From positions 1,544-65,543 of the forward strand of contig JABLXL010000005.1 of NCBI GenBank assembly GCA_013178005.1: 64,000 nt of DNA, read 5' to 3'. Below the pieces are notes generated by a model, which saw nothing but the letters and a program-made list of their open reading frames with translations, did no database searches and had not been told where the DNA came from. The DNA comes from Actinomycetota bacterium. GTDB taxonomy: Bacteria > Actinomycetota > Geothermincolia > Geothermincolales > RBG-13-55-18. Positions 1-64,000 of the stretch are shown here, piece after piece. How positions within the stretch are numbered: the stretch's first letter is position 1; each line of letters starts with the position of its first letter. A program made the translations under genes and the position numbers.

Positions 1-1021
1 GCTGCTCAAAGCGAGCGACGCTTTCGTGGAGGCCAACGACGACAAGACCCTAGAGGCCTTCGTGAGCGAATACACCGACGACCCCAACGTGCACCGCTTC
101 ATGAACGTGTTCTGCTACATGATGTTCACCATCAGCTACCGCCGCGCCTCCGCGGGAGAGTTCATCTACTGTTTCCGCGAGATGTCCAACGCGGCAGACA
201 TCAGCTACCCGCGGGGGTCAGCCGGCGCCATACCGGCCGCTTACAGGCGCGGCCTGGAGAAGCACGGGGGCCGCGTCTTCCTCAACGAAGGGGTGCGGCG
301 CATCCTCTGCCGCGAGGGCAAGGTGGTGGGGGTGGCCACCGAGAAGGGCGAGATGGAGGCGGACATAGTGGTGAGCAATGCAGGCATAGACCTCACCCTG
401 GAGCTCGCGGGCGCGGAGAACCTGGGCGAGGAGTTCGCCGCAACGGTCAAGCGGTTGCAGTACTCGGGATCGGGCGCCGTTGCCAAATATTACCTCTCAA
501 GGCGAGTTGTCAACGCTCCCGCGGTCATCTACATGCCGGACGCCGATGCGCGCGGCATGTTTTCCTTCATCGAGGAAGGGGGCACTCCACGTGACCTGAT
601 GATGATGGTGCCGGTGGTTGACGTGCTGGATCCGGACTCGGTCCCGGAGGGCCACTCCCTGGTCATAGCCGCCACCCCGGGAGTGGCCGAGCCGGGAAGC
701 GAGGCGACCGACCTGCTGCTCGAGGCCCTGGAGAAACAGCTCTTCCGCGTCTTTCCCGGCATGGAGAAAGAGGTGATCTGGAAGCAGGTAGTGCGCCCGG
801 AGCACATCTGCCGCGCCACGGGAAGAAAACGGGTGGGTGACAGCGTGGGCGTCGCCCAGATACCCGGGCAGGTTGGCCGCCGCAAGCCGTCGCCGATCAC
901 CCCCGTGGAAGGGCTCTACCTGGTGGGCATGGACGCCGGGGCGAGGGGGATCGGGACATGGCAGGCGGCCGCCAGCGCGGAGAAAGTGGCTGAGCTGGTC
1001 AACCGGAGGCATCCCGCCTGA
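1..1021 (+). CDS. FAD-dependent oxidoreductase (phytoene desaturase / amine-oxidase superfamily), 3' part; 5' end lies outside the window
   Basis: Open frame runs from the window edge. The C-terminal region (VGDSVGVAQIPGQVGRRKP...GLYLVGMDAG...G) matches the CrtI-like FAD-binding C-terminal motif. GC3-rich codon usage. Confidence 0.55.
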   Translation, partial: LLKASDAFVEANDDKTLEAFVSEYTDDPNVHRFMNVFCYMMFTISYRRASAGEFIYCFREMSNAADISYPRGSAGAIPAAYRRGLEKHGGRVFLNEGVRRILCREGKVVGVATEKGEMEADIVVSNAGIDLTLELAGAENLGEEFAATVKRLQYSGSGAVAKYYLSRRVVNAPAVIYMPDADARGMFSFIEEGGTPRDLMMMVPVVDVLDPDSVPEGHSLVIAATPGVAEPGSEATDLLLEALEKQLFRVFPGMEKEVIWKQVVRPEHICRATGRKRVGDSVGVAQIPGQVGRRKPSPITPVEGLYLVGMDAGARGIGTWQAAASAEKVAELVNRRHPA

Positions 1022-1868
1022 GCATGCGGTTGGCCTGGTTGGGGCAGTTCTTCACGCACAGGCCGCAGCCCTGGCAGGCGAGGACCTCCGCCTTGCCGCC
1101 CGTGAGCCTCCGCTCCTCGAAGGCGCACACCTCCACGCAGGTGCCGCACCCCTCGCACTTGTCGAGGTCGACCACGGAGCGGTAGGCGGAGGGGATGTAG
1201 TGGTATCCCGCCTTCTTGTAGGTACGGTAAGCCCAGATAGGCAGGCAGGCGCACTTGCAACAGTTGCAGATGACGAAATAGTTGGCGGTGCCGCGGAAAT
1301 ACATGTGCCGGTCCAGCATGGGGACCAGCCCCATCTCGTAGCATTCCCTGACCCTCCGCTTGGCCTCCTCCTTGGAGATGACGTGGTAGTCGCGGGGGAA
1401 GAGGTCCAGCCAAATGTCCGTGCCGCTGAGGATGACGATGTCGGTCTCCAGGGGATGGTCGCAGGCGTGGGTGGCCAGGCGGCAACGGCAGGGGCCGACC
1501 GCGACCCGGCTCTCCTCGGGCAGGCCGTCGATGAAATCCAGCATCTCCTCCAGGGTCATGACCTGCCCGGCGACCATGTGCTCGCCGGCGAACTTGGCCA
1601 GGGCATAATAGAAAAACCTGTTCGCGGCCTTGCCGGCCATGAAAGGCCGGCGCAACAGCCAGTAGAAGAAGGCGAGCAGGCGGACCTCCATCCAGGCGTA
1701 ACGCTTGAGCAGAAAAAGACGCAGCGGGCTCTCCTCTGCTATGAAGATATCCCCCCAGTGCAGGGCCTGAAAACGCAACAGCGCCAAAGCGGCCGCCATT
1801 ACAGGAACAACGCGACGCGGGCGCGTATCCCCCTCCATCGCCTCCCGTCCTATTGACCTCTTCGCCAT
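999..1868 (-). CDS. Cys-rich 4Fe-4S dicluster-domain protein with an unusual CNCCxCxC motif; paralog of 21321..22388
   Basis: Two ferredoxin-type CxxCxxCxxxCP motifs (CEGCGTCVEVC, CQGCGLCVKNCP) preceded by FVICNCCKCAC. The N-terminus is hydrophobic. The gene is convergent with the upstream oxidoreductase and overlaps it slightly; the start codon is uncertain. Confidence 0.55.
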   Translation of the reverse strand: MAKRSIGREAMEGDTRPRRVVPVMAAALALLRFQALHWGDIFIAEESPLRLFLLKRYAWMEVRLLAFFYWLLRRPFMAGKAANRFFYYALAKFAGEHMVAGQVMTLEEMLDFIDGLPEESRVAVGPCRCRLATHACDHPLETDIVILSGTDIWLDLFPRDYHVISKEEAKRRVRECYEMGLVPMLDRHMYFRGTANYFVICNCCKCACLPIWAYRTYKKAGYHYIPSAYRSVVDLDKCEGCGTCVEVCAFEERRLTGGKAEVLACQGCGLCVKNCPNQANRMLRRDASG

Positions 1869-2292
1869 GTTCCCCTCCCCGGATAGAGTCGCGGTCTTCG
1901 AGCTTTAACCTGTCGACGCGAGCGGTCGGCCCCGGCGCTTCACCGGGCAAAAAGCACTCGTGCGATCGGCGACCTGTCTTGCCCCGCCCGTCCTTGCGCC
2001 GCTCCTCGCCTCGCTCACGACGCCATTCTACCACCCATGGGCCATGCACAGGTCGAGCCTTGCCAACGCAGGCAAGGGCGACCTCGGGGAGCACGAACGG
2101 GAGCCTGACCTTATGTGCCCGTCGGATGGGAACGGCACGCACTCAGGCAAATGATCGAGCGCTGGGCGCCTCGCCTCGTTTGCTATATATTAACCATGTC
2201 GTTTGAAAGCGAACGGGGGGTTCGCTTCGCGAAGGCCCGGTTCCAGGTGGCGATAGAGGATAGATAGAGGATAGAGATATGAGAGGTCGTCC

Positions 2293-3054
2293 TTGAAAGG
2301 ATTGGAAAGCCTGGCGCGCAGGTTCCTCTATTACCCGGACCGCCTGCCAGCAGACATGCCGCCTCCCCGCTGGGCCGAGGGCGCCGAGGAGGTATGGCTG
2401 GACTGCGACGACGGCGTGCGCATCCACGGCCTTTGGTGGCCGGAGCCCCAGGGAGCCCCTGCCATCCTCTTCCTGCACGGCAACGCCCAGGAGGCCTACA
2501 GCTGGTCCCTGGTGCGGCAGGAGCTGGAGCCCCTGGGGTGCCGCATGCTGCTCATCGACTACCACGGCTACGGCAAGAGCGGCGGCGAGCCCCACGAGGC
2601 GGGGCTCTACCTGGACGGCGAGGCCGCGCTGCGCTGGCTGGGGGGGCGGGGACTCGAGGACGGGGAGATCATTGTCTTCGGCAAATCCCTGGGCGGCGGC
2701 GTGGCCTGCGAGATCGCGCGGGGGCGGGGCTTCAGGGCCCTGGTGCTGGAGTCCACCTTCACCTCGCTTTCCAGCGTGGCCAGGAAACTGTTTCCATTTC
2801 TCCCCAAGGGGGTGCCGCTGGGGGAAACCTATGATTCCATCGCCAAGCTCCCCGGCACGAGGAGCCCGGTGCTGGTCATCCACGGCGACCGCGACGAGCT
2901 GATCCCGGTGGATGAGGGCTTGCGGCTCTACGAAGCCGCCCCCGAGCCCAAGGAGCTCTACCTGGTTCCGGGCGCGGGGCACAACGACGTCTCCATGGTG
3001 GCGGGGCCGGAATACGCCCGCCGCATCGCGTCGTTCCTGGAAGAAAGGGCCTGA
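2293..3054 (+). CDS. alpha/beta-fold hydrolase
   Basis: GxSxG nucleophile elbow (GKSLGG), a downstream Asp/His, and an HG oxyanion motif (FLHGN). TTG start with a GAGAGG RBS. Confidence 0.7.
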   Translation: MKGLESLARRFLYYPDRLPADMPPPRWAEGAEEVWLDCDDGVRIHGLWWPEPQGAPAILFLHGNAQEAYSWSLVRQELEPLGCRMLLIDYHGYGKSGGEPHEAGLYLDGEAALRWLGGRGLEDGEIIVFGKSLGGGVACEIARGRGFRALVLESTFTSLSSVARKLFPFLPKGVPLGETYDSIAKLPGTRSPVLVIHGDRDELIPVDEGLRLYEAAPEPKELYLVPGAGHNDVSMVAGPEYARRIASFLEERA

Positions 3055-3058
3055 GCGC

Positions 3059-3760
3059 GTGTGGTGGAAGGCGCTGCTGGCCTCCTTCGGCCTCATCTTC
3101 GTCGCGGAGCTCGGCGACAAGACCCAGTTGGCCATCCTCACCCTCTCCGCCAAGTACGGTTTCCGACAGGTATTCATGGGGGCGGCAGCGGCCTTCGCGC
3201 TGCTCAACGCGCTGGCGGTATCGGTGGGGGTGGCGCTCTACGAGCTGGTGCCCGAGAAAGCGATTAAATACGCGGTCTCCGCCGCCTTCATCCTCTTCGG
3301 CCTGTTCATGCTGCTGCCGGAGAGGAAAAAGGAAGGGAAAGGCACGGCGGTACCAGAGGCCGATGGCGATCTTATCCCTCAAAGCCGCGCCGACCTCGAG
3401 GGGGACAGGGAGGGAAACGACGCCGGGGCGCCGGGCGGGCGGGACGAGGACAACGAACGCAGCCCGAGGCTTCCAGCGGGGGCGGTGATCGCGAAGCACG
3501 CCCGCGGCCCCTTCCTCAGCGCCTTCCTCATGGTGGGCCTCATGGAGCTGGGGGACAAGACACAGCTCTCGCTCCTCGCCCTCGCCGCGAAGTACTCCTA
3601 TCCGGCCCTGGTCTTCGCGGGGGGAACGCTTGCCCTGTGGGCGACCTCGCTGATCGGGGCCCTGGTGGGGGCGGGGCTGGGCCGCGTCATCCCGCAAGCG
3701 TGGATGCGGCGCATATCCGGCGTTATCTTTATCGCCTTCGGCATCATCAACCTCTTTTAA
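3059..3760 (+). CDS. GDT1/TMEM165 (UPF0016) family membrane cation transporter
   Basis: Two E-LGDKTQ signature motifs (ELGDKTQLAIL, ELGDKTQLSLL) in a duplicated membrane topology. GTG start chosen just after the upstream stop; the 2912 ATG would overlap the hydrolase. Confidence 0.7.
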   Translation: MWWKALLASFGLIFVAELGDKTQLAILTLSAKYGFRQVFMGAAAAFALLNALAVSVGVALYELVPEKAIKYAVSAAFILFGLFMLLPERKKEGKGTAVPEADGDLIPQSRADLEGDREGNDAGAPGGRDEDNERSPRLPAGAVIAKHARGPFLSAFLMVGLMELGDKTQLSLLALAAKYSYPALVFAGGTLALWATSLIGALVGAGLGRVIPQAWMRRISGVIFIAFGIINLF

Positions 3761-4076
3761 CCATGCCGCGCCCATGCGCGCGGATGCAACCGGTCCTTAT
3801 CGCAGGGTGATACGGACGAATTCCGCAATGCTGAAACGGACCCAGGAGAGGCGCCGGGAGAAGAAGCGTCACGTGCACATATACTTTCTGCTCGAGGGGC
3901 TCGCACAGAGATCGCAGGAGGTGAAAACGACTGGAGCATGAACGGCGCGAGGGAACCACGGAATATTATGTATTTCCGCACCTTTTTTACACTAAGCATC
4001 GGCGCTGGAACGCCAGGGTATGCCCTCCATCCTATTCCTCATCAGGTTAGGTTAAAGAAGGGCCGATGAGCGAGCG

Positions 4077-4703
4077 CTATCCCAGCAGCTCCTTCGCCTT
4101 GCGGGCGGCCTCGAAGGCGTTGGGGGCGTAGCCGTCGGCCCCGGACCGGTCCGCGAACTCCTGGGTCACCGGCGCTCCCCCCACCATGATCAGCGCGCCG
4201 GAGTCCTCCGCCCGCACCGCCTCGATGACCTCGGGGATGCGCTGCATGGTGGAGCTCAGCAGGGCGGACAGGCCCAGGATATCCGGCCGGTGCTCGCGGT
4301 ACGCCTCCACGAACCTCTCCGTCTTCACGTCCTCGCCGATGTCCACCACCTCGAAGCCCGCTCCCTCCAGGCACATGCGCACCAGGTTCTTCCCTATGGA
4401 GTGGATGTCCCCCTGCACCGTCCCCAGCACCACCAACCCGCGTCCGCGTTCGCCCTCCGCCAGGCGGGGCTTCAACGCCTCCATGCCCCGCTGCATGGCC
4501 TCGGCGGCCACGATGAGCTCCGGGATGAAGGCCTCGCCGCGGGAGAAGCGCTCCCCGATGTCCTCCATGGCCGGCATCATGGCATCTTCCAGGATCTTCC
4601 TCGGATCCACACCCCCCTGGAGCGCCTCCTCCACCAGCCTTCGTGTCTCCTCCTCCTCGCCCTCGACGATCGCCTTGCCGATAGCTTCCAGTATCTCCCG
4701 CAT
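4077..4703 (-). CDS. corrinoid (cobalamin-binding) protein of a methyltransferase system (MtaC/MtbC/MttC-like)
   Basis: B12-binding helical cap plus Rossmann domain with a DxHxxG-type motif (GDIHSIGKN). 208 aa with a GGAGG RBS. The long upstream extension in the 6-frame track is a GC shadow. Confidence 0.8.
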   Translation of the reverse strand: MREILEAIGKAIVEGEEEETRRLVEEALQGGVDPRKILEDAMMPAMEDIGERFSRGEAFIPELIVAAEAMQRGMEALKPRLAEGERGRGLVVLGTVQGDIHSIGKNLVRMCLEGAGFEVVDIGEDVKTERFVEAYREHRPDILGLSALLSSTMQRIPEVIEAVRAEDSGALIMVGGAPVTQEFADRSGADGYAPNAFEAARKAKELLG

Positions 4704-4792
4704 CTTCCAGCCTCCTCGCTCCTGCGCGTTTATGAGAACGGACCTAGATATTCGCCTCCACGCCTTCCCCCGCCTGCTCGGGCCAGGATCCC

Positions 4793-5890
4793 CTAACCCT
4801 CCACGTCGATGGGATAGACGCCGTACTTGCGCGCCGCCCGCACCATGGCGATGTAGTTCTCCGGCTTGCATCCGGGGTGGATGGAATTGGAGGAGCTGAT
4901 GACGTACCCTCCGCCCGGGGCGGCCACCCTTATCGTCTCCCTCACGCTCTCCTCCACCTCCTCCTCGCTGCCGAAGGGCAGAAGGTAGGTGCAGTCGATG
5001 TTGCCCAGAATGCACAGGCGGTCCCCGTACTTCCTCTTCACCTCGCCTATGTCCATGCACTGGGGCTGCACGGGGTGGAAACCGTCGAAGCCAGCGTCCA
5101 CGATGCCGTCCATGATCGGCCACATGTTGCCGTCGGAGTGCTTGAAGATGAGCAGGCCGCGGCGGTGGGCGTGCGCGGTTATCTGCTGGTGGTAGGGGAA
5201 GACGTACTCCTCGTACTGCGCCGGCGACATGAGGGTGGTCTGGTTGAAGGCCAGGTCCCCGTCGAGGGCGATGATGTCGGCTCCGTTGTCGGCGGCCATG
5301 TCCACGACCTCCAGGATGTAGTCGGTGGCCACCTGCGCGAGGTCCTTCACGAAGCCGGGGTTCTTCACGTAATGGTAGAGCAGCTTCTCCATGCTCCCCA
5401 GCAGGCTCCAGCTCTCGCGGAAAGGCCCGGGCTGCACCAGCACCTGCGCCACGCCGTCGCCGAGGTTCCCGACCGAGGCCATGAGCATGAGGAAGTCGGT
5501 GGGCTGGGGATGGTACGCCTTCAGCCCTCGCAGGTCCGAGGGATCGGAGATGGGGCCCCCTACCGCGGTGGCCTCCCCCTCCTCGCTCACCCTGAGGATC
5601 CTGCCCCACCCGTCCTTGACGTGCTCGTCGTCCACCGGCTCCGTCCCCAGCAGGCCGATGGAGGTGATGCCGTCGAGCTCCAGCTCCCGCGCCACGGTGA
5701 AGAGGGTGTTGAGGAGCTTCACCTTTTCCTCCATGGTCATCTGCTGGGCGAACTTCATGGGGGGCAGGTCATCGGTGTAGAACTTCCCCAACTTGATGAT
5801 GGACTCCTCGTTGAAGGCCATCTCCCACACCGGCACCCGGTCCGGCTCCCTGCGGTCGAAGGCCGTCAGCATGCGCTCTTTTCCGGTCAT
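4793..5890 (-). CDS. MtaA/CmuA-like methylcobalamin methyltransferase (uroporphyrinogen-decarboxylase family, MT2)
   Basis: URO-D fold signature over the full length. Sits immediately upstream of, and co-directional with, the corrinoid protein. Confidence 0.7.
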   Translation of the reverse strand: MTGKERMLTAFDRREPDRVPVWEMAFNEESIIKLGKFYTDDLPPMKFAQQMTMEEKVKLLNTLFTVARELELDGITSIGLLGTEPVDDEHVKDGWGRILRVSEEGEATAVGGPISDPSDLRGLKAYHPQPTDFLMLMASVGNLGDGVAQVLVQPGPFRESWSLLGSMEKLLYHYVKNPGFVKDLAQVATDYILEVVDMAADNGADIIALDGDLAFNQTTLMSPAQYEEYVFPYHQQITAHAHRRGLLIFKHSDGNMWPIMDGIVDAGFDGFHPVQPQCMDIGEVKRKYGDRLCILGNIDCTYLLPFGSEEEVEESVRETIRVAAPGGGYVISSSNSIHPGCKPENYIAMVRAARKYGVYPIDVEG

Positions 5891-6177
5891 GACCCTACCT
5901 CCCGATATGCATGGCCCGCCTCTCCGCCATCGGCGCCCCGGCGGCGGGCAAAGCTCTTGTGGCGATTCGCGACTTTATATGAAACGCCAAGGCGCCACCA
6001 TACCTTCCTTGAATCCAAAAGCCCGGTTTCCACATCTTCCCACCTTCATGTAAAAAGCCAAGTCGCCACCGCGTCGTCCCGGCCGCGCCGCGCTCCGCCC
6101 CTACGGGGTCGGAGTACCCGGCGCGCACGGGCGGTCCGGAGGCGGCGTGCGCCTGCCGCCGAGCCGGCGGCACAAGC

Positions 6178-8352
6178 CTACGGCTCCACGAGCTTGTAAT
6201 CTCCCGCCAGCCATCCCTCCACGCCGGAGGCGTAAAGCGGCGAGGAAGGCTTTTCCGACGGCCCTCCGGCCAGGCAGGAGTAATACCTGTCCGTTGACAT
6301 GTCGCAGATGAACCTGATGGTCGGGGAGAAGGTGGCGATCCTGCCCCCCGGTGCTTTGAATATGGCTCCCTGGCTCACCGTGCCGCGGCTGCCGATGATC
6401 TCGATGGGCCCGTAGTTGAAATCGGGCACCATGTCCCCGTAGACGAGGTTTTTCATCACCACCTTGCGCGTTTCGCCGAAAGGCGGGGCCTCCATTTCCA
6501 GGCCCCTTGCCACGGCCTCCGCGAACACCTCGTCCCGCGATTTCCCGCCGAACCAGAGCGAGTCCTCGCGGTGCAGGACATGGTCCAACTGCCCGTAATA
6601 CATGTAAAAGAGCTCCGAGTTGTCGAGGACGTACTCGATGACCTCCCTGCCCACGCCGTAATCGCCGAACACCGTTTTCAACAGCTCGTAATAGACGTTC
6701 TCGAAAACGCTCGCGGCCACCGAATCGGGGGAGTACACAAGGTCCCATTCCCGCAGGATACCGCCTTTGCCTTCCTCCGGCAGCAGGTGGCGTATGAGGG
6801 GCATGGTCCACTCGGCGTGTTTGCCGTACACGTCGTACTGCATCTTCATCATGCTCTGCACCGAATGGTCGTCCCGCGCGGCCAGGAGTTCAGCCACGCG
6901 CGCGGCGCGGTCGTCGCTCATGGGCATGGTCTGTATGTGCACGTCGCTGAGGTAGTTGAGGTCCTGGTTGGAGGTGCCGAAGAAACCCTTCTCGGGGTTG
7001 AGGAGTCGCGGGTTCTTCTCCGGAGGGTGAAAGCCCTTCCAGTCGTAGGCCTCATCCCATCCCGGCAGGGGAAGGACCCCCCGCCACCCGTCCGGCTTTA
7101 CGGGGCAACGGCCGCTCATCTGGTAGCCGATGTTCCCCGAGGAGTCGGCGAGACCCCAGTTAAAGCTCAAGGCGTCGCAGCGCGCCAGGTGGTCCATGGA
7201 CTCCATCACCGTGCGGCTGCGGTAATGGCGGGTGAACTCCGCGAAAGTGAGGGCGCCCGCGTCGCGGTGGGAGATGGCCAGCGAGAGATAGTATCCGTCC
7301 TCTACGGGCTCTCCCTCCAGCACCCCGTGGACGTTTTCGTAATAGCGCGCCACCACGGGTTCCGAGTCCTTTACCTTGATGATCTCCTCGCGCATCTCGA
7401 AGGGCAGCCATTTTTCGCCGCGTCGGTACTTGCCGTCCTTTACCTCCTCGAGAAAGTAATCCATGACGTCCATGCAGCTGTAGGTGGCGCTCCAAGAGAG
7501 GTGGTTGGTCCTCCCGAGAGCGGGGAGGGGTATGCCGGGCACATAGACGCCCATGCAGTAGAAATCCCCCACGCACATGAGCACCTCCTGCCAGAGAGCG
7601 GGAAGTCGGGCGGTGTCGAGTTCCGGACTGCCGCACAGTATGGGCTTCCCCGTTTCGGTGCGGGTTCCCGCGACCATCCAGTGGCTGCTGGTCCTCTCCC
7701 TGGGTATGAAAGCCCATTTCACCGTCTCCGGGACGTAAGGTTCGGGCACCTTCGCCCGCCGCAGTTTGTCCAGGTACTCCTCGTCCGGATCCTCGGTCAT
7801 GTAGGTGAAGATCTCCGCGAGCATGGCGGGGGTGACGCCCCTCTGGACCATCTGCACAATGACCTTCCTGATCCAGCCCTGGGTCTCGTCCATGTCCACG
7901 ATGGACATGATCTTGCCGATGGCGATGCAATCCTCGGGCGCCCACGGCTCGGGAACGTAGGAGATGAGCGCGAACTCCGCGGGTGGGTTCTCGCGAAACT
8001 GGTCGTTTACCCCGCGGCAGAAGGCCTCCATCTCCTCCCTCACGCCCCGCTCCAACATGCCGGCCTGCTTGCGCGAGAATCCCCAGATGTCGTACTTGCG
8101 CATGGTCTTGTCCATGGCGATGAAGTTCTCATTCGGTGGAAGGTGCTCCGCCATACGCCCCTTCGCCACCAGGCGGGTGAGCTCCATCTGCATGCCTCGG
8201 TCGAACGCCTGCGCCAGGCCCAGGCCGTACATAGCGTCGGGGAAATCGCGCGCCGTTATCACCGGGATCCCGTGTTCATCGCGCTTTATCGAGATAGGCC
8301 CCGCTTTACCATCTACTACCAGCTCCTGGTCCTCGCGCTCCAGCACCGCCAT
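6178..8352 (-). CDS. penicillin amidase / acylase family protein (Ntn-hydrolase S45)
   Basis: 724 aa. The segment TSSHWMVAGTRTETGKPILCGSPEL resembles the beta-subunit N-terminus S-N-x-W-A-V...G-K-P-L-L-x-x-D-P-H of penicillin/AHL acylases. Confidence 0.6.
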   Translation of the reverse strand: MAVLEREDQELVVDGKAGPISIKRDEHGIPVITARDFPDAMYGLGLAQAFDRGMQMELTRLVAKGRMAEHLPPNENFIAMDKTMRKYDIWGFSRKQAGMLERGVREEMEAFCRGVNDQFRENPPAEFALISYVPEPWAPEDCIAIGKIMSIVDMDETQGWIRKVIVQMVQRGVTPAMLAEIFTYMTEDPDEEYLDKLRRAKVPEPYVPETVKWAFIPRERTSSHWMVAGTRTETGKPILCGSPELDTARLPALWQEVLMCVGDFYCMGVYVPGIPLPALGRTNHLSWSATYSCMDVMDYFLEEVKDGKYRRGEKWLPFEMREEIIKVKDSEPVVARYYENVHGVLEGEPVEDGYYLSLAISHRDAGALTFAEFTRHYRSRTVMESMDHLARCDALSFNWGLADSSGNIGYQMSGRCPVKPDGWRGVLPLPGWDEAYDWKGFHPPEKNPRLLNPEKGFFGTSNQDLNYLSDVHIQTMPMSDDRAARVAELLAARDDHSVQSMMKMQYDVYGKHAEWTMPLIRHLLPEEGKGGILREWDLVYSPDSVAASVFENVYYELLKTVFGDYGVGREVIEYVLDNSELFYMYYGQLDHVLHREDSLWFGGKSRDEVFAEAVARGLEMEAPPFGETRKVVMKNLVYGDMVPDFNYGPIEIIGSRGTVSQGAIFKAPGGRIATFSPTIRFICDMSTDRYYSCLAGGPSEKPSSPLYASGVEGWLAGDYKLVEP

Positions 8353-8599
8353 CTCTCTGCCCTCCCTCTTCCGTTCACGGGACGTCCGTCTTGGCGTTCG
8401 CGGACAGGCGCGGGGATGGAACGAACGTGGGACGATGGCATCTCATGTGATCTCCAAAGCCGCGACCTTGCAGCCATTATACTACGGGCCATCGCCGGGA
8501 TTATCGGCCAGCTATCGCGGGTTCGCTCCGGATCGCGTAGACGAAGTGAACTTCACGCCTGTATAAAACCGCGGGGCATGAAGGCGCCGCGCGGCGTGG

Positions 8600-9217
8600 T
8601 CAGCGGGCTTTTTCCAGGTCCTCGATGGTGTTGATGTTGAAAAAGGAGCGGAAGCCGGGGTCGCGGGAGGCGATCTCCTCCTCGTCCAGGTAAAGCACGT
8701 CCAACTCCCGGATGAGCTCGTGTATCTTCAGGCGCCCCTCCTCGATGCGCTCGAGCACGCGGTCTCGCACGTCGCGGGCGTACACGGCGAACAGGGGCTC
8801 GATGTATTCGCCGCGGCGCGGCACCACGGCGTCCACTCCCCTCGCCTTCTCGAGCATGAGCCGGATAAGGGGCGTGCTGGGGTAGGGCATATCGCAGGCC
8901 ATGACGAAGACGTACGGAGCCCTGGAGTGCTGAAGCGCGGTGTAGATGCCCACCAGCGGGCCCTTGCCCGGGATGAGGTCCGAGACCACCCTTACCCGTT
9001 CTCCCCCTTCCGATGAAAGCGGCGAGTCGCCGCTCTGAACCACCAACATGACCTCCGGGAATATCCCCAGCAGGACATTGACGATGCGGTCGATGATCAT
9101 GCGCCCCTCGACCTGCAGGCGCGCCTTGTCCATGCCCAGGCGTTTCCCCTTCCCGCCGGCGAGCACCGCCGCCGCGAATTCCGTCTCCTGCCCCGTATCC
9201 ACGTCCCTATCCGTCAC
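8600..9217 (-). CDS. mobA: molybdenum cofactor guanylyltransferase MobA
   Basis: LAGGKGKRLG nucleotide-binding motif and MobA-like fold. A GTG start overlaps the fdhD stop (GTGA overlap); the longer N-terminal extension in the ORF track is spurious. Confidence 0.7.
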   Translation of the reverse strand: MTDRDVDTGQETEFAAAVLAGGKGKRLGMDKARLQVEGRMIIDRIVNVLLGIFPEVMLVVQSGDSPLSSEGGERVRVVSDLIPGKGPLVGIYTALQHSRAPYVFVMACDMPYPSTPLIRLMLEKARGVDAVVPRRGEYIEPLFAVYARDVRDRVLERIEEGRLKIHELIRELDVLYLDEEEIASRDPGFRSFFNINTIEDLEKAR

Positions 9218-10077
9218 GAGACTATCCTCCAGGGATGGGTATAGACGTTGAACCGCCGGCCATCGGAGAAGCCCACCACGGTAAGGCCCGCCGCCTCCGC
9301 CACCCTCAAGCCCAGGGAGGTGGGAGCGGCCATGGACACGAGCACGGGCACCCCCACCCGCGCCGTCTTCAGGGCCATCTCGTAGCTCACGCGCCCGGAT
9401 AGCACCAGGACCTTGTCCTCGAGGGGTATACCGCGCAGGGCGCACCAGCCCACCGCCTTATCCAGGGCGTTGTGCCTGCCCACGTCCTCCGCGACCACCA
9501 CCGCTTCGCCCGCGGCGGTGAAGACGCCCGCGCCATGGGTCCCCCCCGTGCCGCGGAAGACCTCCTGGCGGCGGGTCAGCTCCTCGCCAAGGCCGTAGAT
9601 CACCGCTTCCCCGACCCGCAGCTCGCTGGCCACCTCCCCCTCGTGGTAGTCCTCGATGGCCGAGATGTCCGCCCCGCCGCAACCGGTACGCACCAGGTAG
9701 GTGGAGGAGAAGCGCTCCCGCTCCCCGGGCTCCTCTATCTCCAGCTCCACCACGTTCCCCCGGTCGAGCTCGGTGTCCTCTACCTCGCCTCCCTCGCAGA
9801 TCTCCCGCTCCATGCTCCCGCAGTGCTTCAGCAGCTTCACCTGTGAGACGCTGCCCATCACCTTCTCGGTCAGGCAGAAGCCCACCGCGAGCTCCTTGTC
9901 CATCCCAGGCATGCGCATGAGGGCGACGAGGGGCATACCGTTGACCTTGATCTCCAGGGGTAGTTCCACCACCACGCGATCGGGAAGGCTCTCGCGCTCC
10001 CCGCCGCGCCTGTACCTTTCCGTATGCCGCGAGATCGTGGACATGCCGCCGCCTTTCCTCTTCCGCCCCCCTATCAT
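9214..10077 (-). CDS. fdhD: formate dehydrogenase accessory sulfurtransferase FdhD
   Basis: FdhD family features (GCGGADISAIE, HGAGVF). An alternative start at 10044 has a better RBS. Confidence 0.8.
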   Translation of the reverse strand: MIGGRKRKGGGMSTISRHTERYRRGGERESLPDRVVVELPLEIKVNGMPLVALMRMPGMDKELAVGFCLTEKVMGSVSQVKLLKHCGSMEREICEGGEVEDTELDRGNVVELEIEEPGERERFSSTYLVRTGCGGADISAIEDYHEGEVASELRVGEAVIYGLGEELTRRQEVFRGTGGTHGAGVFTAAGEAVVVAEDVGRHNALDKAVGWCALRGIPLEDKVLVLSGRVSYEMALKTARVGVPVLVSMAAPTSLGLRVAEAAGLTVVGFSDGRRFNVYTHPWRIVS

Positions 10078-10203
10078 AGGGGGCGGCCCGGCCGCCTATC
10101 AATGGCCGAAAGCAGGCCGCCCCGCTCCAGGACACCGCGGCGGCATGACGGACGTCAGTGATTGCGCCGGGTGGCAGCTCAATGGCGGCAGTGGCCCTCA
10201 ACA

Positions 10204-10596
10204 TTAAACGCGGGCACCCTCCGCGCCACAGGGATGGCAGGCAACTATTTCCAGCATGTCCCCGGGAGCCGTCCCCGTGGCGGCGGCCTTGCCGGGGGGC
10301 AGCTCGATGGCGGCGGCGGCCCTCAACACCAGGGCGCCCAGGCGGCACGGCCTCATCGCCTTTACCACGCGCAGCACCCGCATGCGCCTATCCACGAAGA
10401 CCACGTCTATGGCGTAGCGCATGCCGAAGGTGTGCACCTGCCGGCAGGGCACGATCACCAGGCCTCGCCCGTCCTCGAGGACCTCGGTCCCCAGGAGACC
10501 GCGCCGGCGCGAGCGCGGCGTGTCCGCCACCGCCGCCCTCGCGGCCAGCACGGCTTTCCTGGTCACGTTGATGACGGCGACTTCCCCTGCGGACAT
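10204..10596 (-). CDS. DUF192 (COG1430) family protein
   Basis: VHTFGMRYAIDVVFVD and AIELPPG motifs typical of DUF192. Start taken at an internal Met. Confidence 0.55.
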   Translation of the reverse strand: MSAGEVAVINVTRKAVLAARAAVADTPRSRRRGLLGTEVLEDGRGLVIVPCRQVHTFGMRYAIDVVFVDRRMRVLRVVKAMRPCRLGALVLRAAAAIELPPGKAAATGTAPGDMLEIVACHPCGAEGARV

Positions 10597-10681
10597 GCAG
10601 CTTCCTCCTGCAGACACGGCCCAAGACACCACAGGCACATCGAGTCACCTTCCATGGATCCGCGTTCGCCCTGAATGATAC

Positions 10682-10704
10682 AACTTGATTAACTATATCA
10701 AGTT
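10682..10704. promoter_or_regulatory. 8-7-8 inverted repeat AACTTGAT-N7-ATCAAGTT in the divergent DUF192/meaB promoter region
   Basis: Perfect inverted repeat, seen directly, in an AT-rich intergenic stretch between divergent genes. Confidence 0.35.
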
Positions 10705-10848
10705 ATACTATATATTGCAACGATTATCGCCGCCGCGCTTCGGGATGCGGGAACGTTCCAAGCGCCATGCCGGCGACGGCGGGATGGGAGGTTGACCGCG
10801 GGCGGGGCAGCGCCGAGAATAGATGCGGGAATGCGAAAAGGAGGCGAC

Positions 10849-11799
10849 GTGGAGGACATCTATTCACGCCTTCTGGCAGGTGACCGGAGGGCGGTAGCCC
10901 GGCTTATCACCCTGGTGGAGAACGGCGACCCGGCCGCCGACGAGCACATCCGGCGCCTGCACGAGCACACCGGGAAGGCGCATATCGTCGGCATCACCGG
11001 CGCCCCCGGAGCGGGCAAGAGCACGCTGGTCTCCTCCCTCACCAAGGTGTTGAGGGCGCGGGGGTTGACCGTGGGCATCGTGGCCATCGACCCCACCAGC
11101 CCCTTCAGCGGCGGCGCCATCCTCGGGGACCGCGTGCGCATGCAGGACCTCGCCACCGACCCGGGGGTGTTCATACGCTCCATGGGGACCAGGGGGGCCC
11201 TGGGAGGGATATCCGTGGCCACCAATGACGCCGTGAACATCCTCGACGCCTTCGGGAAGGACATGGTCATCGTGGAGACGGTGGGGGCCGGACAGGTGGA
11301 GGTGGACATCGTAAGGCTGGCCCATACCTCCGTGGTGGTGACCATGCCGGGGGGAGGCGACGAGATCCAGGCCATCAAAGCGGGGATCATGGAGATCGGG
11401 GACGTCTTCGTGGTCAACAAGGCCGACAGGGAGGACGCGGGCCGCACCTACACCGAGATCCTGATGATGCTGGAGATGTCCGACCGCCCCGACGGGCGCA
11501 TGCCCCCGGTGATCCGCACCGTGGCCACCACCGGACAGGGCATGGAGGAACTCGCAGACGCCATCCAGGACCACTACCAATACCTGAAGCGGGAGGGCCT
11601 GCTGGAGAAGAAGGCCCGGGAAAGGATCCTGGCCGAACTCCTGGAGATCATCAACCGCCAGGTGGCGAGAACGGTGACGCGCGCCCTGGAGGAAGACCCG
11701 GAGATGATCGACCTCGTGAGCAAGCTGGTGGAAACGAGGGAGATAGACCCCCATGCCGGCGCCCGCATGGTGATCCGGCATCTCCTGAAGAAGGGCTGA
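10849..11799 (+). CDS. meaB: methylmalonyl-CoA-mutase-associated GTPase MeaB / ArgK (G3E family)
   Basis: Walker A GAPGAGKST, a switch region and an NKAD-like motif (VVNKAD). GTG start with an AAAGGAGG RBS; the ATG at 10831 is an alternative. Confidence 0.8.
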   Translation: MEDIYSRLLAGDRRAVARLITLVENGDPAADEHIRRLHEHTGKAHIVGITGAPGAGKSTLVSSLTKVLRARGLTVGIVAIDPTSPFSGGAILGDRVRMQDLATDPGVFIRSMGTRGALGGISVATNDAVNILDAFGKDMVIVETVGAGQVEVDIVRLAHTSVVVTMPGGGDEIQAIKAGIMEIGDVFVVNKADREDAGRTYTEILMMLEMSDRPDGRMPPVIRTVATTGQGMEELADAIQDHYQYLKREGLLEKKARERILAELLEIINRQVARTVTRALEEDPEMIDLVSKLVETREIDPHAGARMVIRHLLKKG

Positions 11800-12066
11800 A
11801 CCGGCCTGTGGCGGAGCGGTCCCCGCATCTGGCCTCAAGCAAGCGGGGAAGAACAACCCTTGGAGCAGATCCGGCCTGTGATGGAGCGGTCCCCGCACCG
11901 GCCGGCTCCGCGCGACCGGGGCCATGAGCGGAGGTGCACCCGGCCCGATCGCAGTGCGGGGAGCCTTGCGGGGTTCAGGAACAGGTTCTCGCCGTGCAGG
12001 GTCATCCCTCCTGACCGGCGCGGGGATATGGACATGGCGAGCCGTGGATAGGGGCGGTGATGTGAT

Positions 12067-12954
12067 TTGCTCCGACTGGAAACGCGTTCCAGGATCGTTT
12101 TTATCCTTGCAGCCCTGGTGCTCGCGGCCGGGGCGGTATCTTCCCTGCTCATCCGGGCCGCGCGTTCCTCCTCCACCCGGGAGGTCATGGACGTAACGGC
12201 CGCGGGAGAGACGGCTCTCGGCATCTATTACAACGTCTCCTCGCTGGCGGATCGCTGGAGGGAGCCGGGCTCCAACGACATGGCCGCCCTGGCCATAGCA
12301 ATGCAAGAATGTATAGCCCTGCTGCGGGGGGAGATGGACCACGCGAGGGAACTCGAGGAGTCGATCCTCTCCGCCGGTGACGACGAGACGCGCAGGGGGG
12401 CCTCGATCGTACTCGAGGCCCTGGCCCTGCTCCGCGAGGCGCAGGAAGAGCTCGCCGGGGCGTTGGGCGATGCCGGGGAGGCGCTGGGCGGCCTTTACCC
12501 CCTCCGAGAGGCGGAAAACCGATACAAGGAAGCTCGCGACGCCTTCCTCGGAGCCGTCTCCGCACACAACCAGGCCGTTGAGGCCTCTTCCCGCGATTTT
12601 TCCTCCGCCAGACAGCGGGCCGCCTCATCCATACTCGCCCTGGAGAAGGCCCGCGCCGCCGTGGACTCCGCCGCCGTGGAGGGCCTGAACCTGGACCCCG
12701 CCCGGTCGGCCATCGCAGATCTCGATAAGGCGGTGGGGGAATTCATCCAGGCTTGCGCCCTGGGGGAGTCCGGCGACGTGGCGGCGCATAACGAGCTCGT
12801 GGCCCTTGCGGAGGCATCGCTCGCGTCCGCCCCCGCGACCCTCGAGGAGGGCCTGGACGTCTCCGGTTGGCTGGCCGGCCTCCTCGCACCTCGGCTGGAT
12901 GAGGTGAAGGGAAAGCTGTCGGAGGCGCGGGACCTCATCGGTGGTGGAGGTTGA
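12067..12954 (+). CDS. hypothetical Ala-rich protein with an N-terminal transmembrane anchor
   Basis: Long GC3-rich ORF with an N-terminal hydrophobic helix and no recognisable domain. Confidence 0.35.
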   Translation: MLRLETRSRIVFILAALVLAAGAVSSLLIRAARSSSTREVMDVTAAGETALGIYYNVSSLADRWREPGSNDMAALAIAMQECIALLRGEMDHARELEESILSAGDDETRRGASIVLEALALLREAQEELAGALGDAGEALGGLYPLREAENRYKEARDAFLGAVSAHNQAVEASSRDFSSARQRAASSILALEKARAAVDSAAVEGLNLDPARSAIADLDKAVGEFIQACALGESGDVAAHNELVALAEASLASAPATLEEGLDVSGWLAGLLAPRLDEVKGKLSEARDLIGGGG

Positions 12955-13016
12955 GGAAAAGAAACGCGCCTTTTGAGACGCGCAACCAAGCATGCGGCCG
13001 GGACCGTCCACGCGGC

Positions 13017-14108
13017 TCACGAGAACCTGAATAGCATCACGTCGCCGTCCCGCACCACGTAATCCCGGCCTTCCACCCTGACCGCGCCGGCCTCCCTCGC
13101 GGCGGAAAACGATCCATAAGCCAGGAAATCCTCCCACCCAATGACCTCGGCGCGGATGAAACCCCTGGCCATGTCGGTATGTATCTTGCCCGCCGCCTCC
13201 ACGGCGCTCCCCCCGGAGCGTAAGGGCCAGGCCCTGCACTCGCCGGACTCGGTGGTGAAGAAGGTGATGAGGCCGAGCAGGTCGCAGCAGCGCGAGGCGA
13301 ACTCCTCCAGCCCCGGCCGCTCGATGCCGTAGGCGGCCAGGAACTCCTCCATCTCGTCCGCCTCCAGCTCCTCGATCTCCGCCTCCAACCGGGCGCAAAA
13401 GGCGACCGTGCGCGCCCCCTCCGCCTCGGCCACCTCGCGCACCGCCTCCAGGAGCGGGCCTCCGTCCGGGAGCTGGTCCTCTCCCAGATTGGCCACGTAG
13501 ATCACGGGCTTGGCGGTGAGGAGGAACAGTCCGTCCAGAACCGCCTTCTCATCCCTTGAAAGCCCCATGGCCCGGACCGGCGTCTCCGAGTCCAGTCCCT
13601 CCTCGACTTTCCTGAGCACCTCCATCTCGCGGGCTTTTTCGCGGTCGCCGCTCGCCGCGGCCTTTCCTATCCTTTCCTTGCGCCTGGAAACCGCCTCCAG
13701 GTCGGCCAGGATGAGCTCCGCGTTCACCACCTCGATGTCCTTCACCGGGTCCACCTCGGCCCGCACGTGCGCCACGTCGGGAGAGGAAAAGCAGCGCACG
13801 GCATGGGCGATGGCGTCCACCTCGCGGATATGGGCCAGGAACTGGTTCCCCAGCCCCTCGCCGCGGTGGGCTCCCTCCACCAGCCCCGCGATGTCAACCA
13901 GCCTCAGGTCGGCCGGCACCACCTTACCGCATTTCGCCGCCTTCGCCACTTTTTCGAGACGGGCGTCCGGCACCGCCGCCACCCCGTAGTTGGGATCCAC
14001 GGTGGAGAAAGGGTAGCCGGCCACCTGGGCCCCTGCCCGGGTCAGGGCATTGAAGATGGTGGTTTTCCCGGAGTTGGGAAGCCCTATTATCCCCACCTGA
14101 AGGGCCAT
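13017..14108 (-). CDS. ychF: ribosome-binding ATPase YchF (Obg-like GTPase family)
   Basis: G1 motif GLPNSGKTT, NxxE, and the YchF C-terminal TGS domain. Start placed at MALQVGIIG. Confidence 0.85.
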   Translation of the reverse strand: MALQVGIIGLPNSGKTTIFNALTRAGAQVAGYPFSTVDPNYGVAAVPDARLEKVAKAAKCGKVVPADLRLVDIAGLVEGAHRGEGLGNQFLAHIREVDAIAHAVRCFSSPDVAHVRAEVDPVKDIEVVNAELILADLEAVSRRKERIGKAAASGDREKAREMEVLRKVEEGLDSETPVRAMGLSRDEKAVLDGLFLLTAKPVIYVANLGEDQLPDGGPLLEAVREVAEAEGARTVAFCARLEAEIEELEADEMEEFLAAYGIERPGLEEFASRCCDLLGLITFFTTESGECRAWPLRSGGSAVEAAGKIHTDMARGFIRAEVIGWEDFLAYGSFSAAREAGAVRVEGRDYVVRDGDVMLFRFS

Positions 14109-14269
14109 GCCGCCTCTCCTTTCCCGTCGCTCCGGCGCCTCCTGCCGGACCGGCTTTATCAAGTTTACACCCCGCGCTTTCGATATAGAACTGGACGCTG
14201 GAAAGGAGGGTTTCCCGGGGGAAACGGCACCGATGGTCCCGCCCGGGCAAGCCAAGAGGGGATAACCTG

Positions 14270-17257
14270 ATGAGGTCGGCCAAGCTTCTTCCGCTGTCCC
14301 ACTGGATGGCGTTCCTCGCCGTGGGCCTTTACCCGCTATATACCGGCGAGGGCATAAGTTACTGGCCCTGGGCGGTGACCACGTCAGCCCTTTTCGCCCT
14401 TGGCCTGGCCTACCATGTGTCGCGTTCCCTGCTCTCAGCGGGCGAAGTGGGTTGGATGGGCCTCTCCCTGCTGGGGATGGACTCCTTGCTGGTCTGCTTC
14501 CTGGTCTATCACTCGGGTGGCATCGCCAGCCCGCTCTTCCCCCTGCTCTTCCTGCTCAGCGCCACCGCGGCCCTCTATGACCGCTGGACCAACACCCTCC
14601 TTCTCGCGGGCGGCGTCAGCGCCGCCTATGTCATCTCCTGCCTCGCGAGGGATTTCGACTTCTCCGGCGACGGCGCCCGCCTTCTGATCAACGTCCTGGT
14701 GTTGCTGGGGTCCTCGGTGCTCCTTTCCTACCTGGCGGAACTTCACCGCAAGGAGCAGAGCAAGGCGGAGCGCATCGAGACCCTATACCGCCTGAGCTCC
14801 TCCCTCATGCAAGAGGTGGACCTGGAGAAGGCGCTGCATGACCTCCTCGCCACCACCGCCTCCTTCTTCCAGACCGAGATCAGCTCGGTGCGTCTCCTGG
14901 ACCGCGGGAGCGGGAAGCTGGTGGTCAGGGCTTCGGGGGCGCCCCCAGGCGAGCTGGATGAGCAGATAGAGATACCGGTGGGAGAGGGCTTTATAGGCTG
15001 GGTGGCCGCGGAGAAGGCGCCCATAATCGTCAACGACGTGAGCGCTGACCCACGTTTCGCCGATTTCCCCAAGGCCCGCGCCAAGGTTCGTTCCGCCCTG
15101 GCCGCCCCGATCCTGGTAGGCGGGGAGCTGGTCGGGGTGCTGAGCTTCGCCAGCGGCGAGCCTCGCGTATTTTCCTCGGATGACCTGCGCATGCTGGTCA
15201 CCATCTCCAACCTGGCGGCTTCGGTTATCGCCCGCTCCGAGCTCCACCAGATAATACTCTCCCGCAGCGAGGTCATCGTGGAGAGCATGGGCAGCGGTTT
15301 GCTGGTGACCGACACGGCGGGTAAGGTTGTTATGTCCAACCAGGCGGCGCGGGACATCCTCGGGATCGACGCACCCGACCATGATAGCACCCTTCACGAG
15401 CTGCTCGAGCCTATCCTCTCTGACGCTGAACCCCTCCGGCGACTGCTGGAAGAGGGGGCTTACGCGGGCGAAGAGTCCACCCGGCACGTAGAGGTGCACG
15501 TGGGAGGGCCACAGGAGCGCGTGCTCTCCGTGAGCGCCTCCCCCATACGGGCGGGATACGCGGCGGGCGGGGGCATGGTGTTCATCCTCGAGGACATCAC
15601 CGAGCGCGTCAAAGTGGATGAGATAAGGGATGACCTCATGCTTCTCATCGCCCGCAGGGTCGAGGAGCAGACCGCCCTCTACGAGGTCGGCAGGTCCCTG
15701 GTGGACGAGGTGGACACGCGCAACCTCCTCTCTTTCCTGCTGGAAAGGGCGGTGAGCCTGGTGGGAGGAGAGGCGGGAGCGCTGTCGTTACGAGAGGGCG
15801 ACGGGCTTTACCACGTCAAGGCCGTCCACAATCTCGGCCAGGAAGTCCTGGGCGCCTCCTTCATTCACGGCGAGTACCTGGCCGGGGAGGCGGCGCTCAA
15901 CGGGACGCCACTGCGGCGGGCATGCATCGATCCTGGACGGGAAACGCCCTGGGGAGCGACCCTGCATGGCAAGCACTCCTACCTGGCCGCCCCTTTAAGC
16001 TGGCAGGGGGTTCCGAAAGGGGTTATCGAGATAGTCTCGCGAAACGATGAGCGGGTCTTCGGCGAGGATGACCTGCGGCTGCTGGCGCTGTTCGTGAACC
16101 AGGCGGCCATCGCCCTGGAGAACGCCAACCTCTACCGCCTCATCAGCGAGGACCAGCGCCGCACCGAGGCCATGCTGCACTCCCTCAACGACGGGGTGAT
16201 CGCCATCAACAACGAGGCGGAGGTTATCCTGGTCAACGCGGCGGCGGAGAGCATCCTGGGCCTGCCGCCTTCGCGACGGATCGCCAACCGCCACGTCAAG
16301 GAGGTCATCCCGAACCCGGACATCGCCAACACTTTCCTGCGCAGCCTCAACACCGGCCTGGAACTCGAGGAAGAGGTGGCGGTGGGCCCCACCAAAAGGA
16401 AAATACTGGAGATACGCACGTCGATCATCGAGGCCTCGCCCGGGGAACGCATCGGCATCATCGCGGTAATCAGGGACATCACCAAGCTGCACGAGCTGGA
16501 GCAGGCGAAATCAGACTTCGTTTCCACCGTCTCCCACGAGCTGCGCACGCCCCTGACCTCCATCAAGGCATATACCGCCACCCTCCGGCGCGGCGACGTG
16601 GAATTCGATGAGGACACCAAGCGGGAATTCCTCCGCGTCATCGAGGACGAGACGGACCGCCTGGCCCGCCTGGTATCCGACATCCTGGACGTGTCGCGAA
16701 TCGAGTCGGGGCGGCTGGAGCTCAAGAAGCGGGAATTCGACCTCGCGAGGCTTGCCCGCATAGTAATCGAAAAGCTGGAATCCCATTCCTCTCGACACTC
16801 TTTCCACCTCCACTACCCACAACACATGGACCCGGTCTACGCCGACCCCGACAAGATCGAGCAGGTGATCATGAACCTGGTGGACAACGCGGTCAAGTAT
16901 TCCCCCTCCGGCGGGGAGGTCACCGTCAGCCTGGCGCAGGAGAGGAACAGGGTGGAGTTCAGGGTAAGCGACCAGGGCGTGGGCATCCCCCCCGAGCACC
17001 TGCCCCATATCTTCGACAAGTTCCACCGCGTGGACAACCGGGCGACGCGGGAGATATACGGGACCGGCCTGGGGCTTTATGTGAGCAAGAGCATCATAGA
17101 GGCGCACGGCGGGAGCATATGGGTGGAGAGCGAGTTGGGAGAGGGCAGCACCTTCCTCTTCACCCTGCCGGTGGTGCCGGCGGCGCTGCCGCGCGAGGAA
17201 CGGGAGCGGAAAGAATGCCGGCCGGCCGGGGAAAGCGCCGGGCAGCCGGAGGCTTGA
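14270..17257 (+). CDS. multidomain sensor histidine kinase (membrane sensor - GAF - PAS - GAF - PAS - HisKA - HATPase_c)
   Basis: N-terminal polytopic hydrophobic region, H-box HELRTPLTSI, and N/G1/G2 boxes (NAVKYS, DQGVGIP, GTGLGL). Confidence 0.85.
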   Translation: MRSAKLLPLSHWMAFLAVGLYPLYTGEGISYWPWAVTTSALFALGLAYHVSRSLLSAGEVGWMGLSLLGMDSLLVCFLVYHSGGIASPLFPLLFLLSATAALYDRWTNTLLLAGGVSAAYVISCLARDFDFSGDGARLLINVLVLLGSSVLLSYLAELHRKEQSKAERIETLYRLSSSLMQEVDLEKALHDLLATTASFFQTEISSVRLLDRGSGKLVVRASGAPPGELDEQIEIPVGEGFIGWVAAEKAPIIVNDVSADPRFADFPKARAKVRSALAAPILVGGELVGVLSFASGEPRVFSSDDLRMLVTISNLAASVIARSELHQIILSRSEVIVESMGSGLLVTDTAGKVVMSNQAARDILGIDAPDHDSTLHELLEPILSDAEPLRRLLEEGAYAGEESTRHVEVHVGGPQERVLSVSASPIRAGYAAGGGMVFILEDITERVKVDEIRDDLMLLIARRVEEQTALYEVGRSLVDEVDTRNLLSFLLERAVSLVGGEAGALSLREGDGLYHVKAVHNLGQEVLGASFIHGEYLAGEAALNGTPLRRACIDPGRETPWGATLHGKHSYLAAPLSWQGVPKGVIEIVSRNDERVFGEDDLRLLALFVNQAAIALENANLYRLISEDQRRTEAMLHSLNDGVIAINNEAEVILVNAAAESILGLPPSRRIANRHVKEVIPNPDIANTFLRSLNTGLELEEEVAVGPTKRKILEIRTSIIEASPGERIGIIAVIRDITKLHELEQAKSDFVSTVSHELRTPLTSIKAYTATLRRGDVEFDEDTKREFLRVIEDETDRLARLVSDILDVSRIESGRLELKKREFDLARLARIVIEKLESHSSRHSFHLHYPQHMDPVYADPDKIEQVIMNLVDNAVKYSPSGGEVTVSLAQERNRVEFRVSDQGVGIPPEHLPHIFDKFHRVDNRATREIYGTGLGLYVSKSIIEAHGGSIWVESELGEGSTFLFTLPVVPAALPREERERKECRPAGESAGQPEA

Positions 17258-17281
17258 TGCGAGGTCTTGAAAGGAGCGGCC

Positions 17282-18229
17282 ATGGAGAACGCAGGAGGTG
17301 CCCCCATCAAGGTCCTGGTTATCGACGACGAGCGGAATATCCTGGACATCATCAGGTTCAACCTCGAGGTGGAGGGGTACGAGGTCATCACCTCGCGCGA
17401 CGGGGAGGAAGCCCTGCGCATGGTGCGGGAGCTCAAGCCGGACCTCATCCTCTGCGACATCATGATGCCCGAGGTGGACGGCCTCGAGGTCTGCCGCCGC
17501 CTCAAGGCGGATGGCAGGACCAACCAGATCCCGGTGGTCATGCTCTCCGCCCGCACCCAGGCCCAGGATAAGGTGGCGAGCATAGAGGCGGGCGCCGACG
17601 ACTTCATCACCAAGCCCTTCGACTTCTCCGACCTGGTGGCACGCATCACCATCAACCTCATCAGGGCACGGCAGAAACGCGATGTGAGCCCCCTGACCGG
17701 GCTCCCCGGAAGCATATCCATAGAGGCGGAGACCAAGCGCCGCATAGCCAAGAACTTGCGCTTTTCCGCCCTCTACGTGGATATCGACAACTTCAAGCCC
17801 TTCAACGACGTCTACGGGTTCCCCACCGGAGACAAGGCCATCAGGATGCTGGCCGAGATCGTGGACGAGGCGGTGAAGAAACTGGGAAACGTGGACGATT
17901 TCATCGGCCACGGCGGCGGCGACGACTTCGTGGTTATCACCACGCCGGAGAAAGCCGCGGTCATTGCGGAGGAAATCATTTCCAATTTCGACGAGCGGGT
18001 GAGGACGCTCTACCGCGACGAGGACCTGCGCAGGGGGTACTCCATCCTGGTCGACCGCCTGGGACGCGACAACTATGTCCCCATAATGACCTTGAGCATA
18101 GGGGTGGCGAGCAACTACCGACGGCGCATCAGCACCCACTGGGAAGTGGGAGAGATCGCCAAGGAGACCCTGAATTACGCCAAGTCCATACCGGGAAGCA
18201 CCTACTTCATCGACCGACGCACCAAGTAA
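17282..18229 (+). CDS. response regulator receiver fused to a GGDEF (diguanylate-cyclase-type) domain with a variant GGDDF signature
   Basis: REC domain (VLVIDDE...DLILCDIMMP...K). GGDEF-domain context (NDVYGFPTGDKAIR...GHGGGDDFVVITTPE). ATG with an AAAGGAG RBS. Confidence 0.8.
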   Translation: MENAGGAPIKVLVIDDERNILDIIRFNLEVEGYEVITSRDGEEALRMVRELKPDLILCDIMMPEVDGLEVCRRLKADGRTNQIPVVMLSARTQAQDKVASIEAGADDFITKPFDFSDLVARITINLIRARQKRDVSPLTGLPGSISIEAETKRRIAKNLRFSALYVDIDNFKPFNDVYGFPTGDKAIRMLAEIVDEAVKKLGNVDDFIGHGGGDDFVVITTPEKAAVIAEEIISNFDERVRTLYRDEDLRRGYSILVDRLGRDNYVPIMTLSIGVASNYRRRISTHWEVGEIAKETLNYAKSIPGSTYFIDRRTK

Positions 18230-18420
18230 TAATAAATATTTACATCGTGGAAGGCTTTCCGGGTGAAAAATCTATTCTTTCTCGCATATCCGCGCAAGCG
18301 CGCCCCACGGCAGTGCGGTCATTCTGGCGAGGGCTTCCCGTATCAAGGTGGATGGCCGTGATGACGAAACCTCTATTGACGATGAAACGGTAAAGGTGCG
18401 GAGGTCGGTGGCGATAATCC

Positions 18421-19188
18421 ATGGGCGAAAGCAGAGAGGAAAAATACCGCATACTGCTCATCGAGGATGACCCGGCCATCTCCAACGTGGTCGAGCTCAA
18501 TCTCAGGCTGGACAACTACGACGTTTTCCTGGCCGCGGATGGCGAGGAGGGGCTGAAAATGGTGAAAGAGGTCGACCCTGATCTCGTCATCCTGGACGTC
18601 ATGATGCCCAAAGTGGACGGCTGGCAGGTGCTCATGCGCCTCAAGGCCGACGAGGAGACCAGAGACATCCCAGTGATCATGCTCACCGCCATCGACGACG
18701 AGCAGTCAAAGGTCATTGGCCTGCGCGGGGGGGCGGACGATTACGTGCCCAAGCCCTTCAGCCCCCTGGAGCTGGCGGCCAGGGTTAAGGTGGTTCTGGA
18801 CCGGGTGGGGAGGGCGCGGAGGGCCTCGCGGGATCCCGGCAGGGAAGCGCCCCGGCTGGAACAGGTGCCGGTGCAAAAGGGCGACACCATTAAGCTTATC
18901 CCCATGGAGGACATATACTACATCGACACCAAGCTGGAGTACGCGAACCTGCACACCTACAACGAGTCCTACCTCACCACCTATAGCCTGACCGAGCTGG
19001 AGAAGATGCTGGATCGCCGCTCCTTCTTCCGCACCCACCGCAGCTTTATCGTGAACCTGAAGAAGGTAAACCAGATCGTGCGCCTCTCCCGCAACTCCCT
19101 CATCGTGACCCTAACGGACGAAAAGGAAAGCCGGGTGCCGGTTTCCCGCCGCCAGGCGTCGGTCCTGCGCGAGATGCTGGGTATCTGA
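18421..19188 (+). CDS. LytTR-family two-component response regulator (REC + LytTR DNA-binding domain)
   Basis: REC motifs (ILLIEDD, DLVILDVMMP, K). C-terminal LytTR domain (IYYIDTKLEYANLHT...SFFRTHRSFIVNL). Confidence 0.85.
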   Translation: MGESREEKYRILLIEDDPAISNVVELNLRLDNYDVFLAADGEEGLKMVKEVDPDLVILDVMMPKVDGWQVLMRLKADEETRDIPVIMLTAIDDEQSKVIGLRGGADDYVPKPFSPLELAARVKVVLDRVGRARRASRDPGREAPRLEQVPVQKGDTIKLIPMEDIYYIDTKLEYANLHTYNESYLTTYSLTELEKMLDRRSFFRTHRSFIVNLKKVNQIVRLSRNSLIVTLTDEKESRVPVSRRQASVLREMLGI

Positions 19189-19311
19189 AAAGGGGCTAAA
19201 GGACTACCCCTACCCTACCGATAATGATATCGAGGTAGCTAGGTATCCCCCATGAGTTTACCGGCAATTTCCCTCAATGGGTGCAAGCAAGCACACTAGC
19301 TGCCGACTCGA

Positions 19312-19346
19312 GACCCCGTTCCCCCCAACGGGGTCTTCCCCTTTTG
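19312..19346 (+). terminator. rho-independent terminator-like hairpin downstream of the LytTR gene
   Basis: GACCCCGTT-CCCCCC-AACGGGGTC stem-loop followed by TTCCCCTTTT. Confidence 0.45.
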
Positions 19347-19504
19347 GAGTCACTTCTTCAACCAAAAGCATGGAATTCACTTAGACCTGGTAAAAGAGCC
19401 TCGTTTCACGATAACGGCCCCATCGCCGGGCCGCGCGTGGCCTCGTAAAGAGCTCACAAGTCACCGGGGACCGTAGATGGATGATGCGACTCCGGTCATC
19501 CCGA

Positions 19505-20305
19505 TTATAGGGGTATTACCTCCTCGCTTACCTCGCCGCCGCGCACGGTGACGCGCAGGAAGTGGTGGAAGCCGCCGGATTCCTCGGAGAGGTGGGGGTT
19601 GGCACCCGCGCCTCCGCTGACCACCACGCGTGGGGGCCCGGAGGAATAGAGCATGTAGGCGTGGATGTGGCCGCAGTAGAGCACGGGGGCGCCCGCATCT
19701 GCGAGGATGTCCAGCATCTCCCGGGCGCTCTCCGTTTCCCTGGGCTGGAACCCGCCCCTGCCGACGTCCAGAGGCGCCCCGGGCGGCACGTGGGCGAAGC
19801 CGATGACCGTCTTTTTTCCCTCCAGACCGGCGAGGGTGTCCTCCAGCCAGGCGAGCTGGTCGTCCGGGCACCCGATACCCGCCACGGCGTCGTTGACGAA
19901 AACGAGGCGGGCGTCCTGGATGTCGAGGTAAAAATGGTCGGGGCCGAAGACCTCCGTGAACGTCGAGGTGTCACCGCGGGGCATGTCGTTGTCCCCCGGT
20001 ATGACGTGGTACTCCAGGCCGGTGCCGTCCAGGAACCGCTTCATCTCCCGCATCTCGTCCAGACCCTTGCCGGTGGAGATGTCCCCGGTGATCACCAGGA
20101 ACTCGCCCGGCAGCGCCTGGTCGACGATCTTTTGCAGAAGGTCCGTGCGAGCGTGGGGGTCACCGCAAACCAGGAAGGAAAAAGCGTTGCGCGTCACCTC
20201 CCCGTCCGACTCGCTCCCAGGCAAATCGCCTTCCGCCGCGCCGCGGGTGCATGCCGTTACGGACAGGGCAAGGGCGAGCAACAGGGCCACTGCGATCGCG
20301 AGCAT
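19505..20305 (-). CDS. calcineurin-like metallophosphoesterase lipoprotein
   Basis: Lipobox LSVTAC after a signal peptide. Phosphoesterase motifs GDPH, GDIS, GNHD-like (GDND) and GHIH. Confidence 0.7.
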   Translation of the reverse strand: MLAIAVALLLALALSVTACTRGAAEGDLPGSESDGEVTRNAFSFLVCGDPHARTDLLQKIVDQALPGEFLVITGDISTGKGLDEMREMKRFLDGTGLEYHVIPGDNDMPRGDTSTFTEVFGPDHFYLDIQDARLVFVNDAVAGIGCPDDQLAWLEDTLAGLEGKKTVIGFAHVPPGAPLDVGRGGFQPRETESAREMLDILADAGAPVLYCGHIHAYMLYSSGPPRVVVSGGAGANPHLSEESGGFHHFLRVTVRGGEVSEEVIPL

Positions 20306-20753
20306 GTTCCGGCGGCGCCCGCCGGCTCTCATATCCTTCTCCTCTCCATTTCCATAACCTGCCTGATGGCGGCACGGCGGGAAAGGCCCACCGTCACCTC
20401 CATACTCAATCCTACTTGCAATACTCTACTCCATTAGAGACGCAGGCGCCTCCCCGGTTCCGTTCCGCGCGTTTCACGTTTTAAGCGAATCTTCCCGCGC
20501 AAACCGCCTTTCTCCACGGAGCGCAGCCCTGTCTCCGGGGAGCCCAGAACTCCGAACCGCGGAAGGGGGATCGACTTTCCTTCGCGAGGGAGCCTGCTTT
20601 CCGATCCGCCATATACCACTTATGTTGCGCCTGCCGGCTCTTCGCCGTACGCTATCCTGCCCACCGCCACGCTGAGATTTTGCTTTTTCCCTCTCCCTCG
20701 GGCTCGATGTGGATGGCAGCGCTTTTCTTCTGCTAGAATAGCCCTGCGAACGT

Positions 20754-20828
20754 GGGGCCGTAGCTCAGCGGGAGAGCGCTGCCTTCGCACGGCAGAGGTC
20801 GTGGGTTCAAATCCCATCGGCTCCACCA
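20754..20828 (+). tRNA. tRNA-Ala (anticodon CGC), 3' CCA encoded
   Basis: Cloverleaf with a 7-bp acceptor stem containing the G3:U70 Ala identity pair. Anticodon loop TTCGCAC. T-loop GGTTCAAAT. Confidence 0.85.
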
Positions 20829-20836
20829 GCCTCTAT

Positions 20837-20862
20837 AGCCCTCCAGCGAGGGCTTTTTCTTC
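20837..20862 (+). terminator. hairpin plus T-tract directly downstream of tRNA-Ala
   Basis: AGCCCTC-CAGC-GAGGGCT followed by TTTTTCTT. Confidence 0.4.
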
Positions 20863-21320
20863 CGCCGTTGAGGCGCCTGCCAGCAGGCCCGGACCTCTCT
20901 TTCTTGGGACTAGGTGCCAGCGTGCGGGCTCGAGTGGGCTTCTCGTGGGCGGGAGGGGCCGTCCCATGAGAAGGGCGAACAAGCACGAAATCACGGCGCT
21001 CAACCGCGCCTGTGGTTGAGTTCATAAACCGCCAACGCCGCTGTCAGCCACGTGGGCGCGTGGGACCCCGGCAGGTCAAGCCCGAAACGGATCCGCCCGA
21101 AGATATCGGCTCTTCGCTCAGGAGCAAGGATGACACGCATTTTATCTGATTTTCGACGACATACATGCACTTCAACCACTAATTCCCTGGCAGCCTGCGA
21201 CAGGGTTGAAGTCCTCTGAAACCCAAGCATCATTAAGGAGCGCCGAGATTTTACCCTTGTTTGAGCGCGAGGAAAACGCGAGGCCTCCGCCGGGTCAGGG
21301 CCAAGACAAAAGGGGGGCCC

Positions 21321-22388
21321 TTAAAGCCTGCCGCGCTCCTTGAGCACGGTGACGCCAAGCTCGACCACGTCGGCGGCGGGCTCCCGCCATCCCTCGCGCT
21401 CCACCACCTCCAGGGCGCACGAGGGGCAATTCCTGACGCACAAGCCGCACCCAATGCAACGGGCGCCGTCCACGACGGCGATCCCGTCTTCCACACTCAC
21501 CGCCCTCACCTGGCATACGTCCACGCAGGACTCACAACCGTTGCACAGCTCCCCGTCGACCCGCACCGTGTAGCGCGACGCCGCCACCGCGCCGGACATG
21601 TTCAGCTTGGTAATAGTTCCCAGGAAGCCGCAGCAGCAGCCACAGCAGTTGCAGATGAAGTTAATCTTTTCCTGGATATTGTCGGTGATGTGAACCAGGC
21701 CCGCCTTTTCCGCCCGGTCCAGCGCGTCCAGCACCTCCTCGCTGTTAGCCCTCCTGGCGAAACCCCTCTCCACCAGGAACTCGGCGAAGGGTCCGAAGCA
21801 CATGCACACATCCTTGGGCGCGCCGCAAGACCTTCCCAGCAGCTCCGCCTCGTGGCGGCAGAAGCAGGTGGTGAGGGCCATGTAGGTGGAGTCCTTGATG
21901 AACTCGCTCACCTTCTCGTAGGGAAGAACCTGCTGCCCCCGGGGGATCTCCTCCTCCACCACCATCACCCGCGCCAAGGGGGTCTGCGACGACCAGCTCG
22001 TCTCTCCCCATCCCTCGTGGTAATAGGCATCAAAGAGCTCGGCTATCCTGCGCTTCTCGGGTGAGGTCTCGCCCTTCATGAACTGCATCTCGAAGATGCC
22101 CGGCACCAGTGGAAGCAGGCAGTAGTGCTTTGCTCCTCCCTTCTCGCGCGCCAGCACCAGTCCCTTGTCCGCCATGCGCTCAAGTGTCGCCTCCAGCTCC
22201 CCTTCCTCCCGCCCCAGGCGGGTGGCGATGGAGCGGAGGTCCTCGGGGGCGGAGGGCAGGTCGATGGCCAGCTTCGCCTCCTCCTCGTCGAAGATCAATC
22301 GCAGGATCCTGAGGAGGTTCTCAGAGGGCATGGCTCCTGCGGGAAACTCGTCCATGCGGCGCATGAGCAGACGGTACACTTCCTCCAT
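21321..22388 (-). CDS. Cys-rich 4Fe-4S dicluster-domain protein (CNCCGCCCG motif); paralog of 999..1868
   Basis: Two CxxCxxCxxxCP ferredoxin motifs (CNGCESCVDVC, CIGCGLCVRNCP) and the conserved block EKAGLVHI...FICNCCGCCCG shared with the 999..1868 protein. Confidence 0.6.
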   Translation of the reverse strand: MEEVYRLLMRRMDEFPAGAMPSENLLRILRLIFDEEEAKLAIDLPSAPEDLRSIATRLGREEGELEATLERMADKGLVLAREKGGAKHYCLLPLVPGIFEMQFMKGETSPEKRRIAELFDAYYHEGWGETSWSSQTPLARVMVVEEEIPRGQQVLPYEKVSEFIKDSTYMALTTCFCRHEAELLGRSCGAPKDVCMCFGPFAEFLVERGFARRANSEEVLDALDRAEKAGLVHITDNIQEKINFICNCCGCCCGFLGTITKLNMSGAVAASRYTVRVDGELCNGCESCVDVCQVRAVSVEDGIAVVDGARCIGCGLCVRNCPSCALEVVEREGWREPAADVVELGVTVLKERGRL

Positions 22389-22544
22389 CTCTCCCTCCCT
22401 GCTCTAAAGCAAGCCGACAAGCCGTCCGATTTCTTAACTGGCTGCATGATACCATATGTCGCCCGGGGCGCGTTTTGATTTCAGCCCGCGAGCGGCTATC
22501 ATATAACGGAAGGCCGGGGGTTAGGCAAGAGGGACGCTGGCACG

Positions 22545-22859
22545 ATGGTGGATTTCCTGGAGGAACTCAACGCCTACTACGAGAGGAACCGGGGCAAGCG
22601 CATCAAGCAGGAGTTCCGGGACGTCCTTTCCAGGGACGTGGACGACCTCTCTGGATCCCAGAAGCACATCTACGAGATCTACATCGAGCCCAACCTGACC
22701 CAGCTGCAGGACACCCTCTACGAGGTGTTCAAGGAAGCGAACCAACCCCTGGAGGAGTGGCGGGCGGCCATTCTGGAAAATCCCCCCAGCATCATCAACA
22801 ACATCGCCAAGAAGACCGTCATACGGGCTATCCGTGATATGGACACCGGGGAGCTTTGA
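22545..22859 (+). CDS. small hypothetical protein
   Basis: GC3-rich 104-aa ORF with no recognisable motif. Divergent from the Fe-S gene. Confidence 0.35.
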   Translation: MVDFLEELNAYYERNRGKRIKQEFRDVLSRDVDDLSGSQKHIYEIYIEPNLTQLQDTLYEVFKEANQPLEEWRAAILENPPSIINNIAKKTVIRAIRDMDTGEL

Positions 22860-22908
22860 GCCGGAGAGCGGGCCTTTTGTATGGCCGCGTAAGGAGAGGG
22901 GAACGGAA

Positions 22909-23232
22909 ATGAGGCGCTTCATGATCATTCTCGTCGCGCTGTCCCTGGGAGCGCTGCTCGTGGCGGGTTGCGGCGGTGGAGGGGAAACGGCCGCCCCGGA
23001 GGAAAACGCGACGACCAGTGGGCCCATCGGCCAGTCGGAAGCCACCGCCTGCGCCGCCAATCGCAACGCCATCTCCAGGGCCGTCCAGCAGTACCAGGGT
23101 ATGGAGGGCGTACCGCCTTCTTCCATCCAGCAGCTCGTGCCGGGGTATCTTCAGAGCGTGCCCGCCTGCCCCTCAGGTGGGACATATACCCTGCGGGGCA
23201 CTACGGTGACCTGTTCGGTGCACGGGTCGTGA
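22909..23232 (+). CDS. small hypothetical lipoprotein
   Basis: Signal peptide with lipobox LVAGC, preceded by a GGAGAGGGG RBS. Cys-containing C-terminus. Confidence 0.4.
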   Translation: MRRFMIILVALSLGALLVAGCGGGGETAAPEENATTSGPIGQSEATACAANRNAISRAVQQYQGMEGVPPSSIQQLVPGYLQSVPACPSGGTYTLRGTTVTCSVHGS

Positions 23233-23682
23233 ACTCGGTTCAGCCGCTTCCACGGCATGGGTGACCGCGCAGGTAGTAGGTTAGCGCGGCGGTGTCCCGA
23301 CATCACGACGGAACGTAGATAGGCCTTGGGCCGCGCCGGAGAAAGCGCGCCTCCCTCGGCATGCCAGATCTTGAAGCCTCCCGGCCTCTTTTGAACGGTA
23401 GATTTCACTCCCTCGAAGTGTTATCGAGCGGAACGCTTTTCCACCCGCTCCATCCGACGCCCGGTGCGACCTACCGCAAAGCAGCGAGCCCCCTTCCCGG
23501 ACTCCTCCGCCTCGGCCAAGTCCTCGGCGGTGGGCGCCAGGTTGACGCGCAGTGGCTACTCCTCCACCCTGAACCCAGGGCGCTTCGGCCATTAGGGCTC
23601 CTCAAGAGGATCGGGACAATGAGGCCGCGGGACACCCGGATTCATTTGCCGTCCCGCGGCCCACTGTTACCGTAATGCGGCG

Positions 23683-24867
23683 TTACAGGGAGAGCGCCAG
23701 CCGCCTCCCGAACTCCTCCGCCTCGGCCAGGTCCTCGGCGGTAGGCACCAGGTTGACGCGCAGGGGCTCCTCCTCCACCCTGAACTTGAGGCCCTTAAGC
23801 CGCTCGGCTATGAGCTTGGGGGCCTCGCCGCTCCAGCCGTAGGAGCCGAAGGAAGCGCCCACCTTCCCCCTGAGGTTCAGGGTGGCGAGGTGGGAGAGCA
23901 GGTACCACACCGGCTCCACCGCGTCCCCGTTGATGGTGGCGGATCCGACCGCGATGCCGTCCGCCGCCTCGATGCGGTCTATCATCAACCCCAGCTCGGT
24001 GGCCGTGATGTCCATGACCGCCACCCGCGCGCCCCCGGAGCGCGCCCCTTCGGCGATCTTTTCCGCCAGGGCGGCGGTGTTGCCGTAGGCGCTGGCGTAG
24101 AAGACCAGCAGGCTCTTCTCCCCCGTCGGCTCCGGCACCGAGCTCCAGGCGCGGTACTTCTCCACGCAGGCCCAGGGGTCCTTGCGCAGCACCGGGCCGT
24201 GGCTGGTGGCGACGACCTTTATGTCCAGGTCCTTTATCTTGTCGATGGCCTCCAGCACGTACTTCTTGAAGGGCCGGAAAATGACCATGTAGTAGTACTC
24301 GAAGGCGTGGGAGTAATCGTTCACCAGGTCGTCGAAGATGCGGTCGTCGCAGTAATGCGCCCCCAGGAAGTCACAGGTGAAGAGAACGCCGTCTTTCCGG
24401 TAATAGGTGAACATGGTATCCGGCCAGTGCAAAAACGGCGCGTGGACGAAGCGCAGCTCCGCCCCTCCCCCGAGGTCTAGGGTGTCCCCGTCCTGGACCA
24501 ACAGGGGGTCCACGTCGCGGTTGAGGATGTTCTTCACGAAGTTCCTGCATTGCCGGTCGCAAACCACCCTGGCGTTGGGCGCGTCCTCGAGAAAGCGCGC
24601 CAGTGAGCCGGAATGGTCCGGCTCGGTGTGGTTGACGACGACGTAGGAGATGTCTTTCAAGTCGACCAGGGAACTTATGTTCTCCAGGAAGTCTTCGTAG
24701 AACGGAGCCTTGACCGTATCGACCACGGCGATCTTGTCCCCGCCGGTGATAAGGTAGGCGTTGTAGGTGGTGCCGTGGTCAGCCTTCATAATGATGTCGA
24801 ATACCCGTAGCTGGGGGTCAAGGGCCCCCACCCAGTGAACCCCCTCGCTGATCCTCACCGGCAGCAT
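23683..24867 (-). CDS. A-type flavodiiron protein (FprA / rubredoxin:oxygen oxidoreductase family)
   Basis: Metallo-beta-lactamase-like diiron site (HTEPDHSG) plus a C-terminal flavodoxin domain (LLVFYASAYGNT). Confidence 0.85.
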   Translation of the reverse strand: MLPVRISEGVHWVGALDPQLRVFDIIMKADHGTTYNAYLITGGDKIAVVDTVKAPFYEDFLENISSLVDLKDISYVVVNHTEPDHSGSLARFLEDAPNARVVCDRQCRNFVKNILNRDVDPLLVQDGDTLDLGGGAELRFVHAPFLHWPDTMFTYYRKDGVLFTCDFLGAHYCDDRIFDDLVNDYSHAFEYYYMVIFRPFKKYVLEAIDKIKDLDIKVVATSHGPVLRKDPWACVEKYRAWSSVPEPTGEKSLLVFYASAYGNTAALAEKIAEGARSGGARVAVMDITATELGLMIDRIEAADGIAVGSATINGDAVEPVWYLLSHLATLNLRGKVGASFGSYGWSGEAPKLIAERLKGLKFRVEEEPLRVNLVPTAEDLAEAEEFGRRLALSL

Positions 24868-24918
24868 GCCGTACCTCCCGTCTGTTCTATTCTCCGCCTT
24901 GCCTCGCGCCGGCGCCGT

Positions 24919-25077
24919 CTAAACCTTCTCGAACATGTCCTTGTCGGCGCCGCACTGCGGGCATACCCAGTCGTCCGGCAGGTCCTCGAAGGCGGTGCCC
25001 GGAGCTATTCCGGCGTCGGGGTCTCCCTTCTCGGGGTCATAGACGTATCCGCAGATGGTGCACTCGTACTTGTCCAT
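24919..25077 (-). CDS. rubredoxin
   Basis: 52 aa with two CxxCG knuckles (CTICGY, CPQCGA) and the conserved YxxW/DLPDDW motif. Confidence 0.85.
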
Positions 25078-25405
25078 GCTCTTCCTCCTCTTTCGCTTTC
25101 CGGCGGTAACCGAACCAAAACGACGGTTTTCTATAATATACCCGCGAGGAGAGGAATATATCGTGATATATATACTTTGACATATGGCTCGACGCGCAGC
25201 CCGCGATGCGAGCGACCGCGTGGCCTTCCCGCCGGCATGGTCGGCGGGAGGACCAGCGACACGAGGCTTTGGCGAGCGCATGGCGGCACCGGCCTGGCGC
25301 GACTATGGGAGCTTTGGCGCCGGGCGGAGGCCAGCTTCCGAAACCGGGGCCGACAACCGGGAGCCGGGACGGTTTGCGACACGAAGTAAGGGAGACGTTG
25401 AAGCG

Positions 25406-26422
25406 ATGGGAGACGTGAAAAGCGTGGCGTGGTTCTGCGCCTACACTCCCCTGGAGATCCTGGACGCCGCGGGGCTCGCGCCCGTGCGCCGGTTCGGCGA
25501 CCCCGCGAGCCTGGAGGCCGCCGACGCCGTCCTGCACCAGGCCATCTGCCCTTACGTCCGCGCCTGCCTGGCGGCGGCCATGGACGGAAGCGCGCCGACG
25601 CCAGGGGATAACCATCACCATGCCGTCTTCGTCAATTCCTGCGACGGCATGCGCCGGCTGCACGACGCCTGGCAAGCGCGCTTCCCGAAGGACTTCGTCT
25701 TCCTCATGGACCTGCCGCGCAACGAGGATTCCGCGGGAGAACGCCTCCTGGCGGGGGAATTCGTCCGCCTGGCCGAGGCCCTGGAGGCCTTCACGGGAAG
25801 CGCCATTGGAGCGCACGCCCTGCTGGAAGCCGCGCGCGGGCGAGAGGAGCGGCGCCTCGCCTACCTGGAAAGCTCTCGCGGCCTGTCCGGTGCGGGGCGC
25901 CTGCGCCTTGCCATGGCTTTCCAGTCCTCGCCCGCCACAGAAAAGCCGGTGCCGGGAACGGGGGTGGCGCGGGCAGGCGGCGTGCCCGTGCTCCTCACCG
26001 GGAATCTCCTCAACCCGGAGGGCCTGGTATCGGTGCTGGAGGAAGCGGGCGCCGCGGTGGTGCGCGTGGACCTGTGCAACGGCGACCGCGCCTTCTCCTC
26101 CCCCATCCTGGCCACGGGGGACGGCCTCGAGGAGGTATGCCTCTCGCTTGCCCGGGGATACCTAGATCGCAGGCCTTGCGCGCGCATGACGGACGCGCGC
26201 CGGCGCCTGGACCTGCTGGTGGAGGAGGTGCGGGAGACGGGGGCGCGAGGGATCATCTACGCCGGCCTGAAGTTCTGCGACTCCTACCTTTACGATTTTC
26301 CCCGCGTGCAGAGGAGGCTACGGGAGGAAGGCGTCCCACTGTTGCGCCTGGAGAGCGACTACGCCGACGGACACGTGGGCCAGCTCCTCACCCGCGTGGA
26401 GGCTTTCCTGGAGATGATATGA
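25406..26422 (+). CDS. 2-hydroxyacyl-CoA dehydratase / benzoyl-CoA-reductase BcrBC-family subunit (HGD-D family), smaller subunit
   Basis: HGD-D family cysteine pattern (FCAYTPLE..., C..C clusters). ATG with an AAGGGAG RBS. Co-directional with the next subunit. Confidence 0.65.
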   Translation: MGDVKSVAWFCAYTPLEILDAAGLAPVRRFGDPASLEAADAVLHQAICPYVRACLAAAMDGSAPTPGDNHHHAVFVNSCDGMRRLHDAWQARFPKDFVFLMDLPRNEDSAGERLLAGEFVRLAEALEAFTGSAIGAHALLEAARGREERRLAYLESSRGLSGAGRLRLAMAFQSSPATEKPVPGTGVARAGGVPVLLTGNLLNPEGLVSVLEEAGAAVVRVDLCNGDRAFSSPILATGDGLEEVCLSLARGYLDRRPCARMTDARRRLDLLVEEVRETGARGIIYAGLKFCDSYLYDFPRVQRRLREEGVPLLRLESDYADGHVGQLLTRVEAFLEMI

Positions 26423-26662
26423 GCAGGGCGATGGGGAGTATGTCGCGGAGCGGGAGGATAAGATGGGACTGGTCGAGGACGTAAGGGACCGCTACGTAGG
26501 CAGTATCTCAGCCGCCAATTTGAATCACACGGCTTAATCAAGGGTGACTCTAGAGGACGTGGGTATTGGGGAGAAGAGAAGTGGAAGAGGGCAAGTCTCG
26601 GTCTTTCCTTGAGATGATATGAGCAGGGCGATGGGGAGTATGTCGCGGAGCGGGAGGATAAG

Positions 26663-27919
26663 ATGGGACTGGTCGAGGACGTAAGGGACCGCTACATAGA
26701 GAAGCTGTCGCCCGGCACCTTCCGATCCCGCGTGTTCTGGAAAACTGTGGAAACCCTCGCGCGCTCGCCCCTCAACCGCCCGCAGTGGAAAGCCGACCGC
26801 GTCTCGCTCTCCTACTTCATACGCGCCACGCGCGACGCCTACCTGCGGCGCGCGCCGGTGGTGTGGAGCAACCTACTGGTCCCCAGCGAGCTCATCCTGG
26901 GCTCGGGATGCATCCCCTTCTACCCCGAGATGGCCGCGGCGGTGGTGGCCTCGGCGGGGCTCGCGCCGCGCTTCATCGACCGCGCCGGCGAGGAAGGATT
27001 TTCCTCCGACGCCTGTTCCTACCACCGCTGCGTGCTGGGATGCGCCCTGGATGGTTTCCTGCCCGAGCCGGACCTCCTGCTCACCGTCAATTACCCCTGC
27101 GATTCCGCCCCCCTTTCCTTCTCCTTCGCCTCCGATCTCTACGGCGCGCCTCACCGCGTCCTCGACGTTCCCCTCCACGAGGACCGCGAGTCCCTGGGCG
27201 TCCTGGCGGAGCAGATGGAGGAGGCGGCGGCTTTCATGCTCTCCCTCTCCGGCCTAACGGCGGAGGAGGGCGGTGATAAGCTGCGGGAGGCCCTCGGCTT
27301 CTCCAACCTCGCGTTGCGCCACATGCGGCGGGTGGAGGAGCTCCGCAAGCGCGACGACTGCACCCTAGACGGCAAGGACGCCATGGGAGGGATCAGCGTG
27401 CTTGCGGGGAGCATGGGCTCGCGCGAGGGGGCGGAGTACTACCGCCTGCTGGCCGACGAGCTCGAGGAGAGGGGTTGCGCGGGCGGCGGAGCGATCCGCC
27501 TCATGTGGATGCACCTCAAGCCTTGGTACGCCCAGGGCATCTTCGACGCCCTGGAGCGCCATGGAGCCCGCCTGGTCTGCGAGGAATACACCCACGCCAC
27601 GTGGGAGGAGCTGAACGCAGCGGAGCCCTACGCGTCCCTTGCCCAAAAAGTGGCGGGGCATTTCCTGGTGGGGCCGGCGGAGAGGCGGGCGCGCCATCTC
27701 GCCCGCCTGGCACAGGACTACCGCGTGGACGGGGCCATCCATTACAACCACTGGGGCTGCCGGCAGAGCTGCGGGGGAGCCATGCTGGTCAAGGAGGCCC
27801 TGCAGGGGATCGGGGTTCCGGTGCTGACCATCGACGGCGACTGCGTGGACGAGCGCGAGTACCAGGAGGGACAGCTCTCCACCCGCCTGGAGGCCTTCCT
27901 GGAATCCCTCAAGGCCTAG
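26663..27919 (+). CDS. 2-hydroxyacyl-CoA dehydratase-family subunit (HGD-D family), larger subunit
   Basis: HGD-D family similarity throughout (YHRCVLGC..., IHYNHWGCRQ). No activator (HgdC-like ATPase) is present in the window. Confidence 0.65.
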   Translation: MGLVEDVRDRYIEKLSPGTFRSRVFWKTVETLARSPLNRPQWKADRVSLSYFIRATRDAYLRRAPVVWSNLLVPSELILGSGCIPFYPEMAAAVVASAGLAPRFIDRAGEEGFSSDACSYHRCVLGCALDGFLPEPDLLLTVNYPCDSAPLSFSFASDLYGAPHRVLDVPLHEDRESLGVLAEQMEEAAAFMLSLSGLTAEEGGDKLREALGFSNLALRHMRRVEELRKRDDCTLDGKDAMGGISVLAGSMGSREGAEYYRLLADELEERGCAGGGAIRLMWMHLKPWYAQGIFDALERHGARLVCEEYTHATWEELNAAEPYASLAQKVAGHFLVGPAERRARHLARLAQDYRVDGAIHYNHWGCRQSCGGAMLVKEALQGIGVPVLTIDGDCVDEREYQEGQLSTRLEAFLESLKA

Positions 27920-28061
27920 GGGTCAAGGCTGGCCATCGGCCTAAGGTAGTCCTAGGCCTAGGGGTCAAGGCTGGCCATCGGCCTAAGGTATACATCCTTT
28001 GCTTTTTAGGCCTAGGGGTCAATTAGGCCTAGGGGTCAAGGCTGGCCATCGGCCTAAGGTA
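27913..28061. repeat. three tandem REP-like palindromic repeats (AGGCCTAGGGGTCAAGGCTGGCCATCGGCCTAAGGTA)
   Basis: Three near-identical roughly 37-bp units with irregular spacers (5 and about 34 bp). They overlap the hgdA-like stop and the transposase stop. Confidence 0.8.
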
Positions 28062-29070
28062 TACATCCTTTGCTTTTAAGAATCTGCAGAACGCCCGCCT
28101 CGTCGGCAAGCAGCCTTGCCCGCATCCCCTTATCCTCATCTAAGCACTTGTTGAATCTCAAGTAGCGATGTGAGGCAGCGTTTTCCTTAATCCCGCCTAT
28201 CACCTTTGCGATATCGTCGAAAGAGGTGAGAGTATATTCCCTAGCCATATGGATAAGTAAATTACATGCATAACGATATCTCTTGTCTGCCCGATAGCTC
28301 CCATGCTCCAGGCTGTCTATCCCGAGATGCTCGCAAATAGCTTCTAGAACCTCGTCGAGGGAGGGGATCCTCGTCAATTCTTTATGCCCAATCAAACCCT
28401 TAGACCATTTTTCTTGCCTTATGCTTGCTTTGATTCGCCTGAGAAATGCATCGCTGCCCAGAAGCGCCTGTGCAACGACTTTGTGATCAGAAGGATAATT
28501 ATTTTCCTCTCCTAAGGCATTCTCGACAAAAGCCTGATATTCCCTGCCAGCTGGCTCGCTGCCACAGCCAAAATACTCCTCCAGCCATGATGAATCGAAC
28601 CAGCCCCCAGCGGTTCCATTGATGCAATCGCGATAGTTTGACCAGTTATAATCCTCAGGCCGTTCGACCACGCCCGCCTCCACAGGGTTTAGGTGGATAT
28701 AGCGGTTGACGATGAGGAAATACTCCTCTTCGTCTATGCGGATCGCCTTGTACCTGCCGGCAAACACATGTCCCACCCAACCGCCCCTGACAAGGAAGTT
28801 CGCATACGACGAGCCGAGAAAATGCATAAATTCGTGCAGGTTCTCAATGGTGATACGTAGCGAGAGGTGATAGTGATTATCCATGATGCAGAACGCGAAG
28901 ATGTCGATCATGTATTTTTGCGCTCCTCTGCACAGGAGATCGAGGAAATATTTCTTGTGGCTCTCCCCTGTCAGGATATCAAGCTTGAGGTTTCCGCGGG
29001 AGAACACATGAAACACTGCTCCCTTTTCCTGAATTCTTAATGTTCTAGTCATGACCATTATTATAACCAT
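28054..29070 (-). CDS. IS200/RAYT-like HUH tyrosine (Y1) transposase with a C-terminal extension
   Basis: HuH motif HYHLSL and catalytic-Tyr region (AGRYKA). Low GC relative to its surroundings. Confidence 0.7.
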   Translation of the reverse strand: MVIIMVMTRTLRIQEKGAVFHVFSRGNLKLDILTGESHKKYFLDLLCRGAQKYMIDIFAFCIMDNHYHLSLRITIENLHEFMHFLGSSYANFLVRGGWVGHVFAGRYKAIRIDEEEYFLIVNRYIHLNPVEAGVVERPEDYNWSNYRDCINGTAGGWFDSSWLEEYFGCGSEPAGREYQAFVENALGEENNYPSDHKVVAQALLGSDAFLRRIKASIRQEKWSKGLIGHKELTRIPSLDEVLEAICEHLGIDSLEHGSYRADKRYRYACNLLIHMAREYTLTSFDDIAKVIGGIKENAASHRYLRFNKCLDEDKGMRARLLADEAGVLQILKSKGCIP

Positions 29071-29328
29071 GTTATGTATGTTGTAAATATGTATTGTATT
29101 TGATTATCTTTGATGTGAGGCTTGTAAGTCTCTCTTCCAGCACTTTCCGCTTCTATGAGGCTCTATACTTCGCTTCGTTAAATGAACCTCATGAATGAGC
29201 TTTTCTTGGAATCCGGCGGGTCCCTCCGGCTAGAACGATTCCTAATTCTAATTTAGTCTGTCACTCACCTGCTCAACGCCCTGAAAAGCATTCTATAGCG
29301 GCTTCTAATGTCCGATAGCCCTGGCCCC

Positions 29329-29362
29329 TTGGCCTTAGGCCGATGGCCAGCCTTGACCCCCA
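29329..29362. repeat. REP-like repeat in inverted orientation (right boundary of the transposase unit)
   Basis: CCTTAGGCCGATGGCCAGCCTTGACCCC is the reverse complement of the 27913-28061 units. Confidence 0.8.
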
Positions 29363-29469
29363 GGCCAGTCCCCCAGGCTACCAGGCCTTAATGCATGGGG
29401 CGGTGGGAGACGGTAAAATGAGATAGCTGTTCTGGTCACGCTTCGGTTCTCGCCCGGGAGGTGTTCGAG

Positions 29470-30045
29470 ATGAAGAAGGCGTCTACGCTTCTGCTCTCGT
29501 CTTTGCTGGCCGTGTCGCTGGCTTTCGCCCTGGCCGGATGCGGGCAGAGCAGCGAGGACAAGGCCTTGAGGTTTATCGGCAGGGGCGACGCCAGCGCGTA
29601 CCGCATGGCCAGCGAGGGACAGAGGATGAGCGACGCCCTCCAGGAGTTCTTCGATGTCCTGCAGGGCCCCAACCCCCAGGCCATCGTGGAACCCGGCGGA
29701 CCCCTGGAAGAATACGAGGACGCCCGGGAGGAGATGTCCTCCTACGCCGCCAGGGCGGAAGCGGAGTTCCAAGGCGTGCTCGACCTGGGCGGCGTCGAGG
29801 AGGAGAAACAGTACGCCACCATGATGATCGAGGTGGCAAGCAAGACAAAGGAGTTGGCCGGCTTCGTGGAGGAGTGGTTCAACAAGGCCCTGGACGTGAT
29901 CAAGACCCTGGACGAGAAGAAGATCCGGTCCTACCTCACCGGCGACGAGTTCGAGGGCGGGCTCGCCGAGATAGACGAGATGAAATCAGAGATCGACAAG
30001 CTGGCCGGCAAAGCCAAGGACTACCGCCTGGAAAACGATTTTTAG
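29470..30045 (+). CDS. hypothetical lipoprotein
   Basis: Signal peptide plus lipobox LAGC with a GGGAGG RBS. Acidic and coiled body. Confidence 0.45.
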   Translation: MKKASTLLLSSLLAVSLAFALAGCGQSSEDKALRFIGRGDASAYRMASEGQRMSDALQEFFDVLQGPNPQAIVEPGGPLEEYEDAREEMSSYAARAEAEFQGVLDLGGVEEEKQYATMMIEVASKTKELAGFVEEWFNKALDVIKTLDEKKIRSYLTGDEFEGGLAEIDEMKSEIDKLAGKAKDYRLENDF

Positions 30046-30046
30046 C

Positions 30047-30874
30047 ATGCGGGGAAGGAGAACAGTGGTGTTGAGGGGGCTGCTTGCAGCGAGGGGCGGA
30101 AGGCGATGGGCGTTATTCGCGCAGCTCGCGGTGGCCTGCGCGCTCGTCGCCGCGCTCGCGGTCGGGCTCGCCTCCTGCGGAGGGGAAACCCCTACCGCGC
30201 GTGAACCCCAGGCCGAGGCCGAGGGCGGCGAGGGCGGGGTGAGGCTGCCCCCCGGCCTGAGCGAGGAGGACCTGGAGGGGCTGAACCTTCAGGACCTCGA
30301 GGGGGGCGCGGGGGGCTCCGCCGGCGGCGGGAGCGCGCAAGGGACGGAAGGCCGGGAGGCGCCCGATCCCGCGCGCACCGCCGAGATCTCCGGCGCGCGC
30401 TTCACCGTGGTCGACGTGACCAGGAACGACTCCAACAAGAAGGTCATCGCCTCCGGCCAGAGGGAAGTCCTCGGCGACTACCTGGAGGTGGAGCTGGCGG
30501 TGGAGAACGTGGGCGACGGCCTGGTCGATTTCTCCCAGTACTCCTTCCGCCTCGAGAGTCCCAGCATCCAGGCGGAGGACTACCGCTCCTATTACGGCGA
30601 CAACGGCGTCCTGGGAAAATATGTATCCGACCACACCATCTCCGCCGTCCTCCTGGATTACGCCGACCTCACGCCGGTGCTCTACAAGCTCAAGCGCAAG
30701 GAGGTCCTGGAGGGCGTCTTCCTCTTCTACGACCTCAACCCGCAGAGCGCGGAGGAGAACGCGGGCTTCACGGCCGACATCGCCGGCGGCCAGGCCTTCC
30801 TGGTCATCCACAAGGCGCGGGGAGAGGACGCCGGCGAGGAGGTAAGGATCGGGCTCGCCGGGCTCATGGATTGA
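30047..30874 (+). CDS. lipoprotein, DUF4352-like (typically partnered with MacB/FtsX-type ABC exporters)
   Basis: Lipobox LASCGG and a Gly/Glu-rich linker. The C-terminal beta-rich domain resembles DUF4352. Upstream start is uncertain. Confidence 0.45.
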   Translation: MRGRRTVVLRGLLAARGGRRWALFAQLAVACALVAALAVGLASCGGETPTAREPQAEAEGGEGGVRLPPGLSEEDLEGLNLQDLEGGAGGSAGGGSAQGTEGREAPDPARTAEISGARFTVVDVTRNDSNKKVIASGQREVLGDYLEVELAVENVGDGLVDFSQYSFRLESPSIQAEDYRSYYGDNGVLGKYVSDHTISAVLLDYADLTPVLYKLKRKEVLEGVFLFYDLNPQSAEENAGFTADIAGGQAFLVIHKARGEDAGEEVRIGLAGLMD

Positions 30875-30971
30875 GACCGGCGCGGGAGGCGGCTTACATG
30901 CGGTTGACGAAATGGGGCCCGGAAACGCCCTCCCTCCAGGCGGCCATCTCCGCGGAAAGGCGGCGGACATG

Positions 30972-32480
30972 CGCTCCATAAGGAGGGGGTTCAAGAGCTT
31001 CCGGCGCCACCCCGTGGGCAACCTCATCGTGGTCCTGCTCCTCTTCGTCTGCCTCACTTTCTCCCTCTCCATGCTGGTGGTGAGGCTGGCGGCGGAAAGC
31101 CAGGTCAGGAGCATCAAGCGCAGCGTGGGCAACTACGGCGAGGTGAGGGTGAGCTCGGAATATATCCTGGAGGTCTTCGAGCGGGAGCTGGAAAAGGGGG
31201 AACGCCAACGAAACCGCGAGGCCCGCAGCATGAACGAGGAGGAGGAGCTCGCGGACCGGGCGAAGTTCCACCTGCCGGAGGAGATCGCCGACGCCTTCTC
31301 CCGCCAGGAGCACATCCTCACCTACGACAAGGTGATGAACGCCGGGATCATCGTCCTCAACGCCGTTAACTCCGAGCTGGCCCCCCTGGCGCCCTACGCC
31401 ACCGACGCGGAGCTGGCGCGGCAGGGCATCGAGGGTCTGAACCGCCAGACGCTGAGCAACCTCTTCGTCTTCGAGGGCAACACCAACGGCGCCTCCGCCT
31501 CCGATTTCCTCAACGGGAGCAAGCGCCTGGTGGAGGGCTCCTTCTACACCTACCGGGATCACCTGGAGAAGAAACCGGTGGTGCTGGCGGAGAAGAACAT
31601 GGCCGAGGAGAACGACCTGGGGATCGGGGACACGGTGGAAGCGGTGGTGGTCCGCGGGAGCAGGAACAACCGCACCATGGAGCTCGAGATCATCGGGATC
31701 TACGAGACGGTGCTGGCGGAGCGCGACAGCGGGAGCATCCTCGATTACAACCCGGCCGGCAACAAGCTCTTCGCCCCCCTCTCCGTAGTGCAGGAGCTCA
31801 ACAGCATGCCGGGCTACGTGGAGTTGGGCTCCTACTACTTCGACGACGTGGACAGCACCGCCGCCCTCAAGGAGGCCTTCGAGCAGGAGTTCGCGGAAGG
31901 GAACAGGTACGAGTTCCTCACCGACTTCTCCGATTACGAGAAGATCTCCGAGCCCCTGGAAAAGGTTGGCAAGACTTCCCTTATCGGCCTGGCGGGCGCC
32001 CTGGGAGCCTGCGCCCTCATCATCCTCCTGGCCATGGCCATCATCATCGGCGGCAGGACCAGGGAGCTGGGGGTGCTCAAGGCTATCGGCGCCACCGGGC
32101 GCCAGGTCATCCTGCAGTATGCAGCAGAGGTGACATGCATCTGCCTGGTGTCGGTGATCCTCGCCACCGGGGCCACCGTGCTCATCAGCCAGGGCATCGG
32201 CAACTGGCTCCTCTCCAGCAGCACGGAGCAGAAGGTGGAGGAGAAGGAGACGAGGGCGTACACCGGCAACTACCTCTCCGATCGCAAGCTGTACAAGGAG
32301 GGAGGGCTCTATTCCCCCGCGTCCGAGGAGGAGGAAGCGGTTAACCTCAACGTCATCTACCAGGGCGACCTGCTCGTCTACGGCATCCTCATCCTGCTGG
32401 GGATAAGCCTGCTGGGGATGGCGGTCCCGGTGATCTGGATAACCAGGCTCAGGCCGGCGCGGGTCCTGAGCATGGAATAA
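30972..32480 (+). CDS. ABC transporter permease, FtsX/MacB-like (4 TM plus a large periplasmic domain)
   Basis: N-terminal TM, a long extracytoplasmic domain and a C-terminal FtsX-like 3-TM bundle (GVLKAIGATGRQV). Confidence 0.75.
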   Translation, partial: RSIRRGFKSFRRHPVGNLIVVLLLFVCLTFSLSMLVVRLAAESQVRSIKRSVGNYGEVRVSSEYILEVFERELEKGERQRNREARSMNEEEELADRAKFHLPEEIADAFSRQEHILTYDKVMNAGIIVLNAVNSELAPLAPYATDAELARQGIEGLNRQTLSNLFVFEGNTNGASASDFLNGSKRLVEGSFYTYRDHLEKKPVVLAEKNMAEENDLGIGDTVEAVVVRGSRNNRTMELEIIGIYETVLAERDSGSILDYNPAGNKLFAPLSVVQELNSMPGYVELGSYYFDDVDSTAALKEAFEQEFAEGNRYEFLTDFSDYEKISEPLEKVGKTSLIGLAGALGACALIILLAMAIIIGGRTRELGVLKAIGATGRQVILQYAAEVTCICLVSVILATGATVLISQGIGNWLLSSSTEQKVEEKETRAYTGNYLSDRKLYKEGGLYSPASEEEEAVNLNVIYQGDLLVYGILILLGISLLGMAVPVIWITRLRPARVLSME

Positions 32481-32494
32481 GGGGAGACGCGCGC

Positions 32495-33184
32495 ATGGAA
32501 AACGCGCTGCAGGTAAAAAACCTGAGCAAGACCTTCAAGGCCAAGGCGGGGGACGTCGTCGCCGTGGACGGGGTGAGCTTCGAGGCGCGCAAGGGCGAGG
32601 TGACGGTGATCGTGGGCCCCTCGGGCTCGGGCAAGACCACCCTGCTCTACCTCATCGGCTCCCTGGAAAGCCCCGACCGGGGCGAGATACGCGTCTTCGG
32701 CGAGGACATCGCCACCTCCGGCGCCGACCTCATCCAGTACCGCAGGGTCAGGGTGGGCTTCGTCTTCCAGTTCTTCAACCTCATCTCCGCCCTGACCGCG
32801 CTGGAAAACGTCACCCTGCCCATGGACCTGAGGGCCGTGCCCGCCGGGGAGCAGCGCGCCAGGGCGGTCGAGCTCCTAGAAAGGATGGGCATCGACGCCA
32901 GGCTGCAGCGGACAAAAGCCAACCGCATGAGCGGCGGCGAGAAGCAGCGGGTGGCCATCGCCAGGGCCATGGCCAACGACCCCGACATCATCCTCGCCGA
33001 CGAGCCAACTGGGAACCTGGACTCGGCCACCGGGCGCGTGGTGGTGGACATCCTGGTCAAGCTGGCGCGCGAGGACGGGAAATGCGTGATCATCGTCACC
33101 CACGACGAGAGCATCCTGGAGGTCGCCGACCGCGCCTTCCACATGATGGACGGGAAGCTCACCGACCACAACAGGGACGGCTGA
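32495..33184 (+). CDS. ABC transporter ATP-binding protein (MacB/LolD-type)
   Basis: Walker A GPSGSGKTT, Q-loop, signature MSGGEKQR, Walker B ILADEPT and H-loop. Confidence 0.85.
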   Translation: MENALQVKNLSKTFKAKAGDVVAVDGVSFEARKGEVTVIVGPSGSGKTTLLYLIGSLESPDRGEIRVFGEDIATSGADLIQYRRVRVGFVFQFFNLISALTALENVTLPMDLRAVPAGEQRARAVELLERMGIDARLQRTKANRMSGGEKQRVAIARAMANDPDIILADEPTGNLDSATGRVVVDILVKLAREDGKCVIIVTHDESILEVADRAFHMMDGKLTDHNRDG

Positions 33185-33280
33185 GCGGGCGCGGGACGGG
33201 GGCTCGAGCGCGCGCAGCAAAGGGGCGTGAGTCGGCGCCGCGACGGGCGTTTCCTCGAGGCTATCGAGAAGTGACCATAG

Positions 33281-33425
33281 TCCTTAGGCCGGGCCTCAGA
33301 CCTGAATAGGCCCTCGATTCGAATTCCGGGCCTGACCCCCGGACCTCAGGCCGATGGCCAGCCCTGACCCCCAGGCCACGGGCCTCAGGCCGATGGCCAG
33401 CCCTGACCCCAAGGCCTGAGGGGAA
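33281..33425. repeat. cluster of REP-like repeats (variants of GGCCGATGGCCAGCCCTGACCCC), at least two full copies
   Basis: Same family as the units flanking the RAYT element, about 4 kb away. They lie immediately upstream of a truncated-looking GyrI-like ORF. Confidence 0.7.
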
Positions 33426-33440
33426 GGCCTGTCCTATATA

Positions 33441-33773
33441 ATGTTCCTGGTCCGTTTATTGGCCGGCATGTCCGAGAATGGAGTCAGGAGGCAGGAGATG
33501 AGACCGCTGGAGCCACCGCGAGAGATAGTGGAGATGGCCGAGACGGGAGAGGTGGCGGTGAAGACGGTGCCCGCCACCGAGGTGGCTTACCTGGTGCACA
33601 AGGGACCGCACTCCGGGGTGCAGGACGCCCAGTTCAAGCTGATGCGCTGGATAGCCGAGAACGGATACGAACTCATGGGGCCGGGGGTCGCCATCTTCCA
33701 TAACGACCTCATCATGGTGAAGGACGAGGCGGAACTCATCACCGAGCTGCAGTTCCCGGTGCGCAAGAAGTAA
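33441..33773 (+). CDS. GyrI-like (SbmC/AraC effector-binding) half-domain protein, possibly truncated
   Basis: The C-terminal 80 aa match one GyrI-like repeat (VAYLVHKGPH...NGYELMGPGVAIFHND...ITELQFPV). A real start further downstream (about 33498) is possible. Confidence 0.4.
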   Translation: MFLVRLLAGMSENGVRRQEMRPLEPPREIVEMAETGEVAVKTVPATEVAYLVHKGPHSGVQDAQFKLMRWIAENGYELMGPGVAIFHNDLIMVKDEAELITELQFPVRKK

Positions 33774-33831
33774 CTTCTGCGGGAGAGGGCCAGTCTACGG
33801 ACACGGGCGCACCGGCAACGAGGAGGGCGCC

Positions 33832-35067
33832 ATGGCGATGAGGGGGTTTGCCGCAACGGCGCTTTCAGCCATCCTCTTCCTCGCCCTGGCCTGCGGCTGC
33901 GGCGGGCAGAAGCAGGCGGTGGAAGAAGAGCCGCGGGACGAGTATGCCCAGGTTCCCGAGGAGTATCGGGACATCTACGTGGAGCTGGAAGCCAAGCTCT
34001 CCGAACTCAACCGCCACCTCGACGAGGTACAGGCCGGCGAGACGCGGGATACCGTCTTCAGTGTCGAGCTCGTCACCGCCAACGCCAACCGGGGCGAGAG
34101 CCTGCTGGAGCCCATGACCCTGCACGCCATCGCGAAGACCCTCGACCGCCTCCAGGACATAGGTGTGACGGGGATAACCCTGAGCGTCAACTACCCCTTG
34201 CTTAACGCCGATTTTCCCCGCTCGCCGGAATACATCGATTTCTATCGCCGGGTCGCGACGATGGTGAAAGCGCGCGGCTTCGCCCTGATCGTGGAGACCA
34301 CCACCGTCTTCCCCAACCCCGAGATATCCGGCCTGGGAGTGGACTACGCGGGGCTCACCCTCGACCAATACATCAGCGGCAAGCGGGCCATGGCCGAGAC
34401 CATCATCAGGGAACTCGCGCCCGACTACCTCACGGTGGAGAACGAGCCCGGGACCCAGCGGTCCAACACCGGACTCGATCTCTCGGTGGCGAACCAGACC
34501 GCGGTGGTGAACGGCATCCTGTCGGGCCTCGACCGCTCCGGGACGAGGATCGGCGCCGGGGCCGGGTCCTGGGATAACCTCGCGTATTTCGAGAGCCTCG
34601 CCGCCAACACCTCCCTGGACTACCTGGACGTCCACTTCTACCCCATCCAGGGCGACCTGGTGATCGACCGCGCGGAGCGCATCGCCGAAATCGCCCGCTC
34701 CGGCAGCAAGGACATGGCCGTGAGCGAGTGCTGGCTGTACAAGGCGTCGAGCGCGGAGCTGGCCTCCGGCCAGGACATCGCCACGGCCGCCGACACCTTC
34801 GCCCGCGACGCCTATGGCTTCTGGGCCCCTCTGGACCAGGACTTCCTGGAGGTGATGGTCAAGCTCTCCCGCCATCTGGAGCTGGAGTTCATGTCGCCGT
34901 TCTGGATGCAGTACCTCTTCGCGTACCTGGATTACGATCCCGCCATGGCGGAGCAAGGGTACGCCTGGGTGCAGAAGTCGGTCGCCAACAGGACCCGGAT
35001 CGAGATACAGGCAGGCAACCTCTCGCCCACGGGTGAGGCCTACCGCGACCTCATCTCCGGCGACTGA
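33832..35067 (+). CDS. secreted lipoprotein, TIM-barrel glycoside-hydrolase-like (GH-A clan; NEP acid/base motif)
   Basis: Signal peptide plus lipobox LACGCGG. LTVENEPG resembles the GH5-type catalytic acid motif. Confidence 0.45.
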   Translation: MAMRGFAATALSAILFLALACGCGGQKQAVEEEPRDEYAQVPEEYRDIYVELEAKLSELNRHLDEVQAGETRDTVFSVELVTANANRGESLLEPMTLHAIAKTLDRLQDIGVTGITLSVNYPLLNADFPRSPEYIDFYRRVATMVKARGFALIVETTTVFPNPEISGLGVDYAGLTLDQYISGKRAMAETIIRELAPDYLTVENEPGTQRSNTGLDLSVANQTAVVNGILSGLDRSGTRIGAGAGSWDNLAYFESLAANTSLDYLDVHFYPIQGDLVIDRAERIAEIARSGSKDMAVSECWLYKASSAELASGQDIATAADTFARDAYGFWAPLDQDFLEVMVKLSRHLELEFMSPFWMQYLFAYLDYDPAMAEQGYAWVQKSVANRTRIEIQAGNLSPTGEAYRDLISGD

Positions 35068-35311
35068 TTCCGCACAACGGAGCGCGTGGGCCACCAGGCG
35101 CCGAGGAAACGGGTTCACGTTCCAGGTCTGCTGCTTTTTTTACGTCGCTCGCTTCGCTTGGGGCGAGGTATCAATGTTGAAATGTGAGCGGACTTCATGA
35201 CCATGCAACGTCCGCCTCACGTGACATATAACGCAGCATTTGCTCCCGAGAGTTTTACGTGCATTCTAGGGAGCATCTCTTATGCGCCCATTTCTACATG
35301 GACAGTTTCTG

Positions 35312-35639
35312 CTAATAAACTTGTGAGTCTATCCAGTCTTCGAATCTCATCGGTATGTATTCAAGTTCGATATCGGGAGACCTTCCGCTAACAATACGAC
35401 TGAGGAACTCGAAGTAGGCCTTTTCGTCTGGATTAATAAACCTGAATTTCTTTTCGCCCGACGCCCCTCTCGCCTTCCTGGATTGCTCTAAAGCACTCCT
35501 CATCATCGCCCAGATTACTATCGATCAGCCTGGATACCCTCGCTTTTTTCATCATCTCGGGGAACAACCCGGCAACCGTGGGGATGCCCAGATGAGCCGA
35601 GAAGCCGGCGCCGATGATGTAAACCCGCTTATCCGCCAT
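35312..35639 (-). pseudogene. frameshifted N-terminal remnant of a Rossmann-type gene (SIR2-like or FAD/NAD-binding; GAGFS...GIP motif) in a low-GC patch
   Basis: Two overlapping short ORFs in different frames (35433..35639 and 35312..35506). MADKRVYIIGAGFSAHLGIPTVAGLF resembles the N-terminus of SIR2-like or dinucleotide-binding proteins. Local GC is well below the window average. Confidence 0.35.
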
Positions 35640-35842
35640 CCTGAATCGTCTCCTCGCCTTTTCCTTTCCGCCTCAACCGGCTGCTTTCCGTATTCTTCCT
35701 ATGCTTGATCCGATAATAGGCTCTTCCAATGACAAAAAACATCGAGCAGATAATCGTACAAACAGCCACGGCCCATGTGATAGACTCACATTACCTGGCA
35801 TAGAACAAGGGCGTGCAAGCGTAGAGTCACGGAGGTGGAATC

Positions 35843-37891
35843 ATGGGCTGGACCATCGCGATCATCGTCATCGCACTCATCCTTCTTCTCGTCCTGCCGT
35901 CTTTCCGGCGCATCGGGCCCACGCAGGTGGGGCTGGTCATCAAGCGCTTCTCCTTCAAGAAGCTCTCGGAGGACAACCCCATCGCCTTCCGGGGCGAGGC
36001 AGGCTACCAGGCCGAGCTGCTCATGCCCGGCCTTCGCTTCAAGTTCTGGATCCTCTACCGCGTGGAGAAGTACCCCTGGGTGCAGGTGCCCGCGGGGGAG
36101 ATCGGGGTGGTCATCGCCCAGGTGGGACAGCCCCTTCCCATCGGCGCCAAGTCGGCCGTTTACAAGAAGGAATTCGGCAACTTCACCGACCTCGCCAGCT
36201 TCATCGCCAACGGCGGCCAGAAGGGCGTGCAGCGCCCGGTCCTTCCCCCGGGCACCATGATCCCCATCCACCCCGTGGCCTTCCTGGTGGTGACCAAGAA
36301 CCAGGTCTACGGCGTGCCGGTGTCCCCCGAGCTGAGGGAACTGGCGGGCCGAGACGGAATCCTCACTCCTGAATCCTTCGGTCTGCTCCCCCACCACCTC
36401 GACCTGGTGCGCATCTCCCCCCAGCCCAGCCCTAGCGGCGGGCACCTCATCGACATGGTGGGCATCGTCACCACTTACGAGGGTGACCCCCTGCCCTCGG
36501 GGGCCATCGCCAGCCGCCTGGGTGCCTTCGAGGACATCGCGGAGATGGAGGCCGCCGGGGCAAGCGACCTGGAGCTCATCGAGGCCCTGCTGGGGAGCAA
36601 GAACAACCTGCACAACAACTACCAGGATTTCCAGGCCTTCCTGGACAACGGGGGCAAGATCGGCCTGCAGCACGACCCCCTGCTCTACGGCGCCTACGCC
36701 CTCAACCCCTTCCTGGTGGGGGTGGAGCTGGTGCCAATGCTGGTGGTGGAGCAAGGGCAGGTGGCGGTGATCAAGGCCTACGTCGGACTATCCACCGTGG
36801 ACACCTCGGGAGTGGAGTTCAAGTTCGGCTCCCTGGTGCGGCCGGGCCACCGCGGCATCTGGCAGGAGCCCCTGCGCACCGGCAAGTACCCCATCAATCC
36901 CAGGGTTTACCAGGCGGAGATCGTTCCCACCGCCATCCTCACCCTCAACTGGGCCGAGGCCACCTCCGAGGCCCACCTCCTGGACCGCCAGCTCAAGCAG
37001 ATCGTGGCCAAGTCCCGCGAGGGCTTCATCTTCGCCATCGACCTGCAGGTGCAGATCCACGTCCCCGACACCCGCGCCCCCAAGGTCATCTCCATGGTGG
37101 GCACCATGCAGAACCTGGTCAACGAGGTGCTGCAGGCCGCGGTGGGCAACCACTTCCGCGACAAGCTGCAGTCCATGCAGGCGGTGCAGTTCATCGAGAC
37201 TCGCCAGCAGGTGCAGGAGGAGGCCTACGAGCACATCCGCGCCAAGCTGGACGACTACCAGGTGGAGACCAAGGGGGTTTATATCCAGGATGTGGTCTTC
37301 CCGCCCGACCTTGTGCGCGTGCTCACGGAGCGGGAGATCGCCCGCCAGGAGATCGAGACCTTCCAGAAGCAGAAGGACGCCCAGATCCAGCGCATCGAGA
37401 CCGAGCAAGCCAAGGGCACCGCGGACATGCAGGCGGAGCTGGCCAAGTCCAAGGTAGGTGTGGACATCAAGATCAACAACGCCAACGCGCGCAAGGCGGA
37501 GGCCGACGGCGAGGCCTACTATATCAGCGAGACCGGCGCCGCCAAGGGAGCGGAGGTGGAGGCGGTGGGCATGGCCCGCGCCAAGGCCTACAAGGCCCAG
37601 GTGGAAGCGCTGGGGCAGGGCCCCACCGCCCTGGTGAACTCCGTGGACGCGCTCTCCAGAAGCGGGGTCTCCTTCGTGCCCCAGATCCTGGTGGCGGGAG
37701 GAGGCAACGGCGGGGTGCTGGAGGCCCTCGCCGCCCAGATCATGGGGGCCGTGGCCCGCGGGGGAGGCGGGGCCGCCGTGGCGCCGGACGCGTCCGGTGA
37801 GCCCGGCGGCGGCGAGCCCGGCGGCGGCGAGCCCGCGGCGGGAACGGTCCCGGCGCCCCCGCCGCCCGGGGAGGAAGGCCCCCAGGAGTAG
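35843..37891 (+). CDS. SPFH/band-7 domain protein, flotillin-like (N-terminal TM, SPFH domain, long EA-rich coiled coil, Gly/Pro-rich tail)
   Basis: N-terminal TM helix, SPFH domain core, and a flotillin-type coiled-coil (ARQEIETFQKQKDAQIQRIETEQAKG...). Confidence 0.7.
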   Translation: MGWTIAIIVIALILLLVLPSFRRIGPTQVGLVIKRFSFKKLSEDNPIAFRGEAGYQAELLMPGLRFKFWILYRVEKYPWVQVPAGEIGVVIAQVGQPLPIGAKSAVYKKEFGNFTDLASFIANGGQKGVQRPVLPPGTMIPIHPVAFLVVTKNQVYGVPVSPELRELAGRDGILTPESFGLLPHHLDLVRISPQPSPSGGHLIDMVGIVTTYEGDPLPSGAIASRLGAFEDIAEMEAAGASDLELIEALLGSKNNLHNNYQDFQAFLDNGGKIGLQHDPLLYGAYALNPFLVGVELVPMLVVEQGQVAVIKAYVGLSTVDTSGVEFKFGSLVRPGHRGIWQEPLRTGKYPINPRVYQAEIVPTAILTLNWAEATSEAHLLDRQLKQIVAKSREGFIFAIDLQVQIHVPDTRAPKVISMVGTMQNLVNEVLQAAVGNHFRDKLQSMQAVQFIETRQQVQEEAYEHIRAKLDDYQVETKGVYIQDVVFPPDLVRVLTEREIARQEIETFQKQKDAQIQRIETEQAKGTADMQAELAKSKVGVDIKINNANARKAEADGEAYYISETGAAKGAEVEAVGMARAKAYKAQVEALGQGPTALVNSVDALSRSGVSFVPQILVAGGGNGGVLEALAAQIMGAVARGGGGAAVAPDASGEPGGGEPGGGEPAAGTVPAPPPPGEEGPQE

Positions 37892-37989
37892 GACGACCGC
37901 CCGGGGGTAAGGTGAGAACCGCGATTTGTACGGGAGACGGCCGTTATTCTATGCCTGGAAAGATTTGCCAGGCCCTCAGCTTCGGGCTT

Positions 37990-38470
37990 TCGGGCTTGGC
38001 CTACTCCCCGGCTACATCCGTTATCGGCCCGGGCCGGGCTGGCGGGCAAGAGCTGAAAACACGGGAAGGGCGGCCCTTGTTTCGTGACTTAAACGGAATT
38101 CCAGCCCACTGGCTCTGGGCTTTATCAACCCCTCGGCCACGTCCTCGTTCACCCGGGCCGGGCCGTGGGGCAAAAGTTGAAACATGGGAAGGGCGGCCCT
38201 TGTTTCGTGACTGGAACGGATTTACCAACCACCCGGCTTCGGGCTTGATCTGCCCCTCGGCTATATTCGTCATCAGCCCGAGCCGGGCCGGCGGGCGGAG
38301 ATGGGGAGCCTCCAGTCGCGGCCGAAGGCGCGGGGGGTGATCTTTATCCCCACCGGGGCCTGGCGGCGCTTGTACTCGTTGGCGTCCACGCGCCGCACCA
38401 CCTCCTCCACCAGCGCGCGGTCGTTCCCCGAGGCGGCCATCTCCTCCACCGCGAAGCAGTCCTCGATACC
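37990..38470. repeat. left copy of a roughly 480-bp duplicated block: tandem ~125-bp structured sub-repeats plus a pseudo-copy of the nadE 3' end
   Basis: 38282-38470 matches 40360-40550 (the nadE 3' end); near-identical for about 95 bp, then diverging. Preceded by units ending ...GGGCCGGGC(T)GGCGGGC-AAGAGCTGAAAACA-GGGAAGGGCGGCCCTTGTTTC. Confidence 0.8.
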
Positions 38471-38591
38471 GGATATCGTTTATGTATCTACGTTTACTTA
38501 AGGGCTTGCAATACCATATGATGTGGACGCAGGCTAGAGCTGCGCTAGCAGATGGCGGTGAAGATAATTCTTCTCGTGGCCATCCTCGCTC

Positions 38592-38942
38592 TCACTCAAA
38601 ATGAGCACTGTCTTCCAGCAGCCTGCGGCAAGACGACTCTAGCGGCCCAAGTTTGTTCTGCACCACATCCCAGATCACCGGAAGGCTGACCCCGAAATAT
38701 TCATGGGCGAGGATGTTCCTTAAACCGGCGATCTTGCGCCACTCGATCTCGCCAGCCGCATTTTTCATCTTTTCGGGCAACCGGCCCGCAGCTTCCCCGA
38801 TGATCTCAAGGTTGCGAACCACTGCATCCTGGGTCTTGCGATCTCTGGAAAAGGCTTCGTAATCCATCGAAGCGGTATATTCCCGCACCTGATATATCGC
38901 ATCAAGGATGTCGTCCAGGAACAGCCGAGGATCTCTAGGCAT
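38592..38942 (-). CDS. hepT: HepT-family (DUF86) HEPN RNase toxin
   Basis: Rx4HxY motif (RNILAHEY). 116 aa. Overlaps the upstream MNT gene by 8 nt. The locus is low-GC. Confidence 0.8.
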   Translation of the reverse strand: MPRDPRLFLDDILDAIYQVREYTASMDYEAFSRDRKTQDAVVRNLEIIGEAAGRLPEKMKNAAGEIEWRKIAGLRNILAHEYFGVSLPVIWDVVQNKLGPLESSCRRLLEDSAHFE

Positions 38943-39231
38943 AGATCGCCTCTTTTTCGATGATTGGCTTAAGCCGAGGCTTTATGCTGTCTGCCATTAC
39001 CAGGTCCACTTGTCGCTGAAGCATCTCTTCCAGTTCGAATTTGAGCTCCATATAGTTATCGAATGTCGGTTCTGCCAGCTCGACGATGATATCTATGTCG
39101 CTATCTTGTTTTTCATCCCCCCTGGCATACGAACCAAAAATGCCGATGCGCTCTACGCTAAACCGTTCGGCCAGTTCCGGAAGCGCCGCGGCGATTTTCT
39201 GTAAAATCTCCTGGGCTCTCTTGCAACACAT
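38935..39231 (-). CDS. mntA: MNT-family nucleotidyltransferase antitoxin
   Basis: GSxxRG...DxD Pol-beta-type nucleotidyltransferase motif (GSYARGDEKQDSDIDI). Confidence 0.8.
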   Translation of the reverse strand: MCCKRAQEILQKIAAALPELAERFSVERIGIFGSYARGDEKQDSDIDIIVELAEPTFDNYMELKFELEEMLQRQVDLVMADSIKPRLKPIIEKEAIYA

Positions 39232-39592
39232 ATCATGGTCCTCTTTGGTTTTCCCTTCTCCCCTGATCCTTAGCCTTTGCTCATCGATACGATCGCCTCT
39301 ACGAACTTTTTAAGGCCTTGAGCCGAATATAACTCTATGCTATTTCCCGTTTTCTTCCAGGGCAATCGCCTCTACGAACTTTCATGAGGCCTTGAGCCTG
39401 TTAATATCGCTTTCCTCCACCTTGGCGATTGCCACCTCTCTGATCGGCCCAGATGGGTCACCGCGTCAACCTCTCCGGGTTCCAGCGCATGTCAAGAACC
39501 GTGTCCGGTCCAACCCAATCCGCGGACATCGCGCATAGCGCTTTCGTGCAATCGTTTTGTGGAACGATTACACGGGCGTTTCCCTGGCGCCA

Positions 39593-39814
39593 TCATCTCC
39601 TCCGGCCCTTTGCGTGGCGTGAGCCTTTATTGCCCTGCTCTCCGGCTGCGCCGGATTTAACCCACGCGTCCACTTCTTTCTTATCGAACTTCCATAGCCG
39701 GCCGATTTTATGGCCTGGCATCCGCCGCTCACTGATCCATTTATAGACCGTATCCCGCTTGACTCCGAGATGTTCAGCGATCTCGTCAACCGATAGCCAT
39801 CGGCCCTCCATCAT
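39593..39814 (-). CDS. excisionase / AlpA-family HTH DNA-binding protein (HTH_17)
   Basis: LSVDEIAEHLGVKRDTVYKWISERRMPGHKIGRLWKFDKKEVDAWV is a classic Xis/AlpA fold signature. Confidence 0.7.
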   Translation of the reverse strand: MMEGRWLSVDEIAEHLGVKRDTVYKWISERRMPGHKIGRLWKFDKKEVDAWVKSGAAGEQGNKGSRHAKGRRR

Positions 39815-40042
39815 TCGACCTCGCTCACTATCGCCTTCACCGTATGGCCTCCAACATCTTCTTCATCTTGGTTGATCGGTGCCCCGCGCTGCAATCCTTG
39901 CCGTCATCGTACCGAAATAACATAGCTTGCAAATCTACAATATATTGGTTTGAAGCCTAATGTCAAATTGTTTGTCCCTGTATTTTACCATTCTTTACGA
40001 ATATAACCGAAGTAATCATGGAATGACGGCCATTGCCTCATG

Positions 40043-40360
40043 CCCGGGACGGATTTCCGAGCTCCCGGCCATGGCGGGGAGTTGACCCCTTCGGCTTCCT
40101 CCCTCGCCCACCCCGGTCAGGTCATAGGGCAGAAACTGACAGCATGGAAGGAAAGCCATTACATCCTGCTTGGAACTGATTTCCAGCCCACTGGCTGCGG
40201 GTTTGATCGACCCTTCGGCCGTATCCGTTATCCGCCCGGGCCGGCGGGCAAGAGCTGAAAACATGGGAAGGGCGGCCCTTGTTTCCTGACTGGAACAGAT
40301 TCCCAACTCCCGGCTCCGGGCTTAATCGATCCCTCGGCCGTATCCGTCATCCGCCTGGGC
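40043..40360. repeat. right-hand set of tandem ~110-125-bp structured sub-repeats immediately downstream of nadE
   Basis: Units share ...ATCGA-CC-TCGGCCGTATCCGT-ATCCGCC-GGGCCGGGC-GGCGGGC. One unit carries the AAGAGCTGAAAACATGGGAAGGGCGGCCCTTGTTTC hairpin tail. Confidence 0.75.
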
Positions 40361-42125
40361 CGGGCCGGCGGGCGGAGATGGGGAGCCTCCAGTCGCGGCC
40401 GAAGGCGCGGGGGGTGATCTTTATCCCCACCGGGGCCTGGCGGCGCTTGTACTCGTTTGCGTCCACGCGCCGTACCACCTCCTCCACCAGCGCGCGATCA
40501 TGCCCCATGGCGACCATCTCCTCCACCGTAAGGCCGTTCTCGATGTATCCCTCGAGAACGGGATCCAGGAGCTCGTAAGGCGGCAGGGAATCGGTGTCCC
40601 TCTGGCCCTCGCGCAGCTCCGCCGACGGCTCCCTGGAGATGACCGCCTCCGGTATGATTTCCCCGCCCTCCCGCTCGTTGATATAGCCGGCAAGCCGGTA
40701 CACCTCCTTCTTCAGGAGGTCCTTGATCACCGCGAACCCCCCGGCCATGTCGCCGTACAAAGTGCAATACCCCATGGAAAGCTCGCTTTTGTTGCCGGTG
40801 GCCAGCACCAGCCAGCCCCGGCTGTTGGAGACGTTCATGAGCAGGTTGCCCCGGATGCGCGCCTGCAGGTTCTCCATGGCCAGCGATCCGCCAGGACCCT
40901 TCAATGAGGAGCCGGCGGCACCCGCGTAACCTTCCATTATCGCATCGATCTCGAAGACCTCGAGAGAAATCCCTAGGTTACGAGCCAGCGCCTCCGCGAT
41001 CTCGCGGGATAGCTCCGAGGTGAACCTGGAGGGCATGAAGACGGCGTGCACTCTCTCCGGCCCCAGCGCCATGGCGGCTAGGGCGGCGGTGAGGGCGGAG
41101 TCCACGCCTCCCGATAGCCCCAGGACCACGTCGGTGAACCCGTTCTTGCGCACGTAGTCGCGCAACCCGAGCAGCAGCGCCTGGTATATCTCCTCCTCCT
41201 CCTCCCTTTCATGTGTTTCCCCGTACTGCTGTATATTGATGTTAAGGGTCGGGCGCTCTCCCGTGGACGGACCCCGTTGTCCACCCAGATCGACGACCCG
41301 CGTTGGTTCCGGGAGGGCGCCCTTCCTTGCGTACCTGTGCAGTGGCTTGGACATCCTCTCCGCCCATATCCCGGTCAGGTCCAGGTCGCACACCAGGAGG
41401 TGCTCGCGGAAGCGCGGGGAACAAGCGAGTTTTCCCGCCCTCGGATGCACGATCATGGAGCCGCCGTCCAGCACCAGCTCGTCCTGCCCGCCCACGCAGT
41501 TCACATAGGCGACGACCGCGAGGGAGTCGGCGGCCCTGGATTCCACGAGACGCTCGCGTATCCCCTGCTTGCCCCGGTGATACGGCGACGCGGAGATGTT
41601 GACCACCACCTCCGCTCCCCCGTACGCCACCTCCCGCTCCAGCGGACCCCCGGGGTACCAGATGTCCTCGCAGACGGTGATCCCCACGCGCACCCCGGCG
41701 ATGATGGCCACCAGGCCTTCACTCCCGGGCGCGAAGTAACGGTTCTCGTCGAAGACGCCGTAGTTGGGCAGGAAGCGTTTGCGGTAGGTGGCCACCACCT
41801 CTCCGCGGTGGACGAGTGCCGCGGCGTTGAACAAGTCCTCCGCTAGCTCGGGTGTCCCCACCACCATGGGCGTGTCTCCCACCTGACAAGCGAGATCGGC
41901 CAGCGCTGTCCGGCAGTCCTCGAGGAAGTCGCGCTTGAGCAACAGGTCCTCGGGTGGATAACCGCACAGGGCGAGTTCCGGAAAGCACACCAGGTCCGCC
42001 CCCATTCCCTCCGCCTCGCGCAGCGCCTCCAGGATACGCGCGCAGTTCCCACGGAAATCTCCCACCGTGGTGTTCACCTGCGCCAGGGCGATCCTCATCC
42101 CACAGTCACCCGCTTTCGAGGTCAT
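40347..42125 (-). CDS. nadE: glutamine-dependent NAD+ synthetase NadE (N-terminal CN-hydrolase/glutaminase domain plus NAD synthetase domain)
   Basis: Nitrilase-family domain (catalytic E-K-C context ...VCFPELAL...), then the PP-loop SGGVDS of NAD synthetase. An alternative start is at 42098. Confidence 0.85.
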   Translation of the reverse strand: MTSKAGDCGMRIALAQVNTTVGDFRGNCARILEALREAEGMGADLVCFPELALCGYPPEDLLLKRDFLEDCRTALADLACQVGDTPMVVGTPELAEDLFNAAALVHRGEVVATYRKRFLPNYGVFDENRYFAPGSEGLVAIIAGVRVGITVCEDIWYPGGPLEREVAYGGAEVVVNISASPYHRGKQGIRERLVESRAADSLAVVAYVNCVGGQDELVLDGGSMIVHPRAGKLACSPRFREHLLVCDLDLTGIWAERMSKPLHRYARKGALPEPTRVVDLGGQRGPSTGERPTLNINIQQYGETHEREEEEEIYQALLLGLRDYVRKNGFTDVVLGLSGGVDSALTAALAAMALGPERVHAVFMPSRFTSELSREIAEALARNLGISLEVFEIDAIMEGYAGAAGSSLKGPGGSLAMENLQARIRGNLLMNVSNSRGWLVLATGNKSELSMGYCTLYGDMAGGFAVIKDLLKKEVYRLAGYINEREGGEIIPEAVISREPSAELREGQRDTDSLPPYELLDPVLEGYIENGLTVEEMVAMGHDRALVEEVVRRVDANEYKRRQAPVGIKITPRAFGRDWRLPISARRPGPGG

Positions 42126-42369
42126 GCCCAGGATCCCGGCTCAGACGCCCGTCAACGGTATCCGCTTCGGGACCCTCGATCCAGCCTCCGCCATACCTAT
42201 AAGACGGGGAGGTGGTTGGCCAGTTCCCATTCCGCGACTGGGCGCGGCAGCGCTCCCGGTCGCGTATTCCCGCCGTCAGCCGGCCTTGGGGGCCGGGTCT
42301 TGGCACCCCTGTTCGATGCCGGTTTGCCCGCCGGCGCCGCGCCGGCCCTTGACCCGGCCCCCGCCATCC

Positions 42370-43698
42370 TTAAAGGACGGGCAGGTAGTTGCCCAGCTCC
42401 CACTCCGTGACCTGGGCGCGGTAGCGCTCCCACTCGATCTTCTTGTTCTCGATCAGCGAATCGAACACCGCGTCGCCCAGGGTCCTGCGCAAGAGCTCGC
42501 TCTTCTCCGCCAGCTGGATGGCCTCCCAGAGGTCCTCGGGAAGCTGCCCGATGCCCAGCTCCTCGCGTTCGGCGGCGCTCATCTCGTAGACGTTGCGCTC
42601 CACGGAATCGGCGAGCTCGTATTCCTTCTCGATGCCCTCCAGCCCCGCCGCCAGCATGCAGGCGAAGGCGAGGTAGGGGTTACAGGCGGGATCCGGGGAG
42701 CGGAACTCGATGCGCGTGGCCTTCTCCTTGCCCGGCTTGTACTCCGGAACGCGGATGAGGTCGGAGCGGTTGCGCACCGCCCAGGTCAGGTACACCGGCG
42801 CCTCGTAGCCGGGGACCAGGCGCTTGTAGGAGTTCACCCACTGGTTGCACACCAGGGTTATCTCCGGGGCGTGGCGCAGCAGCCCGGCGATGAAGCGCTT
42901 GGCGGTGACGGAGAGGTGGTGCTTGTCGTCGGGGTCGTAGAAGGCGTTGCGGTCGCCCTTGAAGAGGGACATGTGGGTGTGCATGCCGCTGCCGTTCTCG
43001 CCGAAGAGGGGCTTGGGCATGAAGGTGGCGTAAACCCCGTTGAGGAGGGCGATCTCCTTCACCACCAGGCGGAAGGTCATGGCGTTGTCGGCCATGGTAA
43101 GGGCGTCGGCGTAGCGCATGTCGATCTCGTGCTGGCTGGGGCCCACCTCGTGATGGCTGTACTCCACGCCGATGCCCAGCTCCTCGAGGGCGATGACGGT
43201 GTCGCGGCGCAGGTCGCTCGCGACATCGAGCGGCGTGAGGTCGAAGTAGCCGCCACGGTCAAGTATCTCCGTGGCCTCCGGGCTCTTGAAGTAGAAGTAT
43301 TCCAGCTCCGGCCCCACGTAGAAGGTGTAGCCCATCTCCGCCGCCCGGGCCAGGTTGCGCTTGAGGATGTAGCGGGGGTCCTTCTCGTAGGGCTCGCCAC
43401 CCGGCTTGAGCACGTCGCAGAACATCCTGCCCACGGCGTTGTGCTCGCGCGGCCGCCAGGGCAGGATGGCGAAGGTGCTGGGGTCGGGCATGGCGATCAT
43501 GTCGCTCTCGTCGATGCGCGCGTAGCCCTCGATGGAGGACCCGTCGAAGCCCATCCCGTCCTCCAAGGCCTCCTCCAGTTCCCCGATGGTGATGGCGAAG
43601 CTCTTGAGGAACCCGAGGATGTCGGTGAACCACAGCCGGATGAAGCGAACGTCGTTCTCGCGCGCCGTCTTGATCACGTACTCCTTGTCCTTGCTCAT
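42370..43698 (-). CDS. glnA: glutamine synthetase type I
   Basis: GS catalytic motifs (GSSIEG, KPLFGENGSGMHTH, NPY) across 442 aa. Confidence 0.9.
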   Translation of the reverse strand: MSKDKEYVIKTARENDVRFIRLWFTDILGFLKSFAITIGELEEALEDGMGFDGSSIEGYARIDESDMIAMPDPSTFAILPWRPREHNAVGRMFCDVLKPGGEPYEKDPRYILKRNLARAAEMGYTFYVGPELEYFYFKSPEATEILDRGGYFDLTPLDVASDLRRDTVIALEELGIGVEYSHHEVGPSQHEIDMRYADALTMADNAMTFRLVVKEIALLNGVYATFMPKPLFGENGSGMHTHMSLFKGDRNAFYDPDDKHHLSVTAKRFIAGLLRHAPEITLVCNQWVNSYKRLVPGYEAPVYLTWAVRNRSDLIRVPEYKPGKEKATRIEFRSPDPACNPYLAFACMLAAGLEGIEKEYELADSVERNVYEMSAAEREELGIGQLPEDLWEAIQLAEKSELLRRTLGDAVFDSLIENKKIEWERYRAQVTEWELGNYLPVL

Positions 43699-43809
43699 CT
43701 TTTGCTCCTTTCTCCCGCAAACCCGTTCACGGGTTCCGTTTCCCTGACTCCTGGATAAGATTCTCCCCTACCCGTGTTTCCATCCCTTTTCCGCACTGTT
43801 AAATCCTTG

Positions 43810-44148
43810 TTAAATGGCGTTGAAGCCGGACTCGCCGGTGCGGATGCGCACGGCGTTCTCCACCTCGTAGACGAAGATCTTGCCGTCGCCGATGTTGCCG
43901 GTGCGCGCCGCCCGGGTCACCGCCGCCAGCACCTTGGGTAGGTCCTCGTCCAGCACCACCGCCTCCAGCTTGAGCTTGGGCAGGAACTCCACGCGGTACT
44001 CCGCCCCCCTCCACATGTGGGTCACGCCCTTCTGCTTGCCGTGCCCCTTGACCTCGGTGATGGTCACGCCGGGGTAGCCCAGGGCGCGCAGCTCGTTCAT
44101 CACCGGCTCCAGGCGCTCCGGCCTGATGATGGCCTCGATCTTTTTCAT
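43810..44148 (-). CDS. glnK: nitrogen regulatory protein P-II (GlnK/GlnB)
   Basis: 112-aa PII signature (MKKIEAIIRPERL...T-loop RGAEYRV...). Immediately downstream of amtB, as expected for GlnK. Confidence 0.9.
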   Translation of the reverse strand: MKKIEAIIRPERLEPVMNELRALGYPGVTITEVKGHGKQKGVTHMWRGAEYRVEFLPKLKLEAVVLDEDLPKVLAAVTRAARTGNIGDGKIFVYEVENAVRIRTGESGFNAI

Positions 44149-44154
44149 GCTCCA

Positions 44155-45711
44155 TCACCCCCTCGCCGCGGCGATGTCCCCGCCGGCGCTCGCCACCGGC
44201 TCCGGCACCGGGAGGCTGATGCGGCTATCGTCGGTGTACGCGCTGACGCCCATCTCGTGCGCGTCCAGGCCGTCCACCTCCTCCTGGGGCGACACCCTGA
44301 TACCCTGCCACCGGTCCTGCAGTCGGAAGAAGAGGTAGGAGAGGCCGAACACGAAGGCCACGCAGGCAATCGCGCCGATGGCCTGCGCCGCCAGCTGCCC
44401 GGCGTCCCCGAAGAAAAGCCCCCGCACGGCTCCTTCGACGCCGTTGAGGCCGGCGCCATAGGTCCCGTCGGCGAACAGGCCCAGGGAGAGGACGCCCCAC
44501 AGGCCGTTCATGCCATGTACCGCGACGGCTCCCACCGGGTCGTCGATGCCCCGCCTTTCCAGGGCGAAGACCCCCACGCAGACCAGCACGCCGGCCACCG
44601 CCCCGATGATCAGCGACGCCCAGGAGGGCACGAAGGCGCAGGGGGCGGTCACTGCCACCAGGCCCGCCAGCATGCCGTTGGCGGTCATGGACGGGTCGGG
44701 CTTGCCGCATTTCCTCCACATGAAGAACATGGCGGCCAGGCATCCCGCGCACGCGGCCAGGAGCGTGTTCACCGCCACCACCGCCAGCCGCAGGTCGTTG
44801 CCGGAAAGCGTGCTGCCGGCATTGAACCCGAACCAGCCGAAGACGAGGATTATCACCCCGATTATGGCCATGGGCACGTTGTGGCCGGGGATGGCCCGCG
44901 GCTTGCCATCTCGGTCGAAGCGGCCGATGCGCGGCCCGATGACTATGGCGCCGGCCAGGGCGCAGATGCCGCCCACGGCGTGCACCACCGACGAGCCCGC
45001 GAAATCCACGAAGCCGTGGCCGAGGCCCAGGTTGGAGCCGAGCTGGGAAAGCCAGCCGCCGCCCCATACCCAGTGCCCGAACACGGGATAGAGGACCATG
45101 GACATGAAGAAACCGTAAACGACGAACGCCTTGAACTTCCACCTCTCGGCCATGGCCCCGGTGACGATGGTTGCGGCGGTGTCCATGAAGACCACCTGGA
45201 AGAGGAAGAAGAGGAACACCCCCACGTCGTACACGCCGCTCCCCGAGAGGGCGAACCCCTTGAGGCCCAGGATGGACCAGCCGCGGGCCACCTCCAGCTT
45301 GGCGTTGAGGATCTCCGCACCGCCCAGGGTGGCGAGTGCGCCCACCCCGCCGAACATCAGGGCGTAGCCCACCAGGAAATACCCCAGGGTGCCGATGGCG
45401 AAGATGGTGAAGTTGGTCATCATCACGTGCACGGCGTTGCGCTCCTGGGTGAACCCCGTCTCCACCATGGCGAAGCCGGCCTGCATGAAGAAGACGAGGA
45501 TGGCCCCCAGGAAGACCCAGATGAAATTAAGGGCTATCTTGCCGTGGCCGACTTCCTCGGAAAGCTCCCCCGCCAGGTCCTGCGAACCGCCCGTCTGCTC
45601 TCCCGTGGCGTCGGCCCTGGCCTTCCCCCCTCCGCCCGCCAGCGCGAGGAGAAGGAAACACAGCAGCACCCCTACGACCAGCGGTCCCCAACGGCGTAGA
45701 GCGATGACCAT
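44155..45711 (-). CDS. amtB: ammonium transporter Amt, with an N-terminal signal or extension
   Basis: Amt/MEP family signatures (DFAGG, twin-His region) and 11 TM helices. Start placed at the ATG with an AAAGGAGG RBS. Confidence 0.85.
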   Translation of the reverse strand: MVIALRRWGPLVVGVLLCFLLLALAGGGGKARADATGEQTGGSQDLAGELSEEVGHGKIALNFIWVFLGAILVFFMQAGFAMVETGFTQERNAVHVMMTNFTIFAIGTLGYFLVGYALMFGGVGALATLGGAEILNAKLEVARGWSILGLKGFALSGSGVYDVGVFLFFLFQVVFMDTAATIVTGAMAERWKFKAFVVYGFFMSMVLYPVFGHWVWGGGWLSQLGSNLGLGHGFVDFAGSSVVHAVGGICALAGAIVIGPRIGRFDRDGKPRAIPGHNVPMAIIGVIILVFGWFGFNAGSTLSGNDLRLAVVAVNTLLAACAGCLAAMFFMWRKCGKPDPSMTANGMLAGLVAVTAPCAFVPSWASLIIGAVAGVLVCVGVFALERRGIDDPVGAVAVHGMNGLWGVLSLGLFADGTYGAGLNGVEGAVRGLFFGDAGQLAAQAIGAIACVAFVFGLSYLFFRLQDRWQGIRVSPQEEVDGLDAHEMGVSAYTDDSRISLPVPEPVASAGGDIAAARG

Positions 45712-45904
45712 GACCGGACCTCCTTTCTCGCTCGGGTCGTCTCCTGCCAACCAAGTCTAAGGGCCGCTTTTTTCGGGGGTTTTTCACGTGCGTTAAGGTT
45801 TCGTGATCTTCTCGTTTCGAAAAAGTTAAACGCGGCGCCATCTGCTCACGAGCAACAGGCGGCCGGGGGTTTTTCCCCGCGGAGAGGCGGGCGCCAGTGT
45901 GATG

Positions 45905-46012
45905 AACCCGTTACGGGGTAGGCTTCAACGCGCAAAGACCCGTCGTCCCGTTACCGCGCCCTGGACATCGCACGAATCCGTTAACGGGGCCGGCGCCAAC
46001 GCGCAAAACGCC
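45905..46012. promoter_or_regulatory. three CCGTTA(A)C boxes, two of them within ~30-bp direct repeats (CCGTTACGGGGTAGGCTTCAACGCGCAAAG / CCGTTAACGGGGCCGGCGCCAACGCGCAAAAC) upstream of amtB
   Basis: Repeats seen directly, 200-300 bp upstream of the amtB start. Candidate nitrogen-regulator binding sites. Confidence 0.4.
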
Positions 46013-46069
46013 TGGGGGTTTTATACCATGAGGAGGGATTGTCGCATGGGACGGGCGCAGCCTGGACTT

Positions 46070-46729
46070 TCAATCCGGGGACACATGCTCGAAGATGTAG
46101 CCCACGCCGCGCACGGTGCGGATATAGGTATGGCCCTCCCGCTCGATCTTGGCGCGTATGCGGCGCACGTGCACATCTACGGTGCGGGAGCCTCCGAAGT
46201 AATCGTATCCCCAGACCTGCTCCAGGAGCATCTCGCGGGTGAACACCTTCCCCGGCCGGGAGGCGAGGAAATGCAGGAGCTCGAATTCCTTGAAGGTGAG
46301 CTCCACCCGCCTTCCCCCCACCCTCACCTCATAACGGTCCTCGTCTATCTCCAACTCCCCGGATCCCACGAGGGCTCGCACGGTTTCATCCCCACCCACC
46401 ATGCGGCGGATCCTTGCCCTTATCTCCTCCGCCGTCCCGTTATCGGCGACGAAGTCGTCTATATCCACGGCGCCGTCGAGGGTCCTTATCTGCTCGAAGC
46501 GCAGCACGGCGACCAGCCGCGCGCCTTCCGCCAGATCTCGCCGCAAGCCGCTCAAGAAGCCACGCCACTCCGCGCCCATCCCCGCGCAATCCGCCAGCAC
46601 CACATCACCGGGTGCCGTATTCGCGCTCCCATGCGGGGGAAAAGCCTCCACCGAGAAGCTTTCCTCCAGCACGCCCCGGAAGAATTCCCCACGTTCCCGG
46701 TCACAATGAAGAAAGACCTTGCCTGCCAT
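46070..46729 (-). CDS. OmpR/PhoB-family transcriptional regulator with an atypical receiver domain (GlnR-like)
   Basis: C-terminal winged-helix trans_reg_C (LTFKEFELLHFLASRPGKVFTREMLLEQVWGYDYF...RTVDVHVRRIRAKIE). The receiver lacks the canonical DD acidic pocket. Sits between the GOGAT genes and amtB. Confidence 0.6.
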   Translation of the reverse strand: MAGKVFLHCDRERGEFFRGVLEESFSVEAFPPHGSANTAPGDVVLADCAGMGAEWRGFLSGLRRDLAEGARLVAVLRFEQIRTLDGAVDIDDFVADNGTAEEIRARIRRMVGGDETVRALVGSGELEIDEDRYEVRVGGRRVELTFKEFELLHFLASRPGKVFTREMLLEQVWGYDYFGGSRTVDVHVRRIRAKIEREGHTYIRTVRGVGYIFEHVSPD

Positions 46730-46860
46730 TTTTCACCTGGTCGCCAAACCGGTTATCGCCTCCGACATACGTTCGCTCCGCCACAAGAGTGAAAGACCGA
46801 CCCCCCATGGGGGATCGGCATCCGTGCGCCGCTTCGCCGTTCCGGGATCCGGTGGCCTCG

Positions 46861-47658
46861 TCAGTACGCGTATAGCCCACCGAAGGGGCGGTGCGACTTG
46901 GCGTACAGCTTGATGAAGCCGGAGCCGAGTATCTCGTCGGCTTTGCCCCCGAAGTAGTTCGTGTATTCCTCCACGTGGGGCCGGATCATCTCCAGGTCGG
47001 CTTCCGAGGCCCGCTCCACCGCGGCCTCCTTTCCGAGCTGATGCTCCTCCACCTCCCCGCGCAGGAAGATGAGACCCCCGTGCATGCCGGTCCCGATATG
47101 GCGCGCCGCCAGTTTTGGTTTTCCTTTCTTTCCCAGCCCCAACACCAGCACCAGCCCGCCGGCCATGTACTCCCCCAGGAAGTCCTGGGTCTCTCCTCCG
47201 ATGACCAGAACGGGGACGTGCTTGCGGTACTCCTTCATGTGAATGGCGGCGCGGTAACCCACGCCGTCGCGTATGAAGATCTTGCCTCCCCTCATGCCCA
47301 TGGCCACGATGTCTCCCGCGCGCCCGTGGACCACGATGGTGCCGCTGTTCATGGTGTTCCCCACCCCGTCCTGGGCATTGCGGTCCACGGTGATCCTGGG
47401 CCCGTCCATGAAGGCGCCGAGGTCATTCCCGGGCACGCCGTGAACGGTGATGCGCACGGGCCTGCGTATCCCCGACCCGATGTAGCGCTGGCCGAAGACG
47501 TTCTCGAGCTCTATCTCCTCCAGGCCCTCCGCGGCCGCTCCCTTGACCATGTTGTTGAGCTCGCGGTAATGGAGCGTTCCGGCGTTTATCCTCACCTTGC
47601 CGTTCTCTCGCGCGAACACGCCCGGCAACCCGGCATGGTGGTCCACCTCGATCTTCAT
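46861..47658 (-). CDS. glutamate synthase GXGXG-domain protein (stand-alone alpha-subunit C-terminal domain, archaeal-type GltB3-like)
   Basis: Repeated GxGxG beta-helix pattern (GIRRPVRITVHGVPGNDLGAF, GTIVVHGRAGD, GGKIFIRDGVG). Confidence 0.7.
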   Translation of the reverse strand: MKIEVDHHAGLPGVFARENGKVRINAGTLHYRELNNMVKGAAAEGLEEIELENVFGQRYIGSGIRRPVRITVHGVPGNDLGAFMDGPRITVDRNAQDGVGNTMNSGTIVVHGRAGDIVAMGMRGGKIFIRDGVGYRAAIHMKEYRKHVPVLVIGGETQDFLGEYMAGGLVLVLGLGKKGKPKLAARHIGTGMHGGLIFLRGEVEEHQLGKEAAVERASEADLEMIRPHVEEYTNYFGGKADEILGSGFIKLYAKSHRPFGGLYAY

Positions 47659-47913
47659 GTCCTCATCACCCTTTTTCGCTCACGCCACCTTTTTTTGTTT
47701 TCTTCTCCGCCTATCGAGAATTTCCCTTCATATCTCTATTCTATACCCCTGTCAAACCCGCGCCCCCGGAAAGCCGTGTTCCCCCATGGAGACCATGAGC
47801 GTCAGCTATACCCCCGCCGGATGTCCCGATGCGGAGTCTTTTCCTTATGGCACTAGCCTCCCTGCTGCTATCATCTCGGCGGGAACCCACCACCTGAGGC
47901 CGGGCTCCCTTCC

Positions 47914-49425
47914 TCAGGCGCCGGCGTGCTTGATGCCCAGGATGTCCAGTTCCTCCTGGGTGAGCCCCACTCCGCGCAGGCGCAGCCGGTTGCCGCGCAG
48001 GCTCTCTATGGCGTTGATGCCCATGCCTCCCAGCATCTCCATGATCTCGTGCGACCACCCGGTGAGCAGGTTCACCAGTCGCCGCGTCCCCACGTCGGGG
48101 TTTAAGCGCTTGGAGAGGTAGGGGTCCTGGGTGGCGATTCCCCAGTTGCACTTTCCGGTGTAGCATTTCTGGCAAACGTGGCATCCCATGGCCACCAGGG
48201 CGGCGGTGCCGATATAGACGGCGTCGGCGCCCAGGGCGATGGCCTTGATGACGTCGGAGGAATTGCGGATGCCTCCCGCCACCACCACGCTGGCGCGGTT
48301 GCGTATGCCCTCCTCCCGCAGCCGCGTGTCCACCGCCGCCAGCGCCAGCTCTATGGGGATGCCCACGTTGTCGCGGATCATGGTGGGCGCCGCCCCCGTG
48401 CCGCCACGGATGCCGTCCAGGGCCACGATGTCCGCTCCCGCGCGCACTATTCCCGAGGCGATGGCGGCGGAGTTGTGCACCGCGGCGATCTTCACCGACA
48501 CCGGCTTCTCCCAGTGCGTGGCCTCTTTCAGGGCGTAGATAAGCTGGGCCAGGTCCTCGATGGAGTAGATGTCATGGTGCGGCGCCGGCGAGATGGCGTC
48601 CGTCCCCTTGGGTATCATGCGCGTGCGGGATATCTCCGCGCTCACCTTCTCCCCGGGGAGGTGGCCCCCGATGCCAGGCTTCGCGCCCTGGCCTATCTTG
48701 ATCTCCAGGGCTGCGGCCACCTCCAGGTAATCGGCATGCACCCCGAAACGCCCCGAGGCCACCTGGCATATGGTGTGGTCGCCGTACTTGTAGAGGTTGC
48801 GGTGCAGGCCGCCCTCGCCGGTGTTGTAGTAGGTGCCCATCTCCGTGGCCGCCCGGGCCAGGGACTCGCAGGCGTTGTAGCTTATGGCGCCGTAGGAGAT
48901 GGCGGAGAACATGATGGGGGTCTCCAGTCGCAACTGCGGGGTGAGCCTGGTCTCCAGGGAGGGCTTGCCTCCCTTCCTCCCGACCTTCACCACGTCCGGC
49001 TTGGCCCCCAGGTAGGTGCGCAGCTCCATGGGCTCGCGCAGGGGGTCGATGGACGGGTTGGTGACCTGGCTGGCGTCCAGGACGATGCGGTCCCAGTAGA
49101 TGGGGTAACCCTTGTCGCATCCCATGCCCGTGAGCAGGACACCGCCCGTCTCCGCCTGCCTGTAGATGTTGCGCAACACCTCCCCCGTCCAGTTGGCGTT
49201 GGGCGGGATCTGGGTGGGGTTATGGCGCACCACCAGGGCGTTGGTGGGGCACAGGGTTACGCAGCGCAGACAGCCCACGCACTTGCTCTCGTCGGCGAAG
49301 ACCGCGTCCTCCTCCTCGTCGTACCAGTGCACGTCAAAGGCACACTGCCTCGCGCAGACCTCGCAGCGGATGCACCGGTAATCGTCCCTTTCCACCAGGT
49401 ATTGCGGCAAAATATAACTCTTCAA
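47914..49425 (-). CDS. glutamate synthase FMN/Fe-S domain protein with an N-terminal 2x[4Fe-4S] ferredoxin (archaeal-type large-subunit central domain)
   Basis: N-terminal CIRCEVCARQC / CVGCLRCVTLCP, then a GltS FMN-binding TIM barrel (ISAMSYGAIS-like: FSAISYGAIS; GEGG; the C-x-C Fe-S ligand region MGCHVCQKC). Confidence 0.8.
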   Translation of the reverse strand: MKSYILPQYLVERDDYRCIRCEVCARQCAFDVHWYDEEEDAVFADESKCVGCLRCVTLCPTNALVVRHNPTQIPPNANWTGEVLRNIYRQAETGGVLLTGMGCDKGYPIYWDRIVLDASQVTNPSIDPLREPMELRTYLGAKPDVVKVGRKGGKPSLETRLTPQLRLETPIMFSAISYGAISYNACESLARAATEMGTYYNTGEGGLHRNLYKYGDHTICQVASGRFGVHADYLEVAAALEIKIGQGAKPGIGGHLPGEKVSAEISRTRMIPKGTDAISPAPHHDIYSIEDLAQLIYALKEATHWEKPVSVKIAAVHNSAAIASGIVRAGADIVALDGIRGGTGAAPTMIRDNVGIPIELALAAVDTRLREEGIRNRASVVVAGGIRNSSDVIKAIALGADAVYIGTAALVAMGCHVCQKCYTGKCNWGIATQDPYLSKRLNPDVGTRRLVNLLTGWSHEIMEMLGGMGINAIESLRGNRLRLRGVGLTQEELDILGIKHAGA

Positions 49426-49447
49426 GGCATTCCTCCTCCGCCGGCCC

Positions 49448-50599
49448 TCAGGCCGGCTCCGCCCCGCTGATGCTCAATACCTTCCCCCCCGTCTCCTCTT
49501 CCCTGGCGGCGGGCTTGATCAGCTCCGCCACCACCGGAACTCCGCCGTGCGGAATCCAGGTATCCTTGAGGGTGTCGTCCACCAGGTGCATGGGAGCCTC
49601 CTCGGAGGAGATGTACATGAAGTCCCCGTTGCGGCCCGCCACCAACGGCCTCAGCCGGATGCGGTCGGTGAGCCCGATCATCTGCTCGCGGTTGGAGATG
49701 ATGATGCTGAAGGGCCCGTTGAGGAGCAGGGAGCCGTATGACTGCCGAAGGGCCACGTGCGCCTCCCTTTCACGCGCCGGCATGCGGTCTATCTCCGACC
49801 ACAGGGGCGCCGCGAGCACCCGGGACATGTCCTCTATGGACAGCCCGTGCCGCCGCACCAGGAGGTCGACCGCGTAGGCTATCACCTCCGTGTCCGTGAA
49901 CAGGGTGCACTTGTACCCGTACATCTCCAGGTGACGCATGTTGATGCCGTAGGAGGATATCTCCCCGTTGTGCACCACCGACCAGTCGAGGATGTTGAAG
50001 GGATGCGCCCCTCCCCACCAGGCCTGGGTGTTGGTAGGGAACCTGCCGTGGGCCACCCATATGTATCCCTCGTACTCGTCGAGGCGGAAGAAACGCCCCA
50101 CGTCCTCCGGGAAACCCACTCCCTTGAAAACGCCCATGTCCTTGCCGCTGGAGAAGACGAAGGCCCCGTCTATGAACACGTTGATGTGCATCACCGCGCG
50201 CACCACGAAGTCGTCCACGTCCTCGAGGTCGCAGGCGATGCTCTCGCGGGGCTGCAGGAAATAGCGCCACAGCAGCGGGGGGTCGGAGACCCCCTCGCAG
50301 CTCCGGGTGGGTATGACCTCCGCCCCCTCCAGGGAGAAGGAATCCTTGAGGTAGCCCTCCGTTTCCTCCTTGGCGGCCTGGTCGTCGTACATGAGCTGGA
50401 AACAGTACAGCTCGGCATACTGGGGGTAGATGCCGTAGGCGGCGAAACCGCCCCCCAGGCCGTTGCTGCGCTCCTTCATGTTGGCGATGGCGGTGATCAT
50501 GGGATCGCCGTTGAACTTCTCGCCGCGCAGGTTCATCATCCCGAATATGGAGCAGCCGGAGAAATCCTTGTCGTCCCTTACGCGCGCGCCCCTGAGCAC
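49448..50599 (-). CDS. class-II glutamine amidotransferase domain protein (glutamate synthase amidotransferase domain, archaeal split type)
   Basis: Ntn GATase-II fold with nucleophile-Cys context (GCSIFGMM). The Cys lies about 15 residues after the predicted GTG start, which implies a propeptide or a misplaced start. Confidence 0.7.
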   Translation of the reverse strand: MLRGARVRDDKDFSGCSIFGMMNLRGEKFNGDPMITAIANMKERSNGLGGGFAAYGIYPQYAELYCFQLMYDDQAAKEETEGYLKDSFSLEGAEVIPTRSCEGVSDPPLLWRYFLQPRESIACDLEDVDDFVVRAVMHINVFIDGAFVFSSGKDMGVFKGVGFPEDVGRFFRLDEYEGYIWVAHGRFPTNTQAWWGGAHPFNILDWSVVHNGEISSYGINMRHLEMYGYKCTLFTDTEVIAYAVDLLVRRHGLSIEDMSRVLAAPLWSEIDRMPAREREAHVALRQSYGSLLLNGPFSIIISNREQMIGLTDRIRLRPLVAGRNGDFMYISSEEAPMHLVDDTLKDTWIPHGGVPVVAELIKPAAREEETGGKVLSISGAEPA

Positions 50600-50602
50600 C
50601 TC

Positions 50603-51916
50603 TCACACCCCCTCGTCCCTCGCGGCTCCGGCCTTCATGATCCCGGCCGCCGTCTCTTTTATACGCTCCTGCCTGACCGAGCGCGGCAGGTGTATGTGGC
50701 CGAAGGCCTCCTCCAGGAGGAAGTTCTTCACCCTGCGCACGTTGGCCCGTTCCTGGATGAGGCTGGTAAGTATGCCCGCGCGCTCCACGCGCCCCGCCAC
50801 GAGCATGCCCACGATGACGTCGCCTTGCAGCACCACCTTACGGTAGTCGCCTCCGTCCACCCGGCGCGCTATCACCTCGTAGCCGTCCTCGGGAGGGTTC
50901 ACGACGCCCGCGGAGAGCACCGGGAGGCCGAAGAACTCCACCGCGTTCATGGAATTGCACCCCGGGTAGGGGACCTCCCTTCCCGCCATGTTCAGGCCGG
51001 CGTACTTCCCCTGCAGGGCGGCCACGGGCCAGAGCGCGTTGATGGCAGGTTTTCCCAGCACGATATCCATGGCGCTCACCGCATCTCCCGCCGCGAAAAC
51101 ATCCTCCAGGGAGGTGCGCTGGTGCTCGTCCACCTCGATGCCATGGGGACAGTCAAGGCCCGCTCCCTCGGCCAGTTCCGCGCGCGGCCTCACCCCCACG
51201 GCCATGACCAGGAGGTCGAAGTCTATCTCGCCGCCGTCCTCGAGGGTCGCCTTGCCCTTTCCTCCCCCCGTGGACTCCAGGGCGGCCACGCCCTGCCCGG
51301 TGACGATGTCGATGCCCGCCTCGCGGCACCTCTCCCAGACCATGCGCGAGGCCTGTTCGTCCAGCGCCTGGGGGAGTACGCGCTCCATCTTCTCCACCAC
51401 CGTCACCTCGGCGCCGCGCGCCTCCGCCGCCTCCGCCGCCTTCATGCCTATAAGCCCCGCTCCCACCACCAGGACGCGCGCGGGCTTGGCGGTCCTTGCC
51501 AGCATGCGCTTGGCGTCGTCCCAGTTCACGAAGGTTATGTAGTCCACGTCCTCCAGCCCGGGAACGGGGGGGATGAAGGGCTTGAAGCCCGTCGCCAGCA
51601 GCAGCTTGCGCCACTTCACCTTCTCGTTATCCGCCGTGGTGAGGGTCTTTTTCCCGGCGTCAACCGCCTCGACCCTGGCGCCCTTGCGGAACTCCACCCG
51701 CATGGAGCGGTAGTAGCCGGAGGGGCGGTAGTACATCCCCTTGCTCTCTATCTGGCCAGCCACCAGGTAGGAGATGAGGGGGCGGGAATAGCAACGGTAT
51801 TTCTCCTCCGCGAAGAGGACGATGGACCCCTCCCGATCCACGCTGCGAATGGCGTCACAGGCGTTTATCGCCGCCGCCGAGTTGCCCACTATCGCGTAAT
51901 CGTACCTGGCCGCCAT
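50603..51916 (-). CDS. FAD/NAD(P)-dependent pyridine-nucleotide-disulfide oxidoreductase family flavoprotein (probable electron-donating partner of the split GOGAT)
   Basis: Two Rossmann dinucleotide motifs (YAIVGNSAAA, VLVVGAGLIGMKAAEAA) and a C-terminal dimerisation domain. Confidence 0.7.
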   Translation of the reverse strand: MAARYDYAIVGNSAAAINACDAIRSVDREGSIVLFAEEKYRCYSRPLISYLVAGQIESKGMYYRPSGYYRSMRVEFRKGARVEAVDAGKKTLTTADNEKVKWRKLLLATGFKPFIPPVPGLEDVDYITFVNWDDAKRMLARTAKPARVLVVGAGLIGMKAAEAAEARGAEVTVVEKMERVLPQALDEQASRMVWERCREAGIDIVTGQGVAALESTGGGKGKATLEDGGEIDFDLLVMAVGVRPRAELAEGAGLDCPHGIEVDEHQRTSLEDVFAAGDAVSAMDIVLGKPAINALWPVAALQGKYAGLNMAGREVPYPGCNSMNAVEFFGLPVLSAGVVNPPEDGYEVIARRVDGGDYRKVVLQGDVIVGMLVAGRVERAGILTSLIQERANVRRVKNFLLEEAFGHIHLPRSVRQERIKETAAGIMKAGAARDEGV

Positions 51917-51919
51917 GTC

Positions 51920-52357
51920 CTATTCCTCCACCATCAACAGGGCCTCGTTGGGGCAGTTGGCGACGCAGGCCGGCACCTCGAGGTCCGGGCACAGGTCGCA
52001 TTTCCCCACCGCCTTCCGCTCAGCCTCGTCGCGGCGCACGGCCCCGAATGGGCACACCAGGATGCAGGTCCAGCATCCCACGCAGCGTTCCGGGTCGTTG
52101 ACCACCGCTCCCGTTTCGGGGTCCTTGGACATCGCGCCCGAGAGGCACGCGGTCACGCAAGGGGCCTCCTCGCAATGCCGGCACTGCAACGCGAAGGATA
52201 CATGCCCTTCCTCCTCCACCTCGACCCGCTTTACCGGCCTCCTCTCGCTCTTGAAGGCCTTGATGATGTTCTTGCTCCTGGAGTGCTGCACGATGCAGTG
52301 TATCTCGCACAGGCGACACCCGATGCAGTACTCCTCGCGAGGCACGATTCTGATCAA
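51920..52357 (-). CDS. 4Fe-4S dicluster ferredoxin-like protein (HycB-like, multiple clusters)
   Basis: CIGCRLCEIHC, CRHCEEAPCVTAC, CVGCWTCILVCP and CDLCPD...CVANCP motifs. Confidence 0.7.
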   Translation of the reverse strand: MIRIVPREEYCIGCRLCEIHCIVQHSRSKNIIKAFKSERRPVKRVEVEEEGHVSFALQCRHCEEAPCVTACLSGAMSKDPETGAVVNDPERCVGCWTCILVCPFGAVRRDEAERKAVGKCDLCPDLEVPACVANCPNEALLMVEE

Positions 52358-52634
52358 AACGGTACCACCTTCTCTTTCCTCGGGCCGGGGTCAGGCGCCG
52401 GCTCCTCCCGCCCTCATCACCGCCTGCGTCACCACGCTGCGGGCATGGAAACACAAACATAATAAATGCAAACGGGGTCTAATACCATAATCCTGCGCGC
52501 CCTCGGGAAACGGCTTGGCGGTTATAGAGGCCCTCGCTGGATCCCATGGCGGCTCGCCGTCCATCGCCGACCGGTCCCGGAGCCTCGGCTTACCTAAACC
52601 GTGTCGGGCACGGCGGGACACTCCCGTAACAAAC

Positions 52635-52663
52635 AATAGGCAATAGGTTACCTATTGCCTATT
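52635..52663. promoter_or_regulatory. perfect 13-3-13 inverted repeat AATAGGCAATAGG-TTA-CCTATTGCCTATT in the divergent GOGAT-operon / NrpR-like promoter region
   Basis: Seen directly. Lies about 20 bp upstream of a TTGTCA...TAATAT promoter-like element and about 70 bp upstream of the regulator's TTG start (RBS AAAGGAG). Confidence 0.6.
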
Positions 52664-52733
52664 TAATACGTTTTATTATATATTGTCAAGCAGAATGGCG
52701 GCTAATATTTACCGTTAAAGGAGTGAAAAGCCC

Positions 52734-53723
52734 TTGCTGGAACGGAAAACGCTGGCCATCCTGGAGGTGCTAAGGGAAGCGCGGGAGCCCCTGGGTGCGA
52801 GGGCCATTTCACAGGAACTCTCCCGCCGGGGAATCGAGCTCAACGAGAGGACGGTGCGCTACCACCTGCTGCACCTGGACGAGCGCGGTCTCACCCGGCT
52901 GGAGGGCAGGCGGGGCCGCTCGCTCACCGATGCCGGCTTGCGGGAGATCGAGGGCGCCATGGCCGTGGACAGGGTGGGGTTCGTGAACTCGCGCATCGAC
53001 GACCTCGCCTGCCGCTCCGATTTCAACCTCGCTGAGCGAAGGGGCCGCCTGGCGATCAACATCACCTTCCTCCCACTGGAGCAGGAGCGGCGCGCGGTCG
53101 AGGCGATGCGGGCCGCCTTCGAGGCGGGCTTCTGCCTCTCGGACCTGGCGCTGCGCGCCGGGCCGGGAGAGCGGGCGGGAGACATGGAGGTGCCCGCGGG
53201 GATGGTCGGCTGGGGCACCGTCTGCAGCGTAACTCTGAACGCGGTGTTCCTGCGCCACGGAATACCGGTGGAATCGAGTTTCGGCGGCCTTCTCGAGATC
53301 CGCGAGGGCAGGCCCGTGCGCTTCACCGAGATCATAAGCTACGCGGGCTCCAGCCTGGACCCCATCGAGATCTTCATCAAGGGCAAGATGACCAGCGTGC
53401 ACGCCGCGGCCACCGAGGGCGACGGAAGGATCTGCGCCTCCTTCCGGCTCATTCCCGCCTCCGCCTTCGATAACGCGGCAGAGGTCGCGGAAAGGATGAA
53501 GGAGGCGCGCCTCGGGGGGATGATCCTCCTGGGAAGGCCGGGACACCCACTTATGGAGGTGCCCGCCGGCAGGGACAGGGTGGGCCTGGTGGTCGCGGGA
53601 GGCCTCAACCCGCCCGCGGCAGCGGAGGAGATGGGGGTGGACACCTTCTCGCGCGCCATGGCCACCCTGGTGGACTACTCCTCGCTCTCCCCTTTCTCCT
53701 CCCTGGCTAGGCGCATCCGTTGA
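52734..53723 (+). CDS. NrpR-like nitrogen regulator (N-terminal winged HTH plus DUF128/NRD-type domain)
   Basis: N-terminal wHTH (LAILEVLREAREPLGARAISQELSRRGIELNERTVRYHLLHLDERGL) followed by a domain resembling the NRD (DUF128) of methanogen NrpR. The nitrogen-cluster context supports this. TTG start. Confidence 0.5.
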   Translation: MLERKTLAILEVLREAREPLGARAISQELSRRGIELNERTVRYHLLHLDERGLTRLEGRRGRSLTDAGLREIEGAMAVDRVGFVNSRIDDLACRSDFNLAERRGRLAINITFLPLEQERRAVEAMRAAFEAGFCLSDLALRAGPGERAGDMEVPAGMVGWGTVCSVTLNAVFLRHGIPVESSFGGLLEIREGRPVRFTEIISYAGSSLDPIEIFIKGKMTSVHAAATEGDGRICASFRLIPASAFDNAAEVAERMKEARLGGMILLGRPGHPLMEVPAGRDRVGLVVAGGLNPPAAAEEMGVDTFSRAMATLVDYSSLSPFSSLARRIR

Positions 53724-53912
53724 GGGGAAAAACGGCGGCGCCCGTTGAAGCAGCCCATGCTCTCACGCCCATCAAGGGCGAGACGTCGCGCAGCTAATAT
53801 GTGCCAAACGAGGCGCGGAAGGTCATCGCCCCGGGGCGTAGTAGATATAGTTAGCCGGCATGGAGCGGAGGAAGCGGGGATCTTGGAATTGGAGCTAGAT
53901 ACGGCGAGCGGG

Positions 53913-54731
53913 ATGTACGCCTTGAGGACGAAAGAGCTGGTGAAGGACTACCCCCGTCCGGGCGTAGGCGCGCGGTCCTTTTTCCTGCCTTACTGGGGCC
54001 AAGATAAGGTGAGGGCGCTGGACGGCGTCAGCCTGACCGTGCCCCGCGGCGAGGTATTCGGGCTTCTGGGCACCAACGGGGCCGGCAAGACCACGCTCAT
54101 GAAGATCGCCTTCGGCCTGCTGCTCCCCACCTCGGGCACCGTGGAGGTGCTGGGCGAGGACCCCGGGCGGAGAGGGGTGCGCGCGCGCATGGGCATGGTG
54201 CTTGGGGAGGAGCGGAGTTTCTACTGGCGCCTCTCCGGGCGCCGCAACTTGGAGTTCTTCGCTGCCCTGCATGATATGAGCCGCGCCGCCGCGGCGGAGC
54301 GCATCGAGGAGCTCGCATCCCTGTTGGGGATGTCCCCGTACCTCGACGCGCCTTTTTCCGACTACTCGGCGGGCATGCGCCAGAAGGCCGCCGTGGCGAG
54401 AGCCCTGTTGCACGATCCCGAGGTCCTCTTCCTGGACGAGCCCACCCGCTCCCTCTCCCCCGAGGCGGCTTACCCGCTGAGGGATTTCATCGCCCGCGAG
54501 CTGGTGGAAAAACGCGGCAAGAGCGTCGTCCTCGCCACCCAGGACATGGAGGAGGCCGAAAAGCTTTGCCGGGAGGTGGGGTTACTGCACCGCGGCCGCC
54601 TCCTCTACCTGGGCACCATGGAGGGGCTGTTGGGGGAGGGCAGGGAGCGCCTGGGGGCGGACGCCCGCCTTGGCGATGTCTTCGTGGACCTGGTGCGGGA
54701 GCACGAAGAGCCTGGGGGGGGAGGTAGATGA
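53913..54731 (+). CDS. ABC transporter ATP-binding protein (ABC-2 / DrrA-like exporter family)
   Basis: Walker A GTNGAGKTT, signature YSAGMRQK, Walker B LFLDEPT. Start placed at MYALRTKEL, but an upstream TTG is possible. Confidence 0.8.
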   Translation: MYALRTKELVKDYPRPGVGARSFFLPYWGQDKVRALDGVSLTVPRGEVFGLLGTNGAGKTTLMKIAFGLLLPTSGTVEVLGEDPGRRGVRARMGMVLGEERSFYWRLSGRRNLEFFAALHDMSRAAAAERIEELASLLGMSPYLDAPFSDYSAGMRQKAAVARALLHDPEVLFLDEPTRSLSPEAAYPLRDFIARELVEKRGKSVVLATQDMEEAEKLCREVGLLHRGRLLYLGTMEGLLGEGRERLGADARLGDVFVDLVREHEEPGGGGR

Positions 54732-55519
54732 AAAAGGCCCTTGCCTTCCTGCGGCGCGACTTCCTCATAGAGACCAGTTACCGCTTCAATTTCCTCCTCT
54801 CCCTGGCGGGGATGTTATTCTCCGTGCTCATCTTCTACTTCGCGGGGAGGATTGTGGACCCGTCATACGTGAGCGACACCGCCGACGACTATTTCTCCTT
54901 CGCCCTGGTGGGAATGGCCATGGCCATGTACCTGCGCGCGGGCCTGGGCTCCTTCGCGGAGAGCGTGCGCGAGGAGCAGATGATGGGGACCCTGGAGGCC
55001 ATGATGGCCACCCCTACCTCCCTCTCCACCATCGTACTCTCCTCGGCGATATGGCGCTTTCTCTTCACATCGCTGAGCGTGCTCGCGTACCTGCTGGTGG
55101 GCGCGGCCTTCGGCGTCTCCTTCGCGGGGGCTAACATCCCGGCCGCCCTCCTTCTCATGGCGCTGACCGTGCTCGCCTACGCCTCCCTGGGCATCGTATC
55201 CGCAAGCTTCATCGTGGTCTTCAAGCGCGGCGACCCCGTCAACTGGGTGGTGAGCAGCCTGTCCATCCTGCTGGGGGGCGTCTTCTTTCCCTACAGCGTG
55301 CTCCCGGGATGGATGCAGTTCTTCTCCCGCCTCCTTCCCATGACCTGGTCCCTGGACGGCATCCGGTCAGCCCTCCTCAAGGGCTCGGGGTTTTCGTCCC
55401 TGTGGCGAGAGTTCCTGGCCCTGGCGGCGATAGCCGCGGTCCTGGTCCCCTTGAGCCTGGGGCTCTTCAGCCTGGCTGTCCGCCATGCCCGCCGCACCGG
55501 CTCCCTGGTAAAATACTGA
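54728..55519 (+). CDS. ABC-2 family transporter permease
   Basis: Six predicted TM helices. 4-nt overlap with the preceding ATPase gene. Confidence 0.75.
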   Translation: MKKALAFLRRDFLIETSYRFNFLLSLAGMLFSVLIFYFAGRIVDPSYVSDTADDYFSFALVGMAMAMYLRAGLGSFAESVREEQMMGTLEAMMATPTSLSTIVLSSAIWRFLFTSLSVLAYLLVGAAFGVSFAGANIPAALLLMALTVLAYASLGIVSASFIVVFKRGDPVNWVVSSLSILLGGVFFPYSVLPGWMQFFSRLLPMTWSLDGIRSALLKGSGFSSLWREFLALAAIAAVLVPLSLGLFSLAVRHARRTGSLVKY

Positions 55520-56217
55520 CCATGGAGACGCGCGGCACTTTGGAAGGGGAAGAGAAGGTCGAGCGCGGAGGCGGACCCGCCCAGGGGGATGCGGGAGAGG
55601 TCGGGAGAGGGACGCGTGGGGCCTTCCTGCCCCTGGAGGACCTCCTCTACTGGATGGAGAGGGAGGAGGGCTGCGATTCGGAGCCGCTCGGTTACCTTGG
55701 AGCCCACTTCCCCACCGGCTGCCGCTACTGCATCTGAGGCCGGGCGCCACGCCGGATGGAAGCCAGGCGACTGGGGGGATTCGCGTAAATCGGTTTCGAC
55801 ATCCATATATTACCATCCTGGTACTTGGTATAGGCGGGCGGCGGGAGATCGCGCCTCGGGGTGTTGCGGCATACAGCAAGGAGCGGGCACCCGCGCCTAT
55901 TCTGGCCAGGCATTCGGAAGCCGCCATCAAAGTGCCGGGCTTAGGCGGGGGAGGGGGATGGCGGAACATGGCACCGAGGCAATTAAGCCCCACTCGGGTT
56001 CGTGCGTGGATTCGGGGCAGGCATTTGGAAGCCGCCATCCAAGCACTGGGCTTACGCGAAGGGCGGTGGGATCGCGGAGCATGGCGCCGAGCTAATTCAG
56101 CCCGACTCCAGCTCGCGCGTAGATCGGGGTGATTCGTGGAACCCGGGGCGGACGCGTTCCTGGCTTGCGGTGGTTTAACCCGCAAGGAAAGCGGGCAAAA
56201 ATAGAGCAGGGGAGCCA

Positions 56218-57018
56218 GTGGATCGGTATAAGCACATGGGAGAGGAGCGCGCGATGGAAGGTAGCTTCTTCGAGGGGATAACCCAGCGGCCGGTGGCGAT
56301 AACGGGCGGTGCCTGCGAGGTGCCCATCCTCTACCGCGACGTTTTCGCGGTGGCGGGGGTCTTCGCCGCCCCGACTCTCAAGCTCAAGGAATTGCTTCCC
56401 ACATCCAAGCTGGTTCCCGCCGAGATGTACCCCGGCAAAGGCCTGCTGGGCTTCATGGCGGCGGATTACCGCGACTCCACCATAGGGCCCTACCGGGAAT
56501 TTATCATCATGGTGCCGGTGCGCTATCACCCACGCTTCAACCCTCCCCTGCTGCCGGTGCTGCGCATGGCCGCATCCCTATCCTTCGAGGTCTTCATATG
56601 GCAGCTCCCCCTCACCTCCGAGCTGGGGCTTCACGCCGGCATCGACATATGGGGGTTTCCCAAATTCCTGGCGGACATCGAGATCGAGGAGGACAGCTCG
56701 AAGGTGTCGTGCCGTCTGTCGGAGGGAGGGAAGGAGATCCTCGCCCTGGAGGTGAGGAAAAACGCCGCGCGTATGAAGACCTACTTCGACTACACCATAT
56801 TTTCCGTGAAAGACCGGGAGCTCCTACGCACCCCCGTAAGCGGCATCTCCGGAGGCCTGGGTCGCAGCTTCCGGCCGGGAGGCGCCCGCCTCACCCTGGG
56901 CGAGCATGACCTGTCGCGCCGCATTCGCGAGATCGCGCCCGGGCGCAGCGTGATGACCCTTTACGTCCCGAAAGGGAAGCTCATCCTGCCGGAGGCGGAG
57001 GAACGCCTGGCGCTGTAG
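56218..57018 (+). CDS. acetoacetate decarboxylase (ADC)-family protein
   Basis: Overall ADC-like beta-cone pattern (...YRDSTIGPYREFIIMVPV...). The start is possibly at 56254. Confidence 0.45.
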   Translation: MDRYKHMGEERAMEGSFFEGITQRPVAITGGACEVPILYRDVFAVAGVFAAPTLKLKELLPTSKLVPAEMYPGKGLLGFMAADYRDSTIGPYREFIIMVPVRYHPRFNPPLLPVLRMAASLSFEVFIWQLPLTSELGLHAGIDIWGFPKFLADIEIEEDSSKVSCRLSEGGKEILALEVRKNAARMKTYFDYTIFSVKDRELLRTPVSGISGGLGRSFRPGGARLTLGEHDLSRRIREIAPGRSVMTLYVPKGKLILPEAEERLAL

Positions 57019-57230
57019 GCGTTCCCGATCCGTGCCGGGTGGGGAAGAGCCGGTATCCTCGCCAAGACAAATGGGCGCGGAGCGGTCATTAGCACGAGCA
57101 CGGTCGGTGATGGAACCTGATCAAAGCAGATAATCAAGAACGCTTATGAGAAGGTTGGGGGTCATCCGCACGAGTCGGCGGTAGAGTGCAACCGGGCGTT
57201 ACGAAAGGACATGCGTATGCACAACCGGCG

Positions 57231-57608
57231 TCATTCGCGTGAATGCGGTCGGCGGTAGAGTTCGGCCCCTTCCGCGAGGGCGGAGGCCACGAACCCGTTT
57301 CCCTCCTCCAGCATCGACTCCAGCTCCTCGCGCGTATAGGGGAAGACGTCCACGCCGACGGGAAAGCGCGAGGGCATGAAAACGGGTATGCGGTCGAGGA
57401 AGGGCAGCTCGGACCGGTCAAGCACTATGAGGAGGTCGACGTCGCTGGAGGGCACCTCGTCCCCCCTGGCGAAGGAGCCGAATAGCACCACCCTTTCCAG
57501 CTCGGGATGCCCGGCCGACAGCTCTCCCACATACTCGGCGAGGGCCTCCCTCACCGCCTCGCGGTCAAGATACCTTATCCTCACAAAAGGAGATGACTGC
57601 CTCTCCAT
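57231..57608 (-). CDS. MNT-type nucleotidyltransferase (antitoxin of a HEPN/MNT pair)
   Basis: GSFARGDEVPSSDVDLLIV Pol-beta nucleotidyltransferase motif. Confidence 0.75.
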   Translation of the reverse strand: MERQSSPFVRIRYLDREAVREALAEYVGELSAGHPELERVVLFGSFARGDEVPSSDVDLLIVLDRSELPFLDRIPVFMPSRFPVGVDVFPYTREELESMLEEGNGFVASALAEGAELYRRPHSRE

Positions 57609-57948
57609 TGTCGATCGCCCTTTCCGCCTCCGTCCTCGTGTAGTACTCGAAGGGAGCCCCCTGGGGATGCGAGTTGGGATATCGCGGCGGGATATAGTGC
57701 TTGTCCAGCTCCTTGCCTTTTTCCAGCAATTCCTCCCCCACCCCGATCTCCGCGGGTAACCCCGATAGCAACGCGCTCACCGAATGTCCCCAAGCCTCGG
57801 CTCCCAGGCTCTGGAAAAGGGCCTTCACCGCCTTTTCCGCGCCCTGCTGCGCTGCGAAACACGCCCATTCGTAGTCCCCGTCGCGCAAGGCGTGTCGCGC
57901 GTGCTCGAGGTCTCTCCTCGCCTGCTTCAACCAGTCCCCGTGCCTGGA
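57565..57948 (-). CDS. HEPN-domain protein (toxin of a HEPN/MNT pair)
   Basis: HEPN fold helices with an Rx4-6H-like region (ARHALRDGDYEWACFAAQQGAEKAVKALF). Overlaps the MNT gene. Confidence 0.65.
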   Translation of the reverse strand, partial: SRHGDWLKQARRDLEHARHALRDGDYEWACFAAQQGAEKAVKALFQSLGAEAWGHSVSALLSGLPAEIGVGEELLEKGKELDKHYIPPRYPNSHPQGAPFEYYTRTEAERAIDNGEAVISFCEDKVS

Positions 57949-58045
57949 CGGCATGGCGTTCACCCCCACCTGATTATACATCGTCGCCCATGTGGTTCTC
58001 TCCGGCGAGCGCGATGCGGGCGTCTGCCGCCACCGAATACCGCCG

Positions 58046-59068
58046 CTAAATATTCTTTCCGAGCTCGGCAAGGATTTCCTCGAGCGGGGGCGCGCCGAAA
58101 AAGCGCTTCCCGGTTATGCCGTCGCAACAGCTCTTGTAGAGGAGGGAGACCAGTTCCTTCATCCTCGCGGGCAGGGGTGGCGGAGACTGGCGGACGAGCC
58201 CTTTCCACTCGATGCGGTTGGCCCTCTTGGCCTCCTCGACCTCCCTGCTCCATTCCGTGCCGCGGTAGAAGATCCTGGCGATCTCCTTGCTCACCGGCAT
58301 CCCGCGGTACTCGAAGCGGCATTCGTCGGGGGTGCCCAGTACGTCCACCAGCATGAGCCGGCGGTTCTCGTCGAAGGCGAACTCCACCTTGCCGTCCTGG
58401 TTCTCCAGCCCCAGGGGCTCAACGACGCTAGTAATGAGGGCGTTGATCCGCATGGTGGCTTCCTTCAATTCCAAGAGTTCCCGTGGGGACAGCCCGGCTA
58501 TCTCCCGCGCCTCCTCCCATCCCAGGTACCTGTCGGTGGACTCCAGCTTGGTCGATACGTCCAGGATGGGCCGCTCCAGCCTCTCGCCGGGTTTGGGAGG
58601 CCCTTCCAGCCCCAGGTCCTCTATGCTCACGCTGCCCTCCTCCAAGCGCTTGAACACGCTGGAGCCCTCCGGCAGCGAGTTGCGGTAGATCACCTCCAGG
58701 GGTATGAGGAAGTTCCCCTTCTCGGCGCTGTAGGCGGAGTAATCGTAGGCGTCCCCGGCGGGGCGCGGTTCCACCACGCGCACCAGCTTCACCTCCATGG
58801 TATCCGCCGGCTCCTCCAGCTCCGAAAGGCGCCGCGGCACCCCGCCCTTTCCCACCACGCCCAGATAATGCGTGGGCATCCCCATGTCCTCTAACCTCTC
58901 GAAGAAATAAGCTCCCATGAGGCAGAGCGCTGCCCCCTTTCCCTCGATGAGGTCCGGCATCTCCCCCCAGTCGAAAACGGAGTAACGGTCCGAGAAGTGG
59001 AACCTGCCCCTGCCCGGCTTGCCTTCGGAGGGCGCCTCGAGCACCTCCAGGTCTTTAACGCTTCCCAT
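58046..59068 (-). CDS. purC: phosphoribosylaminoimidazole-succinocarboxamide (SAICAR) synthase
   Basis: PurC signatures (GKVRD-like SVKDLEV...GRGRFHFSDRYSVFDW). Long-form enzyme. Confidence 0.85.
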   Translation of the reverse strand: MGSVKDLEVLEAPSEGKPGRGRFHFSDRYSVFDWGEMPDLIEGKGAALCLMGAYFFERLEDMGMPTHYLGVVGKGGVPRRLSELEEPADTMEVKLVRVVEPRPAGDAYDYSAYSAEKGNFLIPLEVIYRNSLPEGSSVFKRLEEGSVSIEDLGLEGPPKPGERLERPILDVSTKLESTDRYLGWEEAREIAGLSPRELLELKEATMRINALITSVVEPLGLENQDGKVEFAFDENRRLMLVDVLGTPDECRFEYRGMPVSKEIARIFYRGTEWSREVEEAKRANRIEWKGLVRQSPPPLPARMKELVSLLYKSCCDGITGKRFFGAPPLEEILAELGKNI

Positions 59069-59243
59069 CGACTTCCCTTTCCTTTACCAAACCAGTCACC
59101 TGCAAAGCTTGTTGTTTGCCATGCCCGATCCGGGATCATGCCCCGGCAAGCATCGGCGCGAGGTCGCTTCGCGCCTTAAGAAGCTCTTCTTTCCGCCGCG
59201 GTCGGCCGAAGCGCCTGTCCCCACCCGCAACAGCGCCCGCAAG

Positions 59244-59801
59244 TCAACCTCCGGACATCTTCCTGTAAGCCCTCGAGAGCTCGAGGTTCATGTCCGCCAC
59301 CCTTCTCGCGAACTCCCCGGCTTGATCATCCAGGTCCGCGAGGCGCAGGGCCTTCTCCGGCGTGTCCACGACGCTTCCGGATGCGACCAGTCTTCCCGCG
59401 TCCACCTCCACCCCTTCAACCACAGCCACTTGCCTGATAACCGTCCCATCCCCGATGGAGGCGTTGAAAATCACTGAGCCGAACCCCACGAAACAGCCGT
59501 CCCCTATCCTGCAAGGGCCATGTATTATGCACCCATGGGCAAGGGATGCTCTTCGGCCGATAACCACGGATGAACCCTTCAGCGCGTGGATTATCACGCC
59601 GTCCTGTACGTTGCTCCCCTCCCCTATCTCGATCGAGCTTTCCGGCTCGTCCGCCCTCAACACCGCGCATGGCCCTATGAAGACCTCGTCGCCGACGATC
59701 ACCTTGCCGACGAGCAGGGCTGTCGGGTCGATGTAGGCGCTTCCCGATATCATGGGCGATTCCCCCTGGGGATTGGGCCTTCCCTTCACGTTTCCTTTCA
59801 T
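59244..59801 (-). CDS. gamma-class carbonic-anhydrase-like / left-handed beta-helix hexapeptide-repeat protein
   Basis: Hexapeptide repeats with the His ligand context of gamma-CA/YrdA/PaaY (VIIHALKG...LAHGCIIHGP). Its ATG overlaps the PEPC stop (ATGA). Confidence 0.7.
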   Translation of the reverse strand: MKGNVKGRPNPQGESPMISGSAYIDPTALLVGKVIVGDEVFIGPCAVLRADEPESSIEIGEGSNVQDGVIIHALKGSSVVIGRRASLAHGCIIHGPCRIGDGCFVGFGSVIFNASIGDGTVIRQVAVVEGVEVDAGRLVASGSVVDTPEKALRLADLDDQAGEFARRVADMNLELSRAYRKMSGG

Positions 59802-61327
59802 CCCATGAAACCTCTCAACACCGCGGTCTCCTCCACCATCTCTGAAACGTTCCTGCCCTCCTCGAGGAGCAGGAGGATGTTCGAGGTCATGTTCCTGTGG
59901 ATAAGGTGCTTGTTGTGAGAGGGCTCCGTCTGGATGCCCAGGACCCCCTCCAGCCACTTCAGGTCCTCCTCCACTCCGGCCAGGGCCGGGAACCTGCCCT
60001 TCAGCCGCGCGATGTTCTCCCGGTTCACGAAGGCGCACGCTTCCTCCGCGTCCCGCTTGAGGTTCACGTACAAGCGGCTCAGCGACTCGCTCAACCCCAC
60101 GTCGAAGGCCTCCCTCAATGCCCTCCCGGTTCCTATCACCTCGGGGGGTATGCCCAGGGAGTAAAGCGAGGCGGTGAAAGTGATTGCGCGGGGCAAGCTC
60201 ACCCCCTTGGTAATCTCCCTGGAATACCCGAACAAGCCGGTATGCAGCCTCCTCTCCCTCCGCCTCGGTATGTGTCTCGACATCTCGATGATCAAGGGCG
60301 CGATCTCGATGATAGTGGCGCGATAGTGCTTTTTAAAGACGGCGATGAGCTTTTCCGCGTCCCTCGCCTCCTCGCCGCTCATCTCCGGAGCCCTCGAGCC
60401 CTTGGCAAGGACCCGGTTCAAAGCCTTGACCGCCTTGGTCACGTCCTCGGCGGGATGGTCATAGCGGAAGGACGACTGCACGGTGGCGGTGCGCACGCCT
60501 GGGTATTCCTCCAGGAACCGTTTCACGGTGAGCGGGGACAGGTTGCCGCGGAAAGGCACGCTGCCGCAGCCGATGATGGGATAGACCTCCAACCCGCTCT
60601 CCTCCGCCGCCCGGTAAGCCCTGGAAAGGCCCACCTTGGCCCCCAGCACCGCGGGCACCAGGCCGTAGTTGAGAGCGGGGTCGGAGCGGGCGATGAACGG
60701 CCTCACGTATTCCAGTTCCTTTATCCTCGCCAGGCCTTTTCTCCGGTAAAGGGATACGTATCTACGGATGAGGTCGCCCAGCCCCATCATGTCCGGTATG
60801 TCCTCCACCAGGGGGATTATCTCGATTATGGGAGGGTTGCCGCTGCCGATCCTCCTCTCGGGATCCTTCCTGATCAACCGCGCGAAATCGGAGTAGACGC
60901 CCTGCAGGTACACGAGCTGATCCGCCGAGGTGGTCATGGGGAGGATTATCTCGAACACCGGCGGGCAGTGCAGGCCGATGTCCTTCGCGATGTCGTGGGC
61001 GGCGAGGATGTTGGCGAAGGCGCGCAGGATGCGGTAGCTGCCCTTCTCCACCCATATATTGGGAAGGCGGTAGGTGAGGAAGATATCCCTGCCCAGCGCC
61101 TTCTTCCTGAAGTAGGCGAGATCCTCCTCGAACACGCGCTCGATGACCGCCTCGTCTACGTATTTGCCCTCCCAGTCCCACATGAACTCGTGGCATCCGA
61201 GCGCCTCGAAGGCGACCAGGCACTCCTTCACCTCGTCCCGGCTGTCTATGAAGCTCTTTCCGAGCCAGAAGGCCGCGCAAGCATTATCCGGGTGTTGCGT
61301 GGCCATGGTAGTGGGTATGCTTCTCAT
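59798..61327 (-). CDS. ppcA: archaeal-type phosphoenolpyruvate carboxylase (PepcA, PEPcase type 2)
   Basis: About 509 aa, with the N-terminal ATQHPDN motif characteristic of the short archaeal-type PEPC family. Confidence 0.65.
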   Translation of the reverse strand: MRSIPTTMATQHPDNACAAFWLGKSFIDSRDEVKECLVAFEALGCHEFMWDWEGKYVDEAVIERVFEEDLAYFRKKALGRDIFLTYRLPNIWVEKGSYRILRAFANILAAHDIAKDIGLHCPPVFEIILPMTTSADQLVYLQGVYSDFARLIRKDPERRIGSGNPPIIEIIPLVEDIPDMMGLGDLIRRYVSLYRRKGLARIKELEYVRPFIARSDPALNYGLVPAVLGAKVGLSRAYRAAEESGLEVYPIIGCGSVPFRGNLSPLTVKRFLEEYPGVRTATVQSSFRYDHPAEDVTKAVKALNRVLAKGSRAPEMSGEEARDAEKLIAVFKKHYRATIIEIAPLIIEMSRHIPRRRERRLHTGLFGYSREITKGVSLPRAITFTASLYSLGIPPEVIGTGRALREAFDVGLSESLSRLYVNLKRDAEEACAFVNRENIARLKGRFPALAGVEEDLKWLEGVLGIQTEPSHNKHLIHRNMTSNILLLLEEGRNVSEMVEETAVLRGFMG

Positions 61328-61677
61328 CCGCCGTCCCCCTATGTCCGTCCGGCCGCCGTCCCCCGCTCTCGCGGGATGCTGAGAACCTTTCTCCGAGCGG
61401 GTTCAGTGCGAGGCCTGGGTAAAGTAAGTGTCATATTAACACAGGAAAGGGGCGTCCGACAAAGCGCTTCCTCAACTAGTTTCGTCACCCTCCATGATCC
61501 ACTCGCTCCCGGGCAATGGTGCGGCCGCGGCGACGCTGCACTTTACCCCCGGCCGCCCGCACGGACGGTATCACCCTTGACCGACGCTGAGCAGGCGATC
61601 GTTGCTTTCCCCGCGAAGCGGATTTGCGGTATCGTGATAACCGAAGCGCATCTTCTTGTTATAAAGGGGGGATTCTC

Positions 61678-62100
61678 ATGACCATGATCTCGTGTCCCGA
61701 CTGCGGCAAGGACGTCTCGGACCTGGCGCCGGCCTGCCCCAACTGCGGCTATCCCGTCGCCGAGGAGGCGGAAAAGGCGGCGGCGGAAAAGGAGAAAAAG
61801 AAGGGCCTCGAAGGTTTCGTCGATTTCATCCGAAAGCAGGGCGTGGTGGGCCTGGCCATCGGCTTCATCGTGGGCGTGGCCACGGGCACCGTGGTCAACT
61901 CCCTGGTCACCGACCTGATCAACCCGATCATCGGCGCGATCGTCGGGCAGGGCAGCCTGGACACGCTGACCTTCCACATCGGAGACGCCGTGTTCAACTA
62001 CGGCCACTTTATCGGGGTGGTGATCAACTTCGTGATCATCCTGGCCGTAGTCTATTTCGGCTTCAAGGCGCTGCGCCTGGAAAAACTCGACAAGAAATAA
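61678..62100 (+). CDS. mscL: large-conductance mechanosensitive channel MscL with an N-terminal Cys4 zinc-ribbon extension
   Basis: CPDCG...CPNCG zinc ribbon, then the MscL TM1 (VVGLAIGFIVGVATGTVVNSLVTDLINPIIG) and TM2. ATG with an AAAGGGGGG RBS. Confidence 0.7.
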   Translation: MTMISCPDCGKDVSDLAPACPNCGYPVAEEAEKAAAEKEKKKGLEGFVDFIRKQGVVGLAIGFIVGVATGTVVNSLVTDLINPIIGAIVGQGSLDTLTFHIGDAVFNYGHFIGVVINFVIILAVVYFGFKALRLEKLDKK

Positions 62101-62406
62101 TTCGCCAAGCGGCTTTCGCCGCCCGCATGCAGCTGCCGTACGAAAGGGCGCGGGATCCCGCGCCCTTTTCCTTGCCCTGCCATTTAGTCCCGCACTTGAT
62201 GCATCCCTGGGCGGCATCGCCGAGGGGGCGCCGGTCGGGCGCTCCCGCTTTCTCACCGGACCTCGCGGCCGGCATGAATGCCGTCCTCATGCTCCGCCAG
62301 CGACTCTATGGTGCCGTCCAGCCCGCAGGAGGCGGTGGTGTGCTCCGCCGGAACCATACCGCTCGGTCCGGTGGCGCCGTGCCTCGCGACAGGCGGGAAA
62401 ACAGCC

Positions 62407-63756
62407 TCAATGCTCCGCCAGCGACTCTATGGTGCCGTCCAGCCCGCAGGAGGCGGTGGTCTCCTTGAAGGTGCCCTCCCACATGCCGATGGCCACCGCC
62501 AGCTCCTGGTGGTCCTGGGCGTACTCGTGGATGGGGATTCCGCACATGGTGGCCTCGATGGCCTGGCGGAATGCCCGCGCGCCCGCCGTCGGTCCCATGG
62601 GGTGGGCGTGGATGCCGCCTCCGGAGCCGATCATAATCTCCTTCCCCAGGTCCGCCACGCACACCGGCACCATGTCCGGGGTGATGCCTCCCGAGGGCAT
62701 GGGCATGGTCGGCTTCAGGTTATGCAGGGGATAGTGCATGACGTCGGCGGTGTAGACGAAGCGGTCCTTAAGGTAGGGCGCCTTGCCGTAGGGCGCGGGG
62801 AAGACGATGGCGTCGGCCCCCGCCAGGCGGGGAAGCTTGCCCAGCACCAGGTGGGAGGCGATACCGGAGATGGGCGACTCGTAGAGGGCGCCTGCGCAGT
62901 CCATGTGGGCGAGGATGGGCACGTTGATGTCCGGATCCTCGGCCAGGGTCTGCAGCGCCGGGAGCCCCACCGCCAGGTAATTGACCATGATGGCGTTGGC
63001 GCCGGCGTCCACCACCCGCTTGGCGATCTCGAACATCTTGGGGATGTTGTCCGATATGTTCACCGTGTACAGGGTGTGCTCCCCCGTCTCCTCGTAGACC
63101 CGCTTCTCCATGGCCATGTAAGCCCTGACCCGGTCCTCGCAGCGGTTGAAGGCCATGTCCGCGATGAGCTCGTCGTCCTTGATGACGTCGCACCCGCCCA
63201 GGGCGGCCTCGTAGAAGAGCTTCTCCCCGATCTCGCAGGAGTATCCGGTGCAGGGCTTGATCATGTTATTGAGCAAGGGGCGGTGCTCCTTCATCCCCAG
63301 CGCCTCGTAAATGCCGTCGATGCCGAACTTGGGGCCCCCGAAACCGTCGGTGTAGCTCTTGGGGAACCACAGGTCGATGAGCTTAATCTTTCCACCCATG
63401 GAAATATTTCCCACCACGGCGGTAAGCAGCATGGGGATCTGGTGCTCTATGTTGCGCACGGGGAAGGCCACCTGCACTACGTAGGTCCGCTCCTCCACCT
63501 CCTTGGGCACCTCGAACTCGTAGAAAGGCACCTCGTGGATGGCGATGACCTTGGCCACGTGCTTCGCCCTAACCTCCGGCGTCTCGCCCGGAACCGCGGT
63601 CCAGGTGCCGGTGGACTGCTCCACCGCCAGGAAGGGCGCCAGGTAGTACATGATCATGTCCCTGGGCAGAGCCGCGTAGTAGGTGGCGATGATGAAATCA
63701 TCGTCCTCTATGCCCTCCGGCAAAGCCTTGGGCTGCGCCTCGTAGTACAGCATCAT
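62407..63756 (-). CDS. RuBisCO large-subunit-like protein (probable form IV RLP)
   Basis: RuBisCO fold with K175-like IKP, the carbamylation motif GGCDVIKDDE and SGGGIH. The KPK second Lys is replaced (IKPC) and the R295 equivalent is Met (HMDCAG), consistent with an RLP. Confidence 0.65.
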   Translation of the reverse strand: MMLYYEAQPKALPEGIEDDDFIIATYYAALPRDMIMYYLAPFLAVEQSTGTWTAVPGETPEVRAKHVAKVIAIHEVPFYEFEVPKEVEERTYVVQVAFPVRNIEHQIPMLLTAVVGNISMGGKIKLIDLWFPKSYTDGFGGPKFGIDGIYEALGMKEHRPLLNNMIKPCTGYSCEIGEKLFYEAALGGCDVIKDDELIADMAFNRCEDRVRAYMAMEKRVYEETGEHTLYTVNISDNIPKMFEIAKRVVDAGANAIMVNYLAVGLPALQTLAEDPDINVPILAHMDCAGALYESPISGIASHLVLGKLPRLAGADAIVFPAPYGKAPYLKDRFVYTADVMHYPLHNLKPTMPMPSGGITPDMVPVCVADLGKEIMIGSGGGIHAHPMGPTAGARAFRQAIEATMCGIPIHEYAQDHQELAVAIGMWEGTFKETTASCGLDGTIESLAEH

Positions 63757-63878
63757 CCTCTCCTCCTCATGGTCTATTCTTCATCTTCAAGTCAAATATT
63801 CCCGTCTTGACGATCACTCCCGGTTGTCTCCTTCACCCCCTCGATTTACGCGCCATCTTCCGTCCAACCTTTTCTTCC

Positions 63879-64000
63879 TCAAGCCTCGCAGGCTTCCTCT
63901 CCCTCGTTGAGCATGCGGCAGACCCCGGTGAGGTTGCCGTACAGCCTGCGGAAGACGCCGTAGAGCTCCTCGTATTCGTCGCAGCATCCCGGGTCGGGCT
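63879..64000 (-). CDS. 3' end of an unidentified CDS running off the window edge
   Basis: GC3-rich open frame ending at a TGA. The roughly 40 C-terminal residues are visible (…LYGNLTGVCRMLNEGEEACEA). Confidence 0.3.
   Translation of the reverse strand, partial: PDPGCCDEYEELYGVFRRLYGNLTGVCRMLNEGEEACEA

Follow-up and report, generated by a model that had tools for sequence, protein, structure and literature searches.

We observed that the junction between two genes of an HGD-D-family 2-hydroxyacyl-CoA dehydratase, in an uncultured thermophilic Actinomycetota species, carries a near-perfect direct duplication of 97 nt, the two copies of which flank 103 nt of unrelated DNA. Both subunit genes remain intact. 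On balance, we favour the explanation that this is a genuine, lineage-specific structural mutation of 200 bp, left when filler DNA was captured in a single event of break repair or template switching. The positions given below are those of the window, the whole stretch of 64,000 nucleotides that was analysed.

The duplicated gene junction and its insert

The two copies (Table 1) lie 200 nt apart from start to start and differ at two positions: G at 26410 versus T at 26610, and G at 26496 versus A at 26696. One of the mismatches is synonymous and the other is an Ile/Val change, and their distances from the insert are 4 and 8 nt. Between the mismatches lies an exact core of 85 nt (26411–26495 and 26611–26695), the two cores being separated by 115 nt, and the likeness breaks off sharply at each end of the copies. 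None of the 100 dinucleotide-preserving shuffles gave two matches. The near-perfect duplication of ~95 bp named in the original prediction is real; its coordinates (26406–26496 and 26608–26698) and the insert length of ~105 bp were a few bases off.

Table 1. Positions of the features at the dehydratase gene junction in the window
Feature	Position	Strand	Remarks
Gene 1, dehydratase subunit of the HGD-D family (338 aa)	25406..26422	+	Pfam PF06050, E=1e-62
Repeat copy 1	26403..26499	+	Working 3′ end and stop codon of gene 1, followed by redundant gene 2 spacer/RBS/start
Decoy start, 24-codon ORF MGLVEDVRDRYVGSISAANLNHTA	26463..26537	+	Direct reading and translation
Orphan insert, non-coding in character	26500..26602	.	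103 nt, 51% GC (window 64%)
Repeat copy 2	26603..26699	+	Pseudo 3′ end of gene 1, then functional spacer, RBS (26652–57) and gene 2 start
Gene 2, dehydratase subunit of the HGD-D family (418 aa), intact	26663..27919	+	Pfam PF06050, E=1e-68; starts in copy 2

Each copy holds the final 20 nt of subunit 1 with its TGA (26420–26422 in copy 1), a 40-nt spacer with GGGAGG (26452–26457 in copy 1), and the ATG of subunit 2 (26463 in copy 1) followed by 34 nt more. Codons 1–11 of subunit 2 are the same in both copies, whereas the twelfth reads GTA in copy 1 and ATA in copy 2. Direct reading thus bears out the content expected for the repeat, namely the stop of subunit 1, the RBS and the first 11 codons of subunit 2. 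As gene 1, whose final 20 nt lie inside copy 1, is finished there and gene 2 begins anew in copy 2, nothing is broken; the spacer from gene to gene is now 240 nt instead of 40. The second-subunit start in copy 1 does run into the insert, as had been foreseen, and its frame stops at a TAA at 26535–26537. Its GGGAGG and ATG are both unbroken, and its 24 codons are below the length that homology testing needs and imply no function. We considered an N-terminal extension of subunit 2, or a read-through from subunit 1, and rejected both on the in-frame stops at 26615–26617 and 26459–26461.

Orthologues of gene 1 are also called at 338 aa, the exact gene 1 protein is present on 4 other contigs, and the gene 2 protein is 96% identical to the protein P0001 over the full length. 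An exact look-up of subunit 2 and of the flavodiiron protein in a protein collection found neither on record, so the window's own assembly is absent from that collection. The neighbours encode, by Pfam, rubredoxin, the flavodiiron protein, a Y1_Tnp protein, an ABC transporter and signalling proteins.

A plain tandem duplication, even a diverged one, was rejected, as neither the preceding nor the following 103 nt are related to the insert. Likeness across the full 200-nt period was not found, and Tandem Repeats Finder did not report the region.

The insert is an orphan. Its GC content agrees with the ~50% estimated at the outset, and the TCTAGA seen there lies at 26549–26554. Even with as many as 3 mismatches allowed, we found no second copy of it in the 64-kb window, the best local alignment being at chance level, and no exact match in the genome, metagenome and viral scans. 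The BLAST check of the insert alone, which had been proposed, gave nothing against 72,556 plasmids and only chance matches of 27–33 nt against phages; the longest match to common adapters was 7 nt. Exact identity to the pUC polylinker over 12 nt, GACTCTAGAGGA, was judged to be chance. With no extended match to vector or adapter, nor to phiX-type phage, such an origin of the insert was rejected.

As a coding fragment the insert is ruled out by its GC3, which is ~0.5 across the six frames compared with 0.82–0.90 in the neighbouring genes; its two open frames had no match among 5.8 billion proteins. An RNA element, riboswitch or leader was rejected likewise, as the sequence belongs to no Rfam family (best E-value 0.71, far below the gathering score) and its fold is no more stable than that of shuffled sequence (z-scores of +1.32 and +0.52). 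Neither a promoter nor a terminator consensus was found.

Mobile-element features are also absent: the structure has no terminal inverted repeats, no second insert copy and no nearby integrase. No inverted repeat involves 26500–26602, and the ends of the insert, GCAGTATCTC... and ...AGTCTCGGT, are not complementary. Among the 15 ORFs checked with Pfam between 14.3 and 37.9 kb, we found no integrase or reverse-transcriptase domain, and the only transposase-like gene was Y1_Tnp (IS200-like, 28054–29070). Known bacterial IS families make target duplications of 2–15 bp and of fixed length. An insertion sequence or MITE was therefore rejected on the 97-bp target duplication, together with the absence of terminal inverted repeats and of other copies in the data scanned. 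A diversity-generating retroelement, in which only the adenines of one copy would be changed, was set aside as well, since the mismatches are G/T and G/A and the ORFs checked hold no reverse transcriptase.

Support from independent assemblies and orthologous loci

An assembly or chimera artefact had been raised as one origin of the duplication. It would mean that a single real junction was doubled by joining overlapping contigs, by a chimeric read, or by placing strain variants in series. The full structure is visible only in this window, and all short-read assemblies of the same strain break at the locus. The two mismatches, one synonymous and one Ile/Val, resemble strain-level variants, and the 12 nt shared with the pUC polylinker point the same way.

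The positions of the breaks, however, are informative. Logan contigs are built at k=31 with each 31-mer kept once. Three of them (L009, L011 and L012, from three runs) are 100% identical to the window and all stop at 26440, which is 26410+30, and a fourth from one of these runs (L013) begins at 26666, which is 26696−30. The end of the last one, 27941 (27911+30), falls at the edge of a different repeat and so checks the k=31 arithmetic. Breaks at 26440 and 26666 would not be expected unless the reads held the core in two different outer contexts. With a simple SNP between strains, the contig would have stopped at 26409, or the SNP would have been popped as a bubble; the break at 26440 requires a second, different left context of the core. 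An NCBI MAG of the same strain also speaks for the structure: a 53-nt repeat elsewhere is resolved in it, while its contig at this locus ends at 26428 within copy 1.

Such breaks were seen in three runs, two of which come from sites on different continents, a Siberian aquifer 2.8 km deep (SRR6186653) and an Indian hot spring (SRR16606022). We count these two as the sites known to be independent and leave SRR28264341 and the NCBI MAG out of the count. The linkage of each copy to the insert is read from this one assembly and the graph break points. The plus-frame partial ORF of the predicted 175-nt middle Logan contig was not on record, and a search with the repeat core in JGI metagenomes and viral contigs gave no contigs of the same species. 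The insert has no extended match to the 72,556 plasmids, phages or common adapters, and the mismatches fall in the non-functional halves of the copies, as a real duplication predicts. Judged from these sequence data, an assembly artefact is unlikely and the duplication appears genuine; to a scaffolding error of the kind described we attach very little probability. Since the locus breaks short-read assemblies of the species, gene callers see truncated subunit genes.

The comparison with orthologous loci, another check that had been suggested, was made with four loci at 96% aa identity (L001–L004) and four at 88% (L005–L008), from two related Actinomycetota lineages. All eight have a single junction without insert, with gaps of 40 or 63 nt between the genes. 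As the relatives have one junction and no insert, the 200 bp (insert plus duplicated target) are a derived gain of this lineage. The polarity of the mismatches can also be read: G at 26410 in copy 1 (CTG, Leu) is found in all orthologues and is ancestral, the T at 26610 being derived, and A at 26696 in copy 2 matches the closest orthologues, the G at 26496 being derived. The functional half of each copy thus retains the base of the closest relatives.

Origin of the duplication

Under the explanation that we favour, the junction of the two co-transcribed subunit genes would have gained 103 bp of unrelated, lower-GC, non-coding DNA and, with it, a second 97-bp copy of the target. In a repair version, nicks in opposite strands ~97 nt apart would have left long overhangs; after fill-in of both, the ends would have been joined with a captured DNA fragment between them. 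In a replication version, the polymerase would have exited at 26499, copied 103 nt elsewhere and re-entered 97 nt upstream. We infer that a single step sufficed. The outcome would be a neutral or near-neutral scar of undemonstrated function, leaving behind a decoy RBS and start with its 24-codon ORF and a dead copy of the last codons of gene 1.

The mismatches bear on this mechanism. If they were later neutral mutations, we estimate the probability that both would fall so near the insert as ~0.016, that is (16/126)^2. That they cluster within 4 and 8 nt of it agrees with synthesis that was error-prone, or with processing of the ends, where the junctions formed. None of the scans revealed where the 103 nt came from, so that templated copying or capture is a proposal, and by the standard of known bacterial processes 97 nt is a long stagger for a break.

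The same arrangement of bases, G..G in copy 1 and T..A in copy 2, equally matches a single crossover between a chromosome carrying G..A and a donor copy carrying T..G. This brings in the main rival, which we hold to be unlikely but still to be weighed: the remnant of an element integrated by recombination, site-specific or Campbell-type, across a long identity segment. A circular DNA with the T..G junction copy would have crossed with the chromosome inside the 85-nt core and given the hybrid copies; a later internal deletion would then have removed all but 103 nt. With the bases of the closest relatives outermost, the pattern is what a crossover in the core predicts. Identity segments of ~50–110 bp have been reported for integrative elements of actinomycetes. 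As in att identity segments (PMC2440964), direct repeats flank foreign, lower-GC DNA here and the target genes are functional. In att-type integration, integrase or other element genes would be sought between or beside the repeats; what we found between them is 103 non-coding nt, and the 15 ORFs at 14.3–37.9 kb include no integrase, excisionase or element gene. So short a remnant would require a second, precisely internal deletion. Furthermore, the target is not a tRNA gene, no carrier of the insert or the core turned up in the viral, plasmid, genome and metagenome scans, and the likeness between the copies ends abruptly on both sides. The gain of 200 bp fits both of the other origins proposed originally, an insertion scar with a long target duplication and a recombination footprint, and the sequence by itself cannot separate them.

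Perfect direct repeats of 85 nt that lie 115 nt apart should be deletion-prone through slipped misalignment. Their survival at distant sites could hint at selection. One may suppose that the insertion was retained as a functional element, in which the decoy RBS, the 24-codon uORF and the 240-nt spacer tune the subunit ratio, or in which the 200 bp act as a reversible switch. The allele is 100% identical in Siberia and India in spite of the deletion-prone repeats, and both GGGAGG and ATG are preserved in the decoy start. Nevertheless, the surrounding region is also 100% identical between the samples, so that this identity does not tell whether the insert is under selection. No signal of RNA structure, no Rfam family and no promoter or terminator consensus was seen, and the relatives manage without the 200 bp. 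We consider such a retained function quite improbable.

Two other gene ends in the window are repeated in a comparable manner. The 3′ end of the flavodiiron gene is repeated 211 nt downstream, in the window and in L001/L002 and not in L005/L007. For a RuBisCO-like gene, a 53-nt exact core of the 3′ end is repeated 121 nt downstream, and an independent MAG contig confirms this repeat. These cases invite the idea of a recurrent process of the lineage, or a tiny element, that copies ~50–100 nt of a gene end again 120–210 nt away with new DNA between. A single shared element behind the three duplications was rejected since their spacers are mutually unrelated. The spacer sizes and repeat lengths also differ, no candidate enzyme was identified, and a generally duplication-prone genome would explain the same facts, plain tandem duplications being present in the clade. 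A recurrent process is therefore improbable in our estimate. It is likewise doubtful that the segments 26403–26699, 23490–23801 and 62256–62465 are footprints of an undescribed process in this actinobacterial lineage, by which ~60–130 nt are inserted and ~50–100 nt of target, often a gene end, are duplicated. Such a process might rest on a tiny element, or on a reaction, driven by an integrase or by repair, whose staggered cuts lie very far apart, and the product could be removable again by recombination between the repeats.

If the repair or template-switch explanation holds, the locus is a clean natural case in which duplication of a long target renders a disruptive insertion between genes harmless, and it shows that a deletion-prone structure can last without change in a thermophile of the subsurface, sampled on two continents. 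If the three gene-end duplications share a mechanism, they would indicate that a source of structural change in slow-growing Actinomycetota has gone unrecognised.

Comparison with known systems

The geometry of repeat, insert and repeat recalls CRISPR spacer acquisition, in which staggered cuts flanking a repeat are filled in, and the likeness is one of geometry only. Here there are just two copies, where an array has three or more, the repeats are of 97 nt as against 23–50 nt, and the insert is of 103 nt; no cas domain occurs among the 15 ORFs scanned with Pfam, and no CRISPR array was found.

A Campbell-type single crossover would likewise leave homology, insert and homology in this order, with the donor variants on the inner sides of the hybrid copies. 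For the present structure, the circular donor would have to measure a mere 200 bp, or else a deletion must have followed.

The likeness to AICEs (pSAM2, SLP1) and to the attL/attR sites of temperate phages lies in the direct repeats, of tens to ~100 bases, that flank foreign DNA; with AICEs the host phylum is also the same. The att repeat of these elements contains the end of a gene, so that the gene works after insertion (PMC2440964). The dehydratase junction differs from them in lacking element genes, in having 103 nt between the repeats, in being a protein-gene junction instead of a tRNA gene, and in that the scans showed no donor.

Filler-DNA or templated insertions are attributed to NHEJ with Ku/LigD in Actinomycetota and to FoSTeS/MMBIR, and are known as NUMT-type captures in eukaryotes. 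Compared with the bacterial events described, the duplication of 97 nt is long, and the likeness to a repair pathway is one of sequence features. In other respects the structure resembles these insertions: short, unrelated DNA is flanked by a target duplication, its blunt boundaries show microhomology hardly or not at all, and point changes are clustered beside the junctions.

Structure of the dehydratase junction

The predicted repeat–insert–repeat arrangement between the two dehydratase subunit genes (gene 1 and gene 2) was correct in content, while its coordinates were off by a few bases; the positions that we obtained are listed in the table. The two copies start 200 nt apart and differ at two sites (G at 26410 but T at 26610, G at 26496 but A at 26696), so that their exact core is 85 nt. 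Two matches to the repeat were found in none of the shuffles of the window. As originally predicted, each copy carries the gene 1 stop, the ribosome-binding site and the gene 2 start: the final 20 nt of gene 1 including TGA, a 40-nt spacer containing GGGAGG, and the gene 2 ATG with the 34 nt after it. The gene 1 stop in use is that of copy 1 and the gene 2 start in use is that of copy 2. The other start opens the truncated frame that had also been foreseen, and the final codons of gene 1 are present as a dead duplicate in copy 2. Both genes are intact despite the duplication-insertion, and they encode paralogous subunits of a 2-hydroxyacyl-CoA dehydratase/benzoyl-CoA reductase-type enzyme.

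Coordinates of the features in the window
Feature	Position	Strand	Remarks
Repeat copy 1	26403-26499		direct repeat, 97 nt
Insert	26500-26602		103 nt between the copies
Repeat copy 2	26603-26699		direct repeat, 97 nt
Gene 1, dehydratase subunit	25406-26422		Pfam HGD-D, E=1e-62
Gene 2, dehydratase subunit	26663-27919		Pfam HGD-D, E=1e-68
24-codon ORF	start codon 26463 (copy 1)		TAA 26535-37, within insert
Y1 (IS200-like) transposase gene	28054-29070	minus	Y1_Tnp and DnaA-C-like domains, lower GC
REP-like repeats, 34-37 nt	27912-28060, 29333-29366, 33343-33417		GGCCTAGGGGTCAAGGCTGGCCATCGGCCTAAGG; direct and inverted, around the transposase gene
Flavodiiron gene	23683-24867	minus	
Flavodiiron 3' end duplication	23490-23590 and 23701-23801		second copy 211 nt downstream, 85% identity
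RuBisCO-like gene	62407-63756	minus	
RuBisCO-like 3' end duplication	62256-62344 and 62377-62465		53-nt exact core, second copy 121 nt downstream

The insert indeed has a lower GC content than the window (51% versus 64%), and its GC3 was ~0.5 in all frames versus 0.82–0.90 in the adjoining genes. We observed no further copy of it in the window, no identical sequence in the collections of genomes, metagenomes and viruses searched, no match of its two open frames to 5.8 billion proteins, and no match in an Rfam search. Its fold was no more stable than that of shuffled sequence, and neither promoter or terminator consensus nor terminal inverted repeats were present in it. A diverged tandem duplication was ruled out, as the insert is unrelated to the flanking 103 nt on the upstream and downstream sides.

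Among the 15 ORFs checked (14.3–37.9 kb), there was no integrase, reverse transcriptase or cas gene, the sole mobile-type gene being the Y1 transposase. Together with the repeats around it, none of them related to the insert, this gene resembles a REP-associated transposase; the ~1.5-kb block of gene and repeats is absent from L001, a contig of a relative. The repeat and insert of the dehydratase junction are outside every mobile-element or RNA family tested.

Contig break points in independent assemblies

The gene 1 protein recurs unchanged on four further contigs, of which three belong to Logan assemblies of SRA runs and the fourth to an NCBI MAG. All four match the window at 100% and stop shortly past gene 1, the three Logan contigs at 26440. 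Logan graphs hold one instance of each 31-mer, and 26440 (26410+30) is the end of the final 31-mer including the G private to copy 1. The contig on the opposite side is accordingly predicted to start at 26666 (26696−30), and L013, a Logan contig of SRR6186653 found with gene 2 minus its first codon, starts exactly there. It stops at 27941 (27911+30), on the border of an unrelated 37-nt repeat, which provides a check on the arithmetic. The break at 26440 implies a second, differing left context from which the core is reached, and that at 26666 also a second right context into which it continues. These break points are not those of a strain SNP at a single-copy locus, which would pop as a bubble or break the contig at 26409. 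In the same-strain NCBI MAG, a 53-nt repeat elsewhere was resolved, and the contig at the dehydratase locus ends at 26428, within copy 1.

The break points thus fit two real contexts of the core and argue, indirectly, against an assembly artefact or chimera, as does the lack of any extended match of the insert to plasmids, phages or adapters, which also disposes of a vector or adapter source. We consider an artefact highly improbable. A 12-nt stretch around TCTAGA (26546-26557, GACTCTAGAGGA) exactly matches the pUC/M13 polylinker (SalI-XbaI-BamHI), and the match extends beyond 12 nt in none of the plasmids searched. As nothing else matches, and as environmental data sets of two continents lend support to the structure, this match is probably due to chance.

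Derived gain and its origin

The nearest proteins of gene 2 are from uncultured Actinomycetota, some named Candidatus Solincola. The comparison with orthologous loci comprised eight contigs, L001-L004 from one 96%-identical relative and L005-L008 from two 88%-identical relatives. All eight had the gene order of the window, a single junction and 40 or 63 intergenic nucleotides, and both flanks aligned with a clean 200-nt gap between them. The insert plus one repeat copy is therefore a later gain, which postdates the split of the window strain from the L001-type lineage (~93% DNA identity).

The G at 26410 is the base of all orthologues, and the A at 26696 is that of the closest ones (C in the more distant L005 and L007). 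The altered bases are located in the functionless halves, at distances of 8 and 4 nt to the insert. As later mutations over ~126 unconstrained positions, both would lie no more than 8 nt away from the insert with a calculated P of ~0.016, and hence we think that the mismatches arose with the duplication-insertion event itself.

The mismatches are in line with an origin in one step, by break repair or template switching, which we infer here; end joining in Actinomycetota and error-prone template switching are its general background. In the case of repair, opposite-strand nicks ~97 nt apart would leave long overhangs, both of which would be filled in before the ends were joined around a captured fragment. 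In the case of replication, the polymerase would quit the template at 26499, copy 103 nt elsewhere and re-enter 97 nt upstream. Either route would involve low-fidelity synthesis or end trimming near the joints.

As the main alternative, a circular DNA bearing a copy of the junction with T and G at the two mismatch sites could have integrated. The G..G and T..A hybrids are exactly what a single crossover in the core yields, and actinomycete integrative elements typically have long identity segments by which the target gene stays intact (PMC2440964). However, a subsequent deletion sparing just 103 nt is needed, and neither an element gene nor a donor was found; we therefore rate integration below the one-step origin, as rather unlikely.

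Other duplications and possible function

The 110-nt spacer of the flavodiiron duplication contains the real stop codon and a hairpin with an 11-bp stem. Duplication and spacer are common to L001/L002 and not found in L005/L007, and are thus older than the gain at the dehydratase junction. Directly downstream of its flavodiiron gene, L005 has a 126-nt unit three times in tandem (1027-1404); in L007, this repeat was not detected in the 148-nt intergenic gap. Clade-wide, the stretch downstream of this gene is prone to duplication. The RuBisCO-like duplication was confirmed at 100% identity in an independent contig, L014, of an NCBI MAG. Its downstream copy is without the T that makes the TGA stop and would continue ...LAEHEDGIHAGREVR*; it may therefore represent the ancestral gene end.

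Plain tandem arrays with units of 113–126 nt are present in the window and its relatives; those of the window have periods of 124 (38028-38296, with related copies near 40193-40544) and 113 (55899-56129). The genome may simply be prone to duplication. The spacers of the three gene-end duplications are mutually unrelated, and one shared, undescribed mechanism behind them seems distinctly improbable.

With 240 nt in place of 40 nt and an additional decoy start, the intergenic spacer could alter the ratio of the subunits. We found no sign of function: structural or regulatory signals were absent, and the relatives do without the 200 nt. The allele of the structure is identical between distant samples, water of a 2.8-km-deep borehole in Siberia (SRR6186653; PMC7509429) and the Sativali hot spring in India (SRR16606022; PMC10787698); as the surrounding kilobases are equally identical, this is uninformative on selection on the insert. 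The same strain was 100% identical over 1.2–2.6 kb (window 23815-27941 versus L009-L013) in the two habitats, and such identity across far-apart sites is remarkable.

The feature at the dehydratase junction is real and derived. Of the readings offered originally, both the insertion scar and the recombination footprint fit it; we favour a neutral scar of duplication and insertion, with filler DNA that matches no source searched. As a new case of a known type of event, it stands out chiefly by the length of its duplication.

Follow-up and report, generated by a model that had tools for sequence, protein, structure and literature searches.

A probable TIRtron with its cognate terminal inverted repeats at a hypervariable gene junction of an uncultivated actinobacterium

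TIRtrons have been described as genes for TIR-associated tyrosine transposases (TIRYTs) flanked by terminal inverted repeats (TIRs), many of which share a GGGGWSAS motif, with a "3' overlap" layout; in some genomes the TIRs also form a repeated family found elsewhere, either singly or in dimers and clusters (Di Nocera, De Gregorio and Rocco 2013, PMC3733652). TIRYTs correspond to subclass 2.1 of the TnpAY1 superfamily, in which a Bac_DnaA_C domain is found in subgroup 2.1.2, and no REP-like sequences were found near subclass 2.1 genes (Quentin et al. 2018, PMC6006769). TIRYT / subclass 2.1.2 is in turn equivalent to RAYT Group 1 (Bertels et al. 2017, PMC5581495). Among RAYT-like groups, subclass 2.1 / Group 1 is the largest in the literature that we found, where its activity, substrate and role are unreported. 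Two other systems are related: the classical REP/RAYT pair, or REPtron (E. coli TnpA-REP, PDB 4ER8; Pseudomonas RAYT Groups 2 and 3 with REPINs), in which a repeat scattered through extragenic DNA also flanks a single gene as inverted copies, and the IS200/IS605 elements (IS608, ISDra2), which have no terminal inverted repeats and use subterminal hairpins together with a tetra- or pentanucleotide target. The TnpA proteins of the latter have around 130–150 residues, with Gln and not Asn at position Y+4, and are usually encoded in multiple copies.

We have analysed a 64-kb window, meaning the whole stretch of DNA under study, and the locus described here is most likely a TIRtron, consisting of a single-copy TIRYT gene (RAYT Group 1 / TnpAY1 subclass 2.1.2) flanked by cognate 34-nt repeats, designated TIR-A. 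The element is of a known kind, to which it adds an ordinary new member; unlike published TIRtrons, it resides in an uncultivated actinobacterial relative of Candidatus Solincola (Geothermincolia). A preliminary description had seen a classical REP/RAYT relationship at this locus, an assignment that we have replaced by the TIRtron one since the protein belongs to subclass 2.1.2, the repeats carry the GGGGWSAS motif, the units are non-palindromic and the arrays run head-to-tail.

The repeat unit, GGCCTAGGGGTCAAGGCTGGCCATCGGCCTAAGG, is composed of a GGCCTN prefix and a 28-nt core, GGGGTCAAGGCTGGCCATCGGCCTAAGG, and has three head-to-tail copies on the left side of the gene, an inverted one on the right side and a further two at 33344–33417. 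The core is exact at 27919, 27961 and 28032 (+ strand) and at 29333–29360 (− strand), and has two mismatches at 33344–33371 and 33383–33410 (− strand), which amounts to six matches in the window against none expected from 100 shuffles. A search with nhmmer yielded no further copy in the 64 kb, all window copies being at this one locus. On the left side, unit 1 (27913–27946, + strand) contains the stop codon (TAG, 27917–27919) of the 2-hydroxyacyl-CoA dehydratase gene (26663–27919), which thus ends in it, and unit 2 (27955–27988, + strand) has the same sequence. Next come a 20-nt relic of the transposase gene 3' end (TATACATCCTTTGCTTTTTA; 27989–28008, + strand), one nucleotide off the true 3' end at 28060–28079, and a truncated 14-nt unit (GGCCTAGGGGTCAA; 28009–28022, + strand) directly followed by TTA. 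Unit 3 (28026–28059, + strand) is the gene-proximal terminal inverted repeat and overlaps both the final sense codon and the stop codon (TAG, 28054–28056, − strand) of the transposase, so that, as in published TIRtrons, a repeat lies over the gene 3' end. The right-hand terminal inverted repeat (29333–29366, − strand) has one mismatch relative to the left units, which are 100% identical to one another, and left and right copies are 97% complementary over the 34-nt arms. The arms carry GGGG, within the family motif GGGGTCA, at their outer ends, the outermost sequence being GGGGTCAA or GGGGTCAG, and thus share the published outer motif except at its position 8, which is A in the gene-proximal copies, a mismatch to S. 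Just inside the right repeat lies a degenerate second unit (GGGGCCAGGGCTATCGGAC; 29310–29328, − strand), which is kept in the loci L001, L004 and L005.

The distal cluster, at 33325–33417, comprises a 15-nt partial unit (GGGGTCAGGCCCGGA; 33325–33339, − strand) matching the first 15 nt of the repeat (TIR-B) of the related locus L011, a G...G variant (33344–33377, − strand) that is the commonest form among metagenome copies, and a last unit (33383–33417, − strand) placed head-to-tail with the preceding one, 39 nt apart, and about 80 nt upstream of the likely ATG (33498) of a GyrI-like gene. The preliminary description was right in placing repeats over the stops of the dehydratase and transposase genes and in recognising that the flanking repeat belongs to a family also found away from the gene. 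Its count of three left copies and an inverted right one holds for full units, the left array having in addition the truncated unit and the relic, and the further copies it had set at 33281–33425 are present within the narrower limits given above, as two full units and a partial one.

The same description had viewed the repeats as palindromic REPs, possibly in BIME-like pairs. This idea was rejected, since single TIR-A units folded as single-stranded DNA do no better than their shuffles (z-scores from −0.5 to +0.2, not significant); the arrays were folded too. In this respect TIR-A differs both from classical REPs, which have a 5' GTAG tag and a hairpin, and from the hairpin substrates of characterised Y1 enzymes. 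Neither a consistent GTAG tag nor any other consistent tetranucleotide that might serve as target or cleavage tag was found beside the unit ends, and a scan of the window and of the compared loci against Rfam returned tRNAs only, with no match in the repeats or in the region upstream of the gene. In all TIR-A clusters the units run head-to-tail, spaced 32–71 nt apart, and the sole inverted TIR-A pair is the one that spans the gene; the short-distance inverted pairing of REPINs and BIMEs is found neither in these clusters nor in the repeats of L013 type described below. Clearly, terminal inverted repeats flank the gene without GTAG-tagged REP hairpins, as in a TIRtron.

The transposase gene (28054–29052, − strand) encodes 332 residues from the ATG at 29052, in a reading frame open up to 29070, with an HUH-Y1 domain followed by a C-terminal helix-turn-helix (HTH). 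The Pfam Y1_Tnp profile matches at E 1.7e-7 (31.8 bits, above the 23-bit cut-off). The motifs H62-Y-H64 and Y120-x3-N124 (numbering of the 334-residue database form) are invariant in 31 homologues, as is RYIHLNPV, and every invariant residue is present in the window protein. The HUH motif and a single catalytic tyrosine, which in the HUH-Y1 (TnpAY1) superfamily lies on the C-terminal helix of the core domain, place the protein in that superfamily, as the preliminary description had stated. H62/H64 and Y120-x3-N124 align with HMH and YIYIN of E. coli TnpA-REP, N119 being the Y+4 asparagine (YxxxN-P-V motif) of the E. coli enzyme (Quentin 2018, PMC6006769). A PDB search with the single sequence gave no match, the matches having come from profiles: an N-terminal profile matched 4ER8 at E 9e-4, in an alignment that pairs the HUH and Y-x3-N motifs, and the family profile matched DnaA domain IV chains at E 1.6e-9. 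In agreement, the top Foldseek match of the AlphaFold2 model (pLDDT 82) is 4ER8 (TM 0.77 on the target, E 5e-7), and ISDra2 and IS608 are weaker (E about 1e-4 or worse). The C-terminal domain of the model superposes on the DnaA DNA-binding domain 3PVP with TM 0.80 and an rmsd of 2.0, and Bac_DnaA_C is a weak single-sequence match in Pfam (19.5 bits).

The asparagine at Y+4 and a fold nearer to TnpA-REP than to IS200 TnpA place the protein in the RAYT / TnpA-REP-like class 2, and the DnaA domain IV-like C-terminal extension places it in TnpAY1 subclass 2.1.2 / RAYT Group 1; published TIRYTs likewise have about 330 residues, an HUH-Y1 core and a Bac_DnaA_C-like HTH. It is not a canonical RAYT equivalog, because the whole protein reaches 51.2 bits with NCBIfam REP_Tyr_transpos, below the curated cut-off of 80 bits. 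It shares the HUH and Y-x3-N motifs with classical RAYTs, whose catalytic domain is its best structural match, but is twice as long, the DnaA-like HTH being extra. The HUH-Y1 fold is common to it and the IS200/IS605 enzymes, as is, presumably, the cutting and rejoining of single strands, and it differs from them in length and in the Y+4 residue. Thus, of the earlier label RAYT/IS200-like, the nearness to RAYTs is retained and the protein is moved to the TIRYT branch.

Upstream of the gene we have identified a near-consensus promoter, TTTACA-16-TATAAT (29060–29087, − strand), which agrees with the consensus at 11 of 12 positions and whose two hexamers are both kept in L004. Since it ends 7 nt before the ATG at 29052, the transposase mRNA is probably leaderless, as judged from the sequence. 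Beyond the promoter extends an AT-rich non-coding region (29088–29309, − strand) with no open reading frame and no significant fold; the 296 nt from the inner end of the right TIR to the first codons of the gene gave no RNA structure (z-score −0.5). The leader at 29053–29332 is 77.5% identical to that of the orthologous locus L004. The gene itself is low in GC, as had been noticed (48.8%, against 64% in the rest of the window; GC3 57%, against 85–94% in neighbouring genes).

The repeats have a host-like GC content and the gene does not, a discrepancy that could be accounted for if TIR-A were a native REP family of the host, unrelated to the gene, and a foreign transposase had landed in a cluster of it, as REP-targeting insertion sequences do. 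The IS110-family genes found beside TIR-A in two of the compared loci, which show that the repeats do attract other elements, are in line with such a scenario. We nevertheless regard it as highly improbable, given what is observed in related genes. Each of the four examined has its own flanking repeat type, inverted in three of the four loci: in L011, L013/L014 and L015 the homologue lies between its own inverted repeats starting with GGGGTC or GGGTCA, and L012 has its own GGGGTCA-initial repeat, present five times within 11 kb, with three copies at the two ends of the gene. Furthermore, at the junction studied here the gene variant and the repeat type switch together, both being of type A in the window and in L004 and of type B in L011, and the layout fits that of published TIRtrons (Di Nocera 2013, PMC3733652). 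Two of the relatives' repeat types are dispersed in intergenic DNA. The L013-type repeat occurs 11 times in 21 kb, always between genes, and four L011-type copies are found in the same locus; a moderately abundant family in dimers or clusters is also known from published TIRtrons, and the density seen in this one locus looks higher than that.

A comparison of relatives at the junction reveals a hypervariable site, lying between the dehydratase and GyrI-like genes. Depending on the relative, TIR-A, TIR-B, or a TIR-A relic beside a TIR-C doublet is found where the dehydratase gene ends. L004, which differs by about 13% in the adjacent gene, nevertheless has the same element at this junction, and in L011 a different gene variant (61% amino acid identity) with TIR-B is found there. 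L016 and L017, whose flanks are 92–94% identical at the nucleotide level, have neither the gene nor an intact TIR-A at either site; in L016 only a degenerate TIR-A unit is left, together with a gene-less inverted TIR doublet at the same site. The sites in L018–L022 are empty. In contrast to published TIRtrons, gene/TIR variants and gene-less doublets thus share one nucleotide position across relatives. At the lipoprotein gene L004, L016 and the window are equally far apart (86.6–87.8%), and since L016 is without the transposase gene, the latter has been either gained or lost among close relatives.

This presence/absence polymorphism raises the question of whether the whole TIR-gene-TIR block (about 1.35–1.45 kb) transposes as an autonomous insertion sequence that arrived recently by horizontal transfer, the solo repeats being footprints or miniature derivatives. 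The pronounced AT-richness of the element, its absence from L016/L017 and from the empty sites, the full identity of the three left units and the gene-less doublet in L016 would all fit, as would the fact that Group 1 is the most IS-like RAYT group after the IS200-like Group 6, with 6.3% duplicates and 1.2% on plasmids (Bertels 2017, PMC5581495). However, a family HMM run against six-frame ORFs revealed no second copy of the gene, nor any other Y1 gene or host-GC RAYT such as the preliminary description had envisaged, in the window or in any fetched locus, and the identical protein is on record from two short contigs only, both ending in TIRs. An autonomous insertion sequence is expected in several near-identical whole copies per genome, and the 64 kb has one. 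The element ends show no target-site duplication, a feature that classical insertion sequences usually have and IS200/IS605 elements do not. Few homologues are carried by plasmids (16 of 72,556 records, each with at most 36% identity) and next to none by phages (one match), and these searches identified no transfer vehicle. The low GC is no evidence of recent arrival, contrary to what had been proposed, because L004 shares the element at its diverged junction and the homologues in four other distinct loci (L011–L015) are similarly AT-rich in high-GC hosts. Altogether, we consider recent arrival as an autonomous insertion sequence unlikely, more plausible nonetheless than a chance landing in a native REP family.

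As a TIRtron, the locus could operate by a mechanism for which TnpA-REP and IS608 TnpA are the homologous models. The HUH domain, with His62/His64 binding the metal and Tyr120 as nucleophile, would cut and rejoin one DNA strand at TIR units, and the DnaA domain IV-like HTH may read the variable inner part of the unit, this allotment of domain to part being conjectural. The gene would mostly stay in place and the TIR units would be copied to other intergenic sites, typically gene 3' ends, where they would accumulate as head-to-tail arrays, with the protein as the putative spreading agent; direct copies could then lead to gain or loss of the DNA between them. In the window, a four-gene transporter cassette of 4 kb (29367–33324, + strand: lipoprotein, DUF4352-like protein, FtsX permease and ABC ATPase) has directly oriented TIR-A copies on either side, and the relatives L011, L018–L021 and L022 lack it. 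A further-reaching proposal, which we put forward tentatively and hold to be rather doubtful, is that several GGGGTC-initial families, each with its own TIRYT, are active now in Geothermincolia-like actinobacteria, reinserting at the same nucleotide past a gene's last codons and driving gain and loss of cassettes between direct copies; if true, the junction would be a natural system in which to study how targets are chosen and what the DnaA-like domain does. With this locus a little-studied actinobacterial class gains an example, and the relatives offer matched gene/repeat variants at one fixed junction as well as genomes with and without the element, which together with the cassette are starting points for asking whether such enzymes disperse their repeats and reshape the DNA around them. 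The gene is best annotated as a TIR-associated (RAYT Group 1) tyrosine transposase, rather than as an IS200 transposase or a recent foreign insertion.

Beyond the window, a metagenome scan found TIR-A on seven contigs, and the contigs of L006, L007 and L008 carry it but have no Y1 transposase gene. A scan of 185,579 genomes, one per species, with an exact 22-mer of the repeat gave a single contig, filed as a Thiobacillus MAG, the collection evidently being without the source genome. In L001 and L010, IS110-family transposase genes adjoin the TIR-A copies.

The transposase gene (28054-29052, minus strand) had been described from its sequence as an AT-rich HUH-Y1 gene, and both properties are borne out by the analysis. 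Its GC content is 48.8%, with 57% at third codon positions against 85-94% in the neighbouring genes. The ORF matches Pfam Y1_Tnp (E 1.7e-7) and, weakly, Bac_DnaA_C, scores 51 bits with NCBIfam REP_Tyr_transpos, under the cut-off of 80 bits, and is found in the database as an identical 334-aa protein (HPY75_02660, from a MAG named Actinobacteria bacterium). Across an alignment of 31 homologues residues H62, H64, H122, N124, P125 and the catalytic Y120 are invariant, and a profile of the N-terminal half finds E. coli TnpA-REP (4ER8, E 9e-4), with HYH aligned on HMH and RYIHLNPV on DYIYINPV; the full family profile retrieves DnaA domain IV (E 1.6e-9). A PDB comparison of the AlphaFold model of the protein (pLDDT 82) ranks 4ER8 first (E 5e-7, TM 0.77 on the target) and IS200/IS605 transposases next at about 1e-4; the C-terminal domain of the model can be superposed on the DNA-binding domains of DnaA (3PVP, TM 0.80, rmsd 2.0). 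Since a near-consensus promoter (TTTACA-16-TATAAT) ends only 7 nt before the ATG at 29052, and the homologues start at positions equivalent to MxRxLRI of the transposase, the product is probably a 332-aa protein translated from a leaderless mRNA.

The repeats reported around this gene are real. The 28-nt core GGGGTCAAGGCTGGCCATCGGCCTAAGG, for which chance would predict no copy in the window, occurs exactly at 27919, 27961 and 28032 on the plus strand and at 29333-29360 on the minus strand, and with two mismatches at 33344-33371 and 33383-33410 (minus strand); a profile of the repeat detects no others in the 64 kb. Once a GGCCTN prefix is counted the unit, here termed TIR-A, is 34 nt long, and left and right copies are 97% complementary. 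The left side does hold three units, but these are not the simple tandem initially proposed: the order is unit, 8 nt, unit, a 20-nt relic, a 14-nt truncated unit, TTA, unit and gene, the relic duplicating, with one mismatch, the 3' end of the transposase gene itself. As had been noted, the stops of the 2-hydroxyacyl-CoA dehydratase gene (27917-27919) and of the transposase gene (28054-28056) each lie within a unit. The TIR-A unit is however not a REP-type palindrome, as a single unit folds no better than shuffled sequence (z -0.8 to +0.2). Nor do units form BIME-like pairs, clusters of TIR-A and of the repeat at homologous locus L013 being always head-to-tail and never inverted doublets; units lie 39-71 nt apart in the window, 32-41 nt apart among the metagenome copies and 41-63 nt apart in L013.

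We have compared the gene with homologues at four distinct fetched loci (54-61% identity). Own inverted repeats flank the gene in L011 (GGGGTCAGGCCCGGACATGGGAC), L013/L014 (GGGGTCGGCCCTGGACTTATGCCTGAG, two copies per side) and L015 (GGGTCAGGGCTTGCCTGATGCCTGG), while in L012 three copies of CCTTGGGGTCACGCCNGGAAATCGGCC lie at the gene's two ends, all on the plus strand, with two more about 2 kb upstream, one of them inverted (five copies in 11 kb). The L013-type repeat has 11 copies within 21 kb, every one intergenic, and this same 21-kb locus contains four copies of the L011-type repeat. Within the clade every gene variant thus has a repeat type of its own, and no fewer than two of these types are scattered through extragenic DNA, so that a functional REP/RAYT relation holds in the sense originally meant. 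This pairing contradicts the alternative that a foreign transposase gene landed within a native REP cluster. In scans for TIR-A, one contig was matched using one genome per species, and seven in metagenomes, including the orthologous locus L004. In L006 (1434-1508) a methyltransferase gene runs at its 3' end into two units, which supply its last codons and stop (...PGGQGWPSA*); L007 has two units near a tRNA gene, and L008 has a single one. As L001, L006, L007, L008 and L010 have no coding similarity to the window, the TIR-A family is present away from the transposase gene.

Proteins of this kind have been described before. Quentin et al. 2018 (PMC6006769) divide Y1 proteins into classes, among which subgroup 2.1.2 of subclass 2.1 has a Bac_DnaA_C-like C-terminus, equals Bertels' RAYT Group 1 and corresponds "probably" to the TIRYTs of Di Nocera et al. 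2013 (PMC3733652). The latter are RAYT-like genes with flanking TIRs instead of GTAG-tagged REPs, the units being named TIRtrons; many TIRs have GGGGWSAS in common, some extend into the 3' end of the gene, and some are members of moderately abundant repeat families that occur as dimers or clusters. Bertels et al. 2017 (PMC5581495) find Group 1 to be the largest of the RAYT groups, with flanking 16-mers at about 12 per replicon, duplicates in 6.3% of members and 1.2% on plasmids. Our literature search found no later paper giving an activity to subclass 2.1. The window element closely fits the TIRtron description, because gene-adjacent units begin GGGGTCAA and distal ones GGGGTCAG, and GGGG forms the outer end on either side. 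The reading of an HUH-Y1 enzyme accompanied by its cognate repeats is therefore right in outline, but the filing as a classical REP/RAYT pair was mistaken, the gene being TIR-flanked and the units head-to-tail. The element is of an already-described type, its sole mildly unusual feature being a hypervariable site visited by several repeat families.

Recent acquisition, initially read from the low GC, is not supported. The homologues at four other loci have 48-54% GC against 59-64% in their hosts, and low GC is thus a family trait in these hosts and not a clock. Moreover, L004 holds an orthologous copy in the same arrangement, which shares the right-hand unit and in which nt identity is 86.6% for the lipoprotein gene, 77.5% for the region upstream of the transposase gene and 93.7% for the beginning of that gene. 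This contig, from a public sediment metagenome, ends in an Illumina TruSeq adapter (AGATCGGAAGAGCACACGTCTGAACTCCAGTCAC..., 1225-1300), which cuts the gene artificially.

Orthologous junctions, found via the dehydratase gene, evidence a hypervariable interval between this gene and the GyrI-like gene. It comprises only 125 nt in L022 and an unrelated sugar-type ABC cassette without repeats in L018-L021. In the close relative L016/L017 (flanks 92-94% nt identical) the FtsX/ABC cassette is present and the transposase gene absent; the only TIR-A is degenerate, abutting the dehydratase stop in opposite orientation, and a third repeat, of GGGGYCAC type, is present as a pair of inverted 26-nt copies, the 102 nt between them containing no gene. 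This pair (L016:8527-8552 and 8655-8680) sits exactly at the position of the window's transposase. L011 carries a gene variant (61% aa, 68% nt; flanks 82-91% nt) with its own repeats and no cassette. The element starts at most 2 nt apart in the window and L011, right after the Leu codon of ...ESL, and supplants the last codon and stop of the dehydratase. The latter ends in ...SLKA* in the window (27913-27919) and in ...SLQGQART* in L011 (5642-5661), and in ...SLR* or ...SLH* where no intact repeat is present. An autonomous, recently arrived insertion sequence would account for this presence/absence pattern and for the base composition of the gene. Evidence against it is that there is only one copy, that L004 has an orthologous one, that AT-richness runs through the whole family and that homologues are rare on plasmids and phages. 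The lipoprotein genes of the window, L004 and L016 are mutually equidistant (86.6-87.8%), which favours neither gain nor loss of the TIRtron. The 4-kb cassette (29367-33343) sits between same-orientation TIR-A copies, which fits its gain or loss by exchange between direct copies.

By homology, His62 and His64 would hold the metal and Tyr120 would form a covalent 5'-phosphotyrosine upon single-strand cleavage at a unit. Cleavage or recognition would most likely take place at the conserved GGGGTC end. Specificity would most likely reside in the variable inner part, which varies jointly with the protein and which the DnaA-like HTH may read. If such cutting and rejoining recurred, perfect arrays of head-to-tail units would result, as would the truncated unit and the 20-nt relic left from the gene's 3' end.

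Further observations concern the repeats elsewhere. IS110-family transposase genes (L001:385-1383, L010:515-1585) adjoin TIR-A units (L001:137-167 and 1669-1714; L010:8-90 and 1641-1661), suggesting that these repeats serve as targets for IS110 elements, as REPs are known to do; L001 also has a 144-nt direct repeat (1-144 and 1376-1519). Two contigs without a transposase gene share a segment (L001:1672-1937 and L005:948-1214, 77% alike over about 270 nt) that repeats the unit, the degenerate second unit and some 60 nt of the upstream region (window 29258-29366); in L001 two identical 38-nt direct repeats (1627-1664 and 1792-1829) bracket this segment. Two Logan contigs, L002 (1319 nt, repeat to repeat) and L003 (1102 nt, stopping within the repeat on the 3' side of the gene), are independent assemblies of the identical gene ending at the flanking repeats, as expected if the 34-nt unit exceeds the assembler k-mer size and is repeated. 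L016:18024-18081 is a perfect 28-nt back-to-back doublet (GGGGTCAGGTCTTGTTTTTTGATACCCC), REPIN-like and of another GGGG-initial family.

Other nearby features also vary. An AT-rich stretch of about 750 nt (35074-35827) is replaced by about 160 nt in L016 and falls within a region (~33832-35830) also missing from L011; a short minus-strand ORF starting near 35640 (MADKRVYIIGAGFSAHLGIPT...) resembles the N-terminal fragment of a larger gene. A 97-nt direct repeat (26403-26499 and 26603-26699, 98% identical, 200 nt apart) straddles the point where the second dehydratase gene begins; only one copy is present in L016, so that the window holds about 100 nt extra, flanked by a ~100-nt duplication. 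Finally, repeats with units of about 52 and 70 nt and a period of about 124 nt form two blocks 2 kb apart (37986-38467 and 40193-40544; 89% identical over 243 nt), in a region where L016 instead carries an alpha-L-fucosidase gene.

Follow-up and report, generated by a model that had tools for sequence, protein, structure and literature searches.

What governs a cluster of nitrogen assimilation genes that carries, within one locus, two regulators dedicated to nitrogen, a PII protein and a glutamate synthase (GOGAT) divided among separate polypeptides? The question is raised by positions 40347 to 53723 of a 64-kb window (the whole stretch of DNA that we analyzed), which comes from a Geothermincolia-like Actinomycetota MAG and in which we recognize the core nitrogen assimilation locus of that organism. 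An earlier note had described co-directional nitrogen assimilation genes here, and all eleven named genes were found directly with Pfam and NCBIfam profiles, which upheld each of its functional calls. Ten of them share the minus strand, from 52357 down to 40347 (~12.0 kb; features below are on this strand unless stated otherwise), a strand that the note had left unstated, and the eleventh, nrpR, points away from the upstream end of the run on the plus strand. The two dedicated regulators and the PII protein listed in the note are likewise present, as a GlnR orthologue, nrpR and glnK.

Gene content and conservation of the locus

At the downstream end of the run stand nadE (40347-42125), which encodes a glutamine-dependent NAD+ synthetase with nitrilase-like and synthetase domains (Pfam CN_hydrolase and NAD_synthase; NF010588, 691 bits), and glnA (42370-43698), which encodes a type I glutamine synthetase of 442 amino acids (TIGR00653, 535 bits; Gln-synt_C, 434 bits). 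The PII signal protein GlnK (43810-44148; PF00543, 106 bits) has Tyr51 in its T-loop, as read in the translation, and is preceded by the ammonium transporter gene amtB (44155-45711; PF00909, 388 bits; TIGR00836, 399 bits). The amtB ATG start at 45711 agrees with the 518-amino-acid gene call, and a longer open reading frame from a TTG at 45750 is probably an over-extension.

The note had called the locus a mosaic of bacterial and archaeal parts, unusual in bringing these regulators and GOGAT pieces together. The parts and the two regulators stand, but the label “unusual” does not: NrpR and split GOGAT are common in bacteria, and both occur together with a GlnR-like regulator in five metagenomic contigs (L121, L139, L143, L148, and L169). 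Loci L085 to L089, L091, and L093 keep the whole cluster; L096 keeps the upstream half. Because the same gene order is found in five other genomes, and the upstream half in a sixth, the arrangement is not due to chance; the regulator of the five genomes is only 55 to 65% identical to that of the window, and the relatives of the window regulator belong to Actinomycetota, “Candidatus Solincola,” and Geothermincolales.

It could be argued that archaeal nrpR and GOGAT genes were recently grafted by horizontal transfer onto a bacterial glnR-amtB-glnK-glnA cluster, given that NrpR has been described as euryarchaeal, with the Dehalococcoides homologues noted in 2007 put down to lateral transfer (PMC1852104), and that split GOGAT is usually labeled archaeal-type. 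We consider this improbable. The GC content is uniform over the cluster (0.63 to 0.67), the whole arrangement persists in relatives whose GlnR identity falls as low as 55%, the nearest NrpR homologues are exclusively bacterial (50 to 97% identity), and the genes in question carry bacterial sigma-70-type promoters; a transfer, if there was one, was ancient and not specific to this locus. Homologues that share the architecture of this NrpR are frequent among Actinomycetota, Chloroflexi, and Armatimonadota, and in one Chloroflexi genome (L094) a five-gene module of ferredoxin, flavoprotein, and three-piece GOGAT adjoins nrpR. Bacterial split GOGAT clusters are also known, e.g., Clostridium thermocellum Clo1313_2032-2036 (PMC9888227). 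Because the cluster repeats in relatives, and the module with nrpR in Chloroflexi, the “archaeal” parts are ones that bacteria commonly have; the locus is a trait conserved in a deep-branching actinobacterial lineage, without sign of one-off assembly.

The split glutamate synthase and its electron input

GOGAT is in three pieces, as the note had it: separate amidotransferase, Fer4 plus Glu_synthase, and GXGXG proteins. In the class II (Ntn) amidotransferase (49448-50599; GATase_2), a propeptide ending in DDKDFSG is followed by the catalytic Cys16, and this cysteine and the motifs HGRFPTNT and VHNGEI are kept in eight orthologues. The FMN/synthase piece (47914-49425; PF01645, 481 bits, plus Fer4) begins with a 2x[4Fe-4S] ferredoxin domain and aligns to residues 855 to 1182 of Azospirillum GltB (E = 9e-66), cluster cysteines included; its cluster motif, C-x2-C-x2-C-x4-C, reads GCHVCQKCYTGKC in the translation. 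The stand-alone GXGXG protein (46861-47658; PF01493, 109 bits), equivalent to the GOGAT C terminus, has PDB matches to FwdC proteins and to residues 1284 to 1437 of Fd-GOGAT.

The note had named a grouping with unrelated FMN enzymes as grounds for doubt, and we regard it as extremely improbable that the three proteins make up some other amidotransferase/FMN oxidoreductase, such as one related to formylmethanofuran dehydrogenase subunit C. The GXGXG protein does score higher on FwdC models than on GltB, and the PDB matches of the amidotransferase to GltB amidotransferase domains are weak, but the FMN piece is unambiguous, the amidotransferase retains its N-terminal Ntn cysteine and HGRFPTNT and HNGEI motifs, and the three genes are always adjacent, amid glnA, amtB, glnK, and nitrogen regulators. 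Furthermore, when the homologous C. thermocellum cluster is deleted, GDH has to be up-regulated 160-fold if ammonium is limiting (PMC9888227).

The enzyme shares with canonical NADPH-GOGAT (GltB/GltD) the three catalytic domains and the cluster motif of the synthase domain but differs in spreading these domains over three polypeptides without a separate central domain, in having the extra 2x[4Fe-4S] domain, and in the absence from the window locus of a GltD-type small subunit. The C. thermocellum cluster is similar in having separate amidotransferase, FMN/Fe-S, and further small subunits and a 4Fe-4S ferredoxin gene, and in adjoining a type I glnA (PMC4676874, PMC9888227); the likeness is one of clusters, and an ANTAR antiterminator, rather than NrpR or GlnR, is held responsible for regulating the clostridial one.

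At the place expected for GltD, the note had put a ferredoxin and a flavoprotein, and this pair is indeed found there. The first gene of the GOGAT operon (51920-52357) encodes a four-cluster [4Fe-4S] ferredoxin of 145 amino acids (Fer4_11, 68 bits) with 16 cysteines, counted in the translation, in four CxxCxxCxxxC-type groups; its PDB matches are the polyferredoxin subunits HycB4/HycB3 (7QV7) and AorA (8C0Z_C). The second (50603-51916) encodes an FAD/NAD(P)H flavoprotein of the ferredoxin/rubredoxin reductase type (Pfam Pyr_redox_2 plus Rubredoxin_C), which is PadH-like on NCBIfam (308 bits, under the 475-bit cutoff) and has as its top PDB match the FAD/NAD subunit of an aldehyde oxidoreductase (8C0Z_E, E = 1.6e-55). 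One complex, 8C0Z, thus supplies both the best match of the flavoprotein and, as its FeS subunit, one match of the ferredoxin. A four-cluster ferredoxin with an FAD/NAD(H) subunit of the Pyr_redox_2 plus Rubredoxin_C type is what characterizes the AorA/AorC arm of that tungsten enzyme and PadH/PadI of phenylglyoxylate dehydrogenase, whereas the window pair is joined to a GOGAT core and not to a tungsten or 2-oxoacid enzyme. Because its scores fall under the NCBIfam equivalog cutoffs, we take it to be the same kind of module and not an orthologue.

We infer that the pair passes electrons from NAD(P)H to GOGAT in place of GltD. In the resulting five-protein glutamate synthase, electrons would flow from NAD(P)H to the FAD of the flavoprotein, through the four [4Fe-4S] clusters of the ferredoxin to the two at the N terminus of the FMN subunit, and on via the 3Fe/4Fe cluster and FMN to 2-iminoglutarate, with ammonia supplied by the separate Ntn amidotransferase. 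Doubtful, although it carries real weight, is the alternative that GOGAT uses free reduced ferredoxin and that the pair acts either as an NAD(P)H:ferredoxin oxidoreductase under shared regulation or in some other redox role. In C. thermocellum, no NADH- or NADPH-dependent activity has ever been detected for the comparable GOGAT, and the phenotype of the deletion is in line with an enzyme linked to ferredoxin, so that a ferredoxin donor is favored there (PMC9888227); therefore, the physiological donor here may be reduced ferredoxin and not NAD(P)H. The FMN subunit also has a 2x[4Fe-4S] entry domain of its own, and in other lineages an HdrB/C-like protein occupies the position of the pair, which makes the electron input variable. 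Against this, the pair stands first in the operon in all actinobacterial loci and in Chloroflexi as well, so that its genes adjoin the GOGAT pieces in two phyla; the gaps in the window are very short (2 nt from the ferredoxin gene to the flavoprotein gene and 3 nt from there to the amidotransferase gene); and the nearest solved relatives form the joint NAD-coupling arm of 8C0Z. We therefore favor NAD(P)H input through the pair, an assignment of the electron donor that is made by comparison.

GlnR and the amtB and glnA promoters

Since the organism is an actinobacterium, GlnR is expected in the locus, and by sequence comparison the OmpR-type protein encoded at 46070-46729 (Trans_reg_C) is its orthologue, an orphan, atypical OmpR/PhoB-type regulator. 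Its score on the Pfam model of the GlnR N-terminal domain, GlnR_1st, is below threshold (16.6 versus 27 bits), and its top PDB matches are 8HIG, 8HIH, and 8HML, confirmed as GlnR entries (PMC10235972); its best Streptomyces match is a true GlnR (42% identity over 200 amino acids). Asp47 is invariant, and the acidic pocket and the conserved Lys are absent. The protein therefore resembles GlnR of Streptomyces, Mycobacterium, and Amycolatopsis in its atypical receiver domain with a conserved Asp and in its nearest structural relatives, but it is ~50 residues shorter than the Streptomyces protein (219 versus 274 amino acids), its N-terminal domain has diverged, its gene is part of the assimilation cluster, immediately following those for GOGAT, and its locus also holds a second nitrogen regulator.

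Two promoters in the window carry GlnR half-sites on an 11-bp lattice. Upstream of amtB (45754-45829) there are six (TTAAC, GAAAC, ATCAC, TTAAC, GAAAA, and GAAAA), followed after 10 nt by a −10 element, TAGACT (45759-45754); this array and its −10 element recur in orthologous loci. Upstream of glnA (43760-43813) there are four (TTAAC, TTAAC, GAAAA, and GAAAC), with the same 10-nt gap before the −10 element GAGAAT (43765-43760). The GlnR box has the form gTnAc-n6-GaAAc (PMC10235972), and this pattern is matched twice in 64 kb, with 0.09 matches expected, only in the amtB and glnA upstream regions; 13 of the 14 matches in five orthologous loci are also upstream of one or the other gene. Boxes with a-sites and b-sites, four to six half-sites in number, stand upstream of the same two genes in other actinobacteria (PMC10235972, PMC5826061). 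We suggest that amtB-glnK and glnA each have their own promoter, with a GlnR array ending 10 nt before the −10 element, and that the GlnR encoded in the locus probably binds the arrays head to tail, as its counterparts in other actinobacteria do, and would activate both units by recruiting RNA polymerase. A shared motif was also looked for in the nadE upstream regions, and none was seen. Operon boundaries are predicted comparatively: the interval between the GXGXG gene and glnR holds a terminator-like hairpin (46791-46818; −20.1 kcal/mol, z = −2.6), and a hairpin with a T-run occupies the equivalent position in L087 and L093.

NrpR and the GOGAT promoter

The divergent nrpR gene (52734-53723, plus strand) encodes a protein of 329 amino acids with a winged helix (HTH_12, PF08461) and a single NrpR regulatory domain (NRD; NRD1_2, PF01995, 253 bits). 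Its PDB match is the MJ0159 NRD (3NEK, E = 1.4e-20), and the domain reading is also backed by the family alignment. On the other strand, the GOGAT operon is preceded by a sigma-70-type promoter (52661-52689), in which TTGACA (52689-52684) and TTAAAT (52666-52661) are separated by 17 nt and which is kept in seven orthologous loci.

Beginning 1 nt past the −10 element is a 21-bp palindrome, O1 (52639-52659; heptads GGCAATA/GGTAACC/TATTGCC), a candidate NrpR site made up of two overlapping 14-mers of the GGnAA-N4-TTnCC type. Overlapping operators have reportedly been described at the Methanococcus maripaludis glnK1 promoter too. O1 occurs once in the window. The bare pattern is not enriched there (1 match versus 0.87 expected), so the weight of O1 rests on position and conservation: the three heptads are conserved, and their distance from the −35 element is constant in five of seven loci, with a shift of one nucleotide in the remaining two. 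In a wider set of 66 dereplicated bacterial nrpR upstream regions, GGnAA-N4-TTnCC was present in 33, versus 2.3% of control segments, and in 21 of these 33 promoters the start of the motif lies exactly 30 nt beyond TTGACA, the same spacing as for O1. The commonest bacterial form, GGAAAACGGTTTCC, equals the archaeal operator consensus GGAAN6TTCC (PMC2723118), whereas O1 itself reads GGCA...TACC and not GGAA...TTCC. In the Chloroflexi genome, GGCAAACGGTTGCC and GGCAAACGGTTACC are found directly past the −10 element at the nrpR and ferredoxin promoters, respectively. A weaker candidate site, O2 (GGCTAATATTTACC, 52700-52713, plus strand), is flanked by the putative promoter of nrpR on one side and its start codon on the other; the counterparts in L093 (GGCAAATTATTGCC) and L089 (GGTAAATTTTTTCC) are perfect matches, and those in the remaining loci depart from the motif at one or two positions.

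Could O1 instead be an RNA or DNA hairpin, i.e., a leader attenuator or a terminator of the divergent units? A terminator scan does flag it (13 pairs followed by GTTTGTT), and the RNA folds at −18.2 kcal/mol (z = −5.05). However, it is the half-sites that are conserved rather than the base pairs, without compensatory changes: the third heptad of L087 (GTTTACC) and the heptads of L096 (AGCAATA/GGTTACT/GATTACT) break the stem but keep TTnCC-like elements. With the palindrome 1 nt past the −10 element, a transcript begun ~7 nt downstream would be missing the greater part of the left arm; of the 13 pairs in the AT-rich stem, 5 are GC; and dozens of unrelated nrpR promoters have the same motif family and offset without an extended palindrome. 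A hairpin is thus decidedly improbable, and we prefer to regard O1 as a protein operator.

Binding partner, effector, and direction of regulation are assigned by comparison with methanogen NrpR (M. maripaludis NrpR and Methanosarcina NrpRI), with which the window protein shares the winged helix and an NRD homologous to that solved for MJ0159. Common to both, too, are a palindromic GG-A-N6-T-CC operator just past a core promoter element at nitrogen assimilation genes and, in the promoters of many bacterial homologues, the exact GGAAN6TTCC sequence (PMC2723118). The window differs in its bacterial host, in sigma-70-type promoters in place of a TATA box, in one NRD where the M. maripaludis protein has two, and in the GGCAA/TTACC half-sites of its lineage. 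Its predicted target is the GOGAT operon, with nrpR as a probable second one, instead of nif, glnA, or glnK-amtB; here, glnA and amtB-glnK carry GlnR boxes. We propose that the promoter drives the genes for the ferredoxin, flavoprotein, amidotransferase, FMN subunit, and GXGXG subunit and that NrpR probably binds O1 and blocks initiation at low 2-oxoglutarate. An increase in 2-oxoglutarate, which signals nitrogen limitation, would take NrpR off the DNA and relieve the repression, and O2 may offer NrpR a second, weaker site before its own gene.

Taken together, these observations suggest that the cluster consists of several transcription units under two different regulators. Its promoters appear to be divided between an archaeal-type repressor, NrpR, for the GOGAT genes and an actinobacterial activator, GlnR, for the genes of ammonium uptake and glutamine synthetase, and we give this explanation, five-protein GOGAT included, a probability of about 0.7. 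The new information lies in the promoters, with GlnR boxes at amtB and glnA and a conserved candidate NrpR operator at GOGAT.

Gene content and conservation of the cluster

ORF listing, translation, and Pfam and NCBIfam searches recovered eleven genes inside 40347-53723, in agreement with the gene list and coordinates of an earlier note on this DNA. Ten of them lie on the minus strand and run from 52357 to 40347, encoding, in order, a 145-aa ferredoxin with 16 cysteines (51920-52357), a flavoprotein with Pyr_redox_2 and Rubredoxin_C domains (50603-51916), a class II amidotransferase (GATase_2; 49448-50599), an FMN subunit with an N-terminal 2x[4Fe-4S] region and a glutamate synthase FMN domain (PF01645, 481 bits; 47914-49425), a stand-alone GXGXG protein (PF01493, 109 bits; 46861-47658), an OmpR-type regulator (46070-46729), AmtB (44155-45711), GlnK/PII (43810-44148), a type I GlnA (42370-43698), and a glutamine-dependent NadE (40347-42125). 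The eleventh, nrpR (52734-53723, plus strand), is divergent from the ferredoxin gene and encodes an HTH_12 domain (PF08461, 66 bits) and an NRD1_2 domain (PF01995, 253 bits).

The exact sequence of the OmpR-type regulator is also carried by the NCBI MAG GCA_020725935.1, and its relatives are labelled Actinomycetota, Candidatus Solincola, or Candidatus Geothermincolales. Exact-protein look-ups showed that the contigs of relatives whose regulator is 55-65% identical keep the same gene order (divergent nrpR, ferredoxin, flavoprotein, amidotransferase, FMN subunit, GXGXG protein, regulator, amtB, glnK, glnA, nadE), with only small differences in the form of a toxin-antitoxin insertion, a second amtB-glnK pair, or the loss of amtB-glnK. 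A further locus, L096, which was found through its NrpR, holds the upstream half in unchanged order. Because this synteny extends to divergent relatives and the GC content of the cluster is similar to that of its surroundings, we concluded that a deep-branching lineage of actinobacteria carries the supercluster as a conserved trait.

A conserved terminator-like hairpin (46791-46818) lies upstream of the regulator gene. Phylogenetic footprinting of the orthologous intergenic regions found no shared motif upstream of nadE, and an Rfam scan of the entire window at gathering thresholds returned one tRNA only, leaving the cluster without a glutamine riboswitch or other known RNA element.

Several features were noted at the edges of the cluster. 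A 52-nt direct repeat (87% identity) occurs at 40193-40244 and 40312-40363; nadE ends, stop codon included, within the second copy, and the first, 119 nt downstream, resembles what a duplication of the nadE terminus would leave behind. Beyond it, a HepT-like toxin gene (38592-38942, minus strand) and an ORF that is its probable partner (38935-39231, minus strand) occupy a low-GC patch (0.55, 38-40 kb) that separates nadE from a Band_7 gene, the two being adjacent in relatives. In the related locus L089, a HEPN/nucleotidyltransferase pair (10726-11428) is inserted between glnR and amtB, and toxin-antitoxin modules appear to insert at differing points of the cluster. At the other end, an ABC ATPase gene (53745-54731, plus strand) starts 21 nt after nrpR and is followed by genes for an ABC-2 permease (54728-55519, plus strand) and an acetoacetate decarboxylase-like protein (56218-57018, plus strand). 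The same set adjoins nrpR in four relatives (L085, L087, L091, and L093), so nrpR could be the first gene of an operon that also encodes an uncharacterised transporter.

A split glutamate synthase and its proposed electron-input pair

The FMN piece aligns with residues 855-1182 of Azospirillum GltB (E = 9e-66), and its translated cluster motif, GCHVCQKCYTGKC, keeps the C-x5-C-x4-C pattern and has one extra Cys. In the amidotransferase, a propeptide ending in DDKDFSG is followed by an invariant Cys, an arrangement conserved in all eight orthologues aligned, as are the motifs HGRFPTNT and VHNGEI; judged from these motifs, the protein looks as expected of an Ntn amidotransferase. With the GltB alignment, the Ntn cysteine, and the PF01493 match of the GXGXG protein in hand, grouping with unrelated FMN oxidoreductases, which the earlier note had named as the outcome that would overturn its assignment, was not found, and the three pieces are therefore parts of a glutamate synthase (GOGAT).

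The canonical NADPH-GOGAT (GltBD) pairs its large subunit with GltD, whereas no GltD-like gene (an FAD, NADPH, 2x[4Fe-4S] small subunit) was found within the cluster. Instead, the GOGAT operon opens, in every actinobacterial locus, with the ferredoxin and flavoprotein genes, and the same pair precedes the three GOGAT pieces in the Chloroflexi locus L094 and in two metagenomic contigs (L157 and L166). The flavoprotein is a ferredoxin reductase of the Pyr_redox_2/Rubredoxin_C type whose best solved relative is the FAD/NAD subunit of an aldehyde oxidoreductase (8C0Z chain E; E = 1.6e-55), and for the ferredoxin the matches are polyferredoxin subunits in hydrogen-dependent CO2 reductase and 8C0Z chain C. 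The pair thus resembles the AorA/AorC-like NAD(H):Fe-S module, in which a four-cluster ferredoxin and an FAD/NAD(H) subunit likewise stand side by side; NCBIfam also relates it, below the equivalog cut-offs, to PadH and PadI of NADH-dependent phenylglyoxylate dehydrogenase. From these relationships we infer that the ferredoxin and flavoprotein would form an NAD(P)H-coupling arm that replaces GltD.

A live alternative is that the enzyme takes its electrons directly from reduced ferredoxin, and data from Clostridium thermocellum favor considering it (PMC9888227). That organism has a comparable split cluster (Clo1313_2032-2036), and when the cluster was deleted GDH activity went up 160-fold with ammonium limiting; the activity of the cluster is still to be measured and its electron donor still to be identified (PMC9888227, PMC4676874). 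We also take the NAD(P)H-arm reading cautiously because some lineages have a different protein at this place: in the metagenomic contigs L148 (5722-7443, minus strand) and L155 (3445-4977, minus strand), a protein of 510-573 aa replaces the ferredoxin and flavoprotein upstream of the GOGAT amidotransferase, and motif reading found HdrB-like CCG motifs and HdrC-like CxxCxxC motifs in it. This pattern suggests that electron-input modules may be interchangeable on a split GOGAT core.

Two further observations concern GOGAT genes. The FMN and GXGXG genes are separated by 255 nt, and this spacer contains an element, GGGTTTGACAGGGGTATAGAATAGAG (47731-47757, minus strand), which is common to L087 (~9030-9060) only and may act as an internal promoter or some other signal. 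In L094, a further protein of 529 aa, whose Glu_synthase domain is only partial (62 bits), is encoded between nrpR and the ferredoxin gene (9131-10720, plus strand) and may be a GOGAT-related paralogue.

The GlnR orthologue and GlnR-type boxes at amtB and glnA

The three best PDB matches of the OmpR-type regulator were 8HIG, 8HIH, and 8HML, of which 8HIH is the transcription activation complex of Mycobacterium tuberculosis GlnR and 8HML is the DNA-binding domain of Saccharopolyspora GlnR (PMC10235972). A profile search of genome contigs with a GlnR alignment was dominated by OmpR family paralogues, with no close orthologues among the matches listed; among these, the Streptomyces proteins were 41-43% identical over residues 26-219, and the best ones were GlnR. 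One Streptomyces protein, which scores 149.6 bits on the Pfam model of the GlnR N-terminal domain (PF21695), is 42% identical to the window regulator over 200 residues, including the N-terminal domain. Against the same model, the window regulator reaches 16.6 bits (cut-off, 27 bits), and several of its orthologues carry PF21695. The C-terminal domain is a winged helix of the OmpR/PhoB type (PF00486, 102 bits). In the receiver-like domain, Asp47 is invariant and the acidic pair and Lys of phospho-accepting receivers are absent. Furthermore, actinobacterial GlnR is an orphan regulator, and no HisKA/HATPase gene was found within 10 kb of the regulator either in the window or in six full loci. What the earlier note had called a GlnR-like regulator is, from its PDB matches, its identity with Streptomyces GlnR, and the GlnR boxes described below, a GlnR orthologue.

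Phylogenetic footprinting revealed conserved arrays of half-sites (TTAAC, GTAAC, GAAAC, GAAAA) on an 11-bp lattice upstream of both amtB and glnA, matching the actinobacterial GlnR box grammar gTnAc-n6-GaAAc with its a-site and b-site (PMC10235972). The amtB promoter has six half-sites (starting at 45829, 45818, 45807, 45796, 45785, and 45774, minus strand) followed after 10 nt by a -10 element, TAGACT, and the glnA promoter has four (starting at 43813, 43802, 43791, and 43780, minus strand) followed after 10 nt by GAGAAT; three GlnR boxes are present at the amtB promoter of Streptomyces coelicolor (PMC5826061). A three-half-site pattern had two matches in the 64-kb window, exactly at the amtB and glnA promoters, against 0.09 expected, and in five orthologous loci 13 of 14 matches lay upstream of amtB or glnA. 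With the 10-nt gap, the same in both promoters, the last half-site falls on the -35 position, and the geometry fits, by analogy with the cryo-EM structure, activation by a GlnR array that contacts RNA polymerase.

GTAACGG-type repeats at 45900-46010 were considered, together with a direct repeat of ~30 nt, as GlnR boxes and rejected, as they are not conserved in the orthologous loci and the conserved boxes lie further downstream (45754-45829). The direct repeat is in the glnR-amtB spacer (45902-46011, minus strand), where TTTGCGCGTTG-N7-CCCCGT(T)AACGG occurs twice, ~70 nt apart, with a third GGTAACGG between the two copies; the repeat is not conserved in orthologous loci.

In the metagenomic contig L169 (56% GC), a GlnR-like gene is followed by an amtB promoter (3590-3640) in which TTAAC, GTAAT, and GTAAC stand on an 11-bp lattice, with a 10-nt gap to TAGACT, the same geometry as that of the window amtB promoter. 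GlnR-type control beside NrpR may, as far as such promoter matches indicate, extend beyond the Geothermincolia-like clade.

NrpR and a candidate operator at the GOGAT promoter

The window NrpR consists of a winged-helix domain and a single NrpR regulatory domain (NRD), like the proteins that JGI names as NrpRI type. It matches the NRD of MJ0159 (3NEK) over residues 80-322 (E = 1.4e-20), including the conserved T(V/I)C(S/A)VTL motif, the Cys of which is invariant in 18 bacterial NrpR homologues; cysteine mutants of NrpR are reportedly induction deficient.

The intergenic region between nrpR and the ferredoxin gene contains a perfect palindrome that is unique in the window. This candidate operator (O1, 52659-52639, minus strand) consists of three heptads, GGCAATA, GGTAACC, and TATTGCC, which make up two overlapping 14-mers of the form GGnAA-N4-TTnCC (GGCAATAGGTTACC and GGTAACCTATTGCC), a variant of GGAA-N6-TTCC. 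In orthologous GOGAT promoters, TTGACA and the -10 hexamer are 17 nt apart and the three heptads follow after a single base; this spacing is exact in five of seven aligned loci and differs by one nucleotide in the other two. A terminator scan and RNA folding marked the palindrome as a strong hairpin, as would be expected of a terminator or RNA element, but the orthologues in L087 and L096 break the stem and yet retain the half-sites, and no compensatory changes were found among the aligned orthologues. Moreover, the palindrome begins one base past the -10 element, so that its left arm would be largely untranscribed. On the strength of this conservation pattern and position we dropped the hairpin reading and treat the palindrome as a DNA site. 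A weaker candidate, GGCTAATATTTACC (O2, 52700-52713, plus strand), precedes the nrpR start codon by 21-34 nt and is perfect in the related loci L093 and L089.

Similar sites accompany nrpR in other phyla. In L094, the nrpR promoter (TTGACA-17-TATAAT) is followed by GGCAAACGGTTGCC and the ferredoxin gene promoter (TTGACA-17-TACAAT) by GGCAAACGGTTACC. A search of metagenomes with an NrpR alignment yielded 80 further loci, and GGnA-N6-TnCC was present in 48 of 81 nrpR upstream regions, the dominant promoter form being cTTGACA-N17-TATTGT-GGAAAACGGTTTCC-tattacc. After dereplication, GGnAA-N4-TTnCC was found in 33 of 66 upstream regions, compared with 2.3% of controls (random 175-nt segments from the same loci), and in 21 of the 33 it starts exactly 30 nt after the T of TTGACA, an offset identical to that of O1. 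The NrpR operator consensus of Methanococcus maripaludis is GGAAN6TTCC (PMC2723118). GGAAAACGGTTTCC is an instance of this consensus, and the tattacc that follows it matches heptad three of the site in the actinobacterial loci. The methanogen operator is exact in many homologous bacterial loci, whereas O1 is a variant of it. Within the window, the exact archaeal operator, GGAANNNNNNTTCC, had a single match (29757), in coding sequence and at chance rate, and the relaxed form GGYA-N6-TRCC was not enriched (6 matches versus 4 expected). The region around that only exact match (28001-30000) has a GC content of 0.53, compared with about 0.65.

The motif goes with nrpR from phylum to phylum, even in genomes that lack GlnR, and for this reason we assign it to NrpR. 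From its position, NrpR bound at O1 is predicted to repress the GOGAT operon by promoter occlusion, and by analogy with the archaeal protein the inducer that releases it would be 2-oxoglutarate. Overlapping NrpR operators are also said to occur at the glnK1 promoter of M. maripaludis. Separately, three nrpR paralogues stand in a row (plus, minus, plus) directly downstream of amtB-PII-glnA in two metagenomic contigs (L128, 3417-6652; L130, 9010-12245), where one intergenic region carries two sites of the GGnAA-N4-TTnCC type, GGCAACCTTTTACC and GGTATAACCATACC.

NrpR homologues with an HTH domain and a single NRD are abundant in Actinomycetota, Chloroflexi/Dehalococcoidia, and Armatimonadota. Across the 80 metagenomic loci, nrpR often adjoins a divergent nadE, glnA, amtB-PII, or split GOGAT and sometimes a GlnR-like regulator; L169 has genes for the FMN and GXGXG pieces, nrpR, a GlnR-like gene, amtB, PII, glnA, nadE, and a second nrpR. 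This survey shows that the combination is not unique to the window. The earlier note had described a mosaic of bacterial and archaeal parts in an unusual combination: its observations are confirmed and the parts are all present, but the mosaic framing was overstated, as the combination recurs elsewhere, and its interpretation is borne out only in part.

To our knowledge, all studies of NrpR concern methanogens. We found, in the literature searched, no description of bacterial NrpR function or operators and no locus in which NrpR-type and GlnR-type cis elements partition the glutamine synthetase (GS) and GOGAT genes; bacterial NrpR homologues are mentioned there for Dehalococcoides alone, where they were noted in 2007 and attributed to a presumed lateral transfer (PMC1852104). 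Each part comes from a known family, and the arrangement with its predicted regulatory partition is a novel variation on known systems. The most far-reaching joint reading, which we hold at slightly less than even odds (about 0.45), is that 2-oxoglutarate-relieved repression of the NrpR type is widespread in bacteria and uses the methanogen operator grammar (GGnAA-N4-TTnCC, often with an overlapping second site) right after a sigma-70-type -10 element. Here it would be wired in parallel to GlnR, with GOGAT answering to a carbon-skeleton signal through NrpR, and ammonium uptake and GS answering to GlnR, the enzyme being an uncharacterised five-subunit, polyferredoxin-wired NAD(P)H-GOGAT.

The comparative data provide a concrete candidate operator for bacterial NrpR proteins, with a grammar common to both domains despite their differing transcription machineries, and the locus would be a natural example of unrelated nitrogen regulators, one a repressor and the other an activator, splitting the GS/GOGAT cycle. 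It also defines a conserved five-gene GOGAT, the electron donor of which matters practically, since the homologous enzyme of C. thermocellum affects redox balance. The main value of these results lies in directly testable predictions on bacterial NrpR and on the electron donor of the split GOGAT.
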